This document shows positions 1 through 41,632 of a stretch of 41,632 nucleotides of DNA, in pieces. The notes below the pieces were generated by a model that saw nothing but the letters and a program-made list of their open reading frames with translations, ran no database searches and was not told the DNA's origin. The stretch lies in the IMG/VR virus record IMGVR_UViG_2579778554_000004. One strand, given 5' to 3'. How positions within the stretch are numbered: position 1 is the first letter of the stretch; each line of letters begins with the position of its first letter. A program made the translations under genes and the position numbers. Origin of the DNA: a virus. Its lineage: Duplodnaviria > Heunggongvirae > Uroviricota > Caudoviricetes.

Positions 1-516
1 ATGAAATTTAAAAAATGTCTTCTGCCTGTGGCAATGTTAGCGTCATTCACTCTGGCAGGATGCCAGTCAAATGCTGATGATCATGCCGCCGATGTTTATC
101 AAACCGATCAACTGAATACCAAACAAGAAACTAAAACCGTTAATATTATTTCCATTCTTCCCGCAAAAGTTGCCGTAGACAACGCCCAAAATAAACGAAA
201 TGCACAAGCCTTCGGCGCGCTTATTGGTGCAGTCGCTGGCGGTGTAATCGGCCACAACGTGGGGTCTGGCAGCAATTCCGGAACGACGGCAGGTGCAGTT
301 GGCGGCGGAGCTGTTGGCGCGGCAGCGGGTTCTATGGTGAATGATAAAACCTTAGTGGAAGGTGTTTCTCTAACGTATAAGGAAGGCACCAAAGTGTATA
401 CCTCCACCCAGGTGGGTAAAGAGTGCCAGTTTACGACAGGTTTAGCCGTTGTTATTACCACGACGTATAACGAAACGCGTATTCAGCCAAATACGAAATG
501 TCCTGAAAAGAGCTAA
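1..516 (+). CDS. Outer-membrane lipoprotein, glycine-zipper (YcfJ/SlyB/17-kDa antigen-like); probable host gene or phage cargo
   Basis: Signal peptide with lipobox LAGC; Gly-zipper GALIGAVAGGVIGHNVGSG recalled as similar to E. coli YcfJ. Confidence 0.7.
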   Translation: MKFKKCLLPVAMLASFTLAGCQSNADDHAADVYQTDQLNTKQETKTVNIISILPAKVAVDNAQNKRNAQAFGALIGAVAGGVIGHNVGSGSNSGTTAGAVGGGAVGAAAGSMVNDKTLVEGVSLTYKEGTKVYTSTQVGKECQFTTGLAVVITTTYNETRIQPNTKCPEKS

Positions 517-531
517 TGATCAGGAGGAGTC

Positions 532-1071
532 ATGAAGAAAGTTTTTCTTTGCGCCATCTTAGCCTCCTTAAGCTATCCGGCTATCGCCTCATCATTGCAG
601 GATCAACTCTCGGCTGTCGCAGAAGCGGAACAGCAAGGTAAAAATGAAGAGCAAAGGCAGCATGACGAATGGGTCGCGGAGCGCAACAGGGAAATCCAGC
701 AAGAGAAGCAACGTCGCGCAAACGCCCAGGCCGCGGCTAATAAAAGAGCGGCAACGGCAGCGGCGAATAAGAAAGCTCGTCAGGATAAACTGGACGCCGA
801 AGCCACTGCGGACAAAAGACGCGATCAAAGTTATGAAGATGAGCTACGCAGCTTAGAGATTCAGAAGCAAAAACTGGCGCTGGCGAAAGAAGAAGCCCGC
901 GTTAAGCGAGAAAACGAATTTATCGATCAGGAACTGAAGCACAAAGCTGCGCAAACCGATGTGGTGCAATCTGAAGCTGACGCAAACAGGAATATGACTG
1001 AAGGCGGTCGCGATCTGATGAAAAGCGTGGGCAAAGCAGAAGAGAATAAATCAGATAGCTGGTTTAATTAA
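532..1071 (+). CDS. Secreted charged, coiled-coil-like protein of unknown function
   Basis: Strong SD AGGAGG 521-526 before ATG; N-terminal signal peptide ending AIASS; K/E/Q/R-rich body. Confidence 0.65.
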   Translation: MKKVFLCAILASLSYPAIASSLQDQLSAVAEAEQQGKNEEQRQHDEWVAERNREIQQEKQRRANAQAAANKRAATAAANKKARQDKLDAEATADKRRDQSYEDELRSLEIQKQKLALAKEEARVKRENEFIDQELKHKAAQTDVVQSEADANRNMTEGGRDLMKSVGKAEENKSDSWFN

Positions 1072-1110
1072 TCGATGTTAGTAACTTCAATCCTATGATT
1101 CGTGAGTATA

Positions 1111-1143
1111 AAAAACCCTCTGTAGTAACAGAGGGTTTTGTTC
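1111..1143. terminator. Bidirectional intrinsic terminator between convergent genes
   Basis: AAAAA-AACCCTCTG-tagtaa-CAGAGGGTT-TTG hairpin with A-tract and T-tract on opposite sides. Confidence 0.7.
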
Positions 1144-1265
1144 ATTCATAGTGCAGAGTCAAATCATTCCCACTCAATTATTTACGATACACATAAACAA
1201 TTGACTGATAACAACTTTCTTCCAAATGATTTTCACCGTACCGTTTTATATACCGTCACCGGAAA

Positions 1266-1763
1266 TCAGTGCCACGATTTTTGCTTCTTCAGTGAATCGT
1301 ATTGCTGTTCGCAGGATTCTCCTGCAATCCGATACTTTTCAGCCTCAGCTGCTGTTGCGTTGTAAACTCGGTTGCTTTCTTCAAGCATGTCGGCGAGCAC
1401 ACCGATGACCTTGCTGGCTGGCGTGCCAGTGGGGAAAGATCCGGTATAGTGTTCGGCGAGTCGCTTGGTTTTGTCAAGCTCGGCGCGCAGGCTGTCAGCA
1501 GCGGCATTAGCATGCTCAGCATCAACACGCGCCACATCGATACGGGACTGTGCTTCACGTTCAATTTGTGTTTTCTCCTGATCACGTTGTGACCTGGCCT
1601 TATCATCAGCCTGTTTCTGATCTTCCTGTGCCTGCGCATACCCGGCGTCGTACTGACGACTGCCGTGTGCATTCCAGGCTACAACTCCTGATATGACCAG
1701 AACAGCAAGCATCGCCATGATAACCAACTGTTTCCAGTATGCTTTTGCGAATGCCCAGATCAT
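1266..1763 (-). CDS. Rz-like i-spanin
   Basis: N-terminal TM helix then charged coiled-coil region; start overlaps endolysin stop (ATGA); last gene of lysis cassette. Confidence 0.7.
   Translation of the reverse strand: MIWAFAKAYWKQLVIMAMLAVLVISGVVAWNAHGSRQYDAGYAQAQEDQKQADDKARSQRDQEKTQIEREAQSRIDVARVDAEHANAAADSLRAELDKTKRLAEHYTGSFPTGTPASKVIGVLADMLEESNRVYNATAAEAEKYRIAGESCEQQYDSLKKQKSWH
1289..1537 (-). CDS. Rz1-like o-spanin lipoprotein embedded in Rz in another frame
   Basis: Embedded ORF with MWRVLMLSMLMPLLTAC signal and lipobox, Pro-rich mature part; start Met ambiguous (several in-frame ATGs). Confidence 0.45.
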   Translation of the reverse strand: MWRVLMLSMLMPLLTACAPSLTKPSDSPNTIPDLSPLARQPARSSVCSPTCLKKATEFTTQQQLRLKSIGLQENPANSNTIH

Positions 1764-2389
1764 ACCGCCAGCACCTTACTGGCAGTGATGTACCGCGCGC
1801 GCCGGTCGTCGATGCCGTTCCGGCCACCATTGATAATCAGAGTTACACGTGCAATATCGCCGGTATACTTCATGCATCCTTTGCTGGCAAAGAACCACGC
1901 CGCGCTACGAGCCGCGTATTCGTCCTGCGCCAGCAGTTCAGGACTCTCCAGCAGGTCAACCTTAAGACCGTTTCCACAGTCACGATAGTTATTCAAACCG
2001 GTAATCTGGATAAGTCCGCGACCACGGTAATTCCAGCCATCACCAGAGGCATTGTTACCCATGCGTTTGCTGTACACCAGATTTGCGATCGCGCGCTGGC
2101 GCTCAAGTGGCAATGGTGGCTCACCAGCACGGCGGCCCAGTGCGTTAGCCTGTCCCTGGGTGAGACGCCCAGCCCGAACGAAGTTAGCCAGTCCGGTGAC
2201 GCTGTAGTTGAAATTTTCCTGCAACCGGTTGAAGCCACCAGACTCATGCCCGACCTGAGCAATAAACATTGCCTGATCTTCGGGTTTGCTGATACCAAAC
2301 TCTTTCATCGCAGAAGTTATATGCGAGAACCAGCGAGCGGCCAGCGCCTCGCTAATACCAGCAGCTCGCTGGAATTGTTTAATCTCCAT
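1760..2389 (-). CDS. Endolysin, glycoside hydrolase family 19 (chitinase-like lysozyme)
   Basis: FIAQVGHESGGF...NYRGRGLIQITG motifs typical of GH19; start at internal ATG 2389 with GAGGT RBS (long ORF 1760-2620 is an upstream extension). Confidence 0.85.
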   Translation of the reverse strand: MEIKQFQRAAGISEALAARWFSHITSAMKEFGISKPEDQAMFIAQVGHESGGFNRLQENFNYSVTGLANFVRAGRLTQGQANALGRRAGEPPLPLERQRAIANLVYSKRMGNNASGDGWNYRGRGLIQITGLNNYRDCGNGLKVDLLESPELLAQDEYAARSAAWFFASKGCMKYTGDIARVTLIINGGRNGIDDRRARYITASKVLAV

Positions 2390-2687
2390 GTTTAGACCTC
2401 GATATTTTGAAAATATGAACAACGTTACCGCGTGTTTTAATAACCGCGGCAAGCATGACAGCGTTGATAATGACCTCAGATAAATCCACAGCCATTGGCG
2501 TGCGTAACCAGATTGCATAGACGACACGAACAGGAATACTTGCCGCAGCAACAATAAGGAAATAAGCAAGCCACCCTCCCCATCTTCGATGTTGAGAGCC
2601 GTTACGCCGGAATGTGACAACGCGAATTGCTATGCCAGTACAAATAACTGCATTGGTGATAAGCAAAAAAAACTCATGCGTTACCAT
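2379..2687 (-). CDS. Holin-like small membrane protein
   Basis: About 3 predicted TM segments; immediately upstream of and overlapping endolysin start. Confidence 0.6.
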   Translation of the reverse strand: MVTHEFFLLITNAVICTGIAIRVVTFRRNGSQHRRWGGWLAYFLIVAAASIPVRVVYAIWLRTPMAVDLSEVIINAVMLAAVIKTRGNVVHIFKISRSKHGD

Positions 2688-3078
2688 CGTCTTTTCTCCC
2701 CGGAATTAACTCGCGTGGATTATCGGAACGGTGATAGAGCCAGATGCCAATACGCACGGCGACAATTGCTGACACGAATGCGCCTGCAGAGAAAACAATC
2801 CCTTTTTCAAAAGAGTCCTGCGTGATGGTAGGGATCAGGCTGGCTATGCCGATAAGAATTGATGCTGCTGGTTTGTAAAAGAGAAGGCCGCAAAGAAAGC
2901 TGAGCATCGACAGGAGCACCCGGCGACGGATGGGGTACTCTACTGCAGAGGTAACAAAAATTACCGCCCCAGCCAAAGCCCCTAAAGCAACCTCCGGAGG
3001 GACACCTGCAATAACCGCAGCAAGAGAACTAACACTAAGCCACTGATTTGAAGTTTCATTGGTTAGTTGGAATGACAT
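2674..3078 (-). CDS. Holin or antiholin-like membrane protein
   Basis: Multiple hydrophobic segments; first gene of lysis cassette downstream of tailspike. Confidence 0.55.
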   Translation of the reverse strand: MSFQLTNETSNQWLSVSSLAAVIAGVPPEVALGALAGAVIFVTSAVEYPIRRRVLLSMLSFLCGLLFYKPAASILIGIASLIPTITQDSFEKGIVFSAGAFVSAIVAVRIGIWLYHRSDNPRELIPGRKDDGNA

Positions 3079-3150
3079 AACGAAACCCGTTTATTTGCAA
3101 ACACCCTGCTTCAGGAAAAGTATACCGCGCAACAACACACCATTTACGGT

Positions 3151-5613
3151 TCAATTCCCTGTTAATTGCAAAACTTGCTCTTCCAGCTTTTTAACCCTGC
3201 GTCTCATCATCGCAGATTCCAGAATCAGAGCCTCTTCATAACGGATACCGTAACATTCACCAGCCTCGACGGCTTCGCGTACCAGAACCTTTGTCTGTAT
3301 AAGTGGGTAAACTCCTGCAGAATGCTCTTCTTCCGTCACATCCCTGTATTCTGCCGGGGTCTCATTCCACTTGTCATAACAGATAAATGCCAGTCGTGAC
3401 ACATCTATGCCTTCATTCTGAAATACACTGATAACATGCTGCGCAACTGCACCAAAGTGCCATCTTGCTCCGTCTTTACCTTTCACTTCGATCCTGTCAA
3501 GGTACTGGTATGAAACCCATTCCACTCTTTCCCATGCGTCCAGTATTTTCTCATCAATAACCTCTGGAGCAGTCTTGAAACGCGCATCGGACAGCACCGT
3601 AAACGCTGACTGGGTAAATCCCCCCGACCATGCACGACCAGCCAACCCAAGAGAATAAGTATTCGTTGTCGATGGTGTCATGGCTGAATCAGAAAACTGT
3701 ATATATTCTGAATTTCCAGTAGATATTCGAATATTTCCATTTATTAGCGACATAGTGCCTTTAGTATTATCACTATTGAATAATTTCAATTGCGAACTTA
3801 TACCGCCTCCCACAGCCAGAGATACATCGCCTTCAGCAAGCATTCTGAATTTATCTGCAGAAACAAGCGTCTGGTTAGCAAGGTTAAAATATTTAACCCA
3901 CCATTCAAAACGCCCTGACATAGTCCCAACGTACTGACCAAGCGCAGGGACGTGAACAACATTGCTATTTGTAGTGCCGTCTATACTGGAAATACCAGTC
4001 ACCGCTGATGCAGAACTCAGAATATTATTTCTGTCACCCGGATGTTTAATTTCAACAAAGTTCCTGATACACCCTTCCTCGAAGGTAACCACGCCGGAAG
4101 AACTATACATGGGGAATATTGACGCATAATTACTGCGTGCAGCATCTAAGAAACGAATGGTTGTAGATGTCTGCAGATCTCCTGATTCATTTTTCCCATC
4201 ACACCCAGTCATTAGAATATTACTGGCAATATTATTATTTCCCTGAACGGTGACTCCGTGCGCCTGCTTTGCGTCCGATTCAGAGTAATCAACCAGCACA
4301 TTCGAAATCAGGTTACCAGTCCCCTTGCCAACAACTACTGCGGCGTATTTTGGGTTGTTAGCCATTACACTGCTAATGATATTATTCGTTGGGGCAGTTT
4401 CCGTCTCAGTTCCATTGTAAACAACGTGCTGACACTCTTCACCAATAACATTGCTGACAATGTTATATTTTGCTGCTGTTTTAAGTTCCACTGCACCAAA
4501 CTGAGGATAATTTCTGGCTATCACACCATCAATTAGCGTATTTTGCGATGAATCAAAAAGCACACAACCTGCTTTTTTATTATTTGCGAACCCTAAATAC
4601 TCTCCTCTTATATCTCTAACAATGTAACCTGACGGAATACCATTATTCGGATAAGCGATCAAGCTAAATCCTGTTCCTCGCGTATTTGTAAATCTGATAT
4701 TTTTAACCGATACATCATGGCCACCTGAAAATGACACCTGGTGTCCCTGCACACTATCATCTGATTTATTTCCCATAATTGTTAGCGTACTAAGCATGCC
4801 ACCATCGGGCATGTTAAAAACCAGATGATTACCATCTCTGTCATACTGTTTTATCGTTCCCCCACCTGTTCCGTACAAGCCACAACGTGAAAGAGAAACT
4901 AAAGATGTATTGAATACCCCTTCCGGAACAAAAACACTGCTAAACGAATGTAATGATTTTGTAAAAGCCTCCTTGTTATCATTTAAGATTCCATTTTGAG
5001 CTCCAAAATCCTTAATGCTGACACCATCACGCATCTTATCCTGGAGTGTTCTGTATACCGCTCCAGAACCATACTGAATAAACCAACCAAAACCACCAAC
5101 AACCCCGGCGATTGCAGCATCGACATAATTACGCATTGAGCGATTATTTACAGCGTCCTGCTCAAGTGATGGATCGGCAAGGTTAGATATTCTGTTTTGC
5201 TTTGCATCGTAATATTTTGCAAGCAAAGATGGTTTCATCAATGCACGTCTGAACCACCCAAAACATCGCTGGATCAGCATCGTCAGGTAGTCAAATGCAT
5301 CCTCATGAACTTCGGGGAAAAATTTTCCCTGATTGCGAAGATCAGTCTCCTGCACCACATCAAGCACACGCTCTATCGTGATTCGCCAGCCAGCAGCAAG
5401 CGGCGACGGAAGAACCACTGCACCGCCACTATAAGTTCCCGCCCCTGTTACCGTATAACCAGCATCCAGCACTAGTTTTGTAACGTTACCGTTAAGGTCA
5501 GACACCTGAACAACCAGGTCGGATTTTTTGAAAATACGGAAGGTATACGGAAATGATGTCGTAACGCCGTTACCTGTGTATTCGTTGTGGTCAACTTCGG
5601 TTGAGACCGTCAT
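3151..5613 (-). CDS. Tailspike protein with C-terminal intramolecular chaperone (peptidase S74-like) domain
   Basis: 820 aa; conserved podovirus head-binding N-terminus; Gly/Asn/Ser-rich beta-helix-like centre; C-terminal SDARFK...WHFGAVAQHV chaperone motif. Confidence 0.9.
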   Translation of the reverse strand: MTVSTEVDHNEYTGNGVTTSFPYTFRIFKKSDLVVQVSDLNGNVTKLVLDAGYTVTGAGTYSGGAVVLPSPLAAGWRITIERVLDVVQETDLRNQGKFFPEVHEDAFDYLTMLIQRCFGWFRRALMKPSLLAKYYDAKQNRISNLADPSLEQDAVNNRSMRNYVDAAIAGVVGGFGWFIQYGSGAVYRTLQDKMRDGVSIKDFGAQNGILNDNKEAFTKSLHSFSSVFVPEGVFNTSLVSLSRCGLYGTGGGTIKQYDRDGNHLVFNMPDGGMLSTLTIMGNKSDDSVQGHQVSFSGGHDVSVKNIRFTNTRGTGFSLIAYPNNGIPSGYIVRDIRGEYLGFANNKKAGCVLFDSSQNTLIDGVIARNYPQFGAVELKTAAKYNIVSNVIGEECQHVVYNGTETETAPTNNIISSVMANNPKYAAVVVGKGTGNLISNVLVDYSESDAKQAHGVTVQGNNNIASNILMTGCDGKNESGDLQTSTTIRFLDAARSNYASIFPMYSSSGVVTFEEGCIRNFVEIKHPGDRNNILSSASAVTGISSIDGTTNSNVVHVPALGQYVGTMSGRFEWWVKYFNLANQTLVSADKFRMLAEGDVSLAVGGGISSQLKLFNSDNTKGTMSLINGNIRISTGNSEYIQFSDSAMTPSTTNTYSLGLAGRAWSGGFTQSAFTVLSDARFKTAPEVIDEKILDAWERVEWVSYQYLDRIEVKGKDGARWHFGAVAQHVISVFQNEGIDVSRLAFICYDKWNETPAEYRDVTEEEHSAGVYPLIQTKVLVREAVEAGECYGIRYEEALILESAMMRRRVKKLEEQVLQLTGN

Positions 5614-5717
5614 GTTAAATCTCCAGATAGTCGCAGCACCCGTTGCGCCGCATATCTGGTTATTCTATTACCCGAAAAACCATATATGGATAGAGAGACT
5701 GTGAATATGAATAGATA

Positions 5718-5732
5718 TTACCTTTCAGGTAA
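5718..5732. promoter_or_regulatory. Operator-like palindrome TTACC-N5-GGTAA (site 1 of 13)
   Basis: attacctttcaggtaat; intergenic, upstream of LexA box and the 5810 gene. Confidence 0.5.
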
Positions 5733-5769
5733 TTTTCAAAACGTGCTGGATAGCAAACAAATTATTTGC

Positions 5770-5789
5770 TACTGTATAAATATACAGTT
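5770..5789. promoter_or_regulatory. LexA (SOS) box
   Basis: TACTGTATAAATATACAGTT: CTGT-N8-ACAG matching the E. coli consensus at 18 of 20 positions; 6-20 nt upstream of the next start codon. Confidence 0.65.
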
Positions 5790-5809
5790 ATTGCATGGAG
5801 AAGATTAAG

Positions 5810-6067
5810 ATGCAGCAGTATCACTATCCACTGGAAGAGGGATTTACCGAAAGGATTCACACGCCGGGAGGCGTCAGGTCACTGGTGGAGGGATCGCACT
5901 TGATGAAATTACTCCGGGATCTCGATAAGGATGGATTTAATGTCGATGGTCCACTTGCCGAACTGACTGCACTGATTAACTACGTCACCAGCTCACAGAT
6001 GTCTATGCGGGATCTGCAAACACATCTCGACTATTGTGCCGAACAATTACGAAAACAAACCAGATAA
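5810..6067 (+). CDS. Small SOS-box-associated protein consisting only of the domain found at the C-termini of the two antirepressor-like proteins; candidate antirepressor
   Basis: GGAG RBS 9 nt upstream of ATG 5810 (alternative ATG 5795); alignable to the C-terminal ~75 aa of the 6385 and 8152 gene products. Confidence 0.6.
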   Translation: MQQYHYPLEEGFTERIHTPGGVRSLVEGSHLMKLLRDLDKDGFNVDGPLAELTALINYVTSSQMSMRDLQTHLDYCAEQLRKQTR

Positions 6068-6070
6068 GGT

Positions 6071-6099
6071 TTGTAATTACCAAGTGGAGTGCTTATATT
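6071..6099 (+). promoter_or_regulatory. Sigma70-like promoter (TTGTAA-17-TATATT) abutting an operator
   Basis: -35 6071-6076, -10 6094-6099, operator palindrome 6099-6113 immediately downstream. Confidence 0.45.
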
Positions 6100-6384
6100 T
6101 ACCTTTGCGGTAAATTTACACCGCACTCCTCTTGTGCCATAGTAATCGGGCACTGGCAAAATCCAGTGCCGGGATTGGTCTCCCGGATTACTAAGTGGCG
6201 CATACCACGCCAGACGTGGTTTTTTTATGCGTATAGCACAGTCATGCCAGAATTATGGTGGGCTGAATGGGGGTCCGAAAGGACGCCGGTACCACTTAGG
6301 CCGGTAAGACCAACTCCGTTCAGTTCACCACCATCTGATTGGTCTCAGCGGTGGTGATGTAATTCGCTAAGTGGAGACGCCATC
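6099..6384 (+). repeat. Left copy of duplicated ~285-nt structured leader (operator, hairpins, intrinsic terminator, pre-RBS hairpin) upstream of the antA-like gene
   Basis: Reverse-complement match to 8848-9131 with compensatory substitutions in stems; begins with TTACCTTTGCGGTAA. Confidence 0.75.
6204..6226 (+). terminator. Intrinsic terminator or attenuator inside the leader
   Basis: ACCACG-ccaga-CGTGGT followed by TTTTTT; alternative pairing GGCG/CGCC upstream could compete. Confidence 0.55.
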
Positions 6385-7041
6385 ATGAACGCTCAACTCA
6401 TCCCCGTATTCAACGGCACTATCGCCAACGAAACCACTCTTCTCGTTAATGCTCGCGATTTACATACTTTTCTTGGGGTAGGTAAACGCTTTGCATCGTG
6501 GATTACAGAACGCATTGCTGAATATGGTTTCGTTGAAAATCAGGACTATATTTTGGTTTCCCCAAATCGGGAAATCAAAGGTCGAGGAGGCGATCGCCGT
6601 AGCAAAGACTATCACCTCACCCTCGATACGGCCAAAGAAACTGCGATGGTCGAGCGCAACGAAAAAGGCCGCCAGATACGCCGATACTTCATTGAATGCG
6701 AGAAACGTTTAAGACAACAAGAAACAAAGGTGGAGAAGGTCTTGTCAGGCTTCATGCCCGCCATTATGGAGGCGATCAAGCTGGAAGACAAAAAAGAATA
6801 CAGTGCCCCACTGAAGCCCGGCTACCGCAGTCTGATTCACTCGCCGTCGGGTGTTCTCGGCCTGACGGAGAACTCACTGCTGATGAATCTGCTGAACCAG
6901 TTACAGGAAGACGGGCACGACGTATCGGGCGCGGCGGCGGAGCTGACCACCATGTTCTGCTACATCGTCGGTGTGAGCAAATGCCTGCGTGATATCCAGA
7001 CCCACGCGGAGTACATCAACGACAAGGCAGGGTTCTTCTGA
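6385..7041 (+). CDS. Antirepressor-like protein, AntA/AntB-type N-terminal domain plus shared C-terminal domain
   Basis: ARDLHTFLGVGKRFASWITERIAEYGFVENQDY pattern; C-terminal ~85 aa near-identical to C-terminus of the 8152-8847 product. Confidence 0.8.
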   Translation: MNAQLIPVFNGTIANETTLLVNARDLHTFLGVGKRFASWITERIAEYGFVENQDYILVSPNREIKGRGGDRRSKDYHLTLDTAKETAMVERNEKGRQIRRYFIECEKRLRQQETKVEKVLSGFMPAIMEAIKLEDKKEYSAPLKPGYRSLIHSPSGVLGLTENSLLMNLLNQLQEDGHDVSGAAAELTTMFCYIVGVSKCLRDIQTHAEYINDKAGFF

Positions 7042-7060
7042 CGGCGGCGGCACAGGGACG
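6789..7060. repeat. Inner inverted repeat, left copy (3' end of antA-like gene)
   Basis: Near-identical by eye to reverse complement of 8132-8394. Confidence 0.8.
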
Positions 7061-7076
7061 TGCAAAACGAAACTAT

Positions 7077-7090
7077 CGTGACATGTCACA
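7077..7090. promoter_or_regulatory. Conserved 14-mer CGTGACATGTCACA (copy 1 of 3)
   Basis: Identical 14-mer also at 27323-27336 and 29541-29554; contains palindrome GTGACATGTCAC. Confidence 0.4.
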
Positions 7091-7114
7091 GGCCGCTTTC
7101 GCGGCCTTGTTTTT
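7091..7114 (+). terminator. Intrinsic terminator after antA-like gene
   Basis: GGCCGC-tttc-GCGGCC followed by TTGTTTTT. Confidence 0.6.
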
Positions 7115-7345
7115 AACGAATGCCACCGCCGCCTGGGCGGGAATCCGCAGAACGCCCACCGCAGCGGGAGCCGTCAGCGGCAGTATCGCTGTCGTGCTGA
7201 CAACGACCGGCAAAGGCCTGAGTTGAAGCTACCAGAGACAACAAAACGAACAGTGCAGCAAATGCTTTTTTCATTGTGAAATTTCCATCTATAAGCCACC
7301 TCAATGTGGCGTCAATGAGTGTAGCACTGACTTTTGTTTCGTCCA

Positions 7346-7368
7346 CAAAAAAGCCCGCGCTGCGGGCT
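7346..7368 (-). terminator. Intrinsic terminator for the 210-aa gene
   Basis: Hairpin GCCCG-cgctg-CGGGC immediately after stop at 7373, followed on minus strand by U-run (A-tract 7346-7351 on plus). Confidence 0.65.
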
Positions 7369-7372
7369 TCTA

Positions 7373-8005
7373 TTAATGCAGTTTATCTTTGCTTATAACC
7401 AGTAGTCTGTGGGTATGCACATCTTTATCACTGCCCCAACAGAAATCAGCCCACTGGCTATAGAAATCATCCCATGATGTCATGAAGCTAAGAGGTCTAT
7501 CTTCTTCAGAGCCATCTGAAACGTATACATTATATCCTGGGGTGTTTATAGCCCAAGAAATCATTCTTTCCCAGAATCTTCTCCCATCGATTGTTTGTTG
7601 CTCATCAGATACAACGATCGCATATTGCTCTAGGAAGAACTGAAAAAAAATCTGAGGCAAACCATGAACAGCACGGTCATGAATAACATTAGGCGTACGC
7701 CATACCATGATCTGCGTACATGTTCTTTTGGCTTCGACGATATCTTCCCGAAAGATTAACTTAACCGCATACACCGTTTCTGGAGTATCGCTGGTAGTAA
7801 TCATTCTGTAATGATCGCCATTACAAGATTTTACAAGGCGATAACCATAAGGTGTTGTGAATCCCGGAAGAACGAAATCAACCACACCTTTCGCTAAGTA
7901 GCTTTCGGTGTGACTAGTGTTCTTCTCAGACATGTTCAGTTTTCTATCGAAATCTGCTTCTGGGATAATGTATGGCATCGCTTTTCTTGTTGTATTTGTT
8001 CTCAT
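7373..8005 (-). CDS. Hypothetical 210-aa cytoplasmic protein, orphan accessory gene (no family recognised)
   Basis: Strong SD GGGAGG before ATG; own operator-bearing upstream region and own terminator; AT-richer than flanks by eye. Confidence 0.75.
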   Translation of the reverse strand: MRTNTTRKAMPYIIPEADFDRKLNMSEKNTSHTESYLAKGVVDFVLPGFTTPYGYRLVKSCNGDHYRMITTSDTPETVYAVKLIFREDIVEAKRTCTQIMVWRTPNVIHDRAVHGLPQIFFQFFLEQYAIVVSDEQQTIDGRRFWERMISWAINTPGYNVYVSDGSEEDRPLSFMTSWDDFYSQWADFCWGSDKDVHTHRLLVISKDKLH

Positions 8006-8064
8006 TTCGTCCTCCCATGTTTGGCTACAGGACGCGTTTTGAAGGGAAGATTAAAAATGCTTTC

Positions 8065-8079
8065 TTACCCTTGAGGTAA
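8065..8079. promoter_or_regulatory. Operator-like palindrome TTACC-N5-GGTAA (site 3)
   Basis: ttacccttgaggtaa, about 60 bp upstream of the 210-aa gene start. Confidence 0.5.
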
Positions 8080-8131
8080 TAGTACGCTATTCACCCCCAG
8101 TCTGCAATCTGTACAGAATTATTTAAAGGCA

Positions 8132-8394
8132 CATCCCTGTGCCGCCGCCCGTCAGAAGAACCCTGCCTTGTCGTTGATGTACTCCGCGTGCGTCTGGATA
8201 TCACGCAGGCATTTGCTCACACCGACGATGTAGCAGAACATGGTGGTCAGTTCCGCCGCCGCGCCCGATACGTCGTGCCCGTCTTCCTGTAACTGGTTCA
8301 GCAGATTCATCAGCAGTGAGTTCTCCGTCAGGCCGAGAACACCCGACGGCGAATGAATCAGGCTGCGGTAGCCGGGCTTCAGCGGGGCACTGTA
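8132..8394. repeat. Inner inverted repeat, right copy (3' end of bro-like gene)
   Basis: Reverse complement matches 6789-7060 with only a few mismatches. Confidence 0.8.
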
Positions 8395-8847
8395 GGTTTT
8401 GTTCTCTATCTTCATCGCCTGCATTACTGCTGACGCCGTGGCGTTGGCTACCTGGTCGGCAACCATCTTTATGCGTTCTTCCTGCGGGAGCGAGTTTTTA
8501 ATGTAACTTCCGGTGCGGCGGATCTGAGGAAGAACCTCACCTGTAACCCATTTACGAAAGCGGTATGGGATAGTGCCTGGTGTCACCGCATCGCGGCAGC
8601 GGAGGATCAGTGTGTAGAGGCCTGACTCGGAGATAATGATCGATTCTTGCTCACCGCCAGGGGTGTCGGTTGAAGCGACGCCCTTCTCATCATCATCAAG
8701 TTTTCGAACAGCATCTCGATGGTTTGCTATGCCTATAGCCCGACAAACATCTGAAGCGATAAACCATGGCTCACCATTAATGACGATTACCCGTATATCG
8801 GCTTGAGATTCGAAAGAAAAAATGGACGTGCTTTTTGTAGCTGTCAT
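8152..8847 (-). CDS. Antirepressor-like protein, Bro-N/P22-Ant-type N-terminal domain plus shared C-terminal domain
   Basis: N-terminus IRVIVINGEPWFIASDVCRAIG typical of Bro-N/Ant; C-terminus identical to antA-like C-terminus. Confidence 0.8.
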   Translation of the reverse strand: MTATKSTSIFSFESQADIRVIVINGEPWFIASDVCRAIGIANHRDAVRKLDDDEKGVASTDTPGGEQESIIISESGLYTLILRCRDAVTPGTIPYRFRKWVTGEVLPQIRRTGSYIKNSLPQEERIKMVADQVANATASAVMQAMKIENKTYSAPLKPGYRSLIHSPSGVLGLTENSLLMNLLNQLQEDGHDVSGAAAELTTMFCYIVGVSKCLRDIQTHAEYINDKAGFF

Positions 8848-9131
8848 AGTGGTTACCTTTTAGTCTGGTTAATCACCACTACCGACGCCAATCGGTTGGT
8901 GGTGAACTGTGCAGGGTTGGCGTAACCGGCTAAAAGGACCCGGCGCACCTTTCGGTGCCCCCACACAGCCCACCATAATACGAATGTGGCCGTGCTATAC
9001 GCATAAAAAAACCGCTTGCGCGGTGAATGCGCCTTTTAGTAATCCGGGACGCCAATCCCGGCACTGGATTTTGCCAGTGCCCGATTACTATGGCACAAGA
9101 GGAGTGCGGTGTAAATTTACCGCAAAGGTAA
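8848..9131 (-). repeat. Right copy of duplicated structured leader, upstream of the bro-like gene
   Basis: Reverse complement of 6099-6384; operator TTACCGCAAAGGTAA at 9117-9131; terminator hairpin ACCGC-ttgc-GCGGT plus A-run 9005-9024. Confidence 0.75.
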
Positions 9132-9278
9132 TGATAGACACAGACAAACATTAAAATCAACCATATTTGGTTAATGTGTGTAAAAGAGCCAGCAGCGAGA
9201 AATTGTGCCGCGACGTAAAATAACGAGCATCTGCTGGCTTACAACCAGCGATGTTTCAAATTTGTCACTACTATCAAC

Positions 9279-9626
9279 GTGCCATTACACGGCGCAGAGC
9301 TTTATGTCGTCAATCACAACGGCGAACCGTACACCCCAATGAAACCTATCGTTGAAGGCATGGGTATGGTTTGGGCTGCTCAATTTGTTAAATTAAAACA
9401 GAGATTTGTCAAAGGTATTTCGGAAATCGAAATACCTTCTGCTGGCGGTAAACAGTTAATGATATGCCTTGCCTTTCGTAAGTTTGCGGCTTGGCTTTCA
9501 AGCATTCAGCCAAACAAAGTCTGCCCTGTAATCCGCGAAAGTATTGAAACATCAACCGTATCGATATCGACACGGTTGATTATGACGGTAACTTATTTCC
9601 GTGTGTACTATTTCTCCCGCCACTAA
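9279..9626 (+). CDS. Hypothetical protein, possibly a truncated antirepressor-like N-terminal domain
   Basis: 115-aa ORF; C-terminal 20 aa look like out-of-frame sequence; family assignment uncertain. Confidence 0.4.
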   Translation: MPLHGAELYVVNHNGEPYTPMKPIVEGMGMVWAAQFVKLKQRFVKGISEIEIPSAGGKQLMICLAFRKFAAWLSSIQPNKVCPVIRESIETSTVSISTRLIMTVTYFRVYYFSRH

Positions 9627-9923
9627 CTAATTATATTTGTCTTTAAAAATTTCATGGAATGATTGAGAGTAAGACTTGCCATACTTCAAATAACATTCTT
9701 CATCCAACTTTCTTAATGAACTTCGAACCTGTTCGTGGCATACAGCAAAAAAAACAAGTCCGCCGCCTATTAATACCCCTATTGATATTGGGTTCGCAAC
9801 ATCCCATAAAAAATCGGCTAACAGAGCAAATACCCCACCGCCGCCAATAAATGCCCCTATAGCTCGGTTCGTTTTAGCTTGCTCATAGCGTCTCTCTAAC
9901 TCACTAAACTCTTTAATATCCAT
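9627..9923 (-). CDS. Small two-TM membrane protein; candidate superinfection-exclusion or toxin-like factor
   Basis: GAGGTG RBS; two Gly-rich hydrophobic helices (GAFIGGGGVFALL, IGVLIGGGLVFFAV); AT-rich. Confidence 0.55.
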   Translation of the reverse strand: MDIKEFSELERRYEQAKTNRAIGAFIGGGGVFALLADFLWDVANPISIGVLIGGGLVFFAVCHEQVRSSLRKLDEECYLKYGKSYSQSFHEIFKDKYN

Positions 9924-10000
9924 ATAAGCACCTCTATAAAATTACTTCATCACCGGATCCACCTGGTTTATTAGTGGCGCAATCCAGAACAGATGTTTTA

Positions 10001-10849
10001 TTATTGTGAAGTTTTCATTGCACGATTTTCAGCTCTGAATTCAAGAACCGTTTCAATATTTCTTTCCTTCAGCATATCCATAACATTTTTATTCATTTGA
10101 CTATCACTGGTTAATAACTGATAAACGTTTCTTTTCTCTTTATCAGAATTTTCTTTAACAGCTGATTTGCATGACAAATGCTTATTGAAATTTTCTACAT
10201 CGCTAGTACATGAATTTACGGCTGCGGATGAAATATCAGACGCTGAAGAAACACCGTCATCTAAACGTTTTATAGCATTTTCTATACATGAGTTAAGGGA
10301 ATAAACGACAACTGAGCGATACCCTTCAGACGCACACCATTCTAAATTTCTTGAAGGATCGAGTGGTTTTACTTCGCTGGATTGAATTAACTTGTCAAAC
10401 ACTGACTTATATTCAATCTGTTTTTTATCTATAGCCCATACCTCAGTAGCTGATTTATAATGCCCAGTATGCTTATTAACATCAAACCCATGTTTTATAA
10501 GCAAATCTGCCCATGAAAGATTTATTGATTCATTGTTATGAGGCCATTTCCCTGTCAGAACCGCCCCCATAGACCCCATATATCCGCCATATGATGGTAT
10601 AGCACCATGGCTCAATAACTTCTCAGCAACCACAGGGCAATTAATTACATAGGAGACGTAAAGCCCATTCCATAAAGCCCCTCTATAGTAATCGCCGCGA
10701 TTAGGTTCTTTTAAGTCGATAGCCTTTGATAATTGTTCACACGTTTTGCATGCATCAAAGTTATCCTTATTGCATTGCAATGAACTGGCGGCTGTAGGAT
10801 TTACAGCGACTATTGAAAGCACAATGCCAAACAAATTTATTTTTTTCAT
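10001..10849 (-). CDS. Secreted protein with possible ankyrin-like repeats, AT-rich moron coupled to the late operon
   Basis: Signal peptide MKKINLFGIVLSIVAVNPTAASS; many Cys; start 1 nt after stop of the 1129-aa gene. Confidence 0.65.
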   Translation of the reverse strand: MKKINLFGIVLSIVAVNPTAASSLQCNKDNFDACKTCEQLSKAIDLKEPNRGDYYRGALWNGLYVSYVINCPVVAEKLLSHGAIPSYGGYMGSMGAVLTGKWPHNNESINLSWADLLIKHGFDVNKHTGHYKSATEVWAIDKKQIEYKSVFDKLIQSSEVKPLDPSRNLEWCASEGYRSVVVYSLNSCIENAIKRLDDGVSSASDISSAAVNSCTSDVENFNKHLSCKSAVKENSDKEKRNVYQLLTSDSQMNKNVMDMLKERNIETVLEFRAENRAMKTSQ

Positions 10850-10850
10850 C

Positions 10851-13800
10851 CTATTTCATCTGCTCTTCAACTTTATTCAGTAATGGTGATATCGCCCACA
10901 GGTTCTGAAAAGGTAGCATTTTACGGACCGCGTGGGTTTGCTGGCTGTCAAATTCTCCGTTAAGTACACCATTCGCAACCGTCGCGGCATCACCGCCAAG
11001 ATCAAAGGTAGGACCAAGTAAAGCACCAATAGCATTACGACTCTGAAACCTTGATACCGGAGGCGCACCAAACATCGCGCCAAGACCAAACCTACCGCCG
11101 CTTATGTTCTCAACGGTATTCAGCGGCTCAGAGAGCCAGCCAAGCATTCCGCCCCGGTCGATCCCCTCTTTCACAAGGTTATTCCAGCTGTAGTCGATAT
11201 CGCGACCGCTTAACTTCTGTTTCATCATATAGACCATTGAGCCAAGCGCAATCGTGCCAAGCGCACCAAGATAGAATGCAGCATCGCCCTGCTGGATACC
11301 AGATACCAGCACCCTGTTATGCTGTGCGAAGATAAACGTTTTGAACTGCGTGATCATCTTCCAGCCTTCTTTACTAAAAAACAGCGGTGTATCACCTACG
11401 CCAGGCGTTACAATCACTGAGTCTACATCTTTCAGCACTGCAGACTGGAAAATCTCTCTAGCGAAACGGTCATCCCACAGATGACTATGCCCGGTTAACA
11501 GCCCGTCCATATCCTCTCCGTGCTTCCCGAATTGCTCCCCGATTCGGCGCAGAACATCTTCATTGATGCCGACCTGTGCCATCTTCCGCATTTCACTTTT
11601 GGAGAGCGTGCCACCAGCAGAAACTTGGCGAGCCGCGTCAAGTATCCTCGACTGCACTATCATCCCAGACCATGATTTAAGTGCGCTGTTCCACTGATTC
11701 ATCAGCGTCCAGTTACCGAATTTCTGCGTCATCCAGTTCAGACCTCGCTCAGCGGCGCTTCTCCGGCTATAGGGGTCAGTAAGATCCGCTATAGCCTTTG
11801 TACGCGTAGACAGGACATAATCAAGCCCAACTGCCATTTCTCGCAAATCCCTGGTTGCAATTTTCACTGAGTCCATATTTTTAAGCATGCTTACCATTGG
11901 TCCGAGAGATTTTCTCAGGCCATGCTGCATCATCGGTCGCATCAGATCAGTTGCAGCGGAGACGGTCATTCCACCAAGCAAACGGAGGAAGTTAATATTC
12001 CTAGCAACTCGCCCGGCACGAACAAAGAAACTGCGTGGATCTTGAGGTGCGCCGTAAGTACCAAGCAGTCGGTCACGCATAGCCGTAATATCCCTAATAT
12101 CAGCCTCCCGTTGCTTCTCAAGAGCTGCACGTCGTTTAGGTGTTTTAGCCTCTTTTATTAGCCGGGTATATTCCTCACTAACCTGACGGATTTGCTCCCC
12201 CATATCTTTACGGCCAAACTGCGCAGTCAGCTCAATTTCTGGTGCCACCTGCCGGAGATAACTTTCCATGATGTAGTTAACATCTGATTCAAGAAAATCT
12301 TCTATACGCTCATCAGGAATAAGCAGCGTTCGGCTTTTAGTGAAACCAGCCCGACCAACGAGTCTCTCTGGGATAATATCGGCTGGTACAAGCCCGGAAG
12401 GTGCGCCTATTATTTTATTCACGATCTCGTCAGCAGCGTCCTCTGCTTCCTCTCGGGATAGAGGCTCCATCTGCTTCAGTGCTCGCTCGCGGCTTGCATT
12501 CAGCCTTGTGGTTGAATTTGCCCGTTTTTGCAGTCGGCGAAGCTCAGAACGATATTTCCGTGGATTATCCAGCAACTCCATATGGCGCTGATAGACAGGA
12601 AGCTCACTCTTTGCCTGCGCTATATCATCAAGGCGTGTTTTAAGGTCAGAGCTTTCTTTCATCATTCTTGCCTGAAGTTTTTCTGATGAAGTCTCGGCCA
12701 ACTCTTTTTCTATTCTTGTAAGACGCGCCTGTGTGTCAGTCTCCTGAGATATAAGCTTATTTCGTTTATCCAGTTCTTCCATGAGTAGAATTTTTTTACC
12801 AGACCATTTCTCCGCTTCAGCGATTTCACTAGCGAGAGCATCAGCGCGCGGTGCTGATTCCTCTGCAGTTTTTAGCAATGAATTTATCTTTTCAATTCGC
12901 TGACCTGCTTTGTCAGCACCTTTGGCACTAATCCCTTGTATCCAGTTGGCAATTCGCCCTCTGAATTCAGTGCGGTCGGAAAGTATCTTATCGAACTTAT
13001 AAATGCGGGGAAGATAACTCTTCGCCGTCACGACATCGATATCCTCAGGAAGGATCCCCAATTCCTGCATACGGGCTTTTGTGGTCTCAAAAATGGGGCG
13101 GATTCTGGCGGCTGCTTGTGAAACCTCAGGAATATCACTCTGATCACCACGGCGCATAGCCATGCCAACAGCTTCATTGAAATCAATAAAGTTCATCCTC
13201 TTCACGCCGCGGGCGCTGACAGATTTGCTGTACTGCTGGTAAGCATCACGAGTAGCTTCCATCTGCTTATAAAGCATGGCGTCGTATTGCTTAATCTTAG
13301 TCTCGACTGCCGTAAACGTAGCCAACCCCTCATCATTTTTGGCGAAGAAATAGTTATTTTCGGCAAGCTGCTGGTTAATCTGACGGGAAACAAGAGATGG
13401 TGATTGCGCCAAGCGGCCAGCAGGAGTGACACTCAACGTTTTGTTAGCAAGTCCAAGTCCAGCAAGCTGTTCCTGATCGAGTGTGGTATTGAAAACCTGA
13501 GCTGCACCAATGCTTTGAGGAGAATCCATACCTCGCAAATGATTACCTACTGAGTTAACCACTGCCTCGCGCGCGCTAGGTCCAGCAAGTAGCTGTGCAC
13601 CAGCACCAAGGATCCCACCAACGAGAGCATCAACAACAACGTTCGATACGCTCTCCATCGGTGAGCGAGCTTCCTGAGTGGCCTGCAATGCGGCCTCTGA
13701 AGCAACACTGCCAGCAGCATTGGCTAAAGCAAAACGTCCGGCTGTTTCTGCAATACGACCGCCACGAACGACAGCGCCGAACGGAATAAACATAGAAATC

Positions 13801-14240
13801 GCATTGAATGGATCTGCTAATCTCATTGCTACAGAAGAGACTGTACCAGCAAATCCCAAGCCTGAATTGTATTCCATGTCAGCTCTCTGCTGATCGATTC
13901 GATGTTTAATTGCCATTGTTTCTTCATGCGAACCGGAGTTGATAAACGAATCTGCAAAATCTTCATAGCCTTTAATATCTGCTGCATCGTTATCAAATGG
14001 GTTATATCCTTCAACCCTGTCAAACTGACTGAAAGGAGCACTGGCAATAAAGCTACCCAGCGTGTTATCTATACGAAATGCTGCTTGTCTAGACCTTTGA
14101 ACGCGTTGATCACTGGTAAATGGGTTCACAGCAGAAAGCAAAGAAGGTGTTTCCATATAGAAATTACTGTCATCAGGTGCTGCTATTTGCTGAATACCCT
14201 CGCCAAGCAACTCTTTAGGATCCTGTTCATATATCGGCAT
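10851..14240 (-). CDS. Internal virion/ejection protein (T7 gp16-like position), 1129 aa
   Basis: Size and position after the 915-aa protein in T7-like order; coiled-coil-rich centre. Confidence 0.8.
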   Translation of the reverse strand: MPIYEQDPKELLGEGIQQIAAPDDSNFYMETPSLLSAVNPFTSDQRVQRSRQAAFRIDNTLGSFIASAPFSQFDRVEGYNPFDNDAADIKGYEDFADSFINSGSHEETMAIKHRIDQQRADMEYNSGLGFAGTVSSVAMRLADPFNAISMFIPFGAVVRGGRIAETAGRFALANAAGSVASEAALQATQEARSPMESVSNVVVDALVGGILGAGAQLLAGPSAREAVVNSVGNHLRGMDSPQSIGAAQVFNTTLDQEQLAGLGLANKTLSVTPAGRLAQSPSLVSRQINQQLAENNYFFAKNDEGLATFTAVETKIKQYDAMLYKQMEATRDAYQQYSKSVSARGVKRMNFIDFNEAVGMAMRRGDQSDIPEVSQAAARIRPIFETTKARMQELGILPEDIDVVTAKSYLPRIYKFDKILSDRTEFRGRIANWIQGISAKGADKAGQRIEKINSLLKTAEESAPRADALASEIAEAEKWSGKKILLMEELDKRNKLISQETDTQARLTRIEKELAETSSEKLQARMMKESSDLKTRLDDIAQAKSELPVYQRHMELLDNPRKYRSELRRLQKRANSTTRLNASRERALKQMEPLSREEAEDAADEIVNKIIGAPSGLVPADIIPERLVGRAGFTKSRTLLIPDERIEDFLESDVNYIMESYLRQVAPEIELTAQFGRKDMGEQIRQVSEEYTRLIKEAKTPKRRAALEKQREADIRDITAMRDRLLGTYGAPQDPRSFFVRAGRVARNINFLRLLGGMTVSAATDLMRPMMQHGLRKSLGPMVSMLKNMDSVKIATRDLREMAVGLDYVLSTRTKAIADLTDPYSRRSAAERGLNWMTQKFGNWTLMNQWNSALKSWSGMIVQSRILDAARQVSAGGTLSKSEMRKMAQVGINEDVLRRIGEQFGKHGEDMDGLLTGHSHLWDDRFAREIFQSAVLKDVDSVIVTPGVGDTPLFFSKEGWKMITQFKTFIFAQHNRVLVSGIQQGDAAFYLGALGTIALGSMVYMMKQKLSGRDIDYSWNNLVKEGIDRGGMLGWLSEPLNTVENISGGRFGLGAMFGAPPVSRFQSRNAIGALLGPTFDLGGDAATVANGVLNGEFDSQQTHAVRKMLPFQNLWAISPLLNKVEEQMK

Positions 14241-16987
14241 TATTTGCCCCCTGCGTATATATTGCTCGGAAGGTAATTGGCTGAACCATAACCGAATGGT
14301 TTTGTCAGATCTGGAGGAGTATATCCATCTTTATTGCTGAACTGCGGCAGCGGATTGCCTTCTCTCCGCACTCTAGCCTCATCAACACGCTGTTGCTGGA
14401 ACTGAATGGTTTGCCTGTACATTGGAGATGTCAGCTGATCCGGCTTGAAACGAACAGGGAGACCATTTTCTCCAATATAATTTCTCGGTTCTATCGCTCC
14501 GTTTGCGTCAGGCTGTAAAACCATAACAGCATAACTCCTATCCCTTGCCGTAAGGCCATCAGAAACAAGTATTAAGTCCGTATCACTGCGAGGACCGCCA
14601 AAGGATTTTGATTTAAGCTCGCGTTTTTCCTGCTCCCACTGCCCCTGTATCCAGTTACCAGCACCATTATTTACTCCGTACAATGCCTCAGGTGCATACT
14701 TCATAACCTCTGCTTTGCCATTAACCGTAGAAACTCCCCAAGTGGTTCTGATCATGGCATTGGTCATTTTCTCAGCCTGTTCTGCATCGCCACCTGTCTG
14801 TACAAAGTTAGCATCGTAAATTGTCTGGTAATCTCGCTGATAGGCCGCATTTGATTTTCCTGGATCGGTAATATCCGGAGACCACGAACCAAAGGAAGTC
14901 AGACTGCTGGCGTTATTTTGTGCAGCAGTTGCCCTCGCCGCGACATATTTTTTGTCTCGCATGGCAGTGGAAAGCATCTGTTTCATTCGGTCATCCTGTT
15001 GGAACACCTGGCTGTAAGCCATATCAACAGCCTTATCCTCCGGCACGCCAGCGCGGGAATAATCGTAAACCTTGCCGTAAAATGCCATCGTACTTTTATC
15101 AAGTGTTGCCGCTGCCGCCGGATTATTATCGAATAACTGACCGTAGAATTTTGCCATCGGGACAACCAGCGCAGGATCTCTTGATGTCGCTCCACTGTTA
15201 AGCATTGTTTTAATCTGAGTTGGTATCATGCCGCTTTTAGTTGTGACGGTGACCAGTGTATTGATGCTCTGCGGATCAGATATGGAAAACGAAGGCGCGA
15301 TATCCTGCGCGAAATAACGGTCTACCGCTGCCTGATTGTTTTTGTCGTTCGGGTCCAGCGGGAAGTTATTTTGCATTGAAGACACGAACCTGTTTCTTCC
15401 CTGCTGAATCTCCCACTCCCTATCCATCTCTTTAAATTTGGCCTGCATTTTCTCCCAGCGTTGCTGGTTAGCTGCAAATCCAGGAGCGTTTGGATCCTGT
15501 GGACGTAAACGTTCAAGAATGTCTTGCCGTCCTTCTGGAGTGAGGTCTTTAGCGGCACCAATGACACCTCCATATTGTATCTGCGCCTGCATATCCTTCC
15601 ACTTCATAGCGCCAATGCGCGGACCATTGGCCCGGATAAAATCGTCCTCAGAAGGTAACTTCTCAGGTTTCAATCCTTCATCAAGGGCTGAATATGCATC
15701 TTTAACTACGGTGCTAAGCTGGTCCGCATACTGCTGGCGGTACTGATTTCTCAGCTCATTAGCCTGCCTCAATGCCTGTATTTGCATTTGAGGGCTCATA
15801 GCATCAAATGCCGCATTGCCCGTATAACGCTTAGGTGAATCAAGGTTAGTTAGACCAAGGGCTGCCGAGATACCAGTTTCAAGCTGTTCGGTGCTATAAG
15901 GCATACTGCCATTTTCGTGTTTAATAATCCCAGCACATAAAGCAGCTAGTGTCTTTGGGTTAGAGATATCAAGCTGATCATTCTCCCCAACACCAAGCTC
16001 ACCACACAATGCCCTAATATAAGCATCAGTATTATTACCATCACTAGCCGGAGCATAGCGATTAACAATCTCGCTAACGGTGTCATAGCCTTGACGCTGG
16101 TAAGACAACATATTTTTACCCAACGCGCGGATTCCATGCTCAGGGGTAGCAAACGTTGCAAAACGTCCATCGCTACCGATCTGACCTTCCCACGGGTTAG
16201 ATTTGCTCGCTTCAATATTACCGGGGTTATTATTACGTAAACCACGAGCATCCAATGAATTACCATGTGATATTGCACGACTCACACCATCAAGATCCCC
16301 TGGCTCTCCATTAACCTGAAGAAACTCGTTGTATTTTTGAGCGATATTTCCTATCCATGCTTGCTGCCCCATTTGTTCCTTGAGCTGAGTTTTCTGCTGA
16401 ACACGCCACTCATCAGGAAGCCCATGCGCATCAGCGTATTGATCAATAGATTCAAATCGCTGCTTGGCTAAATCGACAAATGCTTGGTTATCGCTATATA
16501 GCCCCGCAGACTGAGTGACAGCCAATGCATTTCCTGACAAATACGTTTGATCTTGGAATTGCTGAAACTGCCCAACTTCATATCGACGTGCCTGATTGTA
16601 ATAAGACTGCATAGACTGCTGGAGTTGAAAGGATAATTTATTCCTTTCCTCACTTTCAGGAATTGAGCCTAATAATGCCTGAGCCCTTTCCTGCATATTT
16701 TTCATAACAGCGTCACTCTGACCAAGAGCGTTTTTACCCTGTTTAGAAATCAGCCCATTTTCAGGGTTGTTAATCTGGTCATCTGCAAATTGGTTAAATT
16801 GCAGTAACGCCTCCTGGGCCATAGCAACATTCGCTTTCTGCCTGGCTTCACCATATGCCACCGCATACTGATCTGCGACATTCGCCAGCACCTGACCTGC
16901 TTGAGGAACATCGAAGGTCTGAAAACCACCGGTTTGCACACCACGACTTTGCACCTGGCGTCCGGATGTAGTAGGAACAACAGGCAT
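14240..16987 (-). CDS. Internal virion/ejection protein (T7 gp15-like position), 915 aa
   Basis: Size and position; start overlaps upstream gene stop. Confidence 0.8.
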   Translation of the reverse strand: MPVVPTTSGRQVQSRGVQTGGFQTFDVPQAGQVLANVADQYAVAYGEARQKANVAMAQEALLQFNQFADDQINNPENGLISKQGKNALGQSDAVMKNMQERAQALLGSIPESEERNKLSFQLQQSMQSYYNQARRYEVGQFQQFQDQTYLSGNALAVTQSAGLYSDNQAFVDLAKQRFESIDQYADAHGLPDEWRVQQKTQLKEQMGQQAWIGNIAQKYNEFLQVNGEPGDLDGVSRAISHGNSLDARGLRNNNPGNIEASKSNPWEGQIGSDGRFATFATPEHGIRALGKNMLSYQRQGYDTVSEIVNRYAPASDGNNTDAYIRALCGELGVGENDQLDISNPKTLAALCAGIIKHENGSMPYSTEQLETGISAALGLTNLDSPKRYTGNAAFDAMSPQMQIQALRQANELRNQYRQQYADQLSTVVKDAYSALDEGLKPEKLPSEDDFIRANGPRIGAMKWKDMQAQIQYGGVIGAAKDLTPEGRQDILERLRPQDPNAPGFAANQQRWEKMQAKFKEMDREWEIQQGRNRFVSSMQNNFPLDPNDKNNQAAVDRYFAQDIAPSFSISDPQSINTLVTVTTKSGMIPTQIKTMLNSGATSRDPALVVPMAKFYGQLFDNNPAAAATLDKSTMAFYGKVYDYSRAGVPEDKAVDMAYSQVFQQDDRMKQMLSTAMRDKKYVAARATAAQNNASSLTSFGSWSPDITDPGKSNAAYQRDYQTIYDANFVQTGGDAEQAEKMTNAMIRTTWGVSTVNGKAEVMKYAPEALYGVNNGAGNWIQGQWEQEKRELKSKSFGGPRSDTDLILVSDGLTARDRSYAVMVLQPDANGAIEPRNYIGENGLPVRFKPDQLTSPMYRQTIQFQQQRVDEARVRREGNPLPQFSNKDGYTPPDLTKPFGYGSANYLPSNIYAGGK

Positions 16988-17553
16988 CAGTAACCTCCTA
17001 TTTTGAATCGGGAGTCAGAATTCATAAAACCTGAGTTAGATAACATTGGCGTGTTTCCTTGCTTACTAATCGGATTGATACTTCCGCTACCCAACTTATA
17101 TGCACCGTATGCTTTTAGTGGTGCCGTTAACAAAGTGCTGGTCATCGATGATTTAGCAGCCGACTGAGCAGCAGCCCCCTGTGCCTGAGCATTCATTCCC
17201 TGAACCTGATACCCATATGCCTCACGCTGAGCATTATTCACTGTCGTTAACGCATCAAGAGTGCCGAACTGAGCATTATCCGCAAAAACGTCAAGAGCTG
17301 TTCCGCTACTTAATTCCGCACCGGTAGCCCCCATAGTGGCCGCCGCAGTGCCTGAGCGTTGACGCATTTCACGACGACGCTGATCCGCTTCAATATTCCC
17401 ACGATTGATTGAATCCTGTGCCTGAGCTTCAGCAATTTCAGCATTCCGATCAGCTATGGCTGACTGGTATTTTGCCTGCTTGCTCTGGCTGTACATTGAC
17501 GCGGCTGTGGATGCCACTGTGACGGCAACCAAAGCGATGGCTGGGTTACACAT
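16987..17553 (-). CDS. Internal virion protein (T7 gp14-like position), 188 aa
   Basis: Ala/Gln-rich small protein with hydrophobic N-terminus; translationally coupled. Confidence 0.65.
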   Translation of the reverse strand: MCNPAIALVAVTVASTAASMYSQSKQAKYQSAIADRNAEIAEAQAQDSINRGNIEADQRRREMRQRSGTAAATMGATGAELSSGTALDVFADNAQFGTLDALTTVNNAQREAYGYQVQGMNAQAQGAAAQSAAKSSMTSTLLTAPLKAYGAYKLGSGSINPISKQGNTPMLSNSGFMNSDSRFKIGGY

Positions 17554-18017
17554 TATTTTCTCTCCATGTGAAATCTGTGGAAATTAAGACCAAGAGCACC
17601 ATAAGGCGCGGCTTCTTCAAGCCTGAATCCAAGCCAGTGCAGCCATGCTTTGGCAACATGGTTTCGCTCGTCGACATAGTTTTCCAGGCGCGGATAAACT
17701 GCCAGCATCTGCTGCAATACAGGGCGGCAGTGGCGAAGAAATGTCTTCTGATATTTTTCGATGCGGCTGGTTCCGACCAGCCAGGGCGTACCATTGCCAC
17801 CGATCATTGACGCCGGAGATACGCCAAACATGGTTACCAGTTCTCCGTTCGCAAATCCTGACCAGGCCATAGTCGCAGTACGCAGACCAACACGCAGCGC
17901 ATCTTCGGTAGTCATCAGTGATACCGCATACAGTTCGTCAATATCAGCCTGACGAACATCCGGCAAAATCATCTGAAGATGCTCTTCGGTTGCGGGAATA
18001 ATTTGAACATCGATCAT
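17553..18017 (-). CDS. Internal virion protein (T7 gp13-like position), 154 aa
   Basis: Position between tail tube B-like and gp14-like genes; coupled start and stop. Confidence 0.6.
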   Translation of the reverse strand: MIDVQIIPATEEHLQMILPDVRQADIDELYAVSLMTTEDALRVGLRTATMAWSGFANGELVTMFGVSPASMIGGNGTPWLVGTSRIEKYQKTFLRHCRPVLQQMLAVYPRLENYVDERNHVAKAWLHWLGFRLEEAAPYGALGLNFHRFHMERK

Positions 18018-20488
18018 CAGAATCCCCCAACAGTAAGGCGAGGAATAACGGCAAGAACAGACAGCGGCAACGGATCAAGCTGACGGATTTTTACACGTCC
18101 GTTTTTGCCCCAGTTACTGTCCAGTTTCACTTCTACTTTTCCGGTAGCATCATCAACAGGATCATCGTAGAACTCGAATTCACGCTGTGGATATTCGTAC
18201 CATTTACCGCCGGGCGTAGTCGCCCAGATGCCGCGACTGGCATTCACAACCAGAGTAACGGACGGGATCACCTGTTTTTTGTCCAGCAGCGTTTCCTGTC
18301 CGTTAATGTTGATATCCAGTGTTTCGAATTCAGCAGTTATTGGCAGGCCGATGTGCACTACAGCCCCCGGAGATTCCAGCGTGACGGCACCTCCGGAAAC
18401 CACTTTCTGTGGTTCCACGTTCGCATCAGAGAGGATGTTTACGGTCTGGCCTTCAAGATGAGACAAGCCGCCAAATGTCCGGCGCGCCATCTGCCAGTTC
18501 GTGGTGGCCACATTCCTGAGGGATGGCGGGACGTTCCTGTTAGCACGAACCACTACAGCGGTATTGCTGGTTACAGAAATAATGTCGCAACGTAATTCTT
18601 TTGACACTTCATCGCCAGTATCAGGATCAGTTCCGGTATAAGGGAACTGTAGTTGCGCGCCGACATCACTACTGGTGAAGTACGCACCACCAGAAACACT
18701 GATTGTATATTCCGCATGGTAATCCCATTCACCAGAACCACCAGTGATGGTCATCGTTCTGTCAGACGTATTTCTTCCATCATAGCTAAGGCCAGAATCA
18801 ACAAAGAAAGCATCTTCATCGCTGGTAAATAAACGGCTGGACAGTCGCTCGATGTATCTCACTGTTTGCCCGTTAACGGTTCGGTTAACGACGAAATACA
18901 CCGCATCTTCATTGCCTTCGCTGATACTGCATGTGCTTTCATATTTTCCGGTACTGGATTGTGGTGCCCATGCAAAAACCTGCTGATCACGCAAATAGGT
19001 CATCACCAGTAATTTACCGTCATCACGAATGCAGAAGGCACTGGAGTAAGGGACAATCGAGAAGCACCAGTCAACAATGCTGTGCTTCTGAAAAAGATGA
19101 TTGGCAAGGATGGTCAGGTCGTTCCCCTGATAGCCGTCAACATCGAATGAGTAGGCCAGATCACGGACAACGCTGCCTTTCTCCTGGACGAACAGAGCAA
19201 TATTCGCCACGGCAATTGGCGGGACGTTGCTTGAGCCATTTGATCCCTGAGAGCTGAATGCAAATGATGATGGGGTTAACACTTTGTTCTGGTCGCCGGT
19301 GATGACGTACTCACCTCCGGAAGTCAGCGCCACCAGAGAACCAACATCAATCAGGTGGCGGATCTCATTAACCTGACGTCCGGCATAGGTGTAGATAATT
19401 CTGTCGTCATCCTGCGTAGGATTGCTTTTGCCAAAATCCTTATAATCCCCGGTACGGCTGGCCCAGATAGTCTGAGGAAACGCAGTCGATGCGGCGAAGT
19501 AAAGACGTTGTTGATAATAAACAACAGTGCCAGGATAACCATTAACACTGTTCCAGGCATATTTAGCCCATTTATAGCTGGCATTATCCTCGCCAACGAC
19601 CTGCGAAGGGATATAGGAAATCACCTCAGCAGTTGCAGTAGTGCCATTTGCAGCAGTGATACGGGCAATGCCAAAACCACTGTGCAGATACTCCCACTCA
19701 ATGCCAGTATCATCATCACCGGATCCGCCCCAGCCATCCCATGATGTGCCTTCTGTATGCGAAGGGCGCAAAGTACCTGTTTTGCCTGCTGTAACGGCGC
19801 GATAGTAGTTACTGTCTGCACGGCGAATATCGCCAATCGACGTACTCTTACTGGTTTCCCATACCGGCACAGAATCCACTGCAGGCTGTTCCAGATAGAA
19901 CAATTTGCCTACCTGCTCCGCGCCAAAAATAGAGGCGCTTGCCGTTAACGTAATTGTCCCGGTGCTGGCGCTGGCATAAACCGTCACTGACTCGTCAATA
20001 TTGATATCTTCAAATGGCCCGTTCTTCGTTACCACATCAACCAGTTGCCAGTTGTCATGCGCATAGCGGCGCAACTCTTTCGGCGGGTATGCCGGATGAA
20101 CCAGCGTAAGCACGTCTGCGCTTTGCGTGAATTTAATTCGGAACAGATCGGCTTCAGTATATGGCGTGGAAATTTCATAAATAACATTGCTGCTGTTCAG
20201 CACCAACGCACCATCTTTGATAACGCGCATGTACTGGTGTCCGAACTCCAGAGCATAGGTCTGAACCGTCGAGAACTGGAACGGGATCAGGCGGCATTTC
20301 CGATTTGGGTATTTGGCGGCACCGACAAAACGCGTACCAGGTCGATTCTCAACGCCGCCATACTGCCGCACGATAAAGTTATCGCACTTGCGCAATGCCA
20401 CCTGGTACTTCGCCATGTCGATACGACCGTACAACGACGGTCCAATCTCACCACCGGCAAAGCTGGGCTGTATCCAACTGATAGCCAT
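18017..20488 (-). CDS. Tail tubular protein B-like (nozzle), 823 aa
   Basis: Size (T7 gp12 is ~794 aa) and position after tube A-like gene. Confidence 0.75.
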   Translation of the reverse strand: MAISWIQPSFAGGEIGPSLYGRIDMAKYQVALRKCDNFIVRQYGGVENRPGTRFVGAAKYPNRKCRLIPFQFSTVQTYALEFGHQYMRVIKDGALVLNSSNVIYEISTPYTEADLFRIKFTQSADVLTLVHPAYPPKELRRYAHDNWQLVDVVTKNGPFEDINIDESVTVYASASTGTITLTASASIFGAEQVGKLFYLEQPAVDSVPVWETSKSTSIGDIRRADSNYYRAVTAGKTGTLRPSHTEGTSWDGWGGSGDDDTGIEWEYLHSGFGIARITAANGTTATAEVISYIPSQVVGEDNASYKWAKYAWNSVNGYPGTVVYYQQRLYFAASTAFPQTIWASRTGDYKDFGKSNPTQDDDRIIYTYAGRQVNEIRHLIDVGSLVALTSGGEYVITGDQNKVLTPSSFAFSSQGSNGSSNVPPIAVANIALFVQEKGSVVRDLAYSFDVDGYQGNDLTILANHLFQKHSIVDWCFSIVPYSSAFCIRDDGKLLVMTYLRDQQVFAWAPQSSTGKYESTCSISEGNEDAVYFVVNRTVNGQTVRYIERLSSRLFTSDEDAFFVDSGLSYDGRNTSDRTMTITGGSGEWDYHAEYTISVSGGAYFTSSDVGAQLQFPYTGTDPDTGDEVSKELRCDIISVTSNTAVVVRANRNVPPSLRNVATTNWQMARRTFGGLSHLEGQTVNILSDANVEPQKVVSGGAVTLESPGAVVHIGLPITAEFETLDININGQETLLDKKQVIPSVTLVVNASRGIWATTPGGKWYEYPQREFEFYDDPVDDATGKVEVKLDSNWGKNGRVKIRQLDPLPLSVLAVIPRLTVGGF

Positions 20489-21093
20489 CAGGACAACCTC
20501 GCAATGGTAAACTCGTCAACCGGTGGCTGTGGTTCCTGTGATTCATTCTGGCTATGCGAGCCAGCACTAAGAATCACGCGATTGTACATATTGAGGGCAA
20601 ACGTACCGAGGTCTGCATTCCCAGTCAGCGCCATGTTAATAGCTGCCGCAAGACGCCAGGCCAACGCCTCCATAAAAATGGCATCAAACATGTTCACATC
20701 TGTAACGCGAGAGACATACTTGAGCCATGCCTGAGGCTGGTCTGTGTAGATCAACTTTCCTGTTCCGTTGGTGTCTACACCTACTTCGTACTGAACGCGC
20801 ATTGCTGCTGTTGGATTGCGTACACCAGGAAGCATAATTTCAGTAATGCGCAGACAATCGGACGGGTACTGATACGCATATTCCCAGTCAGGCGGTGGAT
20901 TGCTCGTATCTGCCAGCGCCACGCGTTTGGTAGCAAAGTTCCAGTCAAAATCAGAAAGCACAGCATCACGGCAGGCCTCAAAGTGCAGCGAACATTCCCC
21001 CGCTTCCTTGCTGGCTTCCGTCAGGCTGTTAATGCTGCGGCTATTGCCAATATTGGACAGCGCACGATTGCAGATCTCTACTACAGAGGCCAT
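20488..21093 (-). CDS. Tail tubular protein A-like (adaptor), 201 aa
   Basis: Size (T7 gp11 ~196 aa), position, N-terminal ICNRALSNIG motif reminiscent of gp11. Confidence 0.65.
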   Translation of the reverse strand: MASVVEICNRALSNIGNSRSINSLTEASKEAGECSLHFEACRDAVLSDFDWNFATKRVALADTSNPPPDWEYAYQYPSDCLRITEIMLPGVRNPTAAMRVQYEVGVDTNGTGKLIYTDQPQAWLKYVSRVTDVNMFDAIFMEALAWRLAAAINMALTGNADLGTFALNMYNRVILSAGSHSQNESQEPQPPVDEFTIARLS

Positions 21094-21422
21094 TACTCAC
21101 CCCCATTGCCGTACAGGGTTTCAGCCGCTGATTTTTCTACATCCCCGGAAACAGGAGCGATCGCCATATCAGTGATCTGCAGATCGGCGCTGCGATTAAC
21201 ACCATCGTCAGTTTCTCTGGCAGACAGGCCTCGAATAACAGCCTTTGCAGTTATCATCACTTCTGTTCCGACGCCCTGAGGTTGCGCCTTCAGCTTATTC
21301 AATGTGTCGTTATTAAGAGTGATGCACAGCCCCCACGGGTATTCATCGCGAGTTCTGGTTTCTCCGCTCTCATCCTGGTAGCTGTCAGTGCCGGTTTTGA
21401 GGTTTACGAGTTCCATATACAC
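21093..21422 (-). CDS. Hypothetical virion-associated protein
   Basis: ORF in late operon between capsid-associated genes and tail tube genes. Confidence 0.5.
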   Translation of the reverse strand: MYMELVNLKTGTDSYQDESGETRTRDEYPWGLCITLNNDTLNKLKAQPQGVGTEVMITAKAVIRGLSARETDDGVNRSADLQITDMAIAPVSGDVEKSAAETLYGNGGE

Positions 21423-21466
21423 TCCTGCAATAAAGGGGCCGAAGCCCCTTGTCTGATCCGCGAGGC

Positions 21467-21811
21467 TTACACGCCCAGTTCTTTACGCTTATCTGCGATC
21501 TTCTCGCGGAGCGTTTCGGCTTTGGCGTTATGGTGTGGCTTCTCGTTAAAGAGCAATTCGTACTCTTCACGGAGCTTATCCAGTTCACCATCATCTGACA
21601 CATCGTTGATGATTTTGGTGCTGGTTGCTGCCATTGACTCTTTTCCTGCAACTTTTGCTTTTGCCTGTCTGGCTGCATCGTTAACAGGTTCCAGTGCGCT
21701 ACCAGGCTCACCTTCGTATTCGATTTCTGCCCCCTCCGGCCACAGAGTGTTATGGATATGAGAGAGGCGCAGAACGCGGTATCTTGGTTTCTCACCTGAC
21801 ATCAATATCAC
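21467..21811 (-). CDS. Hypothetical head-associated protein
   Basis: ORF in late operon; chosen over overlapping frame 21385-21795 because it abuts the upstream gene. Confidence 0.5.
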   Translation of the reverse strand: MILMSGEKPRYRVLRLSHIHNTLWPEGAEIEYEGEPGSALEPVNDAARQAKAKVAGKESMAATSTKIINDVSDDGELDKLREEYELLFNEKPHHNAKAETLREKIADKRKELGV

Positions 21812-21812
21812 C

Positions 21813-22250
21813 TTAACCAGTTACTTTTGAGCGGATCGGATACGGCGTATTGGCATCAACATCAAGATTGATACCCGCAGTGAATTTGCCAGCCGTTAGT
21901 GGGCCAGTTGCGACGGAGTAGTTAACACGCAGATATCGCTGAACACCGGCTGGCACCTTTGCAGAAACAACTCGCTTACCTGCTGTCAGGGTGGCCTTTG
22001 CCAGTGCGCCACTATCATAAATAGTGGACCATGAGCTGTTATCCTCACTCGTCTGCAACTGGATGTTTACAGTTGCATCACCGCTTGCTGCGGCGGCTGT
22101 GTTAACCAGCGCCCAAAACTCAAGCGGGTAACCCACGCCGATATCACGACGTTTTCCGTCAATTGGACCGAGATCGATTACGTCAGTAGAAGCCGCGGTA
22201 TCAGTTACCGCCTGTGCTTCGGAGAACATCAACAGTTTGTCGGTGATCAT
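21813..22250 (-). CDS. Putative capsid decoration or minor head protein
   Basis: Immediately downstream of major capsid gene; Ala/Thr-rich beta-type composition. Confidence 0.55.
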   Translation of the reverse strand: MITDKLLMFSEAQAVTDTAASTDVIDLGPIDGKRRDIGVGYPLEFWALVNTAAAASGDATVNIQLQTSEDNSSWSTIYDSGALAKATLTAGKRVVSAKVPAGVQRYLRVNYSVATGPLTAGKFTAGINLDVDANTPYPIRSKVTG

Positions 22251-22301
22251 CTTCTTTCTCCATTAGTGGGTCTGTTACGACCCACAGGTTAATAACAGGC
22301 G

Positions 22302-23294
22302 TTACACCACGCGGGCTTCTGTTTCCAGAAGCGCATCAGTTTCACGGATTGGTACACCACGGAATGAAGTCCACCACTCGCCTTCTGTCTCTTTTACGCT
22401 GATCGCCAGAGATGTTTTCTCCAGAGATTGCAGATCAAGAGCCTGGCCTACAGTGCGGTTCATGTAGAACACCGGGCGACCCATGCCACGATTTGGAATG
22501 CGATGCAGTGCTTTAACCATCAACTTCGCAATATTTGCGGCAGAGGAAGGTTCTGAAAGATTGCTGACATCGATGTTTGCAATGCGAACAACATAACGCC
22601 AGTCACGCAGAGCAAGTCCGTTATCCCATTTGTAATGGGTGCGATAGCCTTCGTACTTGCCGCCATTAGCATCTTCCAGTGTCACCTGGCCTTTATCTTC
22701 CATCTGGATGCCAGCCTTCTGCCCTTTCGGGAAGATGCCATGCACGGTGTTTTCGCCCCACACCACTAACCAGATTGAGGTGTTATCTGTACCCGTGCCA
22801 CCAGCATCAATGATGTTCTGAGCATTACCCGCAGACAGGCTGGAATAGCGGGAGGACAGTCCCATAAACTGCTGAGGGTTAACGCTGGAATCACCATAAA
22901 ACAGCGTCTGCGCCATCTGCTGATTCATCGCTTCAATAAATGCGCGGTCTTCAGACAGGCGGAATTCGGCGGTATTGCCGTTCAGATCAGCCAGTGACTT
23001 ATCGACTTCCGCATAGGTTTCCAGCATGCCAACGGAATCGGTTACCTGTACTGTGGTTGATTTGCTTGGCTGTACGCCATAGTTCAGCAAACGCCAGGTA
23101 GCTGAAGGTAAACCAGAACGAATGGTGGTTCGGTGTCCGGTAGGAAGGTTCCCTTCGACAAAAGGCATATCCTGAAGGATCGGGTTAGTTTGACCGAGAA
23201 GCTCGATAATCTTATCGACTTTCCCGTTTGGATCGACGCGCTTACCCCAGTCAGCCAGCGTTAGCGCAGTTAAGCCTTTAACAGCCATTGTCAT
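22302..23294 (-). CDS. Major capsid protein, 330 aa
   Basis: Position after scaffold gene; size matches epsilon15-type coat protein. Confidence 0.85.
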   Translation of the reverse strand: MTMAVKGLTALTLADWGKRVDPNGKVDKIIELLGQTNPILQDMPFVEGNLPTGHRTTIRSGLPSATWRLLNYGVQPSKSTTVQVTDSVGMLETYAEVDKSLADLNGNTAEFRLSEDRAFIEAMNQQMAQTLFYGDSSVNPQQFMGLSSRYSSLSAGNAQNIIDAGGTGTDNTSIWLVVWGENTVHGIFPKGQKAGIQMEDKGQVTLEDANGGKYEGYRTHYKWDNGLALRDWRYVVRIANIDVSNLSEPSSAANIAKLMVKALHRIPNRGMGRPVFYMNRTVGQALDLQSLEKTSLAISVKETEGEWWTSFRGVPIRETDALLETEARVV

Positions 23295-23302
23295 TTCCTC
23301 TC

Positions 23303-24004
23303 TTATTTGCCATAGAGCACTTCGGCCGCACTACGCTGGCCTTCATTACCACCGGTGACCATGCCATCTTCAGACATCGCCTTTCCGATTTTCACGAACG
23401 TTTTGACCAGATCAGGGTGATTACCCAGCCCGGTGGTGTTCAGATATTCTTTGAGTTCAGGTGTCCCGAACTGGTCAAGCGCACGCTGTGCGGCGCTAAG
23501 GTTAGAAATCAACTTGTCGCCACCGATTTCTTTGTCAGCTTTTACATCAGCAGCCCACTGCTCGGTTGTTTTCTGCCAGGCTTCTGCCTGGCGCTGCTGA
23601 ACACCTGCCAGAATCTTCGGATAAGCATCAACCAGCTTTTGCGCTTGCTCGTTGGTCAGGTTTAGTTCTCGCGCCACCGGCTCGAATTCCTTCAACGCTT
23701 CTGTATCCAGCTCTACGCCTTCGGCAGCCTGAAACTCGTACTTCTCAGGCGCACCCTCTGTTTTATCGCCGTCCTTTTTTTCATCCTGCTTATCGTTTTC
23801 AGGCTTTTTGTCATCAGCAGGTTTATCGCCATCAGCAACAGGTTGTGGCTTATCACCTTCCGGTTGTGATGGATCACCAACTGGAGCAGGGTTATCACCT
23901 GCAGGCGCTGACGGTTCTGACGCAGCCGGAGCTGCTCCACCATCGACTGGTTGCTCATTGCAAAGACGGCGATACAGCAAACGCTCAAATAAATTCATGA
24001 TCAC
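23303..24004 (-). CDS. Scaffolding protein
   Basis: Acidic, Pro/Asp/Lys-rich N-terminal half and helical C-terminal half between portal and capsid genes. Confidence 0.7.
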   Translation of the reverse strand: MIMNLFERLLYRRLCNEQPVDGGAAPAASEPSAPAGDNPAPVGDPSQPEGDKPQPVADGDKPADDKKPENDKQDEKKDGDKTEGAPEKYEFQAAEGVELDTEALKEFEPVARELNLTNEQAQKLVDAYPKILAGVQQRQAEAWQKTTEQWAADVKADKEIGGDKLISNLSAAQRALDQFGTPELKEYLNTTGLGNHPDLVKTFVKIGKAMSEDGMVTGGNEGQRSAAEVLYGK

Positions 24005-24297
24005 TCCTGTTCACTGGCCTCTTTGGCCATCTTCAAATACTGTTCAGGGCAATGCGCCATAACGCGCTGAAACAGTTCCAGCGCCAGATTGCGTTGCCCC
24101 TCATTAAATGCCATAGCCATAGCGTCCATCGGTGAGATAGCGGAAAACACACGGCCTTTCTCCAGCACCGACCAGACAACGCGACGCCCCTGTTCACTGC
24201 TCATGACAAAGCAAATGTCATCAATTTCACGCTGTGCCATGTCACGTTGCTTACGGGCGTTTTCTTCTTTCAGTTGATCGTCTTCGTAATCTGTCAT
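24001..24297 (-). CDS. Hypothetical small head-assembly protein
   Basis: ORF with coupled start and stop between portal and scaffold genes. Confidence 0.55.
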   Translation of the reverse strand: MTDYEDDQLKEENARKQRDMAQREIDDICFVMSSEQGRRVVWSVLEKGRVFSAISPMDAMAMAFNEGQRNLALELFQRVMAHCPEQYLKMAKEASEQE

Positions 24298-25973
24298 TGT
24301 GATTGCCCACCCTGACCACTAACTGCATTCGCCATAGCTGACAAAACACTCGGATCCGAAGTTTTAGCTTCGCTTAGCGTCTTGGCACCCTGTGCCGCCG
24401 CCATCCCCATCGCCATCATTTGTTGCTGCTGTTGTTGCTGTGCCCGTTGCTGGCGAGCCTGCTCAACCTGTTCCTGCGGAACAATGACGGTTGGAGACAC
24501 TCCGGACATATCAGCGAATGCATCGATCGCCTGATCAACGTTGAGTTTGTCGAGAGCTTCTGGTTTCGCTTGCGCAAGTTGACCAATGAAGTTGACCGTA
24601 GACGCCAGACTGGACAGGCCGATAGACTTCTGCGCCTGAGCCATGACGGAAATGTATTCGACCTTCAGGGGCATACCTTCCATCGCGTCAGGCGGTGGCG
24701 GCAGCATGTTTTTACGCACCATCATCGAGAAAGCGCGGTCAATGAGAGGATTAAGACATTCGTCGTTCAGACGCTCCAGAACCGGCCCCAACATCAGAAG
24801 TTTTTCTTCTTTCATTTCGATCACCGCTTCAACAGGCATCGAGCGGGTATTGATGTTCTGCAACATCATGAACAGATCGACAAAGTAGGCGCTGTTAATG
24901 ATTTGACGGGTGTCCTGAATGTCTGCCACCAAATCTGCTGTACTGGGGTTAACCAGATAAGCAGGCCTGAAACCATCCTGACCAGTAATCTGATCGATAT
25001 ACGTGATGTCGCCAGGAAGAAGGGAGGCACGCTGATTCTTGAGGGAAGTCGGAGCAACCATCGGCGGATTGGTGGCTTTATCAATCAACTGCGACTTGCG
25101 CTTCTGGAGAAGCTGCAATGCCTTAACAGGTCCAAGCGCCAGCATACCCGGGCATGATGATCCATAAACATCTTCGCCGTTAACTTCCCAGCGCGGAGCC
25201 ATAATTGGAAACTCATCGAATCCGGACTCACGCAACAACTTGTCGTTATCGCCACCAACCTCGTAATAAACCGATTTGAATGGCTTGTTCTTGCTATCCA
25301 GCTTCGATGTATCGCGGTCAATGTTCGGGTAAACCGAATGCATCACTTCAATCCACTTCTCGTAGGTTCCGCTTTCCCACATGCTTTTTACGGATTCGCT
25401 GACGTTATTTAGCCCGAACTCCTGAACAAGCTGACGAACAGTCATAGAGAACTTGCGAAAACAGGTGTCCACACTGCCACGAGGTGAGTTAGCCAGGTAG
25501 TAACTGCCTATCGGGAATGGCATTGTGCGAATGATGTCCTCGTCATCCTCCAGCACTGCCATTGCACCAGTGCTGTATGTGCCGAGGCTTCCGTATAACT
25601 GCGGCAGCGACTGATAGAGATTCGACTTATTGAACATATCGTTCATGCGGTTCTGCACCGCCTCAAGCCACAACTTAACAGGGCCATAATCCATCATTTC
25701 AGGATCTGGCGTAGCCAGGCGAAACCACGGACGCGCGGGGCTTGTGATGCCTGACATCATGCCGCTGGCGAGAGTGCGCGCCGCCATAGTCCCGGTCGAA
25801 TCAATAATGCGTGTATTGCGTCGATCGTTACGGTTAACCTCAGAAGTCAGAAAGCGGGAACCACGCGGGTTGATGTAATCACTCAACTCGCGCCAGTGCG
25901 GCTCGAACGACTGACGCTCGCTTTCAAGTTGTGCGAACTGTTTGTTCAATCGCTCTTTAGTTGTTTCCGCCAT
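24294..25973 (-). CDS. Portal (head-to-tail connector) protein, 559 aa
   Basis: Size, position after terminase, Gln/Ala/Met-rich C-terminal tail resembling T7 gp8-type portals; GGAG RBS. Confidence 0.85.
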   Translation of the reverse strand: MAETTKERLNKQFAQLESERQSFEPHWRELSDYINPRGSRFLTSEVNRNDRRNTRIIDSTGTMAARTLASGMMSGITSPARPWFRLATPDPEMMDYGPVKLWLEAVQNRMNDMFNKSNLYQSLPQLYGSLGTYSTGAMAVLEDDEDIIRTMPFPIGSYYLANSPRGSVDTCFRKFSMTVRQLVQEFGLNNVSESVKSMWESGTYEKWIEVMHSVYPNIDRDTSKLDSKNKPFKSVYYEVGGDNDKLLRESGFDEFPIMAPRWEVNGEDVYGSSCPGMLALGPVKALQLLQKRKSQLIDKATNPPMVAPTSLKNQRASLLPGDITYIDQITGQDGFRPAYLVNPSTADLVADIQDTRQIINSAYFVDLFMMLQNINTRSMPVEAVIEMKEEKLLMLGPVLERLNDECLNPLIDRAFSMMVRKNMLPPPPDAMEGMPLKVEYISVMAQAQKSIGLSSLASTVNFIGQLAQAKPEALDKLNVDQAIDAFADMSGVSPTVIVPQEQVEQARQQRAQQQQQQQMMAMGMAAAQGAKTLSEAKTSDPSVLSAMANAVSGQGGQSQ

Positions 25974-25987
25974 TTCAATGACTCCGG

Positions 25988-26194
25988 TTACTGACCAAGC
26001 AGCGTTTTACCGCTGGTATTAGCAGTTGATGTGTCGCCCTGAGAACCGGTAAGCAGCGTAGAACTACGACCAGCAGCAGCGCGACGGCGACGAGTTTCTT
26101 CGTCGCGGGCATCAACAACGGCGGCATCCTGCTCCTGTGGTGCTGCCTGAACTTCTGGTGTTGCAGGCACTGATGGTGAGCTACCCATGCACAT
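25988..26194 (-). CDS. Hypothetical small protein upstream of portal
   Basis: 68-aa ORF; preferred over overlapping 25975-26214 frame whose composition looks non-coding. Confidence 0.3.
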   Translation of the reverse strand: MCMGSSPSVPATPEVQAAPQEQDAAVVDARDEETRRRRAAAGRSSTLLTGSQGDTSTANTSGKTLLGQ

Positions 26195-26284
26195 ATCAAT
26201 GACTCCGTACGCAATTAAATTATTACCAATTTAACCACATATGATTTATTTATCGTAGACAGTTGACATTTAACGTGCGAATTA

Positions 26285-26299
26285 TTACCTTTCAGGTAA
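26285..26299. promoter_or_regulatory. Operator-like palindrome TTACC-N5-GGTAA (site 5)
   Basis: ttacctttcaggtaa at the start of the tRNA/moron insertion. Confidence 0.5.
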
Positions 26300-26621
26300 C
26301 CAAAGAGTTCATTCCGGTTACTAACCTGACTGGCTTGTCGTTAAATTGAACAGGTGGAGTGAGCTTTTATTTTGAGCAGTACGGCGTATGGCACATGCGC
26401 CGATAGCGGTCTGGATGCGTTTAAGGGGCACCCTCCCTGGCTGTGGCAAACGAACCAGGTAGCCGGAATGTGCAAGTCGAGCGGTTTTATTCCGCGCACG
26501 GGGATTCACCATCCCGGCGATTCGGTGTGACGCCTCGGAAGAGACGAGGGTACAACGATGAGAGCATTTATGGAGCCGCGACAAAGTGTGGCGCCTTAAC
26601 AGGCTAAGTGCTCTCAGCGTT

Positions 26622-26698
26622 GTGGCATTAGCTCAGTTGGACAGAGCAACCGCCTTCTAAGCGGTTGGTCGCAGGTTCGAATCCTGCATGCCACGCCA
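26622..26698 (+). tRNA. tRNA-Arg, anticodon UCU (reads AGA), CCA encoded
   Basis: Cloverleaf by hand: acceptor GTGGCAT/ATGCCAC, D-arm GCTC..GAGC, anticodon stem ACCGC/GCGGT with loop CTTCTAA, T-arm GCAGG-TTCGAAT-CCTGC, discriminator G plus CCA. Confidence 0.9.
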
Positions 26699-26741
26699 GA
26701 ATCACGCCTAAGGACCGTGATGCCAGAAGTTCCAGGGGCTT

Positions 26742-26784
26742 GGCGGTGATGGTTTCCCTTGAAGGACTATCACCGCCCTTTTTA
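26742..26784 (+). terminator. Hairpin plus T-run downstream of tRNA
   Basis: GGCGGTGAT...ATCACCGCC then CTTTTT. Confidence 0.45.
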
Positions 26785-26861
26785 CAGCAGGACGCCATTG
26801 CGATGACTTCATGCTGTAAACCAGTACAGCCACGGAAGGCATAACTCATTGCTTCCAGTTC

Positions 26862-26886
26862 GCCCGGTTCGCCGGGCATTTTTTTA
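26862..26886 (+). terminator. Intrinsic terminator-like hairpin immediately upstream of the RBS of the 140-aa gene
   Basis: GCCCGG-ttcg-CCGGGC followed by ATTTTTTT, then AAGGTGAGATC-ATG. Confidence 0.5.
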
Positions 26887-26896
26887 AGGTGAGATC

Positions 26897-27319
26897 ATGA
26901 AAACAGCCGACATGCTAGCTAAATATCTAAATGAATGGCCGTGCAAATATGTACGCATTGTTCAGGGTGATGACTCAATTTTTTATGGTGTTTTTGCAGG
27001 AAATGAAATGCTTTGTGAAGCAATTCCAGGTGAGCGACTTGCCGGGTTAACGCTTAGCGATGACCATGGAATAGGAGTTACTTGCCATGACTGGATTTCA
27101 GCGCAGAAAACTGAAATGGAAAAAGGCAATGTGTTTGATATTTCTCGCGCTGTATACGCCAAAGAAAAAAGTGATGATGATTACATGCGCGAAAACTTAT
27201 ACAACATGAAGTTACAATGCCTGGCTGAAGTGCTTAGTAAAAGATCTTTACTTGATGTGGTTGGTGCTGAGCAGGACGCCAAGGCAATCAACGCCGCATT
27301 CGATAAAATAACCTTCTAA
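26897..27319 (+). CDS. Hypothetical 140-aa protein (moron on the opposite strand to the late operon)
   Basis: AAGGTGAG RBS; followed by 14-mer CGTGACATGTCACA and a terminator. Confidence 0.7.
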   Translation: MKTADMLAKYLNEWPCKYVRIVQGDDSIFYGVFAGNEMLCEAIPGERLAGLTLSDDHGIGVTCHDWISAQKTEMEKGNVFDISRAVYAKEKSDDDYMRENLYNMKLQCLAEVLSKRSLLDVVGAEQDAKAINAAFDKITF

Positions 27320-27322
27320 CGC

Positions 27323-27336
27323 CGTGACATGTCACA
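27323..27336. promoter_or_regulatory. Conserved 14-mer CGTGACATGTCACA (copy 2 of 3)
   Basis: Exact repeat of 7077-7090. Confidence 0.4.
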
Positions 27337-27339
27337 ATC

Positions 27340-27364
27340 AGCCCGCCGATTCGCGGGCTTTTTT
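27340..27364 (+). terminator. Intrinsic terminator after the 140-aa gene
   Basis: AGCCCGC-cgattc-GCGGGCT followed by TTTTTT. Confidence 0.65.
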
Positions 27365-28838
27365 ATGCAAAAGGATCATAGTCTGTGATGGCTTTGCCTT
27401 GCTGGTTCTGCTGCCCAGGAATTCGCAGACGCTTCGACACAGGGAAAGCAAACGTCAGCAGTAGCGCATCGCCTTTACCCGGCGAACGCCCAAGCCGCTC
27501 CTTGATATCTTCCTTCGGTTCGATAACGATTTTACCGTCCACACGAACTTTGTACTCTGCTGCCGACAGGTCGTCCGCTGTTTCCTGGTCATCCAGCATG
27601 CCGCCGAGCCTCAGCCATGTCTTGCATGAGTTGAACATCTCCCCACGCTTGTTGAGCATCTGCGGGTCAGTAGACGCGCCACCGAACGGAACAAGTTGCC
27701 ATGTACGACCCCAGCCGTCACCGATTGACTTCAGACCAGTTCCGTAACCGAAGTCGATGAACACTGCGTCAGCCTGGTACTGGTCTTCAAAGTCAGCGAT
27801 ACGCTTCGCCATAATCAGATCGTCAGTGGTCTTGTTGCCAGTCCACAGCACCTTACTGTGCAGCCCCTGCCGCAGGTATATCACAGCGTCATCAACGCCT
27901 GAGTATGCCGGGTCAACGCCGATTATCACCGGAGCATGTGCAACCTGCGCAGCGGTTACCACCCGTTTCATTGCCTCGTCAGTAAGACCGGTAGGGATAA
28001 ACTGCAATTCAGATGCATCAGGGAATATGCCGCGCACACGGATTTTAACGAAGTCGCTATCTTCCCCGTAGTCATCAACCCATTTCTGCAACTGCTGTTT
28101 GTTAGTGCCTTCCACCGTCCGGCTGTCAATCTGCGCAGTTTTCCAGCGGTGTTTATATTTGCGGAAACATTCGCGGAAACGCCCGGTGTTACGTGTAGGG
28201 TTTCCGAACGCTACCCAGATAATCTCAGTGTCTTCGTCCGTAAGCGCACCCTCAGCAACTTCCCACACCAGATCCGCAATGTTCGACGCTTCATCGAATA
28301 CCACGATGATGCGTTTGCGCTCGTTGTGTAGTCCGGCGAACGCCTCAGTGTTGTGCTCAGACCAGGGGATTGCGTCAGCTCGCCACCGCTTGTCGTGCCC
28401 AGGGTCATTGCTGTACATCGCGGTAGCGGTACAGGTAAACCAGTCTTTCGTGATAGCAAGGTTCGACCACTTGATAATTTCCGGCCAGGTCTTCGTTCGT
28501 AGCTGGTTGTCGGTGTTGGCGGTCACCACAACCTTACAATCCTCGCAAGTGGACATGCCCCAGTTGATCAGCATTGAGATGAATGCGGATTTACCAATAC
28601 CGTGACCCGAAGCGCGTGCCAGCATAAGCGGCTGATAGCGCGTCTCTGGATTCTGCAGGTGATCACGTATCTCTCGGAACGCATCAGCCTGCCACTGACG
28701 TGGACCGGTGGCATGTGCCAGTTCAGTCCCATCTTCCCCCCACGGGAACGCATAGAGGGCATAGCCAAGCGGATCGTGAGTGAACCCTGCAATATCCTCG
28801 ATTAACTGCTCTTCAGGAGATAACGCTGTATCTGTCAC
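27363..28838 (-). CDS. Terminase large subunit
   Basis: 491 aa; Walker A-like ARASGHGIGKS; acidic nuclease-type C-terminal half; coupled to small-subunit gene. Confidence 0.9.
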   Translation of the reverse strand: MTDTALSPEEQLIEDIAGFTHDPLGYALYAFPWGEDGTELAHATGPRQWQADAFREIRDHLQNPETRYQPLMLARASGHGIGKSAFISMLINWGMSTCEDCKVVVTANTDNQLRTKTWPEIIKWSNLAITKDWFTCTATAMYSNDPGHDKRWRADAIPWSEHNTEAFAGLHNERKRIIVVFDEASNIADLVWEVAEGALTDEDTEIIWVAFGNPTRNTGRFRECFRKYKHRWKTAQIDSRTVEGTNKQQLQKWVDDYGEDSDFVKIRVRGIFPDASELQFIPTGLTDEAMKRVVTAAQVAHAPVIIGVDPAYSGVDDAVIYLRQGLHSKVLWTGNKTTDDLIMAKRIADFEDQYQADAVFIDFGYGTGLKSIGDGWGRTWQLVPFGGASTDPQMLNKRGEMFNSCKTWLRLGGMLDDQETADDLSAAEYKVRVDGKIVIEPKEDIKERLGRSPGKGDALLLTFAFPVSKRLRIPGQQNQQGKAITDYDPFA

Positions 28839-29509
28839 TGATTACCATCCTGACGTTCTTTGAGTCGCTTCCTGGCTGCTGCTATGCGATCAGCAATTGT
28901 CACATTCACATTAACATCCAGACGTTCTTTGAATGCGTTGACATCAACATGCTTACCAATCAGCTCAAGGTTCTTCACCTTGTCAGGCCATTTAATTTTT
29001 TTGAGGATTGTCTCTATTGAATCCTCGTTCATGTTCATGATGGTCGATGACAGATCAAAGCCACTAAGCGTAGTGCGCCAGATTTTCGGCCACTCACGGA
29101 TTGGTTTAAGGCTCCCATCGTCGTTGAGGATGTCGATCACGTCCATCTGGTCGATCTCCACCAGGCGCATGAGAACGTAATCAGCACTGACACGCATTCG
29201 TTTGTTGCGCTCCTCCATCAACTCGGCAATCCGTTTCTGAATGCGTTCATCGCGCATCATGACACTGGCTTTAACTGCCGCTGTATTTGGGGAGAATCCT
29301 GCGTTAATCGCAGCCTGAGTCTGGTTTTCAGGCGTTTTGATGTATGACTGGCAATAAGCCTCCTGCATTGCTGTGAGCGGCTTAAATTGCGTTGATTTGC
29401 GTTTATAGGTTTTAGGTTCAGCAGGCATCATAACTACCGTGGTAATTGTTACCGTTGTGGTAATAATACCATGCAAAATAAAGCCGCCATAGTTGGCGGC
29501 AGTATTCAA
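28835..29509 (-). CDS. Terminase small subunit (true start may be the internal Met pair near 29431)
   Basis: Immediately upstream of and overlapping large subunit; basic helical N-terminal region. Confidence 0.7.
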   Translation of the reverse strand: MNTAANYGGFILHGIITTTVTITTVVMMPAEPKTYKRKSTQFKPLTAMQEAYCQSYIKTPENQTQAAINAGFSPNTAAVKASVMMRDERIQKRIAELMEERNKRMRVSADYVLMRLVEIDQMDVIDILNDDGSLKPIREWPKIWRTTLSGFDLSSTIMNMNEDSIETILKKIKWPDKVKNLELIGKHVDVNAFKERLDVNVNVTIADRIAAARKRLKERQDGNQ

Positions 29510-29540
29510 AATCCATCAAATTCATCATGCATAATCTACT

Positions 29541-29554
29541 CGTGACATGTCACA
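29541..29554. promoter_or_regulatory. Conserved 14-mer CGTGACATGTCACA (copy 3 of 3), directly upstream of the terminase small-subunit gene
   Basis: Exact 14-mer in the 40-bp gap between the 29550 gene stop and the terminase small-subunit start. Confidence 0.4.
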
Positions 29555-29891
29555 CTATTAATTTCGTTTCATGCCAGCCTTTAGTCACCCAGCATTGTGA
29601 GTCACCATTACACGGACATGAATTAACTGGAACTCTCTCGCCGCACTTACCGCAACGTGTTCTGCTGATCGATTTTATACGCCCGTGCACGCGTGCATCA
29701 TCCTGGCGGATCAGTAACGCTATATACTCACCAAATTCGTAAGGCGCACGCCCGGGGCGACGCGTGGCACAGTTACGCTCCAGAATTTCAATTTCCTGAG
29801 CATCAAGCACAATCTCCAGCTTACGCACACCAGATGCAGCTTGTCTGGCTCTCTGAGCGGCTTTGCGCTCTGCTGCTGATTTAGCCATCAA
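29550..29891 (-). CDS. Hypothetical protein with Cys-rich C-terminal zinc-binding-like motif
   Basis: CGKCGE...CPCNGDSQC cluster; basic N-terminus. Confidence 0.55.
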   Translation of the reverse strand: MMAKSAAERKAAQRARQAASGVRKLEIVLDAQEIEILERNCATRRPGRAPYEFGEYIALLIRQDDARVHGRIKSISRTRCGKCGERVPVNSCPCNGDSQCWVTKGWHETKLIV

Positions 29892-30162
29892 TATTTACCT
29901 TTATCGCGAACACCTTTACCGGTTTATCACCGAAGTGCGGATGTGTGATTGTCTTTATTTCATATCCGTTATACGGGACGTCAATTCTGCGACTGAAGTC
30001 TTCGCGCTTCGGATATCCCTTTGTGATAATCAGGCGGTAATACTTACGGTTAACGAGGCGCTTATTCCAGTAGTCATTACACAGGCGATACTCTTCCGTT
30101 TTCTCCCCGCGAATCATGGCATCGAAGTATTCACCTTTAACGGCAAGTTGCAGGTTAGCCAC
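29881..30162 (-). CDS. Hypothetical protein (possibly ASCH/DUF3850-like)
   Basis: 93-aa ORF in nin-like block; family resemblance from memory only. Confidence 0.5.
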   Translation of the reverse strand: MANLQLAVKGEYFDAMIRGEKTEEYRLCNDYWNKRLVNRKYYRLIITKGYPKREDFSRRIDVPYNGYEIKTITHPHFGDKPVKVFAIKVNIDG

Positions 30163-30949
30163 GGTTAACCTCCTTCGGCGGTTCTGGTAGAGGCATCCAG
30201 TGAGTTACATGTGCCCCGTAATGATTCCAGAACGACGCAACTGGCGCACTGTCTCCATCAGGGACAACCCAGTAATCGTGATGAACTTTATTATTAAGCC
30301 CATCAAACACCAGATACTCTTTACAACTTCCGGGAATGTTCTCAGGCATTCGCTCACTACAGCTTATCCAACCATCCAGAGTTACCGGAGTTGGTCCATC
30401 GAATTCGGGCATGTCAGGACCTTTTCTGATAGCTTTAGCCAGCTCCAGCGGGTCATCGTAAAGCCAGTCGCCAGTTTGTGGGTGATTTGCTTCTGCAAGC
30501 TGCGCAGCCCATTCAAGACCATCTTTTTGACCTTGGAGATAATCAAGTGGCAACTCTTCATGATTACTTGCAGGTTCGGCACCATGAAGCATGGCGGCGC
30601 GGCAGGCGTTCCAGCCTCTCACCTCTGCAATAGCGGCAACAGCATCAACCGCGTACATGCTAAGAGGATTAGGCATTGGTTTTTCTTCCGGTACTACTGG
30701 CACTGGAGGGGTGGCGTAGAGTGGAACTCCTCCCCCTCCACCAGAAAATTCATTGCGAGCGTTATACTCACGACCATCTGCGTCATCACGCATCCACGCC
30801 ACCGGTTCTGCTTCCAGCGAGGCTAACGCTATTTCATAAGCCCGGCGCTCAATATTGTCTCTCACGTCCAGGCTGCCTATGCGCTCTTTGATTTCTTTAA
30901 TCAGTTCTTTGTCGGTAAAAGTGCTCATATCAATCTCCTTTGGTACCAA
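30155..30949 (-). CDS. Hypothetical protein with DUF551-like C-terminal domain
   Basis: C-terminal W...WMPLPEPP motif typical of a common lambdoid-phage domain. Confidence 0.6.
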   Translation of the reverse strand: MVPKEIDMSTFTDKELIKEIKERIGSLDVRDNIERRAYEIALASLEAEPVAWMRDDADGREYNARNEFSGGGGGVPLYATPPVPVVPEEKPMPNPLSMYAVDAVAAIAEVRGWNACRAAMLHGAEPASNHEELPLDYLQGQKDGLEWAAQLAEANHPQTGDWLYDDPLELAKAIRKGPDMPEFDGPTPVTLDGWISCSERMPENIPGSCKEYLVFDGLNNKVHHDYWVVPDGDSAPVASFWNHYGAHVTHWMPLPEPPKEVNRG

Positions 30950-31289
30950 TGTTTACAGCCTGGCAAGCCTCTTTGAGCACCCAGTCAACCGCGTCTTTCC
31001 ATGCTCCGGTTTCGACTGGCGGATTCTCGCGCTTTACCTGTTCATAGAAGCGTACTGCTTTAACCAGTCCTTCTGATGTCACCGAAGCTGGCGGGGCCGT
31101 GAATAACGCCTGAATTTCATAGTTTGGTCTGTCGTTACAATCCTCTTTTGTCGGGACATATTTCCAGTCACCAACCCACTGCTTCCCCTGAAAGTCTGTA
31201 ACGCCTTTTTTCACGTAGCGATATCGCCATGCCACTGGTTTTGCCTGCCCTACCTTTTCATGCCCTTCCTGATAATTAATCTCGCTCAT
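30930..31289 (-). CDS. Hypothetical protein
   Basis: 119-aa ORF co-directional in nin-like block. Confidence 0.55.
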   Translation of the reverse strand: MSEINYQEGHEKVGQAKPVAWRYRYVKKGVTDFQGKQWVGDWKYVPTKEDCNDRPNYEIQALFTAPPASVTSEGLVKAVRFYEQVKRENPPVETGAWKDAVDWVLKEACQAVNIGTKGD

Positions 31290-31462
31290 TCATCGCCCCA
31301 CTCATCACAATATGCTTCGACCGGTGTTTTCCCTGCTTCATAATCATCACGCCATGCTTCAGCATCAGCGGCACTTCCACCGCGTAACTCTGCATAATCC
31401 ATTAACAGTTCATGCCATTCTTCAAAACTGGCGTTATATTTAGTTGAACCAAAATCAGCCAT
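31286..31462 (-). CDS. Hypothetical small acidic protein (58 aa)
   Basis: Hand-translated MADFGSTKYNASFEEWHELLMDYAELRGGSAADAEAWRDDYEAGKTPVEAYCDEWGDE; ATGA overlap with downstream gene. Confidence 0.4.
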   Translation of the reverse strand: MADFGSTKYNASFEEWHELLMDYAELRGGSAADAEAWRDDYEAGKTPVEAYCDEWGDE

Positions 31463-31637
31463 TTTGTTCTTCCTCTTCGTCTTTTATTTCGTGGTATGAG
31501 TAATTGCAGTAGTTAAAGAAAATATCTTTAGCTTCATCCTGTATTTCATCTGGTGTTGCATCATCATCCACTTCGAATTCATCCTCGAAATCTCCACCGG
31601 CTATTCCCGTTTCAATAATTATTTTGAATTTTCGCAT
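31455..31637 (-). CDS. Hypothetical small acidic protein (60 aa)
   Basis: ORF with Asp/Glu-rich composition in nin-like block. Confidence 0.45.
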   Translation of the reverse strand: MRKFKIIIETGIAGGDFEDEFEVDDDATPDEIQDEAKDIFFNYCNYSYHEIKDEEEEQNG

Positions 31638-31850
31638 TTCACTACCGCCCTTTCGGACGGCCTCCTGATGTTCTGAGGGTGCAGAAATCCCTCCGGTTAA
31701 GGATTTGATTTTATTTACAGTGCTAAATTTAATTATTCAGTTCTGGATTTTGTCGCCCTGCATATCCGCGCTTTCGCGTTACGCTCAATCTAAATTAACT
31801 TTTCTATATTTTTCCGCCTTTCCTGTTCCTCCTGGCGCAATAGCCTTACA

Positions 31851-32213
31851 TCATCTGCCAGTCTGGTTTCTCTTTTCGCCACAGAGAGCATCCAGTTCAA
31901 TCGACAATTTTTCCAACTGCTCTTGATGCTTCTTGTATTCCTGATATGCGTGCCAAGACTGACCTTTGCGCACACTATCAGTGATATCAGTAATCTGTTC
32001 TGGTGTTAGCGTGGTCAGTGGCTGTGATGGGAAAATAAGCACTTTCCCGGAATCCCAATCAAAACCAGCGTGAATTGACTGAACCTCAACTGAAGGTGTT
32101 GAACCAATGCTGCCAGGCGAATGAACAACGATTGTTACATCCATATCGCGACGATGGCTGTGGTTGTTGGACAAAATACGATTCACCAACTCAGAAAATT
32201 TGGAAAATTTCAT
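31851..32213 (-). CDS. Hypothetical protein
   Basis: 120-aa ORF, coupled with downstream genes. Confidence 0.55.
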   Translation of the reverse strand: MKFSKFSELVNRILSNNHSHRRDMDVTIVVHSPGSIGSTPSVEVQSIHAGFDWDSGKVLIFPSQPLTTLTPEQITDITDSVRKGQSWHAYQEYKKHQEQLEKLSIELDALCGEKRNQTGR

Positions 32214-32533
32214 GCTGATTCCCCTTTCTCTGCTCTCTCCTGTCGGAACATCACTATCATCAGGTCGCCTTTTGTCGCTATCCTGGCTGTTGTACCTGGT
32301 TCAATGCGGCTAAGCTCAAATGCGTCATAGAACGCTTCTAATGCCTTCTGGCGTAGTTCCTGTTTGCGCCGTTTTTTCCACTGTTTTAGGAAAATGGAAC
32401 CCAGCCATCGCCATGTACGGGACATGATGTAAAGCCAACCGAGAAGTGCCAGACCGGTATTTAGGAGCGTATCGATCGTTATTGTCGTGTCGATATTCAC
32501 TGGCTGCTTCCTTTGCGAATCTGTTCCGCCCAT
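32210..32533 (-). CDS. Hypothetical protein with a hydrophobic segment
   Basis: 107-aa ORF; start may be internal. Confidence 0.45.
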   Translation of the reverse strand: MGGTDSQRKQPVNIDTTITIDTLLNTGLALLGWLYIMSRTWRWLGSIFLKQWKKRRKQELRQKALEAFYDAFELSRIEPGTTARIATKGDLMIVMFRQERAEKGESA

Positions 32534-33060
32534 TCTTCAAGGGATTTCTCCGCATATTCACCAGACAGGCCATCAATCGGATGCGCTTCATTAGCCAACT
32601 CTTCTTTCGCTGACAAAATCATGCGTGTAACGTCGAAAACTTCACGCAAAGACTTATTGATAAATCCGTGATTGAACGCAGCAGCAAGACGGCTGGCGGT
32701 ATAGTTAATCCCCTCGTTGCGTGCCTCCGCACGTATTTCAGCCAGGAAAGCATCGGTGGCTGACATATTTCCTGTTGCCTTCATGGCCTTCAAAATAACC
32801 AGAACGTCATCTTGCCCAACCAACTCGGAGATAATCTCAGTGTTGTCGCCAACAACCTCACAGAATGCCTGAACAGCTTTACGAGCAAGTGCATTCTCCG
32901 CCGCCAGCGCATTAGCACGCACCAGTTGCACTTCCAGTTGCGTTGCCAAATCGCTGATCAGCTTTGCCACACTGCGCATATCAACGGCACCACATTCTGC
33001 TTTCAGTTCCGAAGCCATCTCATGCCCGGCGGCAACTAACCCTTTGATATTACTTTCCAT
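32497..33060 (-). CDS. Hypothetical protein
   Basis: 187-aa ORF in nin-like block. Confidence 0.55.
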   Translation of the reverse strand: MESNIKGLVAAGHEMASELKAECGAVDMRSVAKLISDLATQLEVQLVRANALAAENALARKAVQAFCEVVGDNTEIISELVGQDDVLVILKAMKATGNMSATDAFLAEIRAEARNEGINYTASRLAAAFNHGFINKSLREVFDVTRMILSAKEELANEAHPIDGLSGEYAEKSLEEWAEQIRKGSSQ

Positions 33061-33121
33061 CTTTACCCTCGCTTATCCACATAACTTATTGATTACATTG
33101 ATAACTAAAAAGATCGTCGAT

Positions 33122-33466
33122 TCAGAACTCTTCGATTTTCCATCCGCCACCTGCTTTCTTTGGCTTAACAGTTACCCCGATGATTCGGAACGGATATTGA
33201 TCTGCGGCGACTTTGGTTTTCACCCTGGCGTCGTCGGTCCAGAAACCTTTCACTTCGTGCAGTTCCATCTCTCCGGTGGCGAGCATCACAGCGAAATCTG
33301 GCGTATAGAACGTGTTATCAGCTAACCGCAGCTTGATACCCTCGAATCGATACCAGGCGATTTCCCCTGCACGTTTACGCAGCTCAAGGTGCTGGCAATA
33401 CACAGATTCTGTTTTGTTCATCTGGCCTGTTTTGAGTCGACCAAGAGCCTGTATCTGTTTTCTCAT
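33122..33466 (-). CDS. Hypothetical protein (DUF1064-like, common in lambdoid nin regions)
   Basis: 114-aa ORF downstream of P-like gene; family from memory. Confidence 0.55.
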   Translation of the reverse strand: MRKQIQALGRLKTGQMNKTESVYCQHLELRKRAGEIAWYRFEGIKLRLADNTFYTPDFAVMLATGEMELHEVKGFWTDDARVKTKVAADQYPFRIIGVTVKPKKAGGGWKIEEF

Positions 33467-33469
33467 GAT

Positions 33470-33484
33470 TTACCCCTGAGGTAA
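33470..33484. promoter_or_regulatory. Operator-like palindrome TTACC-N5-GGTAA (site 6)
   Basis: ttacccctgaggtaa. Confidence 0.5.
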
Positions 33485-33551
33485 TTAAAAACCACATAAG
33501 ACACGAAATCAATAGAGTTTAGAATATTTTATTACCCAACAGGTAATTATC

Positions 33552-33566
33552 AAGACGTAAAAAAAT
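33552..33566. promoter_or_regulatory. Operator-like palindrome TTACC-N5-GGTAA (site 7)
   Basis: ttacccaacaggtaa. Confidence 0.5.
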
Positions 33567-33583
33567 GCGCTATCGCGCTGGTA

Positions 33584-34360
33584 TTACTTGATAAATCCTG
33601 CCGCCTTTCCCCGCCTGTATTCCTCCATCAGCCACTGCGCCGGTGTTATTCCCCCCAGGGTGGCGGCGTTAGGCATACACCCGAAACTTCGCCCTGGTGG
33701 ATGGTAAACGTCTCTCCCTGTGTCCGGAGGTGTACTCATGGGTTCTGGCTTTGCCTGTATGCTGATCACCGGATCGGGTATCTGCTGTCCGGAAGCCACC
33801 TTTTTCGCCCAATCATCGAGCAGCCTGCGCGCGTGTTTCTCAACCTCAATCTCGCTAAGCTGGCGCTGATACATTGCACGGCGGGTATCACATACGACCC
33901 AGTACATAACCGGATGTCGCCACGGGAATCTTTCGGGACCACCAGGATATAAACTTTTTTCCTTGCTGTACCGGTGAAACTCCGCCATCACATCGTCAAT
34001 GGTGACGCCAAGAACCATCTTGCTGTCTTTGCACCACTTGATGAATTGCCCAGGCGACGGCCAGAACGGAGATTCACTGGCGCGGGCGTGGCGCATACCA
34101 GCGTTAACCTGTTCCATTGTTGTGATCCCATTCTCCAGAAACGCAAGCATCCATTGCTTACGGAATTCATTAAGTTTGTTCTGCTCCCTTATGGTCGAAA
34201 CGCTTGCAGGAAATGCAGCCTGTAACTGGACAAATAGTTCATTGAAAATTCTAGCAACCTGCTCCTTTTTGCCATTGCTGTCACGCCGCTCTTCATGCAC
34301 AGCAACACCATGCTCACGTAAGCGATCGTACTCATTGAGAAGTTCTGGAGTTGATTTCAT
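33584..34360 (-). CDS. Replication protein P-like (helicase loader)
   Basis: FPAS...RKQWMLAFLENGITTMEQVNAGMR block closely resembles lambda P. Confidence 0.8.
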   Translation of the reverse strand: MKSTPELLNEYDRLREHGVAVHEERRDSNGKKEQVARIFNELFVQLQAAFPASVSTIREQNKLNEFRKQWMLAFLENGITTMEQVNAGMRHARASESPFWPSPGQFIKWCKDSKMVLGVTIDDVMAEFHRYSKEKSLYPGGPERFPWRHPVMYWVVCDTRRAMYQRQLSEIEVEKHARRLLDDWAKKVASGQQIPDPVISIQAKPEPMSTPPDTGRDVYHPPGRSFGCMPNAATLGGITPAQWLMEEYRRGKAAGFIK

Positions 34361-35180
34361 CCCACACCCCTTCTATCCAGTCAGTGTTATTCCAGTCAAG
34401 CTCATCGCTTTTCCCGGCGTTTTTTGATTTTCCCCTGATATGATTTACGTGCCTGGCGAATTTTTGTTCCCACTGAACCTGCGTGAACACTTTGCCCTCA
34501 GCCATCCAGTAATCCCGGAATGCAGCAAGTTCAGCAGGTGTAAATTCCGGTTCCGGCAGGGCCGTTCCCCACAGCGCAGCACGCCGTCGAAAATCCGGCG
34601 ACGGATGCCAGCCATCGGTCATCGGAAATTTCCCGATGGGTTCACTCAGGCCATCCAGAAATTCAGGTTCAGCCACCTGCAACGGCATACCGTTCGCTTC
34701 ACTGGTCGGAGCACCCTCGCGCACGTGCGCTATGTGTGGGGTTTTATATATATCTTCCTCTTCCTCTTCCTCTGGTAACTCCTTTTGTAACGCTGTTGGC
34801 GTTACTTTTTGCGTTACTCGTTTTCGATGCTCTGCCACTCTTCTATTCGTAAGTGCACGTTTTTTCGATGATTCTCCATTATGTCGCTCAAAGTTTGGAA
34901 GAATTAGTTTGCCGTCATGATAAGCAAGCCATCCGACGCTAATGAGGGCGTCAGCAAATCCTGTAATAAAAGCGAGTCTATCAAGTACTCCTTTTGTAAC
35001 GCTGCCAGCGTTACCGTCTATTGTTTGCTGGTCAGCCCATGCCCATATACGAACCAGCTTTCCAAGAACAGCATCTGGATCAATACCCAGAATTTCTGCT
35101 ATCTGAAAAATTTCAGGTTTATCAGGAGTGATAACTTCAACCTTAATCCAGCTGCTTGCCATAGGTTTCCCCTCTTGCAC
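34332..35180 (-). CDS. Replication initiator (O-like position) with DnaT-like C-terminal region
   Basis: Position upstream of P-like gene; acidic linker EEEEEED. Confidence 0.6.
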   Translation of the reverse strand: MQEGKPMASSWIKVEVITPDKPEIFQIAEILGIDPDAVLGKLVRIWAWADQQTIDGNAGSVTKGVLDRLAFITGFADALISVGWLAYHDGKLILPNFERHNGESSKKRALTNRRVAEHRKRVTQKVTPTALQKELPEEEEEEDIYKTPHIAHVREGAPTSEANGMPLQVAEPEFLDGLSEPIGKFPMTDGWHPSPDFRRRAALWGTALPEPEFTPAELAAFRDYWMAEGKVFTQVQWEQKFARHVNHIRGKSKNAGKSDELDWNNTDWIEGVWDEINSRTSQ

Positions 35181-35355
35181 TCTTTAGTGCACAAGCAAAT
35201 TCATTACGATGGCGGTTGGCGCTATTCATTGCACATTCAACACATGTTCCGTTCAGAACATACCTTTCAGAGAGATGGCCGTGACGGCACCGCTTTCCTG
35301 TGAAATAGCGATTTAACCCGGCTTTTGCGGCCTCCATTCTGGTTACTATCTTCAA
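35143..35355 (-). CDS. Small zinc-ribbon protein (cII position); putative regulator
   Basis: C-x-H...C-x2-C cluster; position after Cro-like gene. Confidence 0.5.
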   Translation of the reverse strand: MKIVTRMEAAKAGLNRYFTGKRCRHGHLSERYVLNGTCVECAMNSANRHRNEFACALKSARGETYGKQLD

Positions 35356-35433
35356 TTTTTCCGCCCCTTTTTGTTATTGATATTGGCTATTTTGCACAAT
35401 TGGAAAATTTGATCAACCAGATTTGGTTTTTTA

Positions 35434-35448
35434 TTACCTTTGAGGTAC
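35434..35448. promoter_or_regulatory. Operator-like palindrome, imperfect (TTACC-N5-GGTAC) (site 8)
   Basis: ttacctttgaggtac. Confidence 0.4.
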
Positions 35449-35503
35449 GAATAGATATGAAAAGACCGCCGGGTGGCGGTCTACAGAGGGTTGTAGCTGG
35501 ATA

Positions 35504-35734
35504 TCATGAGTAGAAGAAGTATGCCAGTTCTGCTTTTGAGCGCAGCCATTGTCTTGTTTTACAGGCTTTAAAAAGCCCATTCATCAATACTTTACCTGGC
35601 ATTTTGCGCTTACCTGTTAAGTGAGTCTGGATATAGTGACTCGTCGTTCCGGCTTCCTGTGCGAAGGCTTCACGCTCATCCGGAGTAAGTGCAAGCCAGT
35701 GCTTTTTGAAATCGAAATGTCCGTTATCGCTCAT
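35504..35734 (-). CDS. Cro-like small DNA-binding regulator
   Basis: 76 aa; divergent from repressor gene across an operator cluster; first gene of the replication-side operon. Confidence 0.6.
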   Translation of the reverse strand: MSDNGHFDFKKHWLALTPDEREAFAQEAGTTSHYIQTHLTGKRKMPGKVLMNGLFKACKTRQWLRSKAELAYFFYS

Positions 35735-35770
35735 AGCTATTGCCTGATATTTATTTCAGATAATAAATAT

Positions 35771-35833
35771 TCACCCATAAGGTAACAAAAATCAAGGATA
35801 GTTACCCATGAGGTGCATTTACCTGTTGGGTAA
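35771..35833. promoter_or_regulatory. Immunity-region operator cluster: three tandem palindromes (sites 9-11) between Cro-like and repressor genes
   Basis: tCACCcataaGGTAA 35771-35785, TTACCcatgaGGTgc 35802-35816, TTACCtgttgGGTAA 35819-35833. Confidence 0.6.
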
Positions 35834-35888
35834 TATTGCTTTAAATTGAATCATCTACTGATTCATATATGAGGCGATTTTCCAGAAA

Positions 35889-36473
35889 ATGAAAAGTATC
35901 CAGGACGTCCGCAGGCAAAATCTCAACGACTTGATCGACCGTGAATTCAATGGTGTTCAGACGCGGATGGCAGAAAAACTTGGAACTCAGGCAAATCTGG
36001 TAAACCGCTGGGCTCTTGGCAAGAAGGTTATCGGCGACCAGGTTGCGCGAAAAATTGAAGCTGCCGCCAATAAACCACGTAACTGGCTTGATATCGATCG
36101 CTCGCTTTCTCAGGAAGGTTTTCAGCCTGTCGGCCCAAGCGACATTGGTCAGCTGGCGGCTCACAACCTGGAACGCTGGATGAGCGAAAGCCGCGACCTT
36201 TCAACTCAGGGAAAACTTCACCGCGCATCCGGCGTCGCCCAGGTGACAATCAGCCGCCTGTTAAACAATGAGGTCAGTGTTTCCATTTCCACCCTGGAGA
36301 ATGTTGCATCAGCATTCGGGCGTCACGGCTATGAATTACTGATTCACCCGCACGACCCTGCGACCATCAACTATGACCGCTCGCGCTACGCATTGTTACC
36401 CGAAACCGAGAAAGCAAAGATCGAAAGTTACATTGAATTTGTCATCAACCAGAACGAAAAAAACAAACAATAA
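35889..36473 (+). CDS. Prophage repressor (CI-like), tandem HTH domains, no autocleavage domain
   Basis: Two XRE-type HTH regions; no Ser-Lys peptidase motif seen; divergent from Cro-like gene. Confidence 0.75.
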   Translation: MKSIQDVRRQNLNDLIDREFNGVQTRMAEKLGTQANLVNRWALGKKVIGDQVARKIEAAANKPRNWLDIDRSLSQEGFQPVGPSDIGQLAAHNLERWMSESRDLSTQGKLHRASGVAQVTISRLLNNEVSVSISTLENVASAFGRHGYELLIHPHDPATINYDRSRYALLPETEKAKIESYIEFVINQNEKNKQ

Positions 36474-36493
36474 AATCATATTTTTCAGTAAGT

Positions 36494-36517
36494 AAGCCGC
36501 CTTCTGGCGGCTTTTTT
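36494..36517 (+). terminator. Intrinsic terminator after repressor gene
   Basis: GCCGCC-ttct-GGCGGC followed by TTTTTT. Confidence 0.75.
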
Positions 36518-36530
36518 ATTGCCTATACTA

Positions 36531-36607
36531 TTACCTAATGGGTAATTTTTTTAACTCATATCTATTGACATCAAACCAAATACGCATAATTATTACCTCA
36601 ACGGTAA
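36531..36607 (+). promoter_or_regulatory. Early promoter region for the recombination operon: TTGACA -35 (36565-36570) flanked by two operator palindromes
   Basis: Palindromes 36531-36545 and 36593-36607; AT-rich -10 candidates 36585-36593; GAGGT RBS follows. Confidence 0.55.
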
Positions 36608-36626
36608 CAGACCGAGGTAACAAGTT

Positions 36627-36779
36627 ATGCAGTGGAAAATCATCAACGGTTGGTACTGCGTTACTGCATGCGGATTCATGAGCTGGAAGTTCCGCACCTT
36701 ACAGGAAGGCATTAAGTGGGCTTTCGTCAGCAAAGAAGCTCGCGATGTGGCCAACGATAACGAGATATGGGAGGGCTGA
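36627..36779 (+). CDS. Hypothetical small protein (50 aa), first ORF of the recombination operon
   Basis: GAGGT RBS 7 nt upstream of ATG; below the ORF-track length threshold. Confidence 0.35.
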   Translation: MQWKIINGWYCVTACGFMSWKFRTLQEGIKWAFVSKEARDVANDNEIWEG

Positions 36780-36781
36780 TA

Positions 36782-37081
36782 ATGAACGTTAATCAGCAGA
36801 AAAATCTTCAAAAAATCATGCTGGCATTCGACAAGGACTACCGCCTGTCAGAACAGCTATATGACCGACAAGTTGAACTGATCGAGAGCATCCGGCTTCA
36901 TCAACTGGCCTCAACTTTCGACGCTGTAACAGGTAAAGGCGTTCGCCAGGAAGTACTGGAGGCCGCTAAAGACAGTCCAGAGTTCGAAGAACTGATGGAT
37001 TCCTACCGGCGAGAGGCAATGGCAATTATCGCCCGCTGGGATCTGGCTGATCAGCTTGATGGGCAGAGGGACGCGGCATGA
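36782..37081 (+). CDS. Hypothetical protein
   Basis: ATG 36782 two nt after upstream stop; stop overlaps exonuclease start. Confidence 0.55.
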   Translation: MNVNQQKNLQKIMLAFDKDYRLSEQLYDRQVELIESIRLHQLASTFDAVTGKGVRQEVLEAAKDSPEFEELMDSYRREAMAIIARWDLADQLDGQRDAA

Positions 37082-37899
37082 AACCGGGAATTTATTTCGA
37101 CATCAGCAACGAAGACTACCACGCCGGTGACGGCGTGAGTAAGTCGCAACTGGACATGGTTGCCAAGAATCCGGCGCTTCTTAAATGGGTTCAGGCAGCA
37201 CCAGAAGACGAAGAGAAAAAGTCTGCACTGGATATGGGAACCGCATTGCACTGTCTGCTTCTGGAGCCTGGAGAGTTCGACAAACGCTTCATTGTTTCAC
37301 CGAAATTCGAACGTCGGACGAAACAAGGTAAAGCTGACGAAGAGGCATTTCTTCGTGATATTGCGGATATGGGGATTTCGGTACTTGATGCAGAGCAGTG
37401 GCGGAAACTGGAGCTGATGCGTGATAGCGCAATGGCTCACCCGGCGGCACGCTGGATGTTGGAAGCACCTGGTTACTGCGAAGCATCAATGTACTGGAAC
37501 GATGAAGAGACGGGGGAGTTGTGCCGAATTCGTCCAGACAAATGGCTGAACGAGCACAACGTGATCGTCGACGTGAAAAAGGTTGCAGATATGGACCGTT
37601 TTGCACGCCACATCGAGGAATTCCGCTACCACGTGCAGGACGCAATGTACCGCGAAGGCGCAATGAGGGTTACTGGTCAGCCGCATGGTTTTTTCTTTCT
37701 TGCCGTGAGCGAAAGCATTGATTGTGGTCGGTATCCGGTACGCGTGTTCGAGCTGGATGCGCAGGATGTCGATGCCGGGCACGCTCTGTTCCGCCGGGAT
37801 CTGAATACCTATCACGAATGCCGCATCAATGATGAATGGGGCGGTGTGGAAATCATTAAACGCCCTGAGTGGGCACGCAAACAGGATATGTACATATGA
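37078..37899 (+). CDS. Putative recombination exonuclease, PD-(D/E)XK superfamily
   Basis: IRPD...IVDVKKV motif consistent with PD-(D/E)XK; paired with RecT-like gene. Confidence 0.7.
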   Translation: MKPGIYFDISNEDYHAGDGVSKSQLDMVAKNPALLKWVQAAPEDEEKKSALDMGTALHCLLLEPGEFDKRFIVSPKFERRTKQGKADEEAFLRDIADMGISVLDAEQWRKLELMRDSAMAHPAARWMLEAPGYCEASMYWNDEETGELCRIRPDKWLNEHNVIVDVKKVADMDRFARHIEEFRYHVQDAMYREGAMRVTGQPHGFFFLAVSESIDCGRYPVRVFELDAQDVDAGHALFRRDLNTYHECRINDEWGGVEIIKRPEWARKQDMYI

Positions 37900-38837
37900 G
37901 CAACGACATCGCAAACATCAACGCACCAGTAGACACAGCAATCGCTGGAACTGCTGCAACTATTTTCAGCCCAGACGGCTTGAACCAACTGATGAAATTC
38001 GCCGAGGTAATGGCGCAAAGCCGCGTAACGGTACCGGCGCACCTCGCCGGGAAACCAGCTGATTGCATGGCCGTGGCAATGCAGGCTGCGCAGTGGGGAA
38101 TGAACCCGTTTGCCGTGGCTCAGAAAACCCATGTTGTGAACGGCACGCTAGGTTATGAAGCCCAATTAGTAAACGCAGTTATCTCAACGATGTCGCCAAC
38201 AAAAGATCGCATCAACTACGAGTGGTTCGGGCCGTGGGAACGCGTGATCGGTAAGTTTGTTGAGAAAACATCCAAAAACGGCAATCCATATATCGCACCA
38301 GGCTGGACTCTAAAAGACGAAGAAGGCTGCGGTGTTCGCGTATGGGCAACCATGAAGGGCGAGGATCAACCTCGAGTGCTTGAGTTAATGCTGTCTCAAG
38401 CACAGGTAAGAAACTCCACACTTTGGGCCAGTGATCCGAAACAACAACTCGCATACCTTGCGACAAAACGCTGGTCTCGCTTGCACTGTCCTGACGTAAT
38501 CATGGGCGTCTACACCCCTGACGAATTACAGGAAACGGCACCGCGCGTTGAGCGAGACATTACTCCGCAAACGACCACTGCTGCGGGAATGAACAGTCTG
38601 ATCAACGCTAAACCAGTGAAAAAGCCTGATGAGCAAACGCGTAAAGCGGATAGCCGTGATCCAGAAGAAATGCTGATGGCCTTTACCAGCGCAGCGATGA
38701 ATTACAGCACTGTCTCCGAACTGGATAAGGCTTACAAATACATTGAACAGAAACTTTCAGATGATGACGAACTGCTGGCAAAAGCCACCGACGTTTACAG
38801 CGTTCGTCGGGAAGAATTAAACGAAACATCTATGTAA
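37896..38837 (+). CDS. RecT/Bet-family single-strand annealing recombinase
   Basis: AAQWGMNPF motif comparable to lambda Bet QYGLNPW; ATGA overlap with exonuclease stop. Confidence 0.75.
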   Translation: MSNDIANINAPVDTAIAGTAATIFSPDGLNQLMKFAEVMAQSRVTVPAHLAGKPADCMAVAMQAAQWGMNPFAVAQKTHVVNGTLGYEAQLVNAVISTMSPTKDRINYEWFGPWERVIGKFVEKTSKNGNPYIAPGWTLKDEEGCGVRVWATMKGEDQPRVLELMLSQAQVRNSTLWASDPKQQLAYLATKRWSRLHCPDVIMGVYTPDELQETAPRVERDITPQTTTAAGMNSLINAKPVKKPDEQTRKADSRDPEEMLMAFTSAAMNYSTVSELDKAYKYIEQKLSDDDELLAKATDVYSVRREELNETSM

Positions 38838-38886
38838 CCACCACCGCGGCGCCACGCGCGCCGCACTGCAACCAAGAGAGGTATTT

Positions 38887-39135
38887 ATGAAAGGTGCATT
38901 AGGTAAGAAGGAACTCCTGGCGGTGGTGCCACTGTCATGGAGCACTATCGACCGTATGGAGCGCGCAGGGGAATTTCCTAAACGCTGGTATATCACTGAC
39001 AAACGCTGCGCATGGAACCGTGACGAAGTTGAGCGTTGGCTTGATGAACGTCAGGCAGCAAGCCCGGCAGAGTTCCAGGGTAAAAAGCCTCCTGTTCAGC
39101 AACGTGTATATCGTCCTGTGAGCAACGCTGCATGA
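38887..39135 (+). CDS. Excisionase/AlpA-family DNA-binding protein
   Basis: Small HTH protein with LSWSTIDRMERAGEFPKRWYI motif; int-proximal. Confidence 0.7.
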   Translation: MKGALGKKELLAVVPLSWSTIDRMERAGEFPKRWYITDKRCAWNRDEVERWLDERQAASPAEFQGKKPPVQQRVYRPVSNAA

Positions 39136-39244
39136 GTGCGCTGCTAAGGCACTGGAGCAAATGGTCAGGATGGTACTTATTCCTGGCCTCTGTTTCAGCA
39201 TGGCTTTATCTGCTGGCATTAATTTTCAGAGAGGGTTGGATTAA

Positions 39245-39544
39245 GTGAGAAAGTTAAGCCGACTTGAAAAATATCACATGAACAAGGTTTCAATGCGCCG
39301 TCCTTCAAAGGTTATCGCCGTTACTCCTGCGGCGATAGAGTTCGAAAAACGCGCGATTGAAAGAGAGAAAAAAGGGCAGTTCCGCATTGCCGCCCACCTT
39401 TGGCTTCAGTGTATGGATGTTGCTTCTGGTGATGTTGAGCGTGCAAGGATCGCGGTTCGCAGGGACCAATGTATCACAAAAGGTAACGGCCTTCGCCGTG
39501 GAGACTATAGCGGTATAGGATGTTGCGGGGTGGTTTATGACTAA
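39245..39544 (+). CDS. Hypothetical protein (start uncertain, possibly ATG 39278)
   Basis: ORF between xis and methyltransferase; stop overlaps MTase start. Confidence 0.4.
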   Translation: MRKLSRLEKYHMNKVSMRRPSKVIAVTPAAIEFEKRAIEREKKGQFRIAAHLWLQCMDVASGDVERARIAVRRDQCITKGNGLRRGDYSGIGCCGVVYD

Positions 39545-40187
39545 GAAATACACGCTAATCTATGCAGATCCACCATGGGTATACCGGGACAAAGCCGCAG
39601 ATGGTAATCGCGGTGCCGGTTTTAAATATCCAGTTATGAGTGTGCTGGATATCTGCCGCCTTCCTGTGTGGGATTTGGCCGCTGAAAACTGTCTGTTGGC
39701 CATGTGGTGGGTGCCAACACAACCACTCGAAGCACTAAAAGTTGTTGAAGCCTGGGGATTTCGTCTTATGACCATGAAGGGCTTCACGTGGATAAAATGT
39801 GGTAGTCGACAACCAGATAAACTGGTTATGGGTATGGGACACATGACTCGCGCCAATAGTGAAGATTGCCTGTTTGCGGTAAAGGGAAAACTACCTCCGC
39901 GCATTAATGCAGGGATCGTTCAGTCATTTACCGCACCGCGGCTTGAGCACTCAAGAAAACCAGATGTCGTTCGTGAAAAACTTGTGCAATTGTTAGGCGA
40001 TGTTTCTCGCATTGAACTGTTCGCCCGCCAGTCGTCTCATGGCTTCGATGTTTGGGGTAATCAGTGCGAAGACTCGGCAGTGCAACTACACCCTGGATAC
40101 GCGTTGGATATTGGCGGATTAACAAATGCATTCAGCAATTCTCCGCTGTCACCAACAGACAACCAGGGGCGGGAGCGTGCTGCATGA
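39537..40187 (+). CDS. DNA N6-adenine methyltransferase, MT-A70-like (orphan)
   Basis: DPPW catalytic motif in LIYADPPWVY; no adjacent restriction endonuclease gene. Confidence 0.8.
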   Translation: MTKKYTLIYADPPWVYRDKAADGNRGAGFKYPVMSVLDICRLPVWDLAAENCLLAMWWVPTQPLEALKVVEAWGFRLMTMKGFTWIKCGSRQPDKLVMGMGHMTRANSEDCLFAVKGKLPPRINAGIVQSFTAPRLEHSRKPDVVREKLVQLLGDVSRIELFARQSSHGFDVWGNQCEDSAVQLHPGYALDIGGLTNAFSNSPLSPTDNQGRERAA

Positions 40188-40378
40188 ACATGGCATCACC
40201 AGCAGATTTAAGAAAATGCCTTGAAACTGCAAACATGCTTGCACACAGCGGGATCAGGTTTGTTCCAATTCCCGCTGTCACTGATGCTGAATTTGCAACA
40301 CTGTCAGCAATATTCGAAAACAAAATTGAATCACTGGCAGCAGAAGCAGAGATGGAAGAAAATCAGCAGAACTATTAA
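40182..40378 (+). CDS. Hypothetical small acidic protein
   Basis: ATG overlapping MTase stop; 65 aa. Confidence 0.4.
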
Positions 40379-40381
40379 ACG

Positions 40382-41632
40382 TTATTCCCCCGCCATCCAC
40401 TTCTCAAACTTCGACGGGGAGAACGGAATCAGATCCGTATGCTCCCCGTTAATCCAGGAATCAATCATATCGGCCCACTGCTGCAACATGTAGGCGCGCT
40501 GTCTGGCGTATTCCGCTTTGTTATATACGGCGCGCACACCTTTCTGCTCATGTGCCAGAGCCTTTTCAATCCAGTCTGAAGGATAACCAGCCTCATGCAA
40601 CAACGTACTGGCTGTACGGCGCATATCGTGTACGGTGAAGCCCTGAATATGCTCACCATCTTCATTTATTATTTTCACCGTTCTGTCGATCAGAGAGTTC
40701 AGCGCGGCATTAGATAATGGCTTCCGGAAATTGTAACGACCAGGAACCAGATATTCACTTCCACCAGCGCACATCTGCAACCCAACCAATATATCCTGTG
40801 CCTGTTTAGGCAGGTAAATAACGTGCGCCCGGCTTCCCTTCATGCGGTCTGAAGGAATTGTCCATGTCCATTTTTTAAAATCTATTTCATCCCACGTTGC
40901 ATTGGTGAATTCGCCTTTACGAACCATAGTGATAAGCACCAGCTTTAAAGCCATTTTCATAGTGCCCATAGCACCAATGGCATCCAGCGTGCGGAAGAAC
41001 AGACCAATTTCTTCTGGTGTCAGTGTTCGCTCTCGTGGTTTAAATATGGCGATAGACGAAGGTTTAATGTCAGCCGCAGGATTAAACAAACCATGACCAC
41101 GGTCATTGGCATGACGGTATACGCTGCTGATGATCTCCCTGGCCTGCACTGCTGTTGCCCGGCCGCCGCGTTCGACAATCCGGTCACACAAATCACGAAC
41201 CATCGATGTGGTAATTTCAGTCATCATTTTGTTGCCAAGAACCGGAAGTATGTCACGGTCGATCACCACCTGCTTCATTGCGCGGGTACTGTCAGCTAGG
41301 ATGACATGTTTCATATAACTGTCGGTATGTACCGCAAACGTCTCGGCACCACGAATCTTTTTGATACCGTCACGTTTAGCCGCAGCCGGTGACTGGCCTG
41401 CTTTAAGCAGCTTCTTTGCAGCAATCAGTTCTTCTCGCGCTTCTGCCAGGCTGATACCGTCACGCCCATACTGCCCGATTACCAGTGTTTCGCGGCGACC
41501 GTTGATACGGTAGTCATAGCGAAACGAGACCGTGCCTGACGTAAGCACAGCTACATACAGCCCGTCACGATCGGAGACCTTGTACAGTTTGTCCTGCGGC
41601 TTGAGGTTTTTTAATTTTGTATCGGTAAGCAC
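40382..41632 (-). CDS. Tyrosine integrase (P4-type N-terminal arm-binding domain), 5'-partial at window edge
   Basis: N-terminal LTDTKLKNLKPQDKLYKVSDRDGLYV pattern; C-terminal catalytic region with HxxR-like and Tyr motifs; reading frame begins at last base of window. Confidence 0.9.
   Translation of the reverse strand: MLTDTKLKNLKPQDKLYKVSDRDGLYVAVLTSGTVSFRYDYRINGRRETLVIGQYGRDGISLAEAREELIAAKKLLKAGQSPAAAKRDGIKKIRGAETFAVHTDSYMKHVILADSTRAMKQVVIDRDILPVLGNKMMTEITTSMVRDLCDRIVERGGRATAVQAREIISSVYRHANDRGHGLFNPAADIKPSSIAIFKPRERTLTPEEIGLFFRTLDAIGAMGTMKMALKLVLITMVRKGEFTNATWDEIDFKKWTWTIPSDRMKGSRAHVIYLPKQAQDILVGLQMCAGGSEYLVPGRYNFRKPLSNAALNSLIDRTVKIINEDGEHIQGFTVHDMRRTASTLLHEAGYPSDWIEKALAHEQKGVRAVYNKAEYARQRAYMLQQWADMIDSWINGEHTDLIPFSPSKFEKWMAGE

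Follow-up and report, generated by a model that had tools for sequence, protein, structure and literature searches.

We consider it likely that the antirepressor locus examined here is layered, combining a known SOS switch with RNA-gated paralogues of the antirepressor and with feedback from the repressor Rep. By "the window" we mean the whole stretch of DNA analysed, 41,632 nucleotides, in which the locus lies; it comes from an Escherichia coli prophage of epsilon15-like type (Uetakevirus). The parts of the locus, the covariation of antisense RNAs with their targets and the domain swap described below are based on sequence or homology, and LexA control, binding of Ant to Rep and the anti-lysogeny activity of the Bro-N protein come from experiments on orthologues or on an identical protein. 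All sequence-level statements of an earlier note on this DNA were confirmed, while its wider reading of the locus changes in several respects.

A 100% match to prophages was obtained in complete genomes of E. coli, 32 in number, and the arrangement of the 3.7-kb locus is 100% conserved across them. As the earlier note had placed it, the locus is flanked by the tailspike gene (3151-5613) and by genes of the core/ejection type (10851-14240 and beyond), a tailspike/ant layout that is the same in SPC32H and phiV10. The neighbouring genes are of epsilon15 type; among them are those for a capsid staple (gp10) and for a core protein like T7 gp14. The phage is thus not P22-like, and the "P22 immI position" of the earlier note is an analogy only. 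A truncated P22-type antirepressor gene (9279-9626, plus strand; P22_AR_N only, Pfam 1.4e-25; incomplete in RefSeq) is what remains, as a pseudogene, of an ant cassette of yet another kind, the third here, and TL-2011b has a full, intact arc-ant-sar set at this site. The locus is a mosaic, with a left half like phiv142-3 and a right half like Phi05_2388/ZX5 but inverted.

The SOS switch consists of a near-consensus LexA box, TACTGTATAAATATACAGTT (5770-5789), in front of the small gene ant (5810-6067, plus strand). The box, which the earlier note had seen, has two mismatches against the 20-nt consensus and is the sole site within three mismatches of it in the 41.6 kb (0 in 100 shuffles). No second LexA box was found in 5600-9300; elsewhere in the window CTGT-N8-ACAG cores occur only at 22272 and 26814, and both match the full consensus poorly. 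A LexA box occupies the equivalent place in SPC32H, phiV10, phiv142-3 and TL-2011b. The box overlaps the likely ant promoter, for which a −10 candidate, TATAAA (5775-5780), was read by eye. Of the 85-90 aa proposed earlier for the small protein, 85 aa stands, counted from the ATG at 5810, which has GGAG 9 nt upstream and is also the start of the RefSeq gene (5810-6067); the alternative ATG at 5795 was rejected, being out of frame in SPC32H.

The small Ant is an SPC32H-type antirepressor made up wholly of the shared domain in its type-1 form (phrog_450). It is 88% identical to the SPC32H ant product (SPC32H_020), and its residues 2-84 match the crystallised SPC32H Ant (PDB 5D50_E, E=5.6e-47), which is under LexA control and inactivates Rep (PMC7380047), is a tetramer that binds Rep (PMC9638917), and does so via the C-terminal tetramerisation domain of Rep (PMC9986798). 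The presumed target of the Ant domain in the window is the product of rep (35889-36473, plus strand), a two-HTH repressor that matches 5D50_A/5D4Z_A ("Repressor") over its full length (E=4e-42). Pfam gives only HTH matches for this protein and no Peptidase_S24 domain, in line with the earlier description of a repressor without an autocleavage domain. Rep is 100% identical to the repressors of phiV10 and ZX5, and one Rep sequence is common to all E. coli members. The earlier note had suggested that DNA damage induces the prophage by way of an antirepressor, with a repressor that is not itself cleaved; this mechanism is established in this phage family through the SPC32H orthologues.

Two larger genes carry diverged copies of the same domain, and Pfam bears out the types first assigned to them. 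The AntA-type antirepressor (6385-7041, plus strand) has an AntA domain at aa 21-92 (3.6e-27) and a type-2 Ant domain at aa ~137-218, and the Bro-N-type antirepressor (8152-8847, minus strand) has a Bro-N domain at aa 17-107 (2.3e-21) followed by a C-terminal type-2 Ant domain. The C-terminal ~80 aa of both align, as had been noticed, with the small Ant (41-44% identity, E about 1e-17), and the C-termini of the large proteins, described before as near-identical, are in fact identical over their last 80 residues; their DNA forms a 259-nt inverted repeat of 96% identity (6786-7044 vs 8149-8407). These C-domains match phrog_450 at about 4e-36 (aa 135-216 of the AntA-type protein) and also 5D50_E (E=4.3e-14 for the AntA-type C-terminus). 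Phages of both E. coli and Klebsiella retain the pair of type-1 and type-2 Ant domains, and the Ant domain is elsewhere also fused to Phage_pRha and ORF6N heads. The AntA N-domain is ~99% identical to that of a Stx1c-phage protein with a P22_AR_C C-terminus, and the pairing of an AntA head with an Ant domain is seen only in phages encoding Rep. Because the same head bears a P22_AR_C tail in the Stx phage, the C-domain looks like the target-specifying part. Calling the shared domain "repressor-contacting or multimerising" was apt, since both properties are found in the solved SPC32H Ant system.

The Bro-N-type protein is 100% identical to ORF4 of vB_EcoP_ZX5, a phage whose Rep is identical to that of the window. 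Overexpression of ORF4 lowered lysogens from 1e9 to 1e6 (about 1000-fold) and rep transcription by 75% (PMC9782041), in a test that used a GST fusion at 500-1500-fold overexpression with lysogeny and rep transcription as readouts (PMC9782041). We infer that the type-2 domain, only 41-44% identical to the small Ant, binds the resident Rep.

Both large genes are preceded by a sigma-70-like promoter of their own and by isrK and C4 antisense-RNA leaders of the P1 immI type. In cassette 1 (plus strand) a TG-extended promoter, TTTACA-17-CATAGT (6115-6143), precedes the isrK-1 leader RNA (6150-6226; Rfam RF01394 at 67.7 bits, gathering score 50), which ends in a terminator of its own (6204-6226) and contains the C4 target sites a1 (TTGGTCT, 6175-6181) and b1 (CTAAGTGG, 6191-6198). 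The C4-1 antisense RNA follows (6251-6335; Rfam RF01695 at 61.2 bits, gathering score 45, supported also by its fold and complementarity), with the loop element b' (CCACTTAG, 6292-6299) and a' (AGACCAA, 6307-6313), and then the target sites a2 (6339-6345) and b2 (6367-6374, over the Shine-Dalgarno region of the AntA-type gene). Cassette 2 (minus strand) has an identical promoter (9115-9087), an isrK-2 leader with terminator (9005-9080; RF01394, 77.9 bits) and target sites a1 (9049-9055) and b1 (9032-9039), a C4-2 RNA (8895-8980; RF01695, 77.7 bits) with b' (CCTTTTAG, 8930-8937) and a' (ACGCCAA, 8917-8923), and target sites a2 (8885-8891) and b2 (8856-8863, at the Bro-N ribosome-binding site). 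The b' and a' elements of C4-1 are exactly complementary to both pairs of targets in cassette 1, one pair within isrK-1 and the other at the ribosome-binding site of the AntA-type gene, and not to the C4-2 targets; those of C4-2 are exactly complementary to the isrK-2 and Bro-N targets only. There are no cross-matches between the pairing elements of the two C4 RNAs, and the relative positions of the sites are identical. The two C4 loops and four target sites thus covary between the copies, which at the level of sequence defines two specificities. Both types recur in relatives, a third type is found in a Klebsiella phage, and this prophage carries two specificities where relatives carry one.

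Between the convergent genes, the AntA-type gene is followed by an intrinsic terminator (7090-7107, plus strand; z = -3.3) and the Bro-N gene by a 210-aa cargo gene (7373-8005, minus strand; phrog_1349, "unknown function") whose product has no Pfam or PADLOC matches. That transcription unit ends at an intrinsic terminator (7346-7372, minus strand; GCCCGC-AGC-GCGGGC, then a U-run; -16.7 kcal/mol, z = -3.3). Moron-type cargo is seen in a RefSeq-annotated gene for a 53-aa membrane/signal-peptide protein (7113-7274, minus strand; phrog_14503, "membrane associated protein").

The palindrome TTACC-N5-GGTAA has 11 exact sites in the window against 0.03 expected, clustered at early promoters, where they overlap or flank three around rep. 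Within the locus, TTACCTTTCAGGTAA (5718-5732) precedes the LexA box by about 40 bp in the region that separates the divergent tailspike and ant genes, with a counterpart at the same place in SPC32H and in Klebsiella phage L015; TTACCTTTGCGGTAA (6099-6113) precedes the −35 element of the isrK-1 promoter by 1 nt, its centre at about -44 from the isrK 5' end; TTACCCTTGAGGTAA (8065-8079) lies in front of the cargo gene, and in phiv142-3 and TL-2011b the motif stands at the same place before different cargo genes; and TTACCGCAAAGGTAA (9117-9131) abuts the isrK-2 promoter. The palindrome upstream of isrK is kept in phiV10, phiv142-3, TL-2011b and the Klebsiella phage and is absent from the isrK leaders of non-epsilon15-like phages. 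On the basis of its position and conservation, the motif is the probable operator of Rep; it could instead serve Cro or some different regulator. With its centre near -44, such an operator might activate the isrK promoter instead of repressing it, and the direction of a Rep effect there is tentative.

These elements suggest the following model. By orthology, LexA bound at 5770-5789 would silence ant until DNA damage removes it; the Ant tetramer would then attach to the non-cleavable Rep tetramer at its C-terminal domains and remove Rep from its operators, leading to lytic growth. To this switch would be added two convergent cassettes of the P1/P7 immI type, in each of which a separate promoter is followed by an isrK leader, a C4 antisense RNA and the gene for a two-domain antirepressor, with AntA in one and Bro-N in the other, each joined to a diverged copy of the Ant domain. 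Each C4 would base-pair, through two short elements, only with the region around the ribosome-binding site of its own gene. The large proteins would therefore not be translated wherever the cognate C4 has accumulated, for example in an established lysogen, but would be made where C4 is lacking or in the minority, for example in a fresh infection, superinfection by a phage of a different C4 type or a burst of transcription, a timing that we infer. The shared C-terminal domain would engage Rep and oligomerise, the AntA and Bro-N heads being interchangeable carriers. In a third layer, since palindromes abut both isrK promoters and precede the cargo genes, occupancy by Rep would feed back on the cassettes.

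A somewhat unlikely alternative is that the large proteins mainly target the Reps of other epsilon15-like prophages or of superinfecting relatives rather than the resident Rep, serving as weapons or shields in inter-phage competition, with C4 also silencing incoming cassettes of the same type, for which P1/P7 heteroimmunity offers a parallel. The type-2 domain has diverged from the small Ant in every phage examined and the split is old, two C4 specificities are gathered in one prophage, and cross-talk of antirepressors between prophages is documented for Gifsy phages (PMC7380047); however, ZX5 ORF4 acted on a phage with the resident-type Rep, and few alternative targets are known because the E. 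coli members share one Rep sequence.

We regard as unlikely a single SOS-controlled module, in which DNA damage would induce both large genes along with the small one. From the ant stop (6067) to isrK-1 there is no intrinsic terminator, the hairpin in 6068-6150 lacking a U-run, so LexA-released transcripts can reach cassette 1, and in phiV10, ZX5, phiv142-3 and the Klebsiella phage the single large cassette always follows ant immediately and on the same strand. Yet the locus has one LexA box, transcription that starts at the ant promoter runs into the isrK terminator at 6204-6226, cassette 2 lies on the other strand and has a promoter to itself, the C4 translational gate is intact at both large genes, and the small gene suffices for switching in SPC32H and epsilon15. 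The three-gene SOS-linked module of the earlier note therefore stands for the small gene, with its LexA box, and not for the large genes, with their own promoters and isrK and C4 leaders; the demonstrable SOS link is that of the small gene only.

It is very unlikely that the shared domain on the large proteins only tetramerises DNA-binding Bro-N and AntA regulators and makes no contact with Rep. SPC32H Ant is itself tetrameric (PMC9638917) and DNA binding has been reported for Bro-family proteins (noted in PMC7313666), but in a lambdoid Stx phage the AntA head is joined to a P22-type C-domain, and it carries the Ant domain only in phages that also encode Rep, a distribution that fits a target-matching C-domain, and ZX5 ORF4 lowered both lysogeny and rep expression. 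That both cassettes are inert recombination debris of related phages, as the mosaic structure and the adjacent truncated P22-type gene might suggest, is hardly credible against intact reading frames, Pfam domains, promoters, RNAs and all eight pairing elements, which covary, in an arrangement conserved without change in 32 genomes.

The layered reading can be set against known systems. In P1 immI, c4 and ant are separated by a reading frame, icd, through which translation is coupled to Rho termination; no icd equivalent is present between C4 and the large ant genes of the window, and the mode of C4 action may therefore differ from that in P1. For Gifsy-1, one report (PMC4825925) describes the short IsrK RNA as an activator of translation of the long transcript, and by analogy isrK may add a positive element outside the proposed model. 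The small Ant and Rep have studied orthologues and the Bro-N protein a studied identical counterpart, so that the core is already known: once DNA is damaged, epsilon15-like prophages are induced by a small antirepressor under LexA control. In SPC32H and epsilon15 the small gene alone does the switching; beyond this core, the prophage has two larger antirepressor genes that, as judged from their leaders, stand behind antisense-RNA gates of their own and not behind an SOS box.

The locus lies in an epsilon15-like prophage (Uetakevirus), a membership indicated by gene order and by the homology of the structural, lysis and regulatory genes in their RefSeq context. Its annotated neighbours are epsilon15-like, including the gp10 capsid staple, a T7-gp14-like core protein and the lysis genes after the tailspike, and the arrangement of tailspike and small antirepressor gene is that of SPC32H and phiV10, both Uetakevirus. 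A P22-like identity was rejected, since neighbours and best matches are epsilon15-like. The tailspike gene (3151-5613, minus strand; ORF listing and Pfam) is separated from the small ant gene (5810-6067, plus strand; ORF listing and RefSeq) by a divergent intergenic region containing a candidate LexA box (TACTGTATAAATATACAGTT, 5770-5789). On the plus strand there follow two RNAs found with Rfam, isrK-1 (6150-6226) and the C4-1 antisense RNA (6251-6335), and then an AntA-domain gene (6385-7041; ORF listing and Pfam) with a terminator after it. The minus strand carries a gene for a 53-aa membrane protein (7113-7274, phrog_14503) and a 210-aa gene (7373-8005, phrog_1349), with a terminator between them, then a Bro-N-domain gene (8152-8847; ORF listing and Pfam), C4-2 (8980-8895) and isrK-2 (9080-9005; both from Rfam), beyond which a truncated P22_AR_N gene (9279-9626; Pfam) lies on the plus strand. 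The halves of the locus form an inverted duplication, in which the repeat finder matched the C-terminal coding parts (6786-7044 and 8149-8407) at 96% and the promoters with their leader RNAs (6089-6358 and 8872-9141) at 76-87%. Of 5,426 complete E. coli genomes, 32 contain a 3.7-kb stretch of the locus at 100% identity, including that of the CSF isolate MCJCHV-1. The tailspike itself combines an endosialidase-chaperone domain (Peptidase_S74, 1.4e-13) with a beta-helix, and is possibly a capsule-directed spike because the identical prophage occurs in a CSF isolate.

The LexA box has two mismatches to the consensus and is the sole site with three or fewer in the 41.6-kb window (none in 100 shuffles); it occupies the position of the SPC32H box and overlaps a candidate ant promoter, read by eye. 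We place the ant start at 5810 rather than 5795: it has GGAG nine bases upstream and is the start given in RefSeq, and in SPC32H the ATG at 5795 lies in another frame. Small Ant was found by tblastn in 35 phage records, including SPC32H and SPC32N ('ant: anti-repressor protein', 88% identity), and residues 2-84 match chain E of PDB 5D50 ('Anti-repressor protein') with E=5.6e-47. The repressor Rep (35889-36473, plus strand) matches 5D50 chain A and 5D4Z ('Repressor') over its full length (E=4e-42); Pfam gives it HTH_3 and weak HTH matches only, with no S24 domain for RecA-dependent autocleavage. The features of an SPC32H-type switch are all present, namely a homologue of the ~86-aa Ant, a Rep homologue lacking S24 and a LexA box at the ant promoter, and Ant and Rep are found together in Uetakevirus records. 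According to the extracts of PMC7380047, self-cleavage of LexA allows the antirepressor to be made, which inhibits the repressor by protein-protein contact, and in those of PMC9986798 the Ant-binding domain of Rep is its C-terminal tetramerisation domain. LexA binding, SOS induction of ant and a physical Ant-Rep complex are known for SPC32H only, in the extracted text of PMC7380047, PMC9638917 and PMC9986798. By analogy, SOS-induced small Ant acting on Rep in this prophage would be the mechanism already established for the genus. The earlier note had proposed a DNA-damage-inducible antirepressor here, and for the small gene and the repressor it was correct, since both proteins match those of SPC32H (with hits to 5D50) and the LexA box and a palindrome treated below sit at the same positions; the mechanism was already known. 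What that note had described of the sequence was also confirmed throughout: a LexA box before the small gene, a shared C-terminal domain, near-identical C-termini of the two large proteins and a repressor without a recognisable autocleavage domain.

Between the window and SPC32H, Ant is conserved to a much greater degree than Rep, its target (88% against ~42% identity, with about 51% by eye over the last ~43 residues of Rep); the gap could come from mosaic exchange or from conservation of a contact surface. In the Klebsiella phage ST11-OXA245phi3.2 (L015) the box before ant (7930-7965) is degenerate, ATGT...ACAG against CTGT...ACAG, and a near-perfect LexA box adjoins a UmuD-like gene elsewhere in that prophage (30489).

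The small protein is not alone in carrying its fold. Both large proteins end in ~80 residues that align with it (41-44% identity, E about 1e-17), and over their last 80 residues they are identical to each other. Residues 137-213 of the AntA-type protein match residues 3-79 of the crystallised Ant (5D50 chain E, E=4.3e-14), and phrog_450, the small-Ant family, labelled 'unknown function' in PHROGs, matches both large proteins at about 4e-36, so the Ant fold is present and complete in them. Twenty columns are invariant across the small (type 1) and fused (type 2) forms of the domain. Three lines of evidence point to the shared domain as the predicted Rep-binding part; the earlier note had suggested a repressor-contacting or multimerising role. 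Small Ant consists of this domain alone and is sufficient in SPC32H. The Bro-N protein of the window is 100% identical to the ORF4 'anti-repressor' of vB_EcoP_ZX5 (Li et al. 2022, PMC9782041), a phage whose Rep equals that of the window, and overexpression of ORF4 brought lysogens down from 1e9 to 1e6 and reduced transcription of rep by 75%. Finally, residues 1-108 of the AntA-type protein, its AntA head, share ~99% identity with the head of a Stx1c-phage protein that has a P22_AR_C tail; one head joined to either P22_AR_C or the Ant domain is a clean domain swap.

Among 1.84 billion representative proteins, a profile search returned only 66 clusters with the Ant domain, all Ant-like proteins or Ant fusions; in most of them the domain stands alone, and in a few it is joined to an AntA, Bro-N, Phage_pRha or ORF6N head. 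All Ant-domain records in the phage collection also encode a Rep homologue. Phages of E. coli and of Klebsiella alike carry types 1 and 2, and therefore the split is old and both types have been maintained. Stand-alone 95-aa proteins, 62-64% identical to the type-2 domain, also occur in Klebsiella and Raoultella chromosomes (L006-L011, 6001-6288), in small degraded islands beside AlpA, HicAB-like and Rap1a-like genes and a T7_gp14 remnant; this genomic context gives no clue to their target.

The earlier note had also tied the two large genes to the SOS response, and this part was not supported. No LexA box lies upstream of either large gene or its isrK promoter in the window scan, so that LexA control finds no site at either cassette. 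Each large gene instead has its own sigma-70-like promoter (TTTACA-17-CATAGT, TG-extended), followed by an isrK RNA that has a separate terminator and, directly upstream of the gene and on the same strand, by a C4 RNA (family RF01695, scoring 61.2 and 77.7 bits, above the gathering score of 45). The C4-1 b' loop (CCACTTAG) and a' element (AGACCAA) have exact complements in isrK-1 at 6191-6198 and 6175-6181, and again upstream of the AntA start at 6367-6374, covering the Shine-Dalgarno region, and 6339-6345. The C4-2 elements, b' (CCTTTTAG) and a' (ACGCCAA), likewise have complements in isrK-2 and at the Bro-N ribosome-binding site. All complementary sites are exact, 7-8 nt long and at the same relative positions in both copies, and the exact-complement mapping found no cross-complementarity, neither C4 matching a site in the other copy. 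Pairing was mapped in this way and RNAduplex energies of cognate and non-cognate pairs were set aside, since global duplexes unfold the RNAs. Between the copies the four target sites have changed together with the two loop elements, which speaks for a working RNA gate and for two cassettes of different specificity, as in P1 and P7; relatives carry one C4 type or the other, and the Klebsiella relative a third. The gaps from C4 to the start codon (49 nt in copy 1, 47 nt in copy 2) hold no ORF, and hence no icd-like frame. The AntA-type and Bro-N-type genes are best read as antirepressors with a predicted C4-RNA gate, as in P1 immI, built on the same Ant fold.

A further control may be provided by the palindrome TTACC-N5-GGTAA, which occurs 11 times in the window against 0.03 expected (15 bp each, at 5718, 6099, 8065, 9117, 26285, 29449, 33470, 33532, 35819, 36531 and 36593). 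Three early promoters around rep are overlapped or flanked by it, two of them by pairs 62 bp apart; no convincing -10 was seen on inspection of the rep promoter (35836 onward). At each isrK promoter a copy (6099 and 9117) sits 1 nt upstream of the -35; another lies in front of a cargo gene (8065) and another about 40 bp upstream of the LexA box (5718). SPC32H and ST11-OXA245phi3.2 have the palindrome at equivalent positions, and in the latter TTACC is the only enriched 5-N5-5 palindrome. It is probably the operator for Rep (or Cro) common to epsilon15-like phages, shared although their Reps are only 42-45% identical, the Klebsiella relative having the same motif despite ~45% Rep identity. The isrK-promoter copy is conserved in phiV10, phiv142-3, TL-2011b and the Klebsiella phage, whereas in phages that are not epsilon15-like the leader homology begins only at isrK itself; the site is therefore part of the phage's own regulon and not of a generic RNA cassette. 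Rep bound at the candidate operator, at about -44 of isrK, might repress or activate, and the promoter layout is compatible with either. The isrK-1 copy lies within a longer inverted repeat, GGAGTGC...GCACTCC (6078-6135, fold z = -2.5), and in phiV10 (L003, 4283-4320) the corresponding site is a perfect extended palindrome, GTGCTTATATTTACC-N5-GGTAAATATAAGCAC; read-through transcripts of ant may fold the extended repeat into an RNA hairpin, or it may serve as a longer site for a protein.

Comparison with relatives suggests how the locus was put together. The left half (ant and cassette 1) matches phiv142-3, and the right half (cassette 2 with its cargo) matches Phi05_2388 and ZX5, where it follows ant directly in the same orientation but is inverted here. 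At the same site TL-2011b has a complete P22-type arc-ant (L005, 9280-10464) with a sar RNA, besides the Bro-N cassette and a YafO toxin; of the arc-ant the window keeps only the P22_AR_N stub (9279-9626). To judge by gene content, the space between the tailspike and the core-protein genes has thus gathered at least three kinds of antirepressor cassette. The earlier note had spoken of the P22 immI position, and the analogy is partly vindicated for that reason, the stub and the arc-ant-sar of TL-2011b included, even though the phage itself is epsilon15-like. The cargo genes (210 aa, 7373-8005; 53 aa, 7113-7274) match no Pfam or PADLOC family. An operator-like palindrome precedes the 210-aa gene, and relatives have other cargo there behind the same palindrome. 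Two further minus-strand genes separate the antirepressor locus from the core-protein genes: 9627-9923 encodes 98 aa, membrane-spanning by eye (phrog_21905), and 10001-10849 encodes 282 aa with an apparent signal peptide by eye (phrog_6118), and neither has a Pfam or PADLOC family.

We put forward tentatively, and consider rather unlikely, the further idea that the locus is a three-tier decision circuit and not a single switch. LexA-gated small Ant would give the first push, and release of Rep from the putative operators abutting both isrK promoters would then change expression of the two RNA-insulated paralogues, which share the presumed Rep-binding fold. Induction could in this way be self-reinforcing, or Rep might instead drive C4 synthesis in lysogens. 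With two C4 specificities, one prophage might silence the anti-immunity genes of both kinds of incoming relative, and, given that Ant acts in tetrameric form, the paralogues might assemble into mixed tetramers.

For this phage family the core switch is textbook, and the prophage is one more member. The novelty is modest and, at the sequence level, has three parts: a domain that relates the small and large proteins, two C4 specificities that covary with their targets, and sites resembling operators beside the isrK promoters. Within 3.4 kb, antirepressor controls appear stacked as three mechanisms around one effector fold: an SOS box, antisense RNAs of two predicted specificities and probable repressor operators. 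The 5D50 Ant fold is a portable C-terminal module found on AntA, Bro-N, Rha and ORF6N heads, which gives such 'antirepressor' annotations a predicted target, the C-terminal domain of Rep. The one study to have tested such a protein, ZX5 ORF4, appears to have missed this fold, for the C-terminal homology to SPC32H Ant and the leader RNAs go unmentioned in the extracts of PMC9782041. As the hosts are extra-intestinal pathogenic E. coli, the CSF isolate among them, inducibility of the prophage may matter for phage release under DNA-damaging antibiotics.

The Ant/Rep lytic switch of SPC32H, one of the closest described systems, was reportedly worked out by Kim & Ryu (2013, J Virol) and Kim et al. 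(2016, PNAS), with structures 5D50 and 5D4Z. SPC32H belongs to the same genus and has small ant at the same position and divergent from the tailspike, the LexA box at the same place, TTACC-N5-GGTAA at equivalent sites and a full-length homologue of Rep without a protease domain. Unlike the window, it has the small ant only, with no isrK/C4 cassette and no large paralogue. ZX5 resembles the window in its proteins, with Rep 100% identical and, upstream of ORF4, a small ant 98% identical that is annotated as a hypothetical protein, but it has a single cassette in direct orientation after ant. LexA-controlled antirepressors have reportedly been described in Gifsy phages (Lemire et al. 2011) and as Tum of coliphage 186 (Shearwin et al. 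1998), and the SPC32H abstract is said to call Ant structurally distinct from both. As in those phages, LexA represses a small antirepressor of a non-cleavable repressor (extracts of PMC7380047), yet Ant is a different protein family, its profile search finding only Ant-like proteins or Ant fusions.

The locus resembles P22 immI (mnt-arc-ant-sar) in lying just upstream of the tailspike gene and in its P22_AR_N fragment. The working antirepressor genes are unrelated to P22 Ant and the phage is not P22-like; in the window we found only the truncated P22_AR_N (Pfam), no sar match (Rfam) and no arc or mnt (RefSeq annotation). Leaders of isrK followed by C4 are known from Gifsy-1 (isrK-orf45-anrP; extracts of PMC4825925) and APSE phages (extracts of PMC7313666). 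The window shares with them the Rfam families, their order and their place before a Bro-N or antirepressor gene, as well as an isrK terminator that, in those extracts, permits short and read-through isoforms. Homology begins only at isrK, however, the upstream candidate operator and the Ant-type C-terminal domain being specific to epsilon15-like phages.

The P1 promoter has a C1 operator, where that of the window has the epsilon15-type palindrome instead. The immI operon of P1 and P7 consists of the c4 antisense RNA, icd and ant (Citron & Schuster 1990, as cited in the extracts of PMC7313666). The window lacks an icd-like frame, its presumed target is Rep and not C1, and its C-terminal domain has the SPC32H Ant fold. 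It resembles that operon in the C4-family RNAs, predicted to be cotranscribed on the same strand upstream of each antirepressor gene, in the two C4 elements whose a' and b' would pair with complementary sites upstream and in the ribosome-binding region, in the AntA-family head of cassette 1 and in type-specific pairing that may, as in P1 and P7, underlie heteroimmunity.

Follow-up and report, generated by a model that had tools for sequence, protein, structure and literature searches.

A dispersed 15-bp palindrome as the predicted operator of a Uetakevirus prophage repressor

Does the palindrome TTACC-N5-GGTAA, scattered between the genes of an integrated Uetakevirus prophage of the epsilon15/phiV10 group, mark the sites at which a single repressor acts? 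A first-pass annotation of the window, by which we mean the whole 41,632-nt stretch of DNA analysed here, had listed 13 copies found by eye, all intergenic. Our exhaustive scan returned 11 exact copies, against 0.03 expected and a maximum of one in dinucleotide shuffles; the motif is real, and the earlier count had mixed exact with degenerate copies. Up to one mismatch gave 14 sites (0.68 expected). Two of the additional three, 35434 and 35771, are kept in relatives, and the third, within the tailspike ORF, is probably a chance match. When 5-mer palindromes with every gap from 0 to 11 bp were ranked, TTACC/GGTAA came first in the window (11 copies; runner-up, 3), and TTACC-N5-GGTAA tops its palindrome class in four genomes. 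Isolated half-sites showed no comparable enrichment. The full form is ATTACC-N5-GGTAAT, in which the central base is A or T and the rest of the spacer is free. Intergenic placement withstood a check of the coding sequence: on our curated gene map (8.0% non-coding) all 11 exact copies were fully intergenic (P=8e-13), as were 10/10 in ZX5, 11/11 in epsilon15 and 10/10 in SPC32H under their deposited annotations, with P between 1e-11 and 1e-13 across the four independently annotated genomes. Together with four degenerate copies at conserved positions, the exact copies likely form a functional set of 15.

Table 1. Predicted operators and neighbouring features in the window (mismatches are to TTACC-N5-GGTAA).
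Feature	Position	Strand	Detail
Probable chance match	5486 (start)		1 mismatch
Operator, divergent tailspike/ant intergenic region	5718..5732	.	exact
LexA box	5770..5789	+	TACTGTATAAATATACAGTT; over ant promoter; perfect match, read from sequence
Small antirepressor Ant, SPC32H type	5795..6067	+	88% identical to SPC32H Ant, E=7e-57
Cassette A operator	6099..6113	.	exact; adjoins -10 of TTGTAA-17-TATATT (+)
Cassette A leader	6150..6335	+	isrK 6150-6226 with terminator; C4 6251-6335
Cassette A antirepressor	6385..7041	+	AntA N-terminal domain, Ant-like C-terminal module
Cargo genes, 210 aa and 77 aa	7373-8005, 7113-7346	-	phrog_1349, phrog_3117; function not known
Operator before cargo genes	8065..8079	.	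exact
Cassette B antirepressor	8152..8847	-	Bro-N domain, Ant-like C-terminal module
Cassette B leader	8895..9080	-	isrK 9080-9005; C4 8980-8895; Rfam 77.9, 77.7 bits
Cassette B operator	9117..9131	.	exact; adjoins -10 of TTGATT-18-TATCAT (-)
Operator, long intergenic region from gp3/portal operon to tRNA-Arg	26285..26299	.	exact
Weak terS partner	29431..29445	.	2 mismatches; adjoins terS start codon; 18 bp from 29449
terS (packaging/late operon) operator	29449..29463	.	exact; directly 5' of terS
Terminator near terS	29500-29483
phrog_536 regulator	29550-29891		upstream of terS
Proximal DUF1064 operator	33470..33484	.	exact; adjoins -10 of TTGATT-17-TTTAAT (-)
Distal operator between P-like and DUF1064 genes	33532..33546	.	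exact
Operator ahead of replication genes	35434..35448	.	GGTAC variant, 1 mismatch
Cro-like small regulator, divergent from rep	35504..35734	-	phrog_35 'transcriptional repressor', E=5.6e-13
Candidate cro promoter	35788-35760	-	TTGTTA-17-TATTAT
Operator over cro promoter	35771..35785	.	TCACCCATAAGGTAA; 1 mismatch
Middle rep-cro operator	35802..35816	.	TTACCCATGAGGTGC; 2 mismatches
Rep-proximal operator	35819..35833	.	exact; 17 bp from middle one
Rep, prophage repressor	35889..36473	+	194 aa
recET-operon distal operator	36531..36545	.	exact
Candidate recET-operon promoter	36565..36593	+	TTGACA-17-AATTAT
recET proximal operator	36593..36607	.	exact; first T is final T of -10

The positions listed earlier were recovered, with some corrections. 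The two sites flanking the recET TTGACA promoter are both exact, and single sites do precede the LexA-box gene (5718), both antirepressor leaders (6099 and 9117) and the 210-aa gene (8065). Three tandem sites had been placed between the Cro-like and repressor genes; that cluster exists, with 31-bp and 17-bp spacing, but only 35819 is exact. The gap between the P-like and DUF1064 genes holds two sites rather than one, and 26285, which had been linked to a tRNA insertion, is conserved genus-wide and not tied to it. The exact site at terS, 29449, and its partner 29431 had gone unnamed. The site before the packaging/late operon is the most consequential of all.

Six genomes, representing four host genera, carry the motif at matching positions, and both motif and positions are common to SPC32H (10 exact copies in the same places), Tyrion, BUCT711 and ZX5. 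In intergenic alignments the constant columns are the half-sites and promoter hexamers, while spacers and flanks drift. Within the rep-cro cluster, 35819 is unchanged in five genomes, the weak half-site of 35771 is retained in relatives, and the column orthologous to 35802 carries the exact motif in epsilon15, SPC32H and BUCT711. The 35434 site lies directly past the cro terminator (35482-35463) and has orthologues in ZX5 (14207) and Tyrion (35365). At recET, 36531 lies 17 nt past the rep terminator and 19 nt 5' of a -35 whose TTGACA is identical across five genomes; it is 62 bp, centre to centre, from 36593. Pairs 62 bp apart and orthologous to 33470/33532 are present in ZX5, epsilon15, SPC32H, Tyrion and BUCT711, and 33470 itself lies 4 nt 5' of the DUF1064 start codon. 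The terS site adjoins an extended -10 (TGgTATTAT, - strand), and its 18-bp partner is found too in epsilon15 (30), ZX5 (19643) and Tyrion (85). ZX5 also has a site (978) before cargo genes other than those of the window.

The idea of operators at these places is not new for the genus. The epsilon15 RefSeq entry NC_004775.2 labels seven ATTACC-N5-GGTAAT sites 'protein_bind: repressor' at orthologous dispersed positions, including the counterparts of 29449 (12-27), 26285 (2931-2947) and 5718 (19895-19911); our scan recovered the rep-cro cluster and two more sites that this annotation lacks. These labels may themselves be no more than predictions. Because motif and layout were already annotated there, the window is a regular case of an established system. 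The two phages, both Uetakevirus, share the identical motif and the arrangement of sites upstream of terS and gp3, in the gap that separates ant (gp19) from the tail fibre gene, around the recET promoter and past the replication genes; the window differs in its added sites at two isrK/C4 antirepressor cassettes and the cargo pair, absent from epsilon15. The annotation of these epsilon15 repressor (gp38) sites is cited as NC_004775.2 / GenBank AY150271 (Kropinski et al. 2007, Virology 369:234).

The palindrome is very probably the operator of the prophage's own Rep. This protein matches SPC32H Rep over its full length (PDB 5D50, E=4e-42) and is 100% identical to the phiV10 and ZX5 repressors and 42% identical to epsilon15 gp38. 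Pfam gives HTH_3, without Peptidase_S24. A published scheme divides such proteins into three domains, of which the N-terminal one binds DNA, the middle one is HTH_3-like and the C-terminal one serves tetramerisation and Ant binding (PMC9986798), and two published summaries describe SPC32H Rep as a tetramer on palindromic DNA that is taken apart by Ant (PMC9638917, PMC9986798). When the identical ZX5 repressor was overexpressed, transcripts for holin and endolysin fell by >99.9% and free phage was abolished (PMC9782041). NLVNRW, the presumed recognition-helix segment, is constant among Reps that are 42–78% identical. We found no member of the genus with a changed half-site, and true specificity covariation is therefore missing.

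The sites could instead be read mainly by the Cro-like protein or the phrog_536 regulator, both predicted transcription regulators, as a lytic-phase element and possibly an activator site. Lambdoid Cro and repressor share operators, and some single sites lie 5' of a -35, in an activator position. We consider this improbable. The Rep recognition segment is constant wherever the motif is, epsilon15 curators credit the sites to the repressor, and most sites overlap -10/+1, a repressing position. In addition, the half-site travels with the Rep N-terminal domain to an unrelated Pseudomonas phage, PseuP_224, whose cI (OP795451) shares only that domain with Rep: four TTACC-N4-GGTAA sites lie on both sides of cI, against 0.04 expected. 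The spacer there is 4 bp rather than 5, and the cI C-terminus is a LexA-like Peptidase_S24, so this repressor would presumably be a dimer cleaved by way of RecA rather than a tetramer under Ant control. The Cro-like protein, a homologue of epsilon15 gp39 by position, probably shares Rep's predicted sites, and for that reason the acting protein at each site is not decidable from sequence alone. The epsilon15 annotation, genus-wide conservation, the constant helix segment, the PseuP_224 half-site and promoter-core overlap all support the first-pass reading of the palindrome as an operator.

Most sites adjoin or overlap a sigma-70 -10 element. Fixed-register promoter hexamers accompany 10 of the 11 window sites against ~15% locally, an overstated figure, since the operator's own A/T flank already provides 2/6 -10 matches and orthologous sites do not count as independent. 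The 26285 site adjoins the -10 of a candidate + strand promoter (TAGACA-18-AATTAT), its target promoter being ambiguous, and 5718 adjoins a weak -10 toward the tailspike-lysis operon. Relative to ant, whose putative -35 lies 19 nt downstream of it, 5718 is a single distal-type site without core-promoter overlap, as is 35434. No rep promoter could be placed with confidence in the window. An operator that adjoins a -10 would also be transcribed, at ~+1 to +8, and as 19-nt RNAs such sites fold with energies of -3.3 to -5.4 kcal/mol; the palindrome might thus work in RNA, forming a stem-loop at the 5' end of each transcript for stability, RNase III processing or attenuation, and not as a DNA site for a protein. 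This is very unlikely, given that the distal copies 36531 and 33532 and the rep-cro cluster, being located within promoters or 5' of them, would not begin a transcript. Moreover, the half-sites are strictly kept with zero compensatory pair changes (~60 sites, six genomes), the natural variants TCACC, GGTAC and GGTGC disrupt pairing, and strict half-sites around a loop free except for its central A/T are the signature of protein-DNA recognition. A selfish or structural repeat, or chance in AT-rich intergenic DNA whose promoter-like strings are plentiful at overall about shuffle level, is effectively refuted as an account without regulatory role: shuffles never gave more than one site, orthologous positions persist despite diverged surroundings, and the -10 register and the 62-bp and 17–18-bp spacings recur among relatives.

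As the predicted Rep operator, the palindrome would stand at least once at the head of almost all the prophage's transcription units. These would comprise cro, the replication genes, the DUF1064/nin-like region, the terS late operon, the gp3/portal region, the tailspike-lysis operon, the recET-methylase operon, the two large antirepressor cassettes and the cargo-gene pair. At most of the candidate sigma-70 promoters TTACC begins with the T that closes the -10, so that the operator spans ~-7 to +8 and bound Rep would occlude RNA polymerase. The candidate recET and DUF1064 promoters are each enclosed by an operator pair, the additional site lying 62 bp upstream; these pairs and the 31/17-bp rep-cro cluster would accord with two DNA-binding pairs per tetramer.

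Induction may run through the antirepressor genes. Rep would be a tetrameric repressor of the SPC32H/epsilon15 type, without self-cleavage and inactivated by antirepressors. The LexA box fits the consensus CTGT-N8-ACAG. In the proposed course of induction, SOS inactivates LexA and the small Ant is produced, Ant dismantles Rep tetramers and opens all operators, and derepression of the two larger antirepressors, with their Ant-like modules and isrK/C4 gates, then reinforces the switch in a putative feedback loop. Both carry modules related to Ant. The cassette A protein (Pfam AntA, E=3.6e-27) has a C-terminus 38% identical to SPC32H Ant (E=3e-16), and that of the cassette B protein (Bro-N, E=2.3e-21; 100% identical to ZX5 ORF4) is 44% identical to the window's Ant (E=1e-17). 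The cassette A isrK and C4 RNAs are gathering-level Rfam matches (67.7 and 61.2 bits). Rep-Ant antirepression in SPC32H was reportedly described by Kim and Ryu (2013, J Virol 87:11775) and Kim et al. (2016, PNAS 113:E2480), with structures PDB 5D50 and 5D4Z. The two phages share a full-length Rep homologue, closely similar Ants and a LexA box over the ant promoter; they differ in that the C-terminal parts of Rep have diverged and the window adds the two larger antirepressors, whose C-termini are paralogous to Ant.

The arrangement had earlier been likened to P1 C1 rather than lambda, which holds as a functional analogy. In both, a single repressor would act at operators scattered genome-wide, over replication, accessory and antirepressor genes. 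The likeness is closer than was then known, since both large antirepressor genes lie behind an operator and isrK/C4 RNAs, C4 being of the same antisense family as in P1 immI (c4 RNA-icd-ant). A C1 operator, Op51, likewise stands in front of P1 immI. Homology is another matter. The 22 dispersed C1 operators are asymmetric 17-mers, ATTGCTCTAATAAATTT (PMC8546580), whereas those of the window are symmetric 15–17-mers, and the prophage integrates while P1 is a plasmid. Rep, whose PDB match is SPC32H Rep and whose Pfam matches are HTH_3 and YdaS-like models, gave no sign of C1 kinship in these comparisons, and no equivalents of Coi or Lxc/Bof were identified in the prophage. With the OR-OL systems of lambda and P22 the window shares three graded tandem operators in a divergent rep-cro region, over both predicted promoters, and a second set over the recombination (PL-like) operon. 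It differs in having operators also at the late and tailspike-lysis operons, antirepressor cassettes and cargo genes, in its spacings of 17, 31 and 62 bp, and in a Rep that lacks an S24 domain and is not RecA-cleavable.

The two cassettes also resemble the isrK-orf45-anrP locus of Gifsy-1 (Hershko-Shalev et al. 2016, PMC4825925), in which isrK carries its own terminator and lies ahead of a short element and an antirepressor-like gene that is transcribed by read-through. In the window each module also has a C4-family RNA and a predicted Rep operator, which precedes each isrK/C4 module by a fixed 36 nt.

An exhaustive search of the window for the TTACC-N5-GGTAA palindrome, with sites named by their first position, found 11 exact copies against 0.03 expected and a maximum of one in dinucleotide shuffles, counts that exclude a chance origin for the motif. 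With one mismatch allowed there were 14 sites (0.68 expected), and exact and degenerate copies together amount to about 15 sites over roughly 31 kb; two-mismatch matches (27 versus 11 expected) are mostly compatible with chance. An unbiased census of all 5-mer palindromes with gaps of 0-11 bp also ranked this motif first in the window (11 copies, with 3 for the runner-up), as it did in the related phages ZX5, epsilon15 and SPC32H. The extended logo reads ATTACC-N5-GGTAAT, with A or T as the central base. All exact copies in the window are fully intergenic (P = 8e-13 on a curated gene map with 8.0% non-coding sequence), and so are those of ZX5, epsilon15 and SPC32H under their deposited annotations (P between 1e-11 and 1e-13). 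Isolated half-sites showed no comparable intergenic bias.

The first-pass annotation had picked out by eye 13 dispersed copies of the palindrome, all between genes. The exhaustive count against shuffles confirms the dispersed palindrome, and a check for intragenic occurrences bears out the intergenic placement of the exact copies; the figure of 13 mixes the 11 exact copies with degenerate sites. The three tandem sites that it placed between the repressor gene (rep) and the divergent cro-like gene are present, with only 35819 exact and with one mismatch at 35771 and two at 35802. Its list does not name a site before terS (29449), which has a two-mismatch partner at 29431. The one-mismatch site at 5486, within the tailspike ORF, is probably a chance occurrence given that 0.68 such sites are expected.

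The immunity region matches those of Escherichia phages vB_EcoP_ZX5 (ZX5), TL-2011b and phiV10 (genus Uetakevirus, epsilon15 group) at 97-99% identity. PMC9782041 reports the att core ATTGAGTGGGAATGATT for phiV10, epsilon15 and ZX5; in the window it lies at 1162-1178, and therefore positions 1-1161 are host flank. The remainder is an integrated prophage ending exactly at the integrase start codon, and the operator finding covers the whole phage genome. A conserved one-mismatch site is found upstream of int in relatives (e.g. ZX5 8026 and epsilon15 26882); because the window stops at the integrase start codon, this site falls just outside it.

The operator motif is not new for the genus. The epsilon15 RefSeq record already contains seven "protein_bind: repressor / lysogeny" features with sequences of exactly ATTACC-N5-GGTAAT. 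They precede terS and gp3, occupy the gap between gp19 and the tail-fibre gene, surround the recET promoter and follow the replication genes. The same sequence is present in the window at the orthologous positions, the ant/tailspike gap included. Our scan, which covered the window, ZX5, epsilon15, SPC32H, Enterobacter phage Tyrion and Klebsiella phage BUCT711, adds five sites that carry no annotation in epsilon15 (33341, 33358, 33388, 24704 and 35969); three are in its rep-cro intergenic region and the other two are further exact copies. Orthologous positions are also occupied in SPC32H, Tyrion, BUCT711 and ZX5, with fewer than one site expected by chance in each. Five-genome alignments of the cro-rep and rep-recET gaps are invariant at the half-sites, the TTGACA -35 hexamer and the ATTATTACC junction, and vary in the operator spacers and flanks. 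A text search of the literature for the motif string gave no relevant paper.

We then asked which protein reads the motif. The product of 35889-36473 (Rep, 194 aa) is identical to the phiV10 and ZX5 repressors. A phmmer search of the PDB aligned its residues 1-190 with residues 2-197 of SPC32H Rep (5D50 chain A, E = 4e-42), which is full-length homology extending over the N-terminal DNA-binding, middle dimerisation and C-terminal tetramerisation/Ant-binding domains. Secondary summaries of the SPC32H work (PMC9638917; PMC9986798) describe Rep as having an N-terminal DNA-binding, a middle dimerisation and a C-terminal tetramerisation domain, and state that the Rep tetramer binds palindromic DNA and is disassembled by the tetrameric antirepressor Ant. 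Pfam gave only HTH-type matches for Rep, with no Peptidase_S24; the same search does detect S24 in the repressors of Pseudomonas phage PseuP_224 and Moraxella phage Mcat9. The NLVNRW stretch of the N-terminal domain, taken to be the recognition helix, is invariant in an alignment of five Reps that are 42-78% identical, which would explain the constant half-site throughout the genus. When the identical ZX5 repressor was overexpressed, free phage disappeared and holin and endolysin transcripts fell by more than 99.9% (PMC9782041).

To look for covariation between repressor and site, we used two distant N-terminal-domain relatives from a phage collection, PseuP_224 and Mcat9. The PseuP_224 cI protein shares only the N-terminal domain of Rep (39% identity) and has a LexA-like Peptidase_S24 C-terminus, and four TTACC-N4-GGTAA sites lie on the two sides of its gene (2422-2474 and 3297-3336; 0.04 expected). 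PseuP_224 and the window thus have the half-site in common, but the PseuP_224 spacer is one base shorter. The half-site follows the N-terminal domain and the spacer differs with the oligomerisation module, which is independent support for Rep as the reader. Mcat9 carries degenerate versions of the sites. At least 80 IMG/VR viral contigs encode a Rep identical to that of the window; because all 80 listed are 100% identical, the covariation test gave no specificity information here, and neither the IMG/VR matches listed nor the two distant relatives yielded one with a changed half-site. Together, these results support the operator interpretation of the first-pass annotation, with the palindrome as a predicted Rep operator. 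Another regulator may read individual sites, and the Cro-like protein probably shares sites with Rep. The alternative that the palindrome acts as an RNA hairpin is rejected, since there are no compensatory changes, natural variants break the pairing and many copies would lie outside any transcript.

The predicted operators are set in a fixed register with promoters. At 6099, 9117, 26285, 29449, 33470 and 36593, a -10-like hexamer ends on the T that opens TTACC, and the same overlap is weaker at 5718 and 8065; an operator in this register spans about -7 to +8. Acceptable -35/-10 hexamers occur in the fixed register at 10 of the 11 window sites, compared to about 15% of neighbouring registers, and at 27 of 40 sites across four genomes, though this statistic is generous because part of the -10 comes from the A/T flank of the operator. 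The table lists the best individual cases. For the rep promoter, a consensus search gave no convincing assignment.

Spacing between operators is also conserved. Two promoters, those of recET and DUF1064, are each preceded by a second operator, at a centre-to-centre distance of 62 bp from the first and 19 nt upstream of the -35, and this pair geometry recurs in all relatives scanned. The 31-bp and 17-bp spacings of the rep-cro cluster and the 18-bp distance to the terS partner are conserved as well. No degenerate partners of single operators were found within 110 bp, and the remaining sites are true singles. The operator at the cro promoter (window 35771-35785) always carries one T-to-C half-site change (TCACC). 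The window and Tyrion have it on the left, and epsilon15, SPC32H and BUCT711 on the right, a pattern suggestive of selection to keep the site weak. Operators directly follow intrinsic terminators at three places, namely downstream of rep, downstream of cro and ahead of terS.

Features of the prophage and its host flank, with the best individual promoters abutting operators.
Feature	Coordinates	Strand	Promoter elements	Remark
Glycine-zipper lipoprotein gene	1-516			Host DNA upstream of att core
DUF5384 protein gene	532-1071			Host DNA upstream of att core
isrK + C4 leader, larger antirepressor gene A	6150-6335	+		Rfam
isrK + C4 leader, larger antirepressor gene B	8895-9080	-		Rfam
tRNA-Arg(TCT)	26622-26698	+		Long terL/gp3 intergenic region
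recET promoter			TTGACA-17-AATTAT	Among best individual cases
Antirepressor cassette promoters			TTGTAA-17-TATATT and TTGATT-18-TATCAT	Among best individual cases
DUF1064 promoter			TTGATT-17-TTTAAT	Among best individual cases
terS promoter			Extended -10 TGgTATTAT	Among best individual cases

The small antirepressor Ant (5795-6067) shares 88% identity with its SPC32H counterpart, and a perfect LexA box, TACTGTATAAATATACAGTT (predicted site, 5770-5789), lies immediately upstream of its gene and overlaps the ant promoter. Each of the two larger antirepressor genes, one AntA-type (6385-7041) and one Bro-N-type (8152-8847), is preceded by an operator-abutted promoter, then the isrK sRNA and then a C4 antisense RNA (Rfam gathering level), and the same module with the same 36-nt operator-to-isrK offset is present in ZX5 and Tyrion. 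The ORF calls that span these leaders (e.g. 6034-6357 and 8909-9154) are unlikely to be genuine; in ZX5, a CDS annotated as "ash family protein" covers the C4 copy. The two cassettes, A at operator 6099 and B at operator 9117, form an inverted duplication (6089-6358/8872-9141 and 6786-7044/8149-8407) in which the leaders are 76-87% and the gene 3' ends 96% complementary. They bracket the 77-aa and 210-aa cargo genes behind operator 8065 and may allow inversion or the exchange of cassettes. NCBIfam and PADLOC searches returned nothing for the cargo genes or the other unknown genes.

The Bro-N protein is 100% identical to ZX5 ORF4, whose overexpression lowered lysogeny (PMC9782041). The C-terminal ~80 residues of both large antirepressors are homologous to the whole of small Ant (E = 1e-17 and 3e-16, 38-44% identity), and the last ~70 residues are identical between the two, so the prophage would encode three paralogous Rep-binding modules. 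The similarity of a 115-aa ORF at 9279-9626 (+) to ~317-aa Ant-type antirepressors (phrog_524) is limited to their N-terminal third (profile positions 13-102), and the ORF looks like the truncated remnant of a fourth antirepressor gene.

With one module gated by LexA and two gated by Rep and small RNAs, this arrangement suggests a positive-feedback latch. We tentatively propose, at somewhat below even confidence, a switch in which one non-cleavable Rep directly gates every transcription unit, together with an irreversible antirepressor latch and 62-bp tetramer clamps. Direct gating would include the packaging/late and tailspike-lysis operons, and a separate late-gene cascade would not be needed. 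LexA-controlled Ant would remove Rep, opening the operators before the two larger antirepressors, which carry the paralogous Rep-binding module and would be further filtered by the isrK and C4 RNAs; the resulting positive feedback would make the switch irreversible. One Rep tetramer would hold each 62-bp pair through its two DNA-binding pairs and thereby clamp the promoter.

Every feature tested places the system in the epsilon15/SPC32H Rep-Ant family, and we class it as epsilon15/SPC32H-type (Uetakevirus) Rep-operator-Ant immunity with predicted Rep binding and repression. The rep-cro trio is familiar from lambda. In a lambda-type switch, however, operators lie in two clusters (OR and OL) and late genes are controlled indirectly via an antiterminator, whereas the window also has operators at terS, gp3, the tailspike gene, the antirepressor cassettes and the cargo genes. 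The first-pass annotation had likened the dispersed sites to P1 C1-type control. Phage P1 has a c4-RNA/antirepressor operon, and the analogy is apt functionally, with dispersed sites in the window and C4-family RNAs downstream of operators 6099 and 9117, before antirepressor genes. It stops short of membership, given the asymmetry of the P1 operators and the lack of any sign of kinship between Rep and C1: the 22 dispersed C1 operators of P1 have an asymmetric 17-bp consensus, ATTGCTCTAATAAATTT (PMC8546580), unlike the symmetric palindrome of the window, and the only database matches of Rep (SPC32H Rep and the HTH_3, YdaS-like and RstR-like models) point away from such kinship. The isrK-antirepressor arrangement matches that of Gifsy-1 (PMC4825925).

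The complete operator map opens no new class of regulation. It predicts the set of genes that stays off in lysogens and the genes that are turned on jointly upon induction, and it would place the accessory antirepressor and cargo genes within the phage immunity circuit rather than among lysogenic-conversion genes. It also offers a compact model of paired-site use by a tetrameric repressor. Immunity of this type is highly prevalent among E. coli prophages, as the IMG/VR contigs with identical Rep indicate, and extends to relatives in Salmonella, Klebsiella and Enterobacter; phiV10, one of the phages that have it, is used for O157:H7 detection.

In Tyrion, the terL/gp3 intergenic region has an Rfam int-alpA RNA match (2605-2669, -, 44 bits), with no equivalent Rfam match in the window. 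The tRNA found there in the window has counterparts in SPC32H, ZX5 and BUCT711, and is therefore not specific to this prophage. A doubtful 83-aa ORF (26628-26879, -) overlaps tRNA-Arg on the opposite strand, and its counterpart in ZX5 (22176-22427) carries a hypothetical-protein annotation.

Follow-up and report, generated by a model that had tools for sequence, protein, structure and literature searches.

What controls the two antirepressor-like genes of this prophage, and do the leaders that precede them belong to a known kind of RNA? The window (the whole stretch of 41,632 nucleotides that was analysed) derives from an integrated epsilon15/phiV10-like (Uetakevirus) prophage of E. coli. On its plus strand lies an AntA-type antirepressor gene (6385–7041, 218 aa; Pfam AntA PF08346, 95.2 bits; PHROG anti-repressor Ant), and on the minus strand a Bro-N-type antirepressor gene (8152–8847, 231 aa; Pfam Bro-N PF02498, 76.7 bits; PHROG anti-repressor). 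Alignment shows the C-terminal ~82 residues of the two proteins to be nearly identical, and the common 3′ part of the genes forms an inverted repeat (6786–7044 and 8149–8407, 96%). A Bro-N antirepressor of a Uetakevirus shifted the balance towards the lytic cycle when overexpressed (PMC9782041). Immediately 5′ of the genes are two homologous leaders, copy A at 6099–6384 (plus strand) and copy B at 9131–8848 (minus strand), at which RefSeq and the records of phiV10-type phages mark only a 'terminator'. The initial annotation described these as duplicated structured leaders, and this is borne out by a mean column identity of 86% over 344 alignment columns, by their recovery as inverted repeats I2–I4 in the window, and by predicted folding well beyond that of shuffled sequences (z = −4.78 and −4.83; none of 200 shuffles folded as well). 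The leaders are unannotated copies of the known C4/IsrK antirepressor control system, and each is very probably a complete antisense-RNA cassette of the P1 immI type, equivalent to the isrK type of Salmonella Gifsy-1, for the antirepressor gene that it precedes. What is unusual is only that a single prophage has two such copies, set to different pairing specificities.

The assignment comes from a covariance-model search against Rfam, in which both leaders contain, in order, a match to isrK and a match to the C4 antisense RNA. The isrK model (RF01394; a pair of hairpins at the 5′ end, then a linker and a terminator hairpin followed by a U-run) is matched at 67.7 bits in copy A and 77.9 bits in copy B, against a gathering score of 50 bits and over model positions 1–77 of 77 in both. 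The C4 model (RF01695) is matched at 61.2 and 77.7 bits respectively, against a gathering score of 45 bits and over positions 1–87 of 87. A third family, c4-a1b1 (RF03163), falls slightly under its gathering score of 46.7, with 39.9 bits at 6137–6189 (E = 8e-8) and 45.1 bits at 9093–9041 (E = 2e-9); the bases concerned also lie under the isrK matches, which pass, and the survey described below shows that isrK and c4-a1b1 describe the same upstream module of one cassette. The earlier suggestion that the leaders belong to no recognised RNA family is therefore wrong, and the false lead of a new RNA class is removed. The stems and terminator noted previously are parts of the IsrK-like and C4-like RNAs, with the terminator forming the 3′ end of the former.

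The layout of copy A can be followed from left to right on the plus strand. A promoter-like site (TTGTAA-17-TATATT, 6071–6099, a consensus match only) has a −10 element that abuts a TTACC-N5-GGTAA palindrome at 6099–6113, and a second promoter-like site (TTTACA-17-CATAGT with a TG extension, 6115–6143) has a predicted start near 6150, which is where the isrK match begins. The IsrK-like RNA (6150–6226) consists of hairpin 1, hairpin 2 with the a1 site in its loop (TTGGTCT, 6175–6181), the b1 site (CTAAGTGG, 6191–6198), and an intrinsic terminator with its T-run (ACCACG..CGTGGT plus T7, 6204–6220). The C4-like RNA occupies 6251–6335, its predicted mature form being 76 nt (6257–6332) if the ends correspond to those annotated for P1 c4; b′ (CCACTTAG, 6292–6299) is in the loop of C4 hairpin 2 and a′ (AGACCAA, 6307–6313) in a single-stranded stretch. 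Next is a pre-RBS hairpin (6326–6356) whose loop displays a2 (TTGGTCT, 6339–6345) and whose 5′ arm shares bases with the 3′ strand of the stem that closes C4, followed by b2 (CTAAGTGG, 6367–6374), which overlaps the Shine-Dalgarno GGAG at 6373–6376 and is 11 nt before the AntA-type ATG at 6385.

Copy B has the same arrangement on the minus strand. An upstream promoter-like site (TTGATT-18-TATCAT, 9131–9160), the palindrome (9117–9131), and a second promoter-like site (TTTACA-17-CATAGT with TG, 9087–9115) precede an IsrK-like RNA at 9005–9080 that contains a1 (TTGGCGT, 9055–9049), b1 (CTAAAAGG, 9039–9032), and an intrinsic terminator with its T-run (ACCGC..GCGGT plus T7, 9024–9011). The C4-like RNA (8895–8980) contains b′ (CCTTTTAG, 8937–8930) and a′ (ACGCCAA, 8923–8917), and with ends transferred from the P1 annotation its mature form would be 77 nt (8974–8898); in both copies the predicted mature C4 has a closing stem followed by ACCA. 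The pre-RBS hairpin (8874–8904) displays a2 (TTGGCGT, 8891–8885), and b2 (CTAAAAGG, 8856–8863) overlaps the Shine-Dalgarno (AAGG) of the Bro-N-type gene, 9 nt before its ATG at 8847. The other conserved hairpins reported previously, GTCC-GAAA-GGAC and GCACC-GAAA-GGTGC, were likewise found, as was the CACCACC..GGTGGTG pairing of the pre-RBS hairpin. The palindrome, also correctly placed at the leader starts by the initial annotation, has 11 exact copies in the window where 0.03 are expected; it sits between two promoter-like sites in both leaders, and other copies are often on promoter-like sites, including on both flanks of an HTH_3 gene. We regard it as a putative operator for the prophage repressor.

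The most informative covariation, overlooked in the initial annotation, is the one that links the C4 loops to the four sites they target. In each copy a′ and b′ are exact 7–8 nt complements of two sites each, a1 and a2 for the former and b1 and b2 for the latter, with b2 covering the antirepressor Shine-Dalgarno. From 6099 to 6203 the two copies differ at only four bases, all of them within a1 or b1, and each is matched by compensating changes in a′, b′, a2 and b2. The keys are TTGGTCT (a) and CTAAGTGG (b) for copy A, and TTGGCGT and CTAAAAGG for copy B; the b target 8-mers have no further occurrence in the window. Cognate pairs have predicted duplex energies between −8.6 and −12.6 kcal/mol, cross pairs between −3.5 and −7.1 kcal/mol. 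Because all six sites differ compensatorily, no cross-reaction is predicted between the two cassettes, and each C4 should silence only its own antirepressor, as in the heteroimmune phages P1 and P7.

The same correspondence extends across 115 distinct related leaders from viral contigs. In 113 of these the 6-nt core of a1 recurs downstream both as its exact reverse complement and as another direct copy; there are 13 different cores among them, and the non-cognate rate is 246/9186. For 40 different b′ loops, the mean pairing energies with the b1 and b2 of the same leader are −12.0 and −11.5 kcal/mol; with non-cognate sites they are −5.1 and −5.9 kcal/mol. In an alignment of 48 sequences b1:b′ is 84% paired, with 8/8 pairs changed on both sides, and slid controls drop to 37–45%. 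The corresponding 100% for a1:a′ has some circularity to it, since possession of a′ was a condition for inclusion among the 48 representatives, and the unbiased figures are the 113/115 above and 52/74, the latter being the matches of testable length in one-genome-per-species contigs that pass an a′/a2 test; nearly all are from gamma-proteobacteria, and matches from unrelated phyla almost all fail. The match of antisense and target across the 115 leaders supports an antisense mechanism. The covarying stems seen within the window are found in the homologues too. The C4 outer stem is 98.7% paired, both partners having changed in 11/17 pairs, while for the pre-RBS hairpin, which covaries in 48 homologues, the figure is 95.8%. 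The proposed selection on RNA structure is upheld. The survey also shows the specificity sites to be highly variable and reassorting: the 13 a-types and 40 b-types occur in 54 combinations, and in the five fully scored pairs of co-resident cassettes, as in the pair described here, the members differ in at least one of a and b.

These parts suggest the following mode of action. Transcription would start from the promoter adjoining the TTACC-N5-GGTAA putative repressor operator, and the first ~77 nt would give an IsrK-like RNA ending at the intrinsic terminator and bearing a1 (in a hairpin loop) and b1. Transcripts that read through would include the tRNA-like C4 RNA of ~77 nt, which, by homology to P1, RNase P would excise from the leader. 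C4 would expose a′ and b′, the former for pairing with a2 in the pre-RBS hairpin loop and the latter with b2; since b2 covers the Shine-Dalgarno, the antirepressor would not be translated. As a1 and b1 pair with the same a′ and b′ segments, they would compete with the mRNA for C4, either within the same unprocessed leader (in cis) or as the short terminated transcript acting in trans. In neither copy does an icd-like ORF separate C4 from the antirepressor gene, and thus the P1 route, a block of icd translation followed by Rho-dependent polarity on ant, cannot apply literally.

A different explanation, proposed for Gifsy-1, is that translation of an orf45-like leader ORF opens the antirepressor start by translational coupling; here such an ORF would begin at a conserved AUG that lies in the C4 stem, on its 5′ side. 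Copy B does have a 35-codon ORF from this AUG (8976–8869), ending 22 nt before the Bro-N ATG, and in Gifsy-1 mutations of the orf45 start codon and a premature stop reduced activation. In copy A, however, the AUG meets a stop after three codons, and among the 115 leaders the ORF varies from 3 to more than 54 codons, with the frame shifting within the same nucleotides; because length and frame vary in this way, the orf45-like peptide is not conserved, and the literature also describes conservation of the nucleotide but not of the amino acid sequence. Moreover, the RNase P cut predicted by homology to the annotated 5′ end of P1 c4 falls inside the AUG. We therefore consider control by a leader peptide unlikely.

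A self-contained transcription attenuator or riboswitch, in which alternative folds or a ligand set terminator read-through and this alone gates the antirepressor, is in our view quite improbable. There is a good intrinsic terminator between promoter and gene in both copies, the full-length folds include long-range a1:a′ and b1:b′ pairs that enclose it, and partial transcript read-through occurs in Gifsy-1 (PMC4825925). However, no conserved anti-terminator alternative was found in the leaders, the Rfam search of them matched no riboswitch family, and transcriptional fusions in Gifsy-1 were active although translation was off. In addition, the strongest covariation joins the C4 loops to a2 and the Shine-Dalgarno, downstream of the terminator, where an attenuator needs none. 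The idea of a terminator-containing riboregulatory leader that gates antirepressor expression thus survives, but as antisense pairing at the ribosome-binding site and not as a self-contained attenuator. As for the leaders being protein-coding, the ORFs at 6034–6357 (plus) and 9160–8930 (minus) exist mechanically and have an N-terminal stretch in common, but this reading has practically nothing to recommend it, as their frames are not conserved (an indel sets them apart, and their translations have different ends), they begin upstream of the promoter-like sites and run through two Rfam RNA matches as well as the putative operator and the terminator, the base changes are of the compensatory kind in RNA helices and not of the synonymous kind, and RefSeq has no CDS at the leaders, in keeping with the initial view of these regions as non-coding.

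Returning to the antisense cassettes, we tentatively propose a wider reading, somewhat short of an even chance when taken as a whole, in which the region from 5.7 to 9.2 kb is a three-channel anti-immunity hub and the a and b sites make up a combinatorial specificity code. One effector domain (PHROG 450, ~82 aa) may have three routes of delivery. The first would be a stand-alone protein under SOS control through a LexA box, and the other two the AntA-type and Bro-N-type fusions, each locked by its own non-cross-reacting C4/IsrK pair. The a and b sites may act as two independently reassorting specificity digits, as the 54 combinations and the differences between co-resident cassettes suggest. 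If so, the code would let several cassettes or prophages share one cell without cross-silencing. A prophage with two differently keyed cassettes and a LexA-controlled copy of the effector domain would offer a convenient natural test of cross-reaction between RNA locks, and it would also suit the study of how several induction signals combine.

Several known systems bear comparison with these cassettes. In the P4 CI RNA (with seqA, seqB and seqC) and the N15 CA RNA, a small RNA processed from a leader pairs with repeated targets on both sides of it, the outcome being premature transcription termination of replication or anti-immunity genes. The target in the prophage described here differs in directly covering the antirepressor ribosome-binding site. 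IsrK has been described as a structural homologue of P4 seqA by Hershko-Shalev et al., with the CI/seqA analogy put forward only as a possibility (PMC4825925). The sar RNA of P22 immI likewise keeps the antirepressor from being translated, by pairing around the start of ant (PMC12197685), but it is encoded on the opposite strand of ant and has neither a C4 fold, nor a/b repeats, nor sequence relationship to these leaders. The APSE phages of Hamiltonella are temperate phages of podovirus type with c4 and isrK upstream of a Bro-N gene (bioRxiv 10.1101/2020.03.17.996009); a′ and b′ match the region upstream of that gene, although one cassette per genome is described there, without an analysis of specificity types.

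The isrK-orf45(STnc1160)-anrP locus of Gifsy-1 shares a self-terminated IsrK, partial read-through, and a stable C4-like RNA downstream followed by the antirepressor (PMC4825925). Its compensatory mutations G28A/C162U and G31A/C159U brought back the silent state, and translation of anrP rose over 100-fold when the short IsrK was supplied in trans (PMC4825925). When copy B is numbered from the isrK start, G28 and G31 are in a1 and C159 and C162 in a′, such that the mutated sites coincide with a1 and a′ of P1. We note that in Gifsy-1 the a1 mutation in cis raised expression, which fits poorly with a1 as a plain decoy. Activation is explained by the Gifsy-1 authors through translation of orf45, yet the equivalent in copy A has only three codons. 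Gifsy-1 differs further in isrJ, for which the Rfam search of the window gave no match, including 3′ of the antirepressor genes, and in its downstream AntQ effect, which is particular to it.

The likeness to immI of P1 and P7 is close. The P1 record is annotated in the order Oc4, P2c4, P1c4, a1, b1, c4 (77 nt), a2, b2, icd, and ant, and the cassettes here have the same order of parts at near-equal spacing, with a repressor operator (putative here) at tandem promoters and the antirepressor (ant1/2 in P1) downstream. In P1 as here a′ and b′ are complementary to a1/b1 and a2/b2, the C4 RNA fits RF01695, and b2 is on a ribosome-binding site, ending 11 nt before the start codon in both P1 and copy A. 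The P1 leader scores 68.8 bits for C4 and 51.0 for c4-a1b1, but isrK is weak at 35 compared to 68–78 bits here, and the terminator between b1 and c4 is clearer in the prophage. P1 has an icd gene, and because the prophage lacks one, b2 covers the Shine-Dalgarno of the antirepressor itself; the antirepressors here also have AntA or Bro-N N-terminal domains. According to PMC8198154 and PMC12197685, citing Citron and Schuster (1990), P1 and P7 differ in specificity by a few bases changed in concert. Whereas P1 is a plasmid prophage, in this integrated Uetakevirus two cassettes of different specificity are present in one genome.

The two leaders proposed in the initial annotation to be homologous are indeed long inverted repeats sharing 86% mean column identity, with copy A (6099–6384, plus strand) lying 5′ of the AntA-type antirepressor gene (6385–7041, plus) and copy B (9131–8848, minus strand) lying 5′ of the Bro-N-type antirepressor gene (8152–8847, minus). 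The TTACC-N5-GGTAA palindrome noted there (6099–6113 in copy A, 9117–9131 in copy B) is present in both leaders, as are a terminator-like hairpin followed by a T7 run, the GAAA hairpin and the hairpin ahead of the RBS. Between the predicted start and the start codon, both leaders fold far more stably than their shuffled sequences do (z = −4.78 and −4.83). The suggestion that they belong to no known RNA family has to be abandoned, since a scan at the Rfam gathering thresholds identifies isrK (RF01394) followed by the C4 antisense RNA (RF01695) in each leader, all as full-model matches: at 6150–6226 (67.7 bits) and 6251–6335 (61.2 bits) on the plus strand in copy A, and at 9080–9005 (77.9 bits) and 8980–8895 (77.7 bits) on the minus strand in copy B. 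The 5′ part of each isrK match is also covered by a match to the c4-a1b1 family (RF03163, 'a1, b1 targets of C4 antisense RNA'), at 39.9 and 45.1 bits, slightly under its cut-off of 46.7, and a permissive scan of 5600–9400 returned no Rfam families other than these three. The terminator recognized initially is that of IsrK, the GAAA hairpin corresponds to C4 hairpin 1, and the pre-RBS hairpin is the structure presenting the a2 target; the leaders are unannotated instances of the well-known C4/IsrK kind of antirepressor control. There is no RNA annotation at the leaders in the phiV10 or RefSeq records, and a literature search found no description of C4 or isrK in Uetakevirus, phiV10 or epsilon15.

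In each leader the C4 element contains two unpaired segments, a′ and b′, each of which is exactly complementary to two further sites. In copy A, b′ in the loop of C4 hairpin 2 (CCACTTAG, 6292–6299) is complementary to b1 in the IsrK linker (CTAAGTGG, 6191–6198) and to b2 (CTAAGTGG, 6367–6374), which overlaps the GGAG Shine-Dalgarno sequence 11 nt 5′ of the ATG at 6385; a′, in a single-stranded stretch of C4 (AGACCAA, 6307–6313), is complementary to a1 in the loop of IsrK hairpin 2 (TTGGTCT, 6175–6181) and to a2 in the loop of the pre-RBS hairpin (TTGGTCT, 6339–6345). The corresponding sites in copy B are b′ (CCTTTTAG, 8937–8930), b1 (CTAAAAGG, 9039–9032), b2 (CTAAAAGG, 8863–8856, again overlapping the Shine-Dalgarno), a′ (ACGCCAA, 8923–8917), a1 (TTGGCGT, 9055–9049) and a2 (TTGGCGT, 8891–8885). 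From the operator through b1 (6099–6203) the copies differ at four bases only, 6179–6180 in a1 and 6195–6196 in b1, and these changes are matched by changes in a′, b′, a2 and b2. Cognate pairs are predicted to form duplexes of −8.6 to −12.6 kcal/mol, and cross pairs duplexes of −3.5 to −7.1 kcal/mol. When the window was searched for other sites that the two C4 RNAs might target in trans, the b 8-mers proved to be confined to the leaders; the a 7-mers outside the leaders were rejected as targets, being scattered as if by chance and with no adjoining b site.

The covariation first seen between the two copies extends to their homologues. Searching viral contigs for a pattern that describes the conserved IsrK core yielded at least 115 distinct leaders. 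In 113 of the 115 listed, the 6-nt a1 core recurs downstream both in direct orientation and as its exact reverse complement, with at least 13 different a1 cores represented; in non-cognate comparisons among the same leaders an a1 core finds its complement in only 246 of 9186 cases. The leaders listed also contain at least 40 different b′ loops, which pair with their own targets at mean energies of −12.0 (b1) and −11.5 (b2) kcal/mol, compared to −5.1 and −5.9 kcal/mol for non-cognate targets, and in nearly all of them b2 lies on the Shine-Dalgarno of an antirepressor-like gene. Pairs were counted in an alignment of 48 sequences, one representative per specificity type. The b1:b′ helix is paired in 84% of cells with 8/8 pairs changed on both sides, the C4 closing stem in 98.7% (11/17 pairs), IsrK hairpin 1 in 100% (4/7) and the main stem of the pre-RBS hairpin in 95.8% (4/7); sliding the partner columns reduces pairing to 32–66%. 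The 100% pairing of a1:a′ in this alignment is partly built in because representatives were picked for having a′, and the unbiased measures are the 113/115 above and a replication of the a-site pattern in 52 of the 74 matches long enough to test in an independent species scan, which took one genome from each. On the MAFFT alignment a′:a2 and b′:b2 are only 76–93% and 38–43% paired, because the variable-length spacer and the loops are misaligned, and for these the alignment-free tests are relied on instead. Matches bearing the pattern in the species scan are γ-proteobacterial but for a few, mostly Enterobacterales, with Aeromonas and a few others; nearly all matches in unrelated phyla failed and look like chance hits.

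The a and b types reassort, with at least 13 a cores and at least 40 b′ loops occurring in at least 54 combinations among the loci compared (L004–L123 from viral contigs, L126–L202 from genomes); the loop GTCCTTTTAG, for example, is found with four different a cores. Five of the viral-contig loci compared (L042, L051, L084, L087 and L179) contain two cassettes with a and b types readable in both; a sixth, L083, is cut short and was left out. The b type differs between the co-resident cassettes in all five, as it does in the window, and the a type differs in three of the five, or four of six with the window included.

The coding ALTERNATIVES of the leaders offers a different reading, in which the open reading frames 6034–6357 and 9160–8930 encode proteins. 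This was rejected, as the frames diverge between the copies; no annotated CDS lies over either. The equivalent of 'orf45', taken as the ORF that opens at the conserved AUG on the 5′ side of the C4 stem, is 3 codons long in copy A and 35 codons long in copy B. Among the 115 leaders listed its length varies between 3 and more than 54 codons, and the frame changes within the same stretch of nucleotides; a conserved orf45-like peptide is ruled out by these varying lengths and frames. By homology to the annotated 5′ end of P1 c4, a predicted RNase P cut would fall within the 'orf45' AUG.

The palindrome at the start of each leader is one of 11 exact copies of TTACC-N5-GGTAA in the window (0.03 expected), starting at 5718, 6099, 8065, 9117, 26285, 29449, 33470, 33532, 35819, 36531 and 36593. 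Three of these flank an HTH_3 gene (35889–36473) on both sides, and this gene probably encodes the prophage repressor. The copy at 5718–5732 lies in front of an 85-aa ORF, that at 8065 in front of a 210-aa ORF, and several others are at promoter-like sites. In both leaders the palindrome is situated between an upstream promoter-like site and TTTACA-17-CATAGT, which has a TG extension.

The prophage is epsilon15/phiV10-like (Uetakevirus), with E. coli as host, and also contains a tRNA gene (26622–26695; Rfam tRNA, 73.3 bits). The 3.8-kb segment 5600–9400 is present at 100% identity in 15 or more complete chromosomes of E. coli, strains EcPF40 and MCJCHV-1 being examples of carriers, and at least 80% of it is present in 31 of 5426 genomes; phages phiV10, TL-2011b, phiv142-3 and vB_EcoP_ZX5 match parts of it. 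The two antirepressors differ in their N-terminal domains (AntA versus Bro-N) and share a nearly identical C-terminal domain of ∼82 aa, because a 259-nt inverted repeat (6786–7044/8149–8407, 96%) covers the 3′ ends of both genes; a further 21 nt run just beyond the stop codons, which takes the repeated stretch to 6786–7063/8129–8407. The repeat could permit inversion of the intervening 1.1-kb segment. The 85-aa ORF (5810–6067), labeled 'hypothetical' in RefSeq, is a stand-alone homologue of this C-terminal domain (41% identity, E = 8e-17, PHROG 450) and is preceded by a LexA-box-like CTGTATAAATATACAG at 5772–5787, both being retained in phiV10, TL-2011b and phiv142-3; it could represent a stand-alone antirepressor module under SOS control. 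Between the antirepressor genes are the 210-aa ORF (7373–8005, minus; PHROG 1349) and a 77-aa ORF (7113–7346), neither with a Pfam match, and a 53-aa ORF (7113–7274, minus; PHROG 14503, 'membrane associated protein', moron category). The TL-2011b gene at the position of the 210-aa ORF is annotated as a YafO-family toxin. A strong terminator-like hairpin (7090–7107, plus) is directly 3′ of the AntA-type gene. Adjoining leader B is the remnant of a third antirepressor, a truncated P22_AR_N gene (9279–9626; Pfam, 90.2 bits) that RefSeq lists as a pseudogene lacking its C-terminus.

Both RNAs belong to their families, their six-site complementarity covaries, and b2 sits on the ribosome-binding site; we propose a mechanism on this footing. 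The prophage repressor would limit transcription at the putative operator, and most transcripts would end as the IsrK-like RNA. From those reading through, a C4-like RNA would be processed that prevents translation of the antirepressor by pairing with a2 and b2; a1/b1, whether in cis or carried by the short RNA, would compete for C4 and so set a threshold. The two cassettes would not be expected to cross-react.

Two characterized systems, and one earlier observation, are pertinent. In APSE phages an isrK/C4 RNA pair beside a Bro-N gene has been noted before (bioRxiv 10.1101/2020.03.17.996009). In Gifsy-1 the antirepressor gene anrP is driven by the isrK promoter, as are IsrK and a read-through RNA within which lies a stable species (STnc1160, 'orf45'). 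The long RNA is silent in translation, short IsrK in trans raises translation more than 100-fold, and the silent fold is regained with the compensatory mutations G28A/C162U and G31A/C159U (PMC4825925). When copy B is numbered from the isrK start, G28 and G31 fall in a1 (U26-U27-G28-G29-C30-G31) and C159 and C162 in a′, which suggests, on the copy B numbering, that the helix tested is the a1:a′ interaction. The numbering was mapped onto copy B only, because the single Salmonella match in the species-representative scan (L182) belongs to another specificity type (TTTGCA/TCGGTGAT). The full-length minimum-energy folds of both window leaders pair a1:a′ and b1:b′ in cis, resembling the silent 'structure A' of Gifsy-1, yet leave b2 free.

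The GenBank record of P1 has the C1 operator Oc4, promoters P2c4 and P1c4, a1, b1, c4 (77 nt), a2, b2, icd and ant1/ant2, and the order of parts is identical to that in the window with nearly the same spacing: a1 to b1, start to start, is 14 nt in P1 and 16 nt in copy A, a2 to b2 is 29 and 28 nt, and the end of b2 to the start codon is 11 nt in both. The leader palindrome between two promoter-like sites recalls Oc4 with its two tandem promoters, and the eleven palindromes look like a dispersed operator set, as are the C1 operators of P1. The P1 immI leader (P1 48217–48422, L125 8218–8423) includes a hairpin resembling a terminator in the interval from b1 to c4, and scores 68.8 bits with C4, 51.0 with c4-a1b1 and, weakly, 35.1 with isrK. 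Because isrK and c4-a1b1 match the P1 leader over the same bases, they model one module; isrK is outside Rfam clan CL00128, and a 2025 review still gives IsrK and c4 as separate items. Beyond the textbook case, this prophage has two differently keyed cassettes, apparently controls its antirepressors directly without an icd gene, carries the shared effector domain also as a stand-alone, putatively SOS-controlled gene, and draws on a and b types that are broad in range and reassort; these points refine the known systems usefully rather than coming as surprises.

Follow-up and report, generated by a model that had tools for sequence, protein, structure and literature searches.

Introduction

In the heteroimmunity of phages P1 and P7 the loop of the C4 RNA is complementary to the ribosome-binding-site region of the antirepressor gene and co-varies with it. 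The relation of the C4/CI and isrK/seqA elements in P4 and in Rfam has been set out elsewhere (PMC10111431), as has IsrK of the Gifsy-1 isrK-orf45-anrP locus (PMC4825925), and domain swapping in the Bro network beside C4/isrK immunity RNAs has already been described (PMC10111431). The Rep/Ant antirepression switch of SPC32H, an epsilon15-like Salmonella phage, is treated in PMC9638917, PMC9986798 and PMC7380047, the last of which describes LexA-controlled antirepressors for Salmonella prophages including SPC32H.

Here we analyse a window of 41,632 nt (the whole stretch of DNA considered, to which all positions refer) that is a complete epsilon15/phiV10-like (Uetakevirus-type) E. coli prophage, of a family present in several hundred closed E. 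coli genomes. An inverted repeat in this prophage is very probably the Ant-like domain of two composite antirepressors, kept alike by a common target and used as a recombination joint. The locus as a whole is a case of ordinary Bro-network mosaicism, in which the repeat itself is a by-product and carries little weight.

Structure of the locus

Thirty closed E. coli genomes carry the 4.35-kb stretch 5600–9950 at 100% identity, and the carriers include MCJCHV-1, an O25b:H4-ST131 strain as well as the serial isolates DS566, DS566-1 and DS566-2; being identical over 4.35 kb, these carriers are possibly clonal and may amount to few independent observations. The features of the prophage that concern us are the following.

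5772–5787, plus strand: LexA box CTGTATAAATATACAG, perfect, upstream of the stand-alone Ant gene
5810–6067, plus strand: stand-alone Ant gene, 85 aa, epsilon15 gp19-like, phrog_450; third paralogue of the arm-encoded domain
6089–6358, plus strand: leader A, with promoter-like hexamers, an isrK/seqA-like element (6150–6226) and a C4/CI-like antisense RNA (6251–6335)
6385–7041, plus strand: AntA-type composite antirepressor gene (AntA, residues 21–92; SPC32H-Ant-like C-terminal residues 137–213)
6799–7063, plus strand: left arm of the inverted repeat (80 codons, stop, 22 nt)
7090–7107, plus strand: intrinsic terminator closing the AntA-type gene (folding −16.5 kcal/mol, z −4.0)
7113–7274, minus strand: gene for a 53-aa signal-peptide protein, phrog_14503, 'membrane associated protein'
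7347–7367, minus strand: intrinsic terminator 3′ of the 210-aa gene (GCCCGC-AGC-GCGGGC then U6; folding −16.8 kcal/mol), read from the sequence and absent from the terminator scan output
7373–8005, minus strand: 210-aa cargo gene, phrog_1349, in the same direction as the Bro-N gene
8129–8394, minus strand: right arm of the inverted repeat
8152–8847, minus strand: Bro-N composite antirepressor gene (Bro-N, residues 17–107, and an SPC32H-Ant-like C-terminal domain)
8872–9141, minus strand: leader B, with an isrK-like element (9080–9005) and a C4-like RNA (8980–8895)
9234–9545, plus strand: truncated P22_AR_N antirepressor pseudogene abutting leader B (PGAP pseudogene; PF10547, E 1.4e-25, on ORF 9279–9626)
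35889–36473, plus strand: prophage repressor, SPC32H Rep homologue (PDB 5D50_A)
37078–37899, plus strand: PD-(D/E)XK nuclease gene (PGAP annotation)
37896–38837, plus strand: RecT-family recombinase gene (PGAP annotation)

The near-identical inverted repeats reported in a preliminary description of this DNA are real, and the limits given there (6789–7060 and 8132–8394) fall within ~10 nt of the true ends: 6799–7063 matches the reverse complement of 8129–8394 at 97.4% identity, this core of 265/266 nt containing six substitutions and one single-base indel in a pairwise alignment. A repeat scan returned the inverted arms as 6786–7044/8149–8407 (259 nt, 96%) together with a second pair, 7043–7063/8129–8149 (21 nt, 95%), the two pairs being offset by one indel. 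The longest perfect run between the arms is 101 nt (6841–6941). Each arm comprises the last 80 codons and the stop of its gene followed by 22 nt past the stop, and the AntA-type and Bro-N proteins are identical in their last 81 residues. The outer leader copies are, as had been stated, less similar than the arms (77% identity when the leader is compared as far as the start codons); they nonetheless contain an 80-nt perfect block, 6099–6178 being the reverse complement of 9052–9131. Where a single 'orphan' gene had been placed between the repeats there are in fact two, the 210-aa gene and one for a 53-aa secreted peptide, and the former is a member of phrog_1349 with 63 homologue clusters across Enterobacterales.

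The arm-encoded domain and its putative target

The inverted repeat is the coding sequence of a shared, putatively repressor-binding domain of ~80 residues with which two convergent antirepressor genes end. The product of 6385–7041, annotated by PGAP as 'phage antirepressor Ant' (WP_000993735.1), carries an N-terminal AntA domain (Pfam PF08346, E 3.6e-27) and that of 8152–8847 a Bro-N domain (Pfam PF02498, E 2.3e-21). A Pfam scan of the C-terminal domain gave no match; in a phmmer search against the PDB, residues 137–213 of the AntA-type protein matched Ant residues 3–79 of 86 in 5D50_E (E 4.3e-14). Residues 148–229 of the Bro-N protein match phrog_450, the PHROG into which both the arm-encoded domain and the stand-alone Ant fall. 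The stand-alone Ant is itself 41% identical to residues 137–214 of the AntA-type protein and near-identical over 83 residues to 5D50_E, 'Anti-repressor protein' (E 5.6e-47). The repressor encoded at 35889–36473 matches 5D50_A, 'Repressor', over residues 1–190 (E 4e-42), and its C-terminal half matches the 5D4Z C-terminal fragment (E 4e-20). All three Ant-type domains would be expected to bind this single SPC32H-type repressor, an expectation that for the fused domains is drawn from ~40% sequence identity to the solved complex. A LexA-box scan gave three matches in the window against 0.6 expected by chance; none was found upstream of either fused gene, the stand-alone Ant gene being the only one of the three with such a box. 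With this box the stand-alone Ant is, on sequence grounds, a canonical SOS-controlled antirepressor.

Immunity-RNA leaders

Leader A scores 67.7 bits against Rfam isrK and 61.2 bits against C4, and leader B 77.9 and 77.7 bits respectively, all four matches exceeding the Rfam gathering scores (C4 45, isrK 50). The C4 loop of leader A, CCACTTAG (6292–6299), is complementary to CTAAGTGG (6367–6374) at the ribosome-binding site of the AntA-type gene, while that of leader B, CCTTTTA (8937–8931), is complementary to TAAAAGG (8862–8856) at the ribosome-binding site of the Bro-N gene. Written in RNA letters the two loops read CCACUUAG and CCUUUUA (leader B) respectively, and the predicted specificities of the two leaders differ. 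Across ~100 leaders the C4 loop and the ribosome-binding site co-vary in four compensatory classes. The P22_AR_N pseudogene that adjoins leader B is a remnant.

Cargo genes and transcription signals

The 210-aa cargo protein is predicted to adopt a GNAT-like fold. It presents a conserved Q137-T138…G141-R-R143 just before and at the start of helix 139–154, a stretch which is an inexact match to the acyl-CoA-binding motif Q/R-x-x-G-x-G/A of GNAT acyltransferases. Pfam returned nothing for the 210-aa or the 53-aa protein, and PADLOC matched neither the cargo nor the genes around it to a defence-system model. A consensus promoter scan inside the cargo segment found none; by eye, and below the scan threshold, TTGCAG-17-TACTAT can be seen at 8107–8079 on the minus strand and TTGACG-16-TATAGA before the 53-aa gene. 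In the interval from the Bro-N stop to the 210-aa gene the terminator scan found no terminator-like site. The stem at 7090–7107, read on the minus strand, comes after the 53-aa gene but has no adjacent U-run.

Module shuffling in related prophages

In a sample of ~90 related loci, with arms of 93–100% nucleotide identity, one arm joins seven to eight N-terminal modules (AntA, five Bro-N variants, ORF6N and P22_AR_N) to five cargo states almost freely, 31 of the 35 combinations of N-module and cargo being represented. Matches to an arm or to the 53-aa gene occur in ~540 closed genomes. The earlier suggestion that the conserved domain serves as a recombination linker is well supported by this survey, and the comparison with related prophages proposed at the same time did reveal alternative cargo: the slot may instead hold either of two YafO toxin cassettes or a further two-gene cassette, or contain nothing. 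In all of these prophages the 53-aa gene comes last in the cargo slot. In CUVET21-H2 the homology to the window has one break at 6358, where the leader ends on its inner side, and another at 6766, just upstream of the arm. In the closed genomes SCU-387 and ETEC1749 the cargo-linked gene is a P22-type Ant, in contrast to nine other loci. N-terminal Bro-network domains are present and one domain has different partners across loci, which places these genes within the Bro network.

Each composite antirepressor gene stands behind its own P1/P4-type immunity-RNA leader, the C4 loop of which is complementary to the ribosome-binding site of that same gene. If both proteins must fit one repressor, the arms would stay nearly identical, with substitutions accumulating only at synonymous sites. 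Over evolutionary time three conserved blocks probably serve as joints for homologous recombination, namely the arm, the perfect 80-nt block with which the leaders begin at the 5′ side, and the 53-aa gene together with its terminator; at these joints exchange between co-infecting phages and resident prophages could reassort N-terminal modules, leaders and cargo; the catalyst may be RecA or the phage RecT/nuclease pair, a candidate at short homologies. Intramolecular inversion between the arms would be physically possible but probably of low rate, neither programmed nor frequent, and its sole effect would be to transfer the cargo cassette between the two antirepressor operons; in that cassette the 210-aa gene is followed by a terminator and the 53-aa gene by the convergent terminator stem.

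Constraint and gene conversion in the arms

Purifying selection for a common target explains the similarity of the arms, and private recent gene conversion is not needed. Protein-level constraint accounts for most of the excess similarity of the arms over the non-coding leaders, because all five coding differences within the arm pair of the window are synonymous (dS 0.093, dN 0). Among 101 arms there are 53 synonymous versus 10 non-synonymous variant codons, and 87 of the 101 encode one of two peptides. Recent intragenomic gene conversion had been offered as the reason why the arms, at 97.4% identity, are far closer than the leaders at 77%, and this we consider unlikely for the window. Its arms (97.7% without the gap) are no closer than arms from different genomes, 11% of the between-genome pairs being at least as similar, and over all arms the mean identity within genomes barely exceeds that between genomes (96.5% versus 96.1%, permutation p ~0.06); the present data point to paired arms failing to cluster by genome. 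If non-synonymous sites are set aside, the lead in similarity that the arms have over the non-coding leader shrinks to about two- to three-fold, and the leader too holds a perfect block of 80 nt. Homogenization of this kind does have some purchase elsewhere in the family: the four-gamete test, with all four gametes at 329/703 informative site pairs, indicates exchange within the arm, and the CUVET21-H2 arms, which share rare variants and are 99.2% identical, resemble a local conversion event.

Inversion at the arms and at the leaders

The repeat is not a programmed switch. In agreement with the preliminary description, the prophage has no invertase gene, its PGAP annotation including only a tyrosine integrase at the attachment end and no serine recombinase, and Pfam scans of the neighbouring ORFs likewise found no invertase. 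An unprogrammed switch, in which RecA or the phage RecT would invert 7064–8128 appreciably in lysogens and so move the GNAT-like cargo between the two antirepressor operons with their different regulation, seems to us decidedly unlikely. The 101-nt perfect run in the arms and the encoded RecT/nuclease pair would favour it, and with no terminator-like site ahead of the 210-aa gene the cargo may be co-transcribed with the gene that precedes it. Copies of the cargo that are flipped relative to otherwise identical loci were found, exclusively in two draft contigs, L022 and L035, which end inside or at the second arm. In L022, a contig of metagenome 3300029303, all modules match the window at 100% identity while the cargo is reversed, and the first arm passes from left-type to right-type SNPs within the 101-nt run, a pattern to be expected of a reciprocal crossover; L035, from isolate 2740892230, is the equivalent isomer for the TL-2011b-type locus. 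However, L022 ends inside the 101-nt run, where a short-read graph collapses, and both contigs may be chimeric paths.

The closed genomes argue in the same direction. The orientation of the locus is identical in 30/30 closed carriers, including the three DS566 isolates, although assemblies give only the majority orientation of a culture. Inner-flip junctions of the window locus occur in 0/5,426 closed E. coli genomes, and the synthetic junction of Bro-N, arm and terminator side has no full-length match in this set. The junction of AntA, arm and cargo was considered as evidence of a flip and rejected, the 14 closed genomes that match it all having single-arm loci. For the L035 junction of P22-type Ant, arm and YafO there was again no full-length match, and the search led to SCU-387 and ETEC1749. 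The cargo, moreover, has its own terminator after the 210-aa gene. It had been held that one orientation throughout, together with the same cargo free of repeats in related phages, would speak against exchange between the arms; the second of these holds to the extent that most related prophages carry the same cargo without a second repeat (64/88 loci are single-arm), the first only among the closed carriers. Given L022, L035, SCU-387 and ETEC1749, inversion at the arms may be commoner than closed genomes suggest.

In one closed genome, AH20E044, the whole 3-kb segment is inverted at the outer leader repeats, with breakpoints that lie in the outer 80-nt identical block. An arrangement in which the coding segment alone inverts and the leaders remain attached to the flanks was rejected for this genome, the module classification showing that each N-module takes its own leader variant along; the reason why long HSPs of AH20E044 extend through the leaders is only that these are inverted repeats too. 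A more far-reaching possibility, which we hold to be quite improbable, is that the inner arms and the outer leader blocks together form an invertase-free recombinational shuffling unit of four isomers, flipped by RecA/RecT in lysogens. If this were true, flips would re-pair two immunity-RNA leaders of different specificity, two N-terminal modules and the GNAT-like cargo, generating heritable heterogeneity in the induction trigger and in the cargo-bearing operon, and L022, L035 and AH20E044 would be snapshots of the shuffling.

A role of the repeat at the RNA level is very improbable. On this view, transcription of the Bro-N/cargo operon would run on into the left arm and yield transcripts with two ends that pair over 265 bp; such transcripts would be antisense to AntA-type mRNA and would couple both antirepressor operons via RNase III or transcriptional interference. 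The convergent genes are only 1.1 kb apart and the minus-strand stem after the 53-aa gene lacks a U-run, so that termination may leak; against this, the plus-strand terminator at 7090–7107 is canonical, the single-arm loci that make up 64 of the 88 would be unable to use such a mechanism, and the limits of the repeat follow from the protein domain plus a fixed tail of 22 nt, and not from any RNA element identified in this analysis. Finally, an assembly duplication or chance match can be dismissed with near certainty because the length and identity of the repeat are beyond chance and the same stretch recurs, 100% identical over 5600–9950, in 30 independently closed genomes, with both arm-bearing genes intact and annotated and the arms carrying distinct SNPs.

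Comparison with known systems

Under the reading that we prefer, a shared Ant-like domain doubling as a recombination joint, one prophage would direct three proteins of the SPC32H-Ant fold at a single repressor, each under a different control, namely LexA and two antisense-RNA leaders of different specificity. The locus thereby offers a concrete model, open to test, of the ways in which temperate phages vary the inputs to induction. From its natural variation one can read the exact sites at which antirepressor modules are cut and pasted by phages, and it also delimits a slot for accessory genes in an E. coli prophage family. In terms of annotation, phrog_450 and the unannotated C-terminus of 'BRO-N'/'Ant' proteins can be labelled as an SPC32H-Ant-like repressor-binding domain.

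As in inversions by homologous recombination (chromosomal ones mediated by prophages or rrn, for example) and in the Hin/Gin/Cin systems and the R64 shufflon, inverted repeats flank a segment of DNA, and in AH20E044 that segment is carried inverted at the outer leaders. Unlike Hin/Gin/Cin and the R64 shufflon, the window has neither a site-specific invertase nor short crossover sites, and the inner segment of its locus is found in one orientation across closed genomes. The fixed slot between the arm tail and the 53-aa gene recalls phage morons and hotspots in holding alternative accessory genes (a GNAT-like protein, YafO-type toxin cassettes, another two-gene cassette, or nothing) and in the terminator after the 210-aa gene, but differs from typical morons in sitting within an antirepressor operon and in having no clear promoter of its own in the consensus scan.

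In common with the P1/P7 immI region (c4-icd-ant), P4 CI/seqA-seqB and Gifsy-1, an isrK/seqA-like and a C4/CI-like RNA precede the antirepressor gene. The cassettes of the window differ from these in having no icd-like leader ORF, and two cassettes of different specificity converge in one prophage; their regulation, as read from the sequence, would be of the same antisense kind. The AntA, Bro-N, ORF6N and P22_AR_N modules, the interchangeable C-terminal module and the adjoining C4/isrK RNAs are shared with the Bro-N network, whereas at the C-terminus the N-terminal modules are here joined to the SPC32H-Ant fold (phrog_450, with no Pfam model), which is absent from the ten Pfam families given for the Bro network in PMC10111431. 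With the SPC32H switch (PDB 5D50, 5D4Z) the window shares a Rep homologue, a near-identical Ant and an upstream LexA box, and its arms encode a full-length homologue of SPC32H Ant (residues 3–79 of 86). It departs from SPC32H in having two additional genes in which N-terminal domains of the Bro network are fused to the Ant fold; these two genes appear to be governed by antisense-RNA leaders instead of LexA.

The inverted repeat and the genes that end in it

Alignment pairs 6799-7063 with the reverse complement of 8129-8394 as the core of the repeat, giving arms of 265 and 266 nt that are separated by six substitutions and an indel of one base (97.4% identity) and contain a longest perfect run of 101 nt (6841-6941). 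The near-identical inverted repeats of the preliminary description are thus borne out. A repeat search of the window returned inverted arms of 259 nt at 96% (6786-7044/8149-8407) and a second inverted pair of 21 nt (7043-7063/8129-8149), offset from each other by one indel. Because 30 closed E. coli genomes have the 4.35 kb from 5600 to 9950 at 100% identity, an assembly artefact can be ruled out as the source of the repeat. Each arm is the 3' end of one of two convergent genes (80 codons, the stop codon and a further 22 bases), whose proteins are identical over their final 81 residues: on the left 6385-7041 (+), with an AntA domain (PF08346, E 3.6e-27), and on the right 8152-8847 (-), with a Bro-N domain (PF02498, E 2.3e-21). 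The homology continues 22 nt past both stops (7042-7063/8129-8151; GGCGGCGGCACAGGGAYGTGC), and its end point is the same to the nucleotide in all related loci examined; this fixed end suggests that the tail holds a conserved element or that exchange favours this boundary.

The leaders that precede the two genes (leader A, 6089-6358 (+); leader B, 8872-9141 (-)) form the less similar outer repeat that had also been described, with 77% identity, measured across the leader as far as the start codons, against 97.4% for the arms. Within them lies a perfect block of 80 nt (6099-6178, the reverse complement of 9052-9131).

Features of the leaders and of the interval between the arms
6150-6226 (+): isrK in leader A (Rfam, above gathering score)
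6251-6335 (+): C4 antisense RNA in leader A (Rfam, above gathering score)
7090-7107 (+): GC stem, canonical terminator of the AntA-type gene
7113-7274 (-): gene for a 53-aa signal-peptide protein, co-directional with the Bro-N gene
7367-7347 (-): canonical terminator after the 210-aa gene, folding at -16.8 kcal/mol
7373-8005 (-): gene for a 210-aa protein, co-directional with the Bro-N gene
8980-8895 (-): C4 antisense RNA in leader B (Rfam, above gathering score)
9080-9005 (-): isrK in leader B (Rfam, above gathering score)

A terminator scan from the Bro-N stop to the 210-aa gene found no terminator-like site, and on the minus strand no U-run adjoins the GC stem at 7090-7107.

Three predicted Ant-fold proteins and one repressor

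The window spans an entire prophage of the epsilon15/phiV10 (Uetakevirus) type, extending from host yfgH/yfgI to the tyrosine integrase; it also carries a tRNA gene at 26622-26695 (+) (tRNA in Rfam, tRNA-Arg in PGAP). The C-terminus common to the AntA-type and Bro-N proteins has no Pfam match and falls in phrog_450. A search against solved structures aligns residues 137-213 of the AntA-type protein with positions 3-79 of an 86-residue chain in PDB 5D50 (E 4.3e-14), an 'Anti-repressor protein' that is Ant of SPC32H, an epsilon15-like Salmonella phage. In published accounts this Ant forms a tetramer, which engages two dimers of the repressor Rep at the Rep C-terminal domain and breaks up the DNA-binding tetramer of Rep (PMC9638917, PMC9986798).

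Directly upstream of the AntA-type cassette lies a stand-alone Ant gene (5810-6067) for an 85-aa homologue of epsilon15 gp19, which the same search found nearly identical to SPC32H Ant (E 5.6e-47) and which shares 41% identity with the arm-encoded domain; its PGAP label is 'hypothetical protein' only. With a perfect LexA box (CTGTATAAATATACAG, 5772-5787) 23-38 nt upstream, it is probably the SOS-responsive induction switch of the prophage. The prophage repressor, encoded at 35889-36473, is a full-length homologue of SPC32H Rep (E 4e-42). By the SPC32H matches of the arm domain, the stand-alone Ant and the repressor, the locus holds three Ant-fold proteins and one Rep.

Antisense leaders

The isrK and C4 matches in the leaders are immunity-RNA elements of the P1/P4 type, which published work already locates beside Bro-network genes (PMC10111431); IsrK is also described from Gifsy-1 (PMC4825925). 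The C4 hairpin loop of leader A, CCACTTAG (6292-6299), shows complementarity to CTAAGTGG (6367-6374) at the ribosome-binding site of the AntA-type gene, and that of leader B, CCTTTTA (8937-8931), to TAAAAGG (8862-8856) ahead of the Bro-N gene. Across about 100 leaders of related loci, loop and target in the ribosome-binding region co-vary in four compensatory classes (CCACUUAG/CUAAGUGG, CCUUUUA/UAAAAGG, CCUUUGUA/UACAAAGG and CCUACUAG/CUAGUAG; leaders in L002-L092), which lends direct comparative support to the predicted antisense control and accounts for the joint inheritance of each leader variant and its N-terminal module. Wherever a locus has two leader cassettes the loops are unlike (14/14; 13/14 in the core), and about one third of random loop pairings would be expected to match. 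The target motif has another copy in the isrK-like element.

A truncated P22_AR_N antirepressor pseudogene (9234-9545 (+)) abuts the outer end of leader B, oriented away from it. The same junction recurs in those related loci with a distal leader-type cassette that extend far enough, and suggests that the distal cassette arrived via a rearrangement.

Why the arms are alike

All five coding differences between the arms of the window are synonymous (dN 0; dS 0.093 over 57 synonymous sites). Among 101 arms of related loci the variant codons are 53 synonymous versus 10 non-synonymous, and 87 of these arms specify just two peptides between them, distinguished by an E/D difference. Such mostly synonymous variation argues for strong purifying selection on the arm-encoded domain, which is what a need for all copies to fit one Rep would predict.

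The preliminary description read the similarity of the arms as recent gene conversion. Arm identity averages 96.5% for pairs within a genome and 96.1% between genomes (permutation p about 0.06), and 11% of between-genome pairs are at least as alike as the pair in the window, which is therefore not unusual. Moreover, all four gametes occur at 329 of 703 pairs of informative sites, indicating exchange within the arm across the population. With the pair unexceptional and exchange of this kind at hand, private recent conversion is not needed to explain the arms of the window. The pair in another genome, CUVET21-H2, where both arms carry rare variants in common at 99.2% identity, does look like local conversion.

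The arm as a recombination joint

Related loci (80 from IMG/VR retrieved via the 53-aa protein, plus phage and closed-genome loci) were classed by module BLAST. The usual layout is tailspike (-), stand-alone Ant (+), leader, N-module, arm, optional cargo and 53-aa gene. The N-modules found at the arm are AntA (two to three alleles), five Bro-N variants and ORF6N, with a P22_AR_N-type Ant as the N-module of a distal slot; the cargo is the 210-aa gene, either of two YafO-toxin cassettes, another two-gene cassette or nothing. Thirty-one of the 35 combinations of N-module and cargo were seen, and arms exit on a 'cargo side' or a 'terminator side' after the identical end nucleotide in all cases. 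Between the window and CUVET21-H2 homology breaks at 6358 and 6766, bracketing the N-module alone. Both earlier proposals, that the conserved domain serves as a recombination linker and that cassettes are exchanged, are supported by these data, which point to exchange from one phage genome to another; flipping inside a single genome need not be invoked. Since 64 of 88 loci have a single arm, the cargo is independent of a second repeat. The prophage encodes a RecT recombinase and PD-(D/E)XK nuclease pair (37078-38837 (+)) that could catalyse module exchange.

The 53-aa protein (signal peptide, two cysteines, phrog_14503) is the invariant last gene product of the cargo slot, its gene having at least 97% nucleotide identity in about 90 loci whichever cargo precedes it. 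In E. coli ETEC1749 (NZ_CP122712.1) cargo lies downstream of each of the two convergent antirepressor genes, YafO after Bro-N and a two-gene cassette after a P22-type Ant, and no 53-aa gene is annotated; the slot can thus be occupied from both sides.

Inversion

Rare homologous inversion is plausible at either repeat pair and, at the outer leaders, effectively observed. In the closed genome of E. coli AH20E044 (NZ_CP196245.1) the segment 6099-9131 (~3 kb) is reversed relative to the window between flanks of unchanged order and 98-99% identity, with break points in the 80-nt block common to both leaders. Its AntA allele is 81% identical to that of the window, so this one inversion does not account for the whole difference between the two loci. 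Two further loci, L065 and L067, stand in the same inverted relationship to the window.

For the inner arms, both flip junctions were built in silico and searched in 5,426 closed genomes. The junction of Bro-N, arm and terminator side was found in none of them; that of AntA-N, arm and cargo was present at full length in 14, which were rejected as flip isomers, since these loci have only one arm and an AntA allele unlike that of the window (93.6% identity). The exact locus has the same orientation in all 30 closed genomes that carry it, the serial isolates DS566, DS566-1 and DS566-2 among them. In one metagenome contig (L022, IMGVR_UViG_3300029303_000315) every module is 100% identical to the window and the cargo is flipped; its first arm passes from left-type to right-type SNPs within the 101-nt perfect run, and the contig ends in the second arm within that run, a pattern that a reciprocal crossover would explain, but no better than a short-read assembly graph in which the repeat has collapsed and the contig follows a chimeric path. 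A draft contig (L035, IMGVR_UViG_2740892230_000001) presents the analogous flipped isomer of the otherwise identical TL-2011b-type locus, likewise ends at the second arm, and has a junction found in no closed genome. The two contigs are either true inversion isomers or assembly chimeras. In SCU-387 and ETEC1749, both closed genomes, the cargo is linked to a P22-type Ant, a gene that is unlinked in nine other loci; this is consistent with, though not proof of, past exchange or inversion at the arm.

Programmed inversion is not supported, since no serine invertase was found in the prophage annotation, in agreement with the preliminary description.

Proposed mechanism and comparison with known systems

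Observed geometry, domain homologies, RNA matches with loop/RBS covariation, purifying selection, free reassortment of modules at the arm, the lack of an invertase and the single orientation of closed carriers underlie a model in which one SOS-controlled antirepressor and two composite antirepressors under RNA-immunity control would converge on one repressor, the inverted repeat being the footprint of their common target-binding domain. The fused Ant-like domains would bind the Rep of this prophage, the C4-like RNAs would each repress their own gene without cross-reacting, and RecA or RecT may mediate the module exchanges. Such an arrangement of genes produces the repeat as a matter of course.

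A limited literature search found no description of the SPC32H-Ant fold fused to Bro-network N-domains, nor of three co-resident Ant-fold genes under different controls. The parts are of known kinds: the Rep and Ant-fold genes belong with the SPC32H Rep/Ant switch, the composite genes and their leaders with Bro-network domain swapping involving C4/isrK immunity RNAs, and the cargo slot with moron-type accessory slots. Overall, the locus is arguably a minor variation on these systems.

What the first reader, a model, noticed from the sequence alone, without database searches (positions are those of the whole stretch)
7077..29554. Exact 14-mer CGTGACATGTCACA repeated three times at module junctions
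Identical copies lie just after the antA-like gene, just after the 140-aa gene (each followed by an intrinsic terminator), and in the short gap directly upstream of the terminase small-subunit gene. Three exact copies of a 14-mer with a GTGACATGTCAC palindrome at moron 3' ends and the head of the packaging genes are unlikely by chance. It could be a regulator site, a packaging-related signal, or a recombination linker marking where morons were acquired.
Basis: seen in the sequence. Interest (0 to 1): 0.5.

Follow-up and report, generated by a model that had tools for sequence, protein, structure and literature searches.

The report
Operator sites of a phage regulator
The repeated 14-letter palindrome is real and is most likely the DNA docking site of a small, uncharacterised DNA-binding protein that this prophage encodes right next to one copy; the same protein-plus-site pair recurs in many unrelated temperate phages.

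Summary
CGTGACATGTCACA occurs exactly three times, at 7077, 27323 and 29541 (0 of 100 shuffles), in the contexts described. A fourth copy with one mismatch lies at 24233-24246.

The window is an epsilon15/phiV10-like prophage next to guaA. Site 3 overlaps the TGA stop codon of a 112-aa gene (PHROG 536, no Pfam family). Its model (pLDDT 92) is a ribbon-helix-helix (RHH) fold plus a C-terminal cysteine cluster.

Every phage lineage checked that encodes a homologue (30-64% identity) carries 1-4 GTGAC-NN-GTCAC-type sites, against about 0.04 expected per genome. One site always lies at or near the gene. These are N15, ZF40, Vibrio K303, an Aeromonas phage and P2-like phages. Lambda, P2, mEpX1 and 108 kb of host chromosome have none.

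The best reading is an operator (two abutting inverted 7-bp half-sites, as for the omega repressor) for this regulator. The direction of regulation is unresolved; I infer a repressive gate at cistron and operon boundaries.

A packaging signal, an RNA hairpin and a matS site are not supported. A moron-borne recombination linker is not supported as the cause, although mosaic joints do abut the motif.

This is a new variant of a known kind, of moderate interest.

The parts
29541..29554 (.). Site 3. Reads TGTGACATGTCACG in the direction of the late genes (- strand). It overlaps the TGA stop (29550-29552) of the RHH gene and lies 31 nt before the annotated TTG start of terS.
   Evidence: Conserved in 75 of 80 close relatives exactly and in 4 more with one mismatch; the remaining locus is cut off.
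29550..29888 (-). Gene for a 112-aa protein (PHROG 536; phiV10 gp55 / epsilon15 gp49 family). It has a basic N-terminal helix, an RHH core and a C-terminal cysteine cluster. This is the proposed binder of the motif.
27323..27336 (.). Site 2. It sits between the stop codon of the 140-aa opposite-strand gene (3 nt away) and that gene's terminator. In the late direction it follows terL.
   Evidence: Present in 64 of 76 assessable relatives, 50 of them exact. At least 7 different genes abut it in relatives.
27340..27365 (+). Intrinsic terminator of the + strand unit (AGCCCGCCGATTCGCGGGCT followed by TTTTTT).
   Evidence: The terminator sequence differs between relatives while the motif stays fixed.
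24233..24246 (-). Fourth site with one mismatch (CGTGACATGGCACA), inside ORF 24001-24297 just after the portal gene.
   Evidence: By my calculation about 0.013 such matches are expected by chance. It is conserved in more than 40 relatives. The same variant, GTGACATGGCAC, is the conserved partner site in P2-like arrays.
7077..7090 (.). Site 1. It sits between the AntA-domain gene (stop at 7041) and a terminator shared with the convergent small lipoprotein-like gene (7113-7346, -).
   Evidence: The same motif-plus-terminator block is found in phiV10 (19492) and PAS61 (32673) at the end of the late operon.
7090..7115 (+). Intrinsic terminator (AGGCCGCTTTCGCGGCCT followed by TGTTTTT).
29506..29532 (-). 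Tentative 8-codon mini-ORF (MHDEFDGF*). It starts 8 nt after site 3, and its TGA overlaps the TTG start of terS.
   Evidence: The reading frame is kept in most relatives but lost in 4 of 80. Function not shown.
28835..29509 (-). Small terminase gene, the first late gene downstream of site 3.
   Evidence: Pfam Terminase_2, E 1.4e-29.
26897..27319 (+). 140-aa opposite-strand gene (PHROG 4846) in a variable cassette slot that ends at site 2.
6385..7041 (+). AntA-domain antirepressor-like gene that ends 35 nt before site 1.
   Evidence: Pfam AntA, E 3.6e-27.

Best explanation
The 14-mer is the operator of a phage-encoded DNA-binding protein. That protein is the 112-aa RHH plus cysteine-cluster product of gene 29550-29888, whose stop codon lies inside site 3.

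The 14 bp read as two abutting inverted 7-bp half-sites, YGTGACA and TGTCACR. This is the format used by RHH regulators such as omega of plasmid pSM19035, where one dimer binds each 7-bp unit.

The gene lies at the far end of the early-right operon, so the protein would accumulate late in the early phase. It would then occupy 3-4 sites: the border between its own gene and the packaging genes, the 3' ends of two opposite-strand gene units just before their terminators, and one site inside a late ORF.

Shown: the sites are non-random and conserved, the protein has an RHH fold, and gene and site family co-occur across distant phages.

Inferred: the protein binds these sites. Also inferred: it acts negatively, as a gate or roadblock on RNA polymerase crossing cistron and operon borders, or as a repressor of the cistron that starts just downstream. 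This would control terS-operon expression and insulate convergent units. Neither the sign of the effect nor the step affected is established.
For: 1. Non-randomness: three exact 14-mers and a fourth with one mismatch.

2. Conservation: site 3 is present in 79 of 79 assessable close relatives and site 2 in 64 of 76. The terminators, downstream genes and neighbouring morons around them vary.

4. Co-occurrence with distant homologues:
- N15 gp46 (34% identity): 3 copies of GTGACTGGTCAC, one holding the gene's TGA stop.
- ZF40 gp22 (64%): 3 copies of GTGACATGTCAC, one 2 nt after the stop.
- Vibrio K303 (31%): 3 sites, one 225 nt after the gene and one 19 nt before terS.
- Aeromonas 13AhydR10PP (30%): 4 copies of GTGACCGGACAC, one 13 nt before the gene's own ATG.
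- Yersinia P2-like phage (41%): a site holding the TGA stop.
- 35 of 37 P2-like loci of the clade represented by homologue P0155 (37% identity): GTGACATGGCAC, then 21 nt, then TGTGACATGTCACA (starts 33 bp apart).
- 6 of the 7 loci of the clade represented by homologue P0192 (31% identity): GTGACCGGTCAC-type sites after the gene.
About 0.04 sites are expected per genome by chance (my calculation).

5. Negative controls: lambda, P2 and mEpX1 have no homologue and 0 sites. 108 kb of host chromosome has 0 sites.

6. Format matches omega operators: unspaced heptads (T/A)ATCAC(T/A), with a minimal site of two heptads (PMC4627068).

7. Placement: the site sits 8-19 nt before a start codon, directly upstream of the ribosome-binding site, in at least 8 cases across 4 lineages.
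Against: - No binding data exist; the protein-to-site link rests on comparison alone.
- Most operators are not at recognisable promoters, unlike classical RHH repressors. Some lie inside ORFs, for example in ZF40 gp08 and gp12 and in N15 repA.
- The beta-strand residues differ between the epsilon15-like clade and the P0155 clade although both use GTGACATGTCAC. The reading element is therefore unclear; it may be the conserved basic N-terminal helix.
- A roadblock at site 3 would also block late-gene read-through unless it is relieved, and no separate late promoter was found.
- 12 of 76 relatives lack site 2, so that site is dispensable.
Confidence: 0.68

Rival explanations
1. The motif acts in RNA. 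The transcribed palindrome forms a small hairpin next to ribosome-binding sites or terminators. It serves as a translational operator (possibly bound by the cysteine-cluster protein, as Mu Com binds mom mRNA) or as a processing or stability element.
For: The site lies directly 5' of ribosome-binding sites in several lineages. All copies lie in transcribed regions. In the window, an 8-codon mini-ORF starts 8 nt after site 3, and its stop overlaps the terS start.
Against: The predicted hairpins are weak (-1.5 to -5 kcal/mol) and no better than shuffled sequence. The conserved asymmetric variants GTGACATGGCAC and GTGACCGGACAC break the stem without compensating changes. The half-site sequence is conserved across clades rather than covarying. 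The associated protein has a fold that binds double-stranded DNA.
Confidence: 0.1
2. The motif is a recombination linker or cassette boundary: a short conserved joint at which morons are swapped. It would not be a protein-binding regulatory site.
For: Non-homologous sequences begin within 0-5 nt of the motif at all three sites. At least 7 different genes abut site 2 and at least 7 left-hand contexts abut site 1. In P2-like phages variable cargo starts right after the array. The phage encodes RecT-type recombination proteins.
Against: Close homologues of one moron family in Akira, mEpX1 and MK54 have no motif behind them; mEpX1 was confirmed to lack the regulator gene. The motif also lies inside ORFs (ZF40, N15, window 24233). 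It tracks the RHH gene across unrelated backbones. The gaps between genes here are so short (0-8 nt) that any gene swap must end at the motif. The inversion of the site-1 block relative to phiV10 is explained by inverted copies of ant gene DNA, not by the motif.
Confidence: 0.08
3. The motif is a site for a host protein, for example MatP acting on a matS-like sequence or another nucleoid factor. It would tie phage DNA into host chromosome organisation.
For: The half-sites are identical to those of matS (GTGAC[AG]N[TC]GTCAC; PMC3603311). They are conserved across Escherichia, Pectobacterium, Yersinia, Vibrio and Aeromonas phages. K303 also has one true 13-bp matS-consensus site.
Against: The spacer is 2 bp, not 3, in every copy, which fails the matS definition. 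The sites co-occur specifically with the phage RHH gene and are absent from phages without it. Prophages are reported to avoid matS.
Confidence: 0.07
4. The motif is a packaging recognition element (a pac or cos accessory site) for terminase.
For: One copy lies just upstream of terS here and in Vibrio K303. One copy follows terL. In P2-like phages the array lies in the stretch between a cos-like GC-rich segment and the portal gene Q.
Against: There are 3-4 dispersed copies per genome. N15 (annotated cos at position 1) has its sites at 28.5, 33.2 and 39.3 kb. ZF40 has none near its terminase genes. The motif stays the same when the gene downstream of site 3 is replaced by an unrelated one in 20 of 80 relatives. 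The apparent match between the phiV10 genome end and the motif is an annotation choice, since the record ends at a stop codon.
Confidence: 0.04

Closest known systems
Omega (ω2) global regulator of plasmid pSM19035 and its heptad operators
   Same: Both are small RHH proteins. The operator is made of unspaced 7-bp units with a TCAC core: omega uses (T/A)ATCAC(T/A), and here the unit is TGTCAC(A/G), matching at 5 of 7 positions. In both, a pair of heptads is the minimal site, several dispersed sites coordinate different functions of one mobile element, and a site lies next to the regulator's own gene (PMC4627068).
   Different: There is no detectable sequence homology. This protein has an extra basic N-terminal helix and a C-terminal cysteine cluster. 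The heptads here face outward, with only 2 per site. The sites are at gene 3' ends, between cistrons or inside ORFs rather than in promoters. No ParA partner is annotated in phiV10 or PAS61.
MatP/matS (Ter macrodomain organiser of Enterobacterales and Vibrionales)
   Different: matS is 13 bp with a 3-bp spacer; this motif always has 2 bp. Profile comparison with MatP is not significant. The sites are in a prophage next to guaA, not in Ter.
Arc/Mnt (phage P22) and CopG-type RHH repressors
   Same: These are phage- or plasmid-encoded RHH dimers that bind short palindromic operators. Arc and CopG-family proteins are among the structural matches.
   Different: Those operators overlap promoters in the immunity or copy-control regions. 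Here the sites lie far from the immunity region, at operon and cistron borders.
DksA/TraR-type C4 zinc-finger proteins (RNA polymerase secondary-channel binders common in phages and plasmids)
   Same: There is a weak profile match of residues 49-110 to TraR and YbiI, with a CxxCGxxIP-like motif and similar Cys spacing (E 0.2-0.3).
   Different: The match is not significant. No family member hits the Pfam zf-dskA_traR model. The fourth Cys is placed differently. The aligned helix is helix B of the RHH core.

Membership tests
Ribbon-helix-helix (RHH) regulator with its operator | Beta-strand, helix, helix fold of the DNA-binding domain | tested here: met
Ribbon-helix-helix (RHH) regulator with its operator | Significant match to a curated RHH sequence family | tested here: not met
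   The query has no Pfam or NCBIfam family. Only 2 of 41 relatives hit RHH_5 weakly (E 0.013), with similarly weak hits to RepB-RCR_reg and RHH_1.
Ribbon-helix-helix (RHH) regulator with its operator | Operator made of short inverted or direct repeats, found near the regulator's own gene | tested here: met
   The 14-mer is two inverted 7-mers. A site lies at or within 250 nt of the gene in six lineages and 0.5-4.5 kb downstream in the P0155-type P2-like clade.
Ribbon-helix-helix (RHH) regulator with its operator | Protein dimer binds the site specifically | not testable with these tools
   This needs EMSA, footprinting or ChIP.
Omega-type heptad operator | Unspaced 7-bp units (T/A)ATCAC(T/A), at least 2 contiguous | tested here: inconclusive
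   CGTGACA|TGTCACA parses as two unspaced heptads with 5 of 7 identity to the omega unit, but facing outward and with G in place of A at position 2.
Omega-type heptad operator | Sites embedded in the promoters of the regulated operons | tested here: not met
   No consistent promoter lies at or after the sites. The sites are at 3' ends, between cistrons or inside ORFs.
matS / MatP | 13-bp GTGAC[AG]N[TC]GTCAC | tested here: not met
   All copies have a 2-bp spacer. There is no 3-bp-spacer copy in the window. The definition is from PMC3603311.
matS / MatP | Binder homologous to MatP | tested here: not met
pac/cos packaging site | A single recognition and cleavage locus at the packaging start, coinciding with virion DNA ends | tested here: not met
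   The window has 3-4 copies. In N15, whose cohesive end is annotated at position 1, the sites are 28-39 kb away. Virion ends of this phage are not testable here.
Intrinsic terminator (motif as part of it) | GC-rich hairpin plus U-run that includes the motif | tested here: not met
   The terminators begin after the motif and differ in sequence between relatives while the motif is fixed. The motif's own hairpin is weak.
Moron-borne linker / cassette end | The element travels with the moron into other phage backbones | tested here: not met
   Gene-66-like morons in Akira, mEpX1 and MK54 have no motif at their 3' ends. mEpX1 has no RHH gene and no site.
DksA/TraR zinc finger | Significant match to the C4 zf-dskA_traR domain | tested here: not met
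   The match to TraR and YbiI chains has E 0.2-0.3 only. None of 41 members gives a Pfam hit.

The most novel reading that the evidence does not exclude
The protein is not a promoter-bound repressor. It would be a site-specific boundary factor that acts on elongating RNA polymerase or on the start of the adjacent cistron. It sits between cistrons, in front of terminators and even inside ORFs, and times the hand-over from early to packaging genes.

Its C-terminal cysteine domain might contact RNA polymerase in a TraR-like way. Its sites differ from host matS by one spacer base, which leaves open competition with, or mimicry of, MatP-type DNA organisation.

Either reading would be a mode of phage gene or genome control not described for RHH proteins.
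Probability: 0.18. Interest if true: 0.72.

Novelty: new variant of a known kind. Interest (0 to 1): 0.45.

Why it matters
The 101-bp stretch that spans the end of this regulator gene, site 3 and the terS start is found in 495 of 5,426 complete E. coli genomes. Homologues with matching sites occur in podo-, sipho- and myovirus-type temperate phages of Escherichia, Salmonella, Klebsiella, Pectobacterium, Yersinia, Vibrio and Aeromonas.

The family has no Pfam model. I found no paper containing the 12-bp core or a 10-bp sub-string of it.

If the link holds, it gives this protein family a predicted DNA-binding specificity and a small, predictable regulon in each phage. It also offers a handle on how epsilon15-like phages, which have no annotated Q-type antiterminator, control their packaging and late genes. 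And it gives a natural test of how a one-base spacer change separates a phage operator from the host matS site.

Tried and rejected
- **Late promoter or activator site.** The scan found one weak promoter-like match using GTGACA as the -35 element at site 3. Nothing comparable exists at sites 1 or 2. In 20 relatives a ribosome-binding site and ATG follow the motif after 8 nt, which leaves no room for a promoter.
- **phiV10 genome end inside the motif as evidence for a cos or pac cut.** The record simply ends at the stop codon of gp55.
- **Leader-peptide attenuator at site 3.** The terminator-like hairpin at 29500-29483 lies inside the terS reading frame. It encodes AANYGG, which is kept as AADYGG in relatives that start terS with ATG there. 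I do not treat it as a terminator.
- **Motif as the breakpoint of the inversion relative to phiV10.** The inverted segment is flanked by inverted copies of ant C-terminal DNA (6766-7051 and 8141-8408).
- **MatP homology.** Not significant.
- **TraR/DksA homology.** E 0.2-0.3 only, with no Pfam support.
- **RNA hairpin.** Weak, with no compensating changes.
- **Literature.** No paper contains the motif. Papers on ZX5, the phiV10 reporter phage and telomere phages gave nothing on this gene or site.
- **Technical dead ends.** The first AF2 run with only close homologues gave pLDDT 62. The afdb50 library was unavailable, and the viral fold library returned only a fragment of the same family.
- **IMG/VR exact scan.** About half of the 128 hits fall in other contexts. 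Those examined include conserved coding sequences (for example the start of a gene reading MRDMSQ...) and arrays of GTGAC-containing repeats.

Full report
**1. The observation**

CGTGACATGTCACA occurs exactly three times on the + strand, at 7077, 27323 and 29541. No dinucleotide-preserving shuffle of the window had even one copy. By my calculation about 3e-4 copies are expected.

- Site 1 follows the AntA-domain gene and abuts a terminator.
- Site 2 lies 3 nt after the stop of the 140-aa gene and 3 nt before a terminator.
- Site 3 lies in the short gap before the small terminase gene.

Three things were missed:
- Site 3 contains the TGA stop codon of the upstream 112-aa gene.
- A fourth copy with one mismatch lies on the - strand at 24233-24246, inside a late ORF.
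- Of all spacings GTGAC-Nk-GTCAC with k = 0-11, only k = 2 occurs.

**2. What the window is**

The window is an epsilon15/phiV10-like (Uetakevirus) prophage. Its late genes are on the - strand. In strain MCJCHV-1 a near-identical prophage lies next to guaA. The 101-bp stretch around site 3 is found in 495 of 5,426 complete E. coli genomes.

**3. Conservation in close relatives**

In 80 IMG/VR loci that encode a protein at least 96% identical, site 3 is exact in 75. It has one mismatch in 4 and is cut off in 1. Site 2 is present in 64 of 76 assessable loci. phiV10 and PAS61 have all three sites; in phiV10, site 3 is split by the ends of the record.

What surrounds the motif is not conserved:
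- Terminators with different sequences follow it.
- At least seven different opposite-strand genes abut site 2.
- Two unrelated downstream genes follow site 3.
- At least seven left-hand contexts precede site 1.

So the 14-mer itself is under selection.

**4. The neighbouring gene**

Gene 29550-29888 belongs to PHROG 536, labelled 'transcriptional regulator'. It has no Pfam or NCBIfam family and no relative of solved structure detectable by sequence.

With a diverse alignment (A2, identities down to 27%), AlphaFold gives pLDDT 92. The model has these parts:
- a basic N-terminal helix carrying the family's most conserved residues (R8, R13);
- an extended segment followed by two helices;
- a C-terminal cysteine cluster.

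**5. The decisive comparison: distant homologues bring the same kind of site**

| Phage or clade | Identity to the window protein | Sites found |
|---|---|---|
| N15 gp46 | 34% | 3 copies of GTGACTGGTCAC or its complement: one holds the gp46 TGA stop and is followed by GGAGGG and the ATG of gp47, one lies after gene 33, one inside repA |
| Pectobacterium ZF40 gp22 | 64% | 3 copies of GTGACATGTCAC, one 2 nt after the gp22 stop |
| Vibrio K303 | 31% | GTGAC(A/G)CGTCAC three times: 225 nt after the gene, 19 nt before the terS ATG, 19 nt before another ATG |
| Aeromonas 13AhydR10PP | 30% | 4 copies of GTGACCGGACAC, three of them directly 5' of a ribosome-binding site, including the gene's own |
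| Yersinia P2-like phage | 41% | one site, again holding the gene's TGA stop |
| 37 P2-like loci (clade represented by homologue P0155) | 37% | 35 carry GTGACATGGCAC, 21 nt, then TGTGACATGTCACA (starts 33 bp apart); in L210 the pair lies between a cos-like GC-rich stretch and the portal gene |
| 7 loci of the clade represented by homologue P0192 | 31% | 6 carry GTGACCGGTCAC-type sites after the gene |

With ten fixed bases, about 0.04 sites are expected per 40-kb genome (my calculation).

Controls without a homologue (lambda, P2 and mEpX1) have zero sites. So does 108 kb of host chromosome, which does contain two true matS sites.

The half-sites stay GTGAC while the central two bases change between clades (AT, TG, CG, GC, AC). 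This is sequence-specific recognition, not base-pair covariation.

**6. How it most likely works**

The 14-mer parses as two unspaced inverted heptads, YGTGACA and TGTCACR. That is the format of omega operators, whose heptad is (T/A)ATCAC(T/A), whose minimal site is two heptads and which bind one dimer per heptad.

I therefore take the motif to be the operator of the 112-aa protein. This part is inferred from comparison and has not been shown by binding.

The gene is the last one of the early-right operon. Its product would therefore appear just before the late phase and occupy three kinds of position:
- the border to the packaging genes (site 3);
- the ends of two convergent units in front of their terminators (sites 1 and 2);
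- one site within an ORF.

In several lineages the site sits 8-19 nt before a start codon, directly upstream of the ribosome-binding site. This points to control of the cistron immediately downstream.

RHH regulators are predominantly repressors. One homologue has the site in front of its own gene. On that basis I commit to a negative gate or roadblock at cistron and operon borders. I rate that specific step at about 40% and the operator identity at about 70%.

**7. Rivals**

- **RNA element.** The hairpins are weak and no better than shuffles. Conserved asymmetric variants break the stem.
- **Recombination linker.** Mosaic joints do abut the motif, but the gaps between genes are only 0-8 nt. 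Homologous morons in Akira, mEpX1 and MK54 have no motif, and mEpX1 lacks the regulator gene. The inversion relative to phiV10 is explained by inverted ant repeats.
- **Host MatP.** The half-sites are the same, but the spacer is 2 bp rather than 3. This fails the matS definition, and the protein is not detectably homologous to MatP.
- **Packaging signal.** There are several dispersed copies. In N15 the sites are far from the annotated cos end, and the motif stays the same when the gene downstream of site 3 is replaced by an unrelated one.

**8. Novelty**

No paper in the library contains the 12-bp core or a 10-bp sub-string of it. The family has no Pfam model.

The kind of system, an RHH regulator with a short repeat operator, is well known. 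Three things are new:
- the family, with its added basic helix and cysteine cluster;
- its matS-like half-sites;
- operator placement at 3' ends, between cistrons and inside ORFs rather than at promoters.

I file it as a new variant of a known kind, with interest about 0.45.

Noticed in passing
window 29506-29532 (- strand): An 8-codon mini-ORF (MHDEFDGF*) starts 8 nt after site 3, and its TGA overlaps the TTG start of terS. This looks like translational coupling. Similar 'M-K-[D/Y]-EFDGF*' ends precede site-2-type motifs in other phages. Relatives with a different downstream gene have its ATG at the same 8-nt distance.
   Followed up: partly
window 6766-7051 and 8141-8408: These are inverted duplicate copies of antirepressor C-terminal DNA. 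They flank a 1.1-kb segment (210-aa gene, small lipoprotein-like gene, terminator, site 1) that is inverted relative to phiV10. The segment could invert by homologous recombination.
   Followed up: partly
window 26622-27319: A + strand unit sits inside the late operon: tRNA-Arg(TCT) followed by a cassette slot. In 80 relatives the slot holds at least 7 alternative genes or is nearly empty. The window's 140-aa gene (PHROG 4846) occurs only in epsilon15-like phages.
   Followed up: partly
window 29483-29500 (- strand): A terminator-like hairpin plus T-run lies inside the first codons of the annotated terS frame. It encodes AANYGG, and the hairpin is kept with a G-U pair in relatives. It is unclear whether it attenuates transcription.
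   Followed up: partly
L250 (Vibrio phage K303) 19491-19503: A true 13-bp matS-consensus sequence (GTGACACCGTCAC) holds the stop codon of orf27. It lies in a phage that also has three 12-bp sites and a ParA-like gene.
   Followed up: no
L253 (phage lambda) 9747 and 19010: Lambda has two GTGAC-N1-GTCAC palindromes and none at any other spacing. This is more than chance would suggest, and it remains unexplained.
   Followed up: no
L021, L040, L050, L069, L107 (IMG/VR contigs): The exact 14-mer also occurs inside dense arrays of CGTGACA/GTCACG repeats next to low-complexity coding sequence. These look like iteron arrays of another phage group and are probably an unrelated use of the same half-site.
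   Followed up: no
L210 6590-6640 and 6847-6925: In P2-like prophages the sites form a phased array with starts about 33 bp apart: two full sites and a third half-site. The array lies between a GC-rich cos-like stretch and the terminator of portal gene Q, and variable cargo begins right after it.
   Followed up: partly

Follow-up and report, generated by a model that had tools for sequence, protein, structure and literature searches.

The 210-codon gene on the minus strand at positions 7373–8005 of an Uetakevirus prophage is best read, with a probability that we put at roughly 40% for the reading as a whole, as a cassette controlled by the prophage repressor Rep and encoding a divergent modifying enzyme of the GNAT fold that would serve lytic growth. 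The window, by which the whole analysed stretch of 41,632 nucleotides is meant, is a complete prophage of the phiV10/epsilon15 type, adjoining yfgH and yfgI. The sequence of the gene was already known, as a hypothetical protein in the databases and as a member of a PHROG with no function; what is new is the assignment of a fold, the size and spread of the family, and a predicted leader that recurs among homologues and masks the Shine-Dalgarno sequence (SD). Also new is the recognition that the operator attributed to the gene as its own by an earlier, sequence-only reading is, by its sequence, a predicted operator of Rep, which would place the gene in a LexA-Ant-Rep cascade.

The gene and its product

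The open reading frame runs from an ATG at 8005 to a TAA at 7373–7375, and the SD, GGGAGG (8011–8016, minus strand), can be read from the sequence 5 nt ahead of the ATG, in agreement with the sequence-only reading, which had also described the gene as AT-richer; its GC content is indeed 0.408, compared with 0.484 for the window and 0.51–0.57 for the flanking antirepressor genes and a small ORF downstream. The same reading had placed the gene alone on the minus strand, which is incorrect, given that an antirepressor-family gene of the Bro-N type (8152–8847), the small ORF (7113–7277) and the virion genes share that strand.

Comparison with diverged homologues shows purifying selection (dN/dS of approximately 0.07–0.10), and the length of exactly 210 codons is kept, without indels, in nine diverged homologue lineages. 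The protein is of 24.6 kDa, with a pI of 6.0, and soluble; no transmembrane segment was found in it (the highest 19-residue Kyte-Doolittle hydropathy is 1.05) and its structural model is globular.

A cassette in the antirepressor region

The gene is located between two large antirepressor genes, one of the AntA family (6385–7041, plus strand), which is convergent with it and has a Rep operator at 6099–6113, and the Bro-N gene mentioned above, which lies upstream on the same strand and has its own Rep operator at 9117–9131. The C-terminal domain common to these two genes constitutes an inverted repeat, whose left arm (6786–7063) and right arm (8129–8407) are 96% identical and bracket the gene, and inversion isomers of this repeat were found. 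An identical copy of the gene (WP_001260052), labelled as a hypothetical protein, is carried by a prophage of the phiV10/epsilon15 type in E. coli APEC O1.

Between the start of the gene and the Bro-N gene there are 146 nt of non-coding sequence, with no ORF inside. A hairpin 3′ of the Bro-N gene (8128–8143) folds no better than shuffled sequence, and for that reason read-through from the antirepressor gene into the cassette is possible. On the other side, the small ORF (minus strand), which encodes a signal peptide-bearing product of 53 residues counted from MKKAF, lies downstream of the cassette's terminator and is not considered to be linked to the gene, because it persists in phage TL-2011b next to a different cargo.

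The dedicated intrinsic terminator that had been proposed directly after the stop codon is genuine. It is formed by AAGCCCGC-AGC-GCGGGCUU followed by UUUUGU (7345–7369, minus strand), and consists of an 8-bp GC stem (7351–7358/7362–7369), a 3-nt loop and a T-run, with a folding energy of −16.7 kcal/mol and a z-score of −3.3 according to shuffle statistics; a consensus scan overlooked it because an extension of the stem by A-U and G-U pairs consumed the T-run. This type of ending is frequent in the family, as 47 of 100 distinct homologue loci have a terminator-like hairpin 3′ of the gene, compared with 10.6% of control genes.

The placement of the gene in a variable accessory island, also proposed from the sequence, is borne out by close relatives of the prophage: in TL-2011b the identical slot is filled by a gene for a YafO-family toxin with a small ORF upstream, and in phiV10 the corresponding slot is nearly empty, while copies of the gene occur in lambdoid, siphovirus and P1-like phages. 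The cassette displays the features of a moron (a terminator, atypical GC content and cargo that varies among close relatives, to which a promoter may be added by inference), and it is very probably a mobile single-gene unit.

The operator and the repressor circuit

The palindrome that had been noted about 60 bp upstream of the gene is TTACC-N5-GGTAA (TTACCcttgaGGTAA, 8065–8079), an operator of the epsilon15/phiV10 repressor type. It is only 5 + 5 bp long, and a single site of this kind, taken alone, is at chance level. Evidence for its identity comes from the window as a whole, which contains 11 exact TTACC-N5-GGTAA sites in 41.6 kb (at 5718, 6099, 8065, 9117, 26285, 29449, 33470, 33532, 35819, 36531 and 36593), when only 0.025 are expected from shuffled sequences. 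These sites are found upstream of both large antirepressor genes and of the gene under study, before the packaging genes, between the tailspike gene and a small antirepressor gene (ant), in a cluster around the repressor gene, and at other operon starts. The sites near rep come in pairs; the gene under study carries a single one.

The same operator is present eight times in phiV10 and 11 times in epsilon15, and the GenBank record of epsilon15 labels seven ATTACC-N5-GGTAAT sites, at equivalent positions in the genome, as "protein_bind: repressor, lysogeny". In two relatives (L096 and L099) the operator arms are kept and the spacer changes from TCAAG to TTACG, and in a 70%-identical copy from Symbiopectobacterium the arms are kept at an equal distance from the start, with TGATA as the spacer. 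Judged by its sequence, the palindrome at 8065–8079 is a predicted operator of the prophage's own repressor.

That repressor, Rep (35889–36473, plus strand), has two HTH domains, is 100% identical to p40 of phiV10 and ORF21 of ZX5, and is homologous to the repressor of phage SPC32H (PDB 5D50_A, E 4e-42). The window also encodes a small antirepressor, Ant, of the SPC32H type (5795–6067, plus strand; PDB 5D50_E, E 6e-47), whose gene is immediately preceded by a perfect LexA box, CTGTATAAATATACAG (5772–5787). According to the summary given in PMC9638917, the Rep of SPC32H binds palindromic sites as a tetramer, which is broken by Ant; the ZX5 repressor and a Bro-N antirepressor have been assayed through overexpression (PMC9782041).

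A candidate sigma-70 promoter region for the gene (8050–8107, minus strand) was read from the sequence in two alternative ways, TTGCAG (8107–8102)-17-TACTAT (8084–8079) and TTACCT (8079–8074)-18-TTTAAT (8055–8050), both of which are weak matches overlapped by the operator; a promoter scan with a threshold of 9/12 called none for the gene. Because the Rep operator overlaps this candidate core promoter, the prediction is that a lysogen would not express the gene. An operator at a candidate promoter, the cognate Rep and a LexA-boxed Ant are found together in one genome, and the gene is quite likely to be part of the Rep regulon and to be off in the lysogen. The analysis shows in this way that a prophage cargo gene, too, is wired into the predicted repressor regulon. 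Direct control of the gene by LexA was considered and rejected, as the sole near-match to a LexA box (7407–7422) falls within the coding sequence.

A predicted leader stem

A second layer of control is suggested by the leader, in which an anti-SD sequence, CGUCCU (8034–8029), can pair with AGGACG (8013–8008), which overlaps the SD, to form a stem (8008–8034, minus strand). Homologue leaders have the same arrangement made of other sequences (UUGUCC/GGACAA and ACUCCGG/UGGAGG). The best duplex between the anti-SD region (−40 to −18) and the SD region (−16 to −1) has a median of −8.2 kcal/mol in 47 distinct leaders, which are related to one another and are phylogenetically non-independent, compared with −5.3 kcal/mol in 368 controls, which are further genes with an SD at the same loci (p 2.6e-11). 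With a cruder metric, the ensemble pairing probability, the difference is small (0.67 vs 0.58), and the fold of the window's own leader is not significant against shuffled sequences (z −0.9).

The conserved anti-SD stem, as predicted from these leaders, probably occludes the SD and throttles translation of the gene further. The sequence-only reading had regarded the gene as strongly initiated, which is right as to the presence of the GGGAGG motif and must be qualified as to its strength, since this motif can pair with an upstream anti-SD that recurs in homologues.

A large and dispersed family

The gene had been described as an orphan of no recognisable family; this does not stand, given that all of its residues (1–210) match phrog_1349 of the PHROGs collection with an E value of 3e-113. 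The match is full-length and the family has no assigned function, so the name is not an explanation. Among 5426 complete E. coli genomes, 93 carry the gene at an identity of at least 99% (approximately 2%, including ExPEC and APEC strains), always as "hypothetical". Homologues from Enterobacterales form 63 clusters at the 90% identity level, all named hypothetical or "phage protein", and a search with the family profile against 1.84 billion representatives retrieved 918 clusters (50% identity) at E ≤ 1e-3 and 283 at E ≤ 1e-10.

Scans of the protein against Pfam, NCBIfam and PADLOC matched no model, and the defence models of PADLOC-DB v2 gave 0 families at E ≤ 1. Pfam scans of 64 diverse members (at E ≤ 0.01 and E ≤ 10) returned scattered singletons only and no GNAT family, and sequence and profile searches of the PDB with the family alignments returned nothing meaningful. 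When isolated phages were searched by tblastn with this protein and two distant members, only LLS, BCSR5 and two partial records were retrieved, all of them "hypothetical", and none of the well-studied phages in that set of genomes carries the gene. A literature search on the accession, the PHROG identifier and GNAT anti-defence proteins found no account of the family.

Homologues span four temperate phage architectures, large contigs of lytic-type phages and solitary syntenic chromosomal genes. Uetakevirus prophages carry the gene within the antirepressor region; siphovirus prophages of Serratia and Yersinia, between the tail chaperone and tape-measure genes, where it adjoins P22_AR_N antirepressor and Arc genes; P1-like elements of Citrobacter, on the opposite strand, flanked by the baseplate genes and by sit; and the lambdoid phage LLS, after the spanin genes of the lysis region, at the genome end, as an 84%-identical copy. 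More distant members form part of extended runs of small genes that all lie on one strand (in one such run together with a dCMP deaminase gene and a gene of the T4 Y07C family); others come from IMG/VR contigs of 140–235 kb or from the jumbo phages Atu_ph07 and BCSR5, and two paralogues are present in some of the contigs.

Chromosomes of several bacterial genera have the gene as a lone insert among housekeeping genes, with synteny across species: between genes for an MmyB-type regulator and a nitroreductase in the Enterobacter/Leclercia/Lelliottia group, between thiD and pagP in Proteus, between bamC and purC in Providencia, between a cellobiose-type PTS operon and hda in Photorhabdus, and between ppc and metF in Xenorhabdus. 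Morganella has a syntenic chromosomal copy as well. The fact that such copies are syntenic throughout a genus suggests a benefit for the host, which a purely phage-serving role does not explain.

Predicted fold, conserved residues and fusions

The AlphaFold model of the protein, built with an alignment of 64 sequences, is confident (pLDDT 88.9, pTM 0.82). A Foldseek search with a predicted structure, which the sequence-only reading had proposed, gave a mixed answer: the best 50 matches in the PDB are almost all GNATs, at TM scores of approximately 0.3, and none of the PDB matches reaches E ≤ 1e-3. Among viral models, the best matches are uncharacterised members of the family, followed by proteins annotated as "NAT_SF" or acyl-CoA N-acyltransferase. 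The GNAT toxins KacT, AtaT and TacT appear among the weak structural matches, with scores no better than those of ordinary GNATs.

Profile comparison adds little to this picture. An hhalign run of the family against a GNAT alignment based on RimI gave a probability of 2%, the RimI alignment being shallow because the search that built it retrieved only close relatives (identity of at least 80%); a further search that started from a phage GNAT of locus L140 gave two relatives only. The sole segment aligned by hhalign pairs H114-G115-L-P with the R-G-L-G of RimI motif A and is non-significant; the family consensus there is G-L-A. The motif A loop Q/R-x-x-G-x-G/A is not evident in the family, and there is no Q or R at the canonical offset. 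A segment S-D-x2-Q-T-x2-G-x2-F-W that follows a short strand is, we presume, reminiscent of GNAT motif B. Near-invariant residues of the family are W102 and W145, together with N29, Y79, Q98, D134, F144 and W190. The specific possibility of a protein like Mom of phage Mu was rejected, with an hhalign probability of 0.1% and the Mom structure (8BV8) absent from the top structural matches.

Taken together, the model and its structural neighbours make a GNAT-like fold likely at the level of architecture; that the protein might actually be an acyltransferase is a more doubtful proposition, somewhat less likely than not.

Fusions are rare (three among the 150 relatives listed). The distant member P0137 has an N-terminal SRA_ScoMcrA domain, a modified-DNA-binding domain, and its gene is overlapped upstream by a Phd/YefM antitoxin gene, within a contig that carries three such genes; a second fusion involves the zinc-ribbon domain of the antitoxin MqsA, and a third, approximately 300 unassigned N-terminal residues. 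The fusions suggest an effector domain of conflict systems, possibly acting on or near nucleic acids.

Comparison with known systems

The GNAT superfamily, with members such as NatD/Naa40 (PDB 4UA3), Naa50 and RimI, is the closest system by structure, at TM scores of only about 0.3; in contrast to these proteins, the product showed no sequence or profile similarity to GNATs in the searches made and has no recognisable motif A, and its N-terminal half is non-canonical. Among phage proteins, the comparison with Mom is instructive. Mom is toxic, and its translation is controlled by an mRNA stem that masks the start and is opened by Com; the predicted SD-masking stem in the leader of our gene may be compared with that structure. 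Mom of phage Mu, a divergent enzyme of the GNAT fold, uses Gly-tRNA to glycylate adenine in DNA (PMC13219725, PMC7261163). Both proteins are phage accessory products of approximately 200–240 residues, encoded at the genome periphery, with a divergent fold of GNAT type, which in the present case is a prediction.

Other small GNAT proteins are known from phages. AcrVA5 is a GNAT anti-CRISPR. Rac of phiKMV is an early phage protein of GNAT type that inactivates the host RNA polymerase (PMC7552054). Both are precedents for the participation of small phage GNAT-fold proteins in host takeover or counter-defence, and they are likened to the protein under study by fold and role alone, without detected homology.

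With regard to toxins, TacT, AtaT and KacT are weak structural matches and a few distant members of the family are linked or fused to modules of antitoxin type; nevertheless, type II toxins of this kind have an adjacent, co-transcribed antitoxin, whereas neither the gene under study nor the solitary chromosomal copies have one. With regard to morons, the cassette shares with classical morons and exclusion genes such as lambda bor and lom, P22 sieA and phiV10 oac an autonomous promoter (inferred here), a terminator, a lower GC content, a patchy distribution in related phages and a location where operons meet. Classical morons, however, are expressed in the lysogen and encode mostly membrane proteins, whereas this cassette carries the operator of the prophage repressor and its product is soluble.

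Proposed role and alternatives

The favoured reading can be set out as a sequence of events. The gene would form an accessory unit, equipped with a promoter, a leader and a terminator of its own and inserted in the antirepressor region of an Uetakevirus prophage. In the lysogen, Rep bound at the operator over the promoter would hold the gene off. Upon DNA damage, LexA would be cleaved and the LexA-boxed small Ant (5795–6067) would be made; Ant, by analogy with SPC32H, would disassemble Rep, and the gene would then be transcribed alongside the early and antirepressor genes. The gene would be switched on in the same manner when the phage infects a naive cell, which has no Rep, and in both situations the anti-SD stem would limit translation further. 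The product, a soluble cytoplasmic protein of 24.6 kDa with a divergent GNAT-like (acyl-CoA N-acyltransferase-like) alpha/beta domain, would bind a nucleotide-linked acyl donor and covalently modify a component of the host or of the phage during lytic development.

A phage-serving lytic role is favoured on account of the silence predicted for the gene in lysogens and of the family's presence in virulent-type phages, and also because the protein has no membrane features and matches no defence model. Use in lytic growth is more likely than protection of the lysogen, and within it a role in host takeover or counter-defence is put forward tentatively. Host takeover or anti-defence had been the secondary option of the sequence-only reading, and it fits better than the primary one. 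A bolder version holds that the family is an unrecognised, divergent GNAT branch that phages employ as a covalent-modification weapon, of which the chromosomal copies would be domesticated descendants; we regard it as rather unlikely. According to this version, virulent phages would deploy the weapon early and temperate phages only after inactivation of the repressor, the enzyme would acylate a core or immune component of the host or a nucleic acid (compare Mom on DNA), and the product would do so much harm that control by the operator and a leader that masks the SD would both be required.

The primary option of the sequence-only reading was a moron for superinfection exclusion or abortive infection, that is, a gene expressed from the prophage or the chromosome that protects the lysogen by blocking incoming phages. 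Its architecture and low GC content are those of a moron; on the P22 map sieA adjoins immI, a position analogous to that of the cassette; the variant found in the TL-2011b slot is a toxin module; and the genus-wide retention of solitary chromosomal copies implies a benefit for the host. The predicted silence in the lysogen, however, with the Rep operator over the promoter, argues against an exclusion or defence gene expressed in that state. Furthermore, PADLOC yielded nothing at E ≤ 1, the protein lacks transmembrane segments of the kind that SieA-type proteins have, the chromosomal copies are located among housekeeping genes rather than in defence islands, and homologues occur in lytic-type phage contigs, all of which make this explanation unlikely.

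A toxin-like effector, either a GNAT-fold toxin or a growth inhibitor of the abortive-infection type, restrained by repression and SD occlusion instead of an antitoxin, is likewise improbable. The two layers of control on the gene (operator and anti-SD stem), the presence of a YafO toxin in the same slot of TL-2011b, the weak structural matches to KacT, AtaT and TacT and the MqsA zinc-ribbon fusion can all be cited for it, as can P0137, whose SRA fusion behind a Phd/YefM gene hints at such an effector and counts as evidence against the favoured reading. Nevertheless, no partner ORF exists in the window, where the gene is bounded by non-coding sequence and a terminator, nor at any solitary chromosomal locus; the fusions amount to about three among the 150 relatives listed, and ordinary GNATs match the structure at least as well as the toxins do. 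More improbable still is a non-enzymatic part of the immunity circuit that binds the repressors of other prophages or modulates Ant and Rep. This role is suggested only by position, given that the gene lies between two antirepressor genes with which it has an operator in common, and that the siphovirus homologues of Serratia and Yersinia also adjoin antirepressor and Arc genes; members are nevertheless found after lambdoid lysis genes, in P1-like baseplate regions, in lytic-type contigs and in chromosomes, the protein resembles no Ant, Bro or KilA family, and the conserved polar residues N29, Y79, Q98 and D134 look more like those of a pocket than of an interface. Finally, a chance reading frame or a decaying, functionless gene would agree with the lack of an annotated function anywhere, and is effectively refuted by the purifying selection, the exactly conserved length, the hundreds of diverged homologues and the confident structure prediction.

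Significance

If the favoured reading is true, the gene offers an entry to a large, unannotated phage family that is absent from Pfam, NCBIfam and PADLOC, in a fold whose enzymes have already provided surprising chemistry in the conflict between phages and hosts, as illustrated by Mom, Rac and AcrVA5. The gene is a well-defined and tractable unknown from a large family, and contains nothing to astonish a phage specialist. What was a "hypothetical protein" is now testable, having a predicted regulatory input (LexA, Ant and Rep), a structural model of high confidence and a handful of invariant residues, and the set of Rep operators of a phiV10-type prophage has been mapped by sequence.

Repressor operators and likely SOS input

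The operator motif TTACC-N5-GGTAA is found at 11 exact sites in the whole window (5718, 6099, 8065, 9117, 26285, 29449, 33470, 33532, 35819, 36531 and 36593), where 0.025 would be expected, and with a single mismatch at 5486, 35434 and 35771; an identical motif is annotated as repressor-binding in the epsilon15 record. Operators paired at a spacing of 62 bp flank the repressor gene, and the same spacing is seen at 33470/33532.

A 90-aa ORF (5795-6067), immediately preceded by a perfect LexA box (5772-5787), encodes a homologue of the SPC32H antirepressor (PDB 5D50_E, E 6e-47). Box and ORF together are likely the SOS input of the prophage switch. A second CTGT-N8-ACAG box, also exact (CTGTAAACCAGTACAG), is located at 26814-26829, approximately 70 nt upstream of a plus-strand ORF of 140 aa (26897-27319). 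Both fall in the late region, inside a gap of 1.4 kb, and a repressor operator is found at 26285. This ORF may be a further cargo gene under SOS control.

Inversion of the antirepressor region

Two inverted repeats, one nested within the other, bracket the 210-aa gene (7373-8005, minus strand). The inner repeat (6786-7063 / 8129-8407, 96% identical) corresponds to the C-terminal domain common to the AntA-type and Bro-N-type antirepressor genes, while the outer one (6089-6358 / 8872-9141, 76–87% identical) spans the regions upstream of these two genes. Related prophages carry inverted isomers, with the inner segment flipped in one of them (L087) and the larger segment in another (L088); the antirepressor region therefore inverts by recombination.

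The gene family in other phages and prophages

In the copies of the 210-aa gene from Yersinia, Photorhabdus, Mixta and Serratia (loci L018, L019, L021, L023, L024, L027 and L028), a conserved hairpin followed by a T-run lies approximately 60 nt upstream of the ATG, and next to it, right before the Shine-Dalgarno sequence, comes GTCAgAAGTACTCCGG. This element, which differs from the operator arrangement of the window, looks like a terminator or an attenuator inside the leader. Some phage contigs carry paralogues of the family in pairs, either in tandem or close to each other (L014 851-2148; L015 4186-5480; L146 1908-4471).

A second GNAT-like protein may exist in this type of phage. Going by size and by place in the virion gene order, the ORF at 17553-18017 seems to be the counterpart of epsilon15 gp13, for which the epsilon15 record gives an HHpred match to a GNAT acetyltransferase. 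If the equivalence holds, this protein would be unrelated to the 210-aa one.

Other cargo and variable modules

Two further low-GC cargo genes have the antirepressor region on one side and the virion genes on the other. The first (9627-9923, GC 0.384) encodes a 98-aa phrog_21905 protein and the second (10001-10849, GC 0.365) a 282-aa phrog_6118 protein; read by eye, the former has a long, hydrophobic and glycine-rich central stretch and the latter a signal-peptide-like N-terminus. In phage TL-2011b (L135 3871-4570) the slot of the 210-aa gene is filled by a toxin gene of the YafO family, preceded by a small ORF, and its flanks, the Bro-N gene and a small gene for a “transmembrane anchored protein”, are conserved. 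The tailspike has 820 aa in the window (3151-5613), whereas the APEC O1 prophage encodes an endosialidase-type protein of 1039 aa (L001 4271-7390). The two prophages are otherwise near-identical, and this difference indicates swapping of receptor modules.
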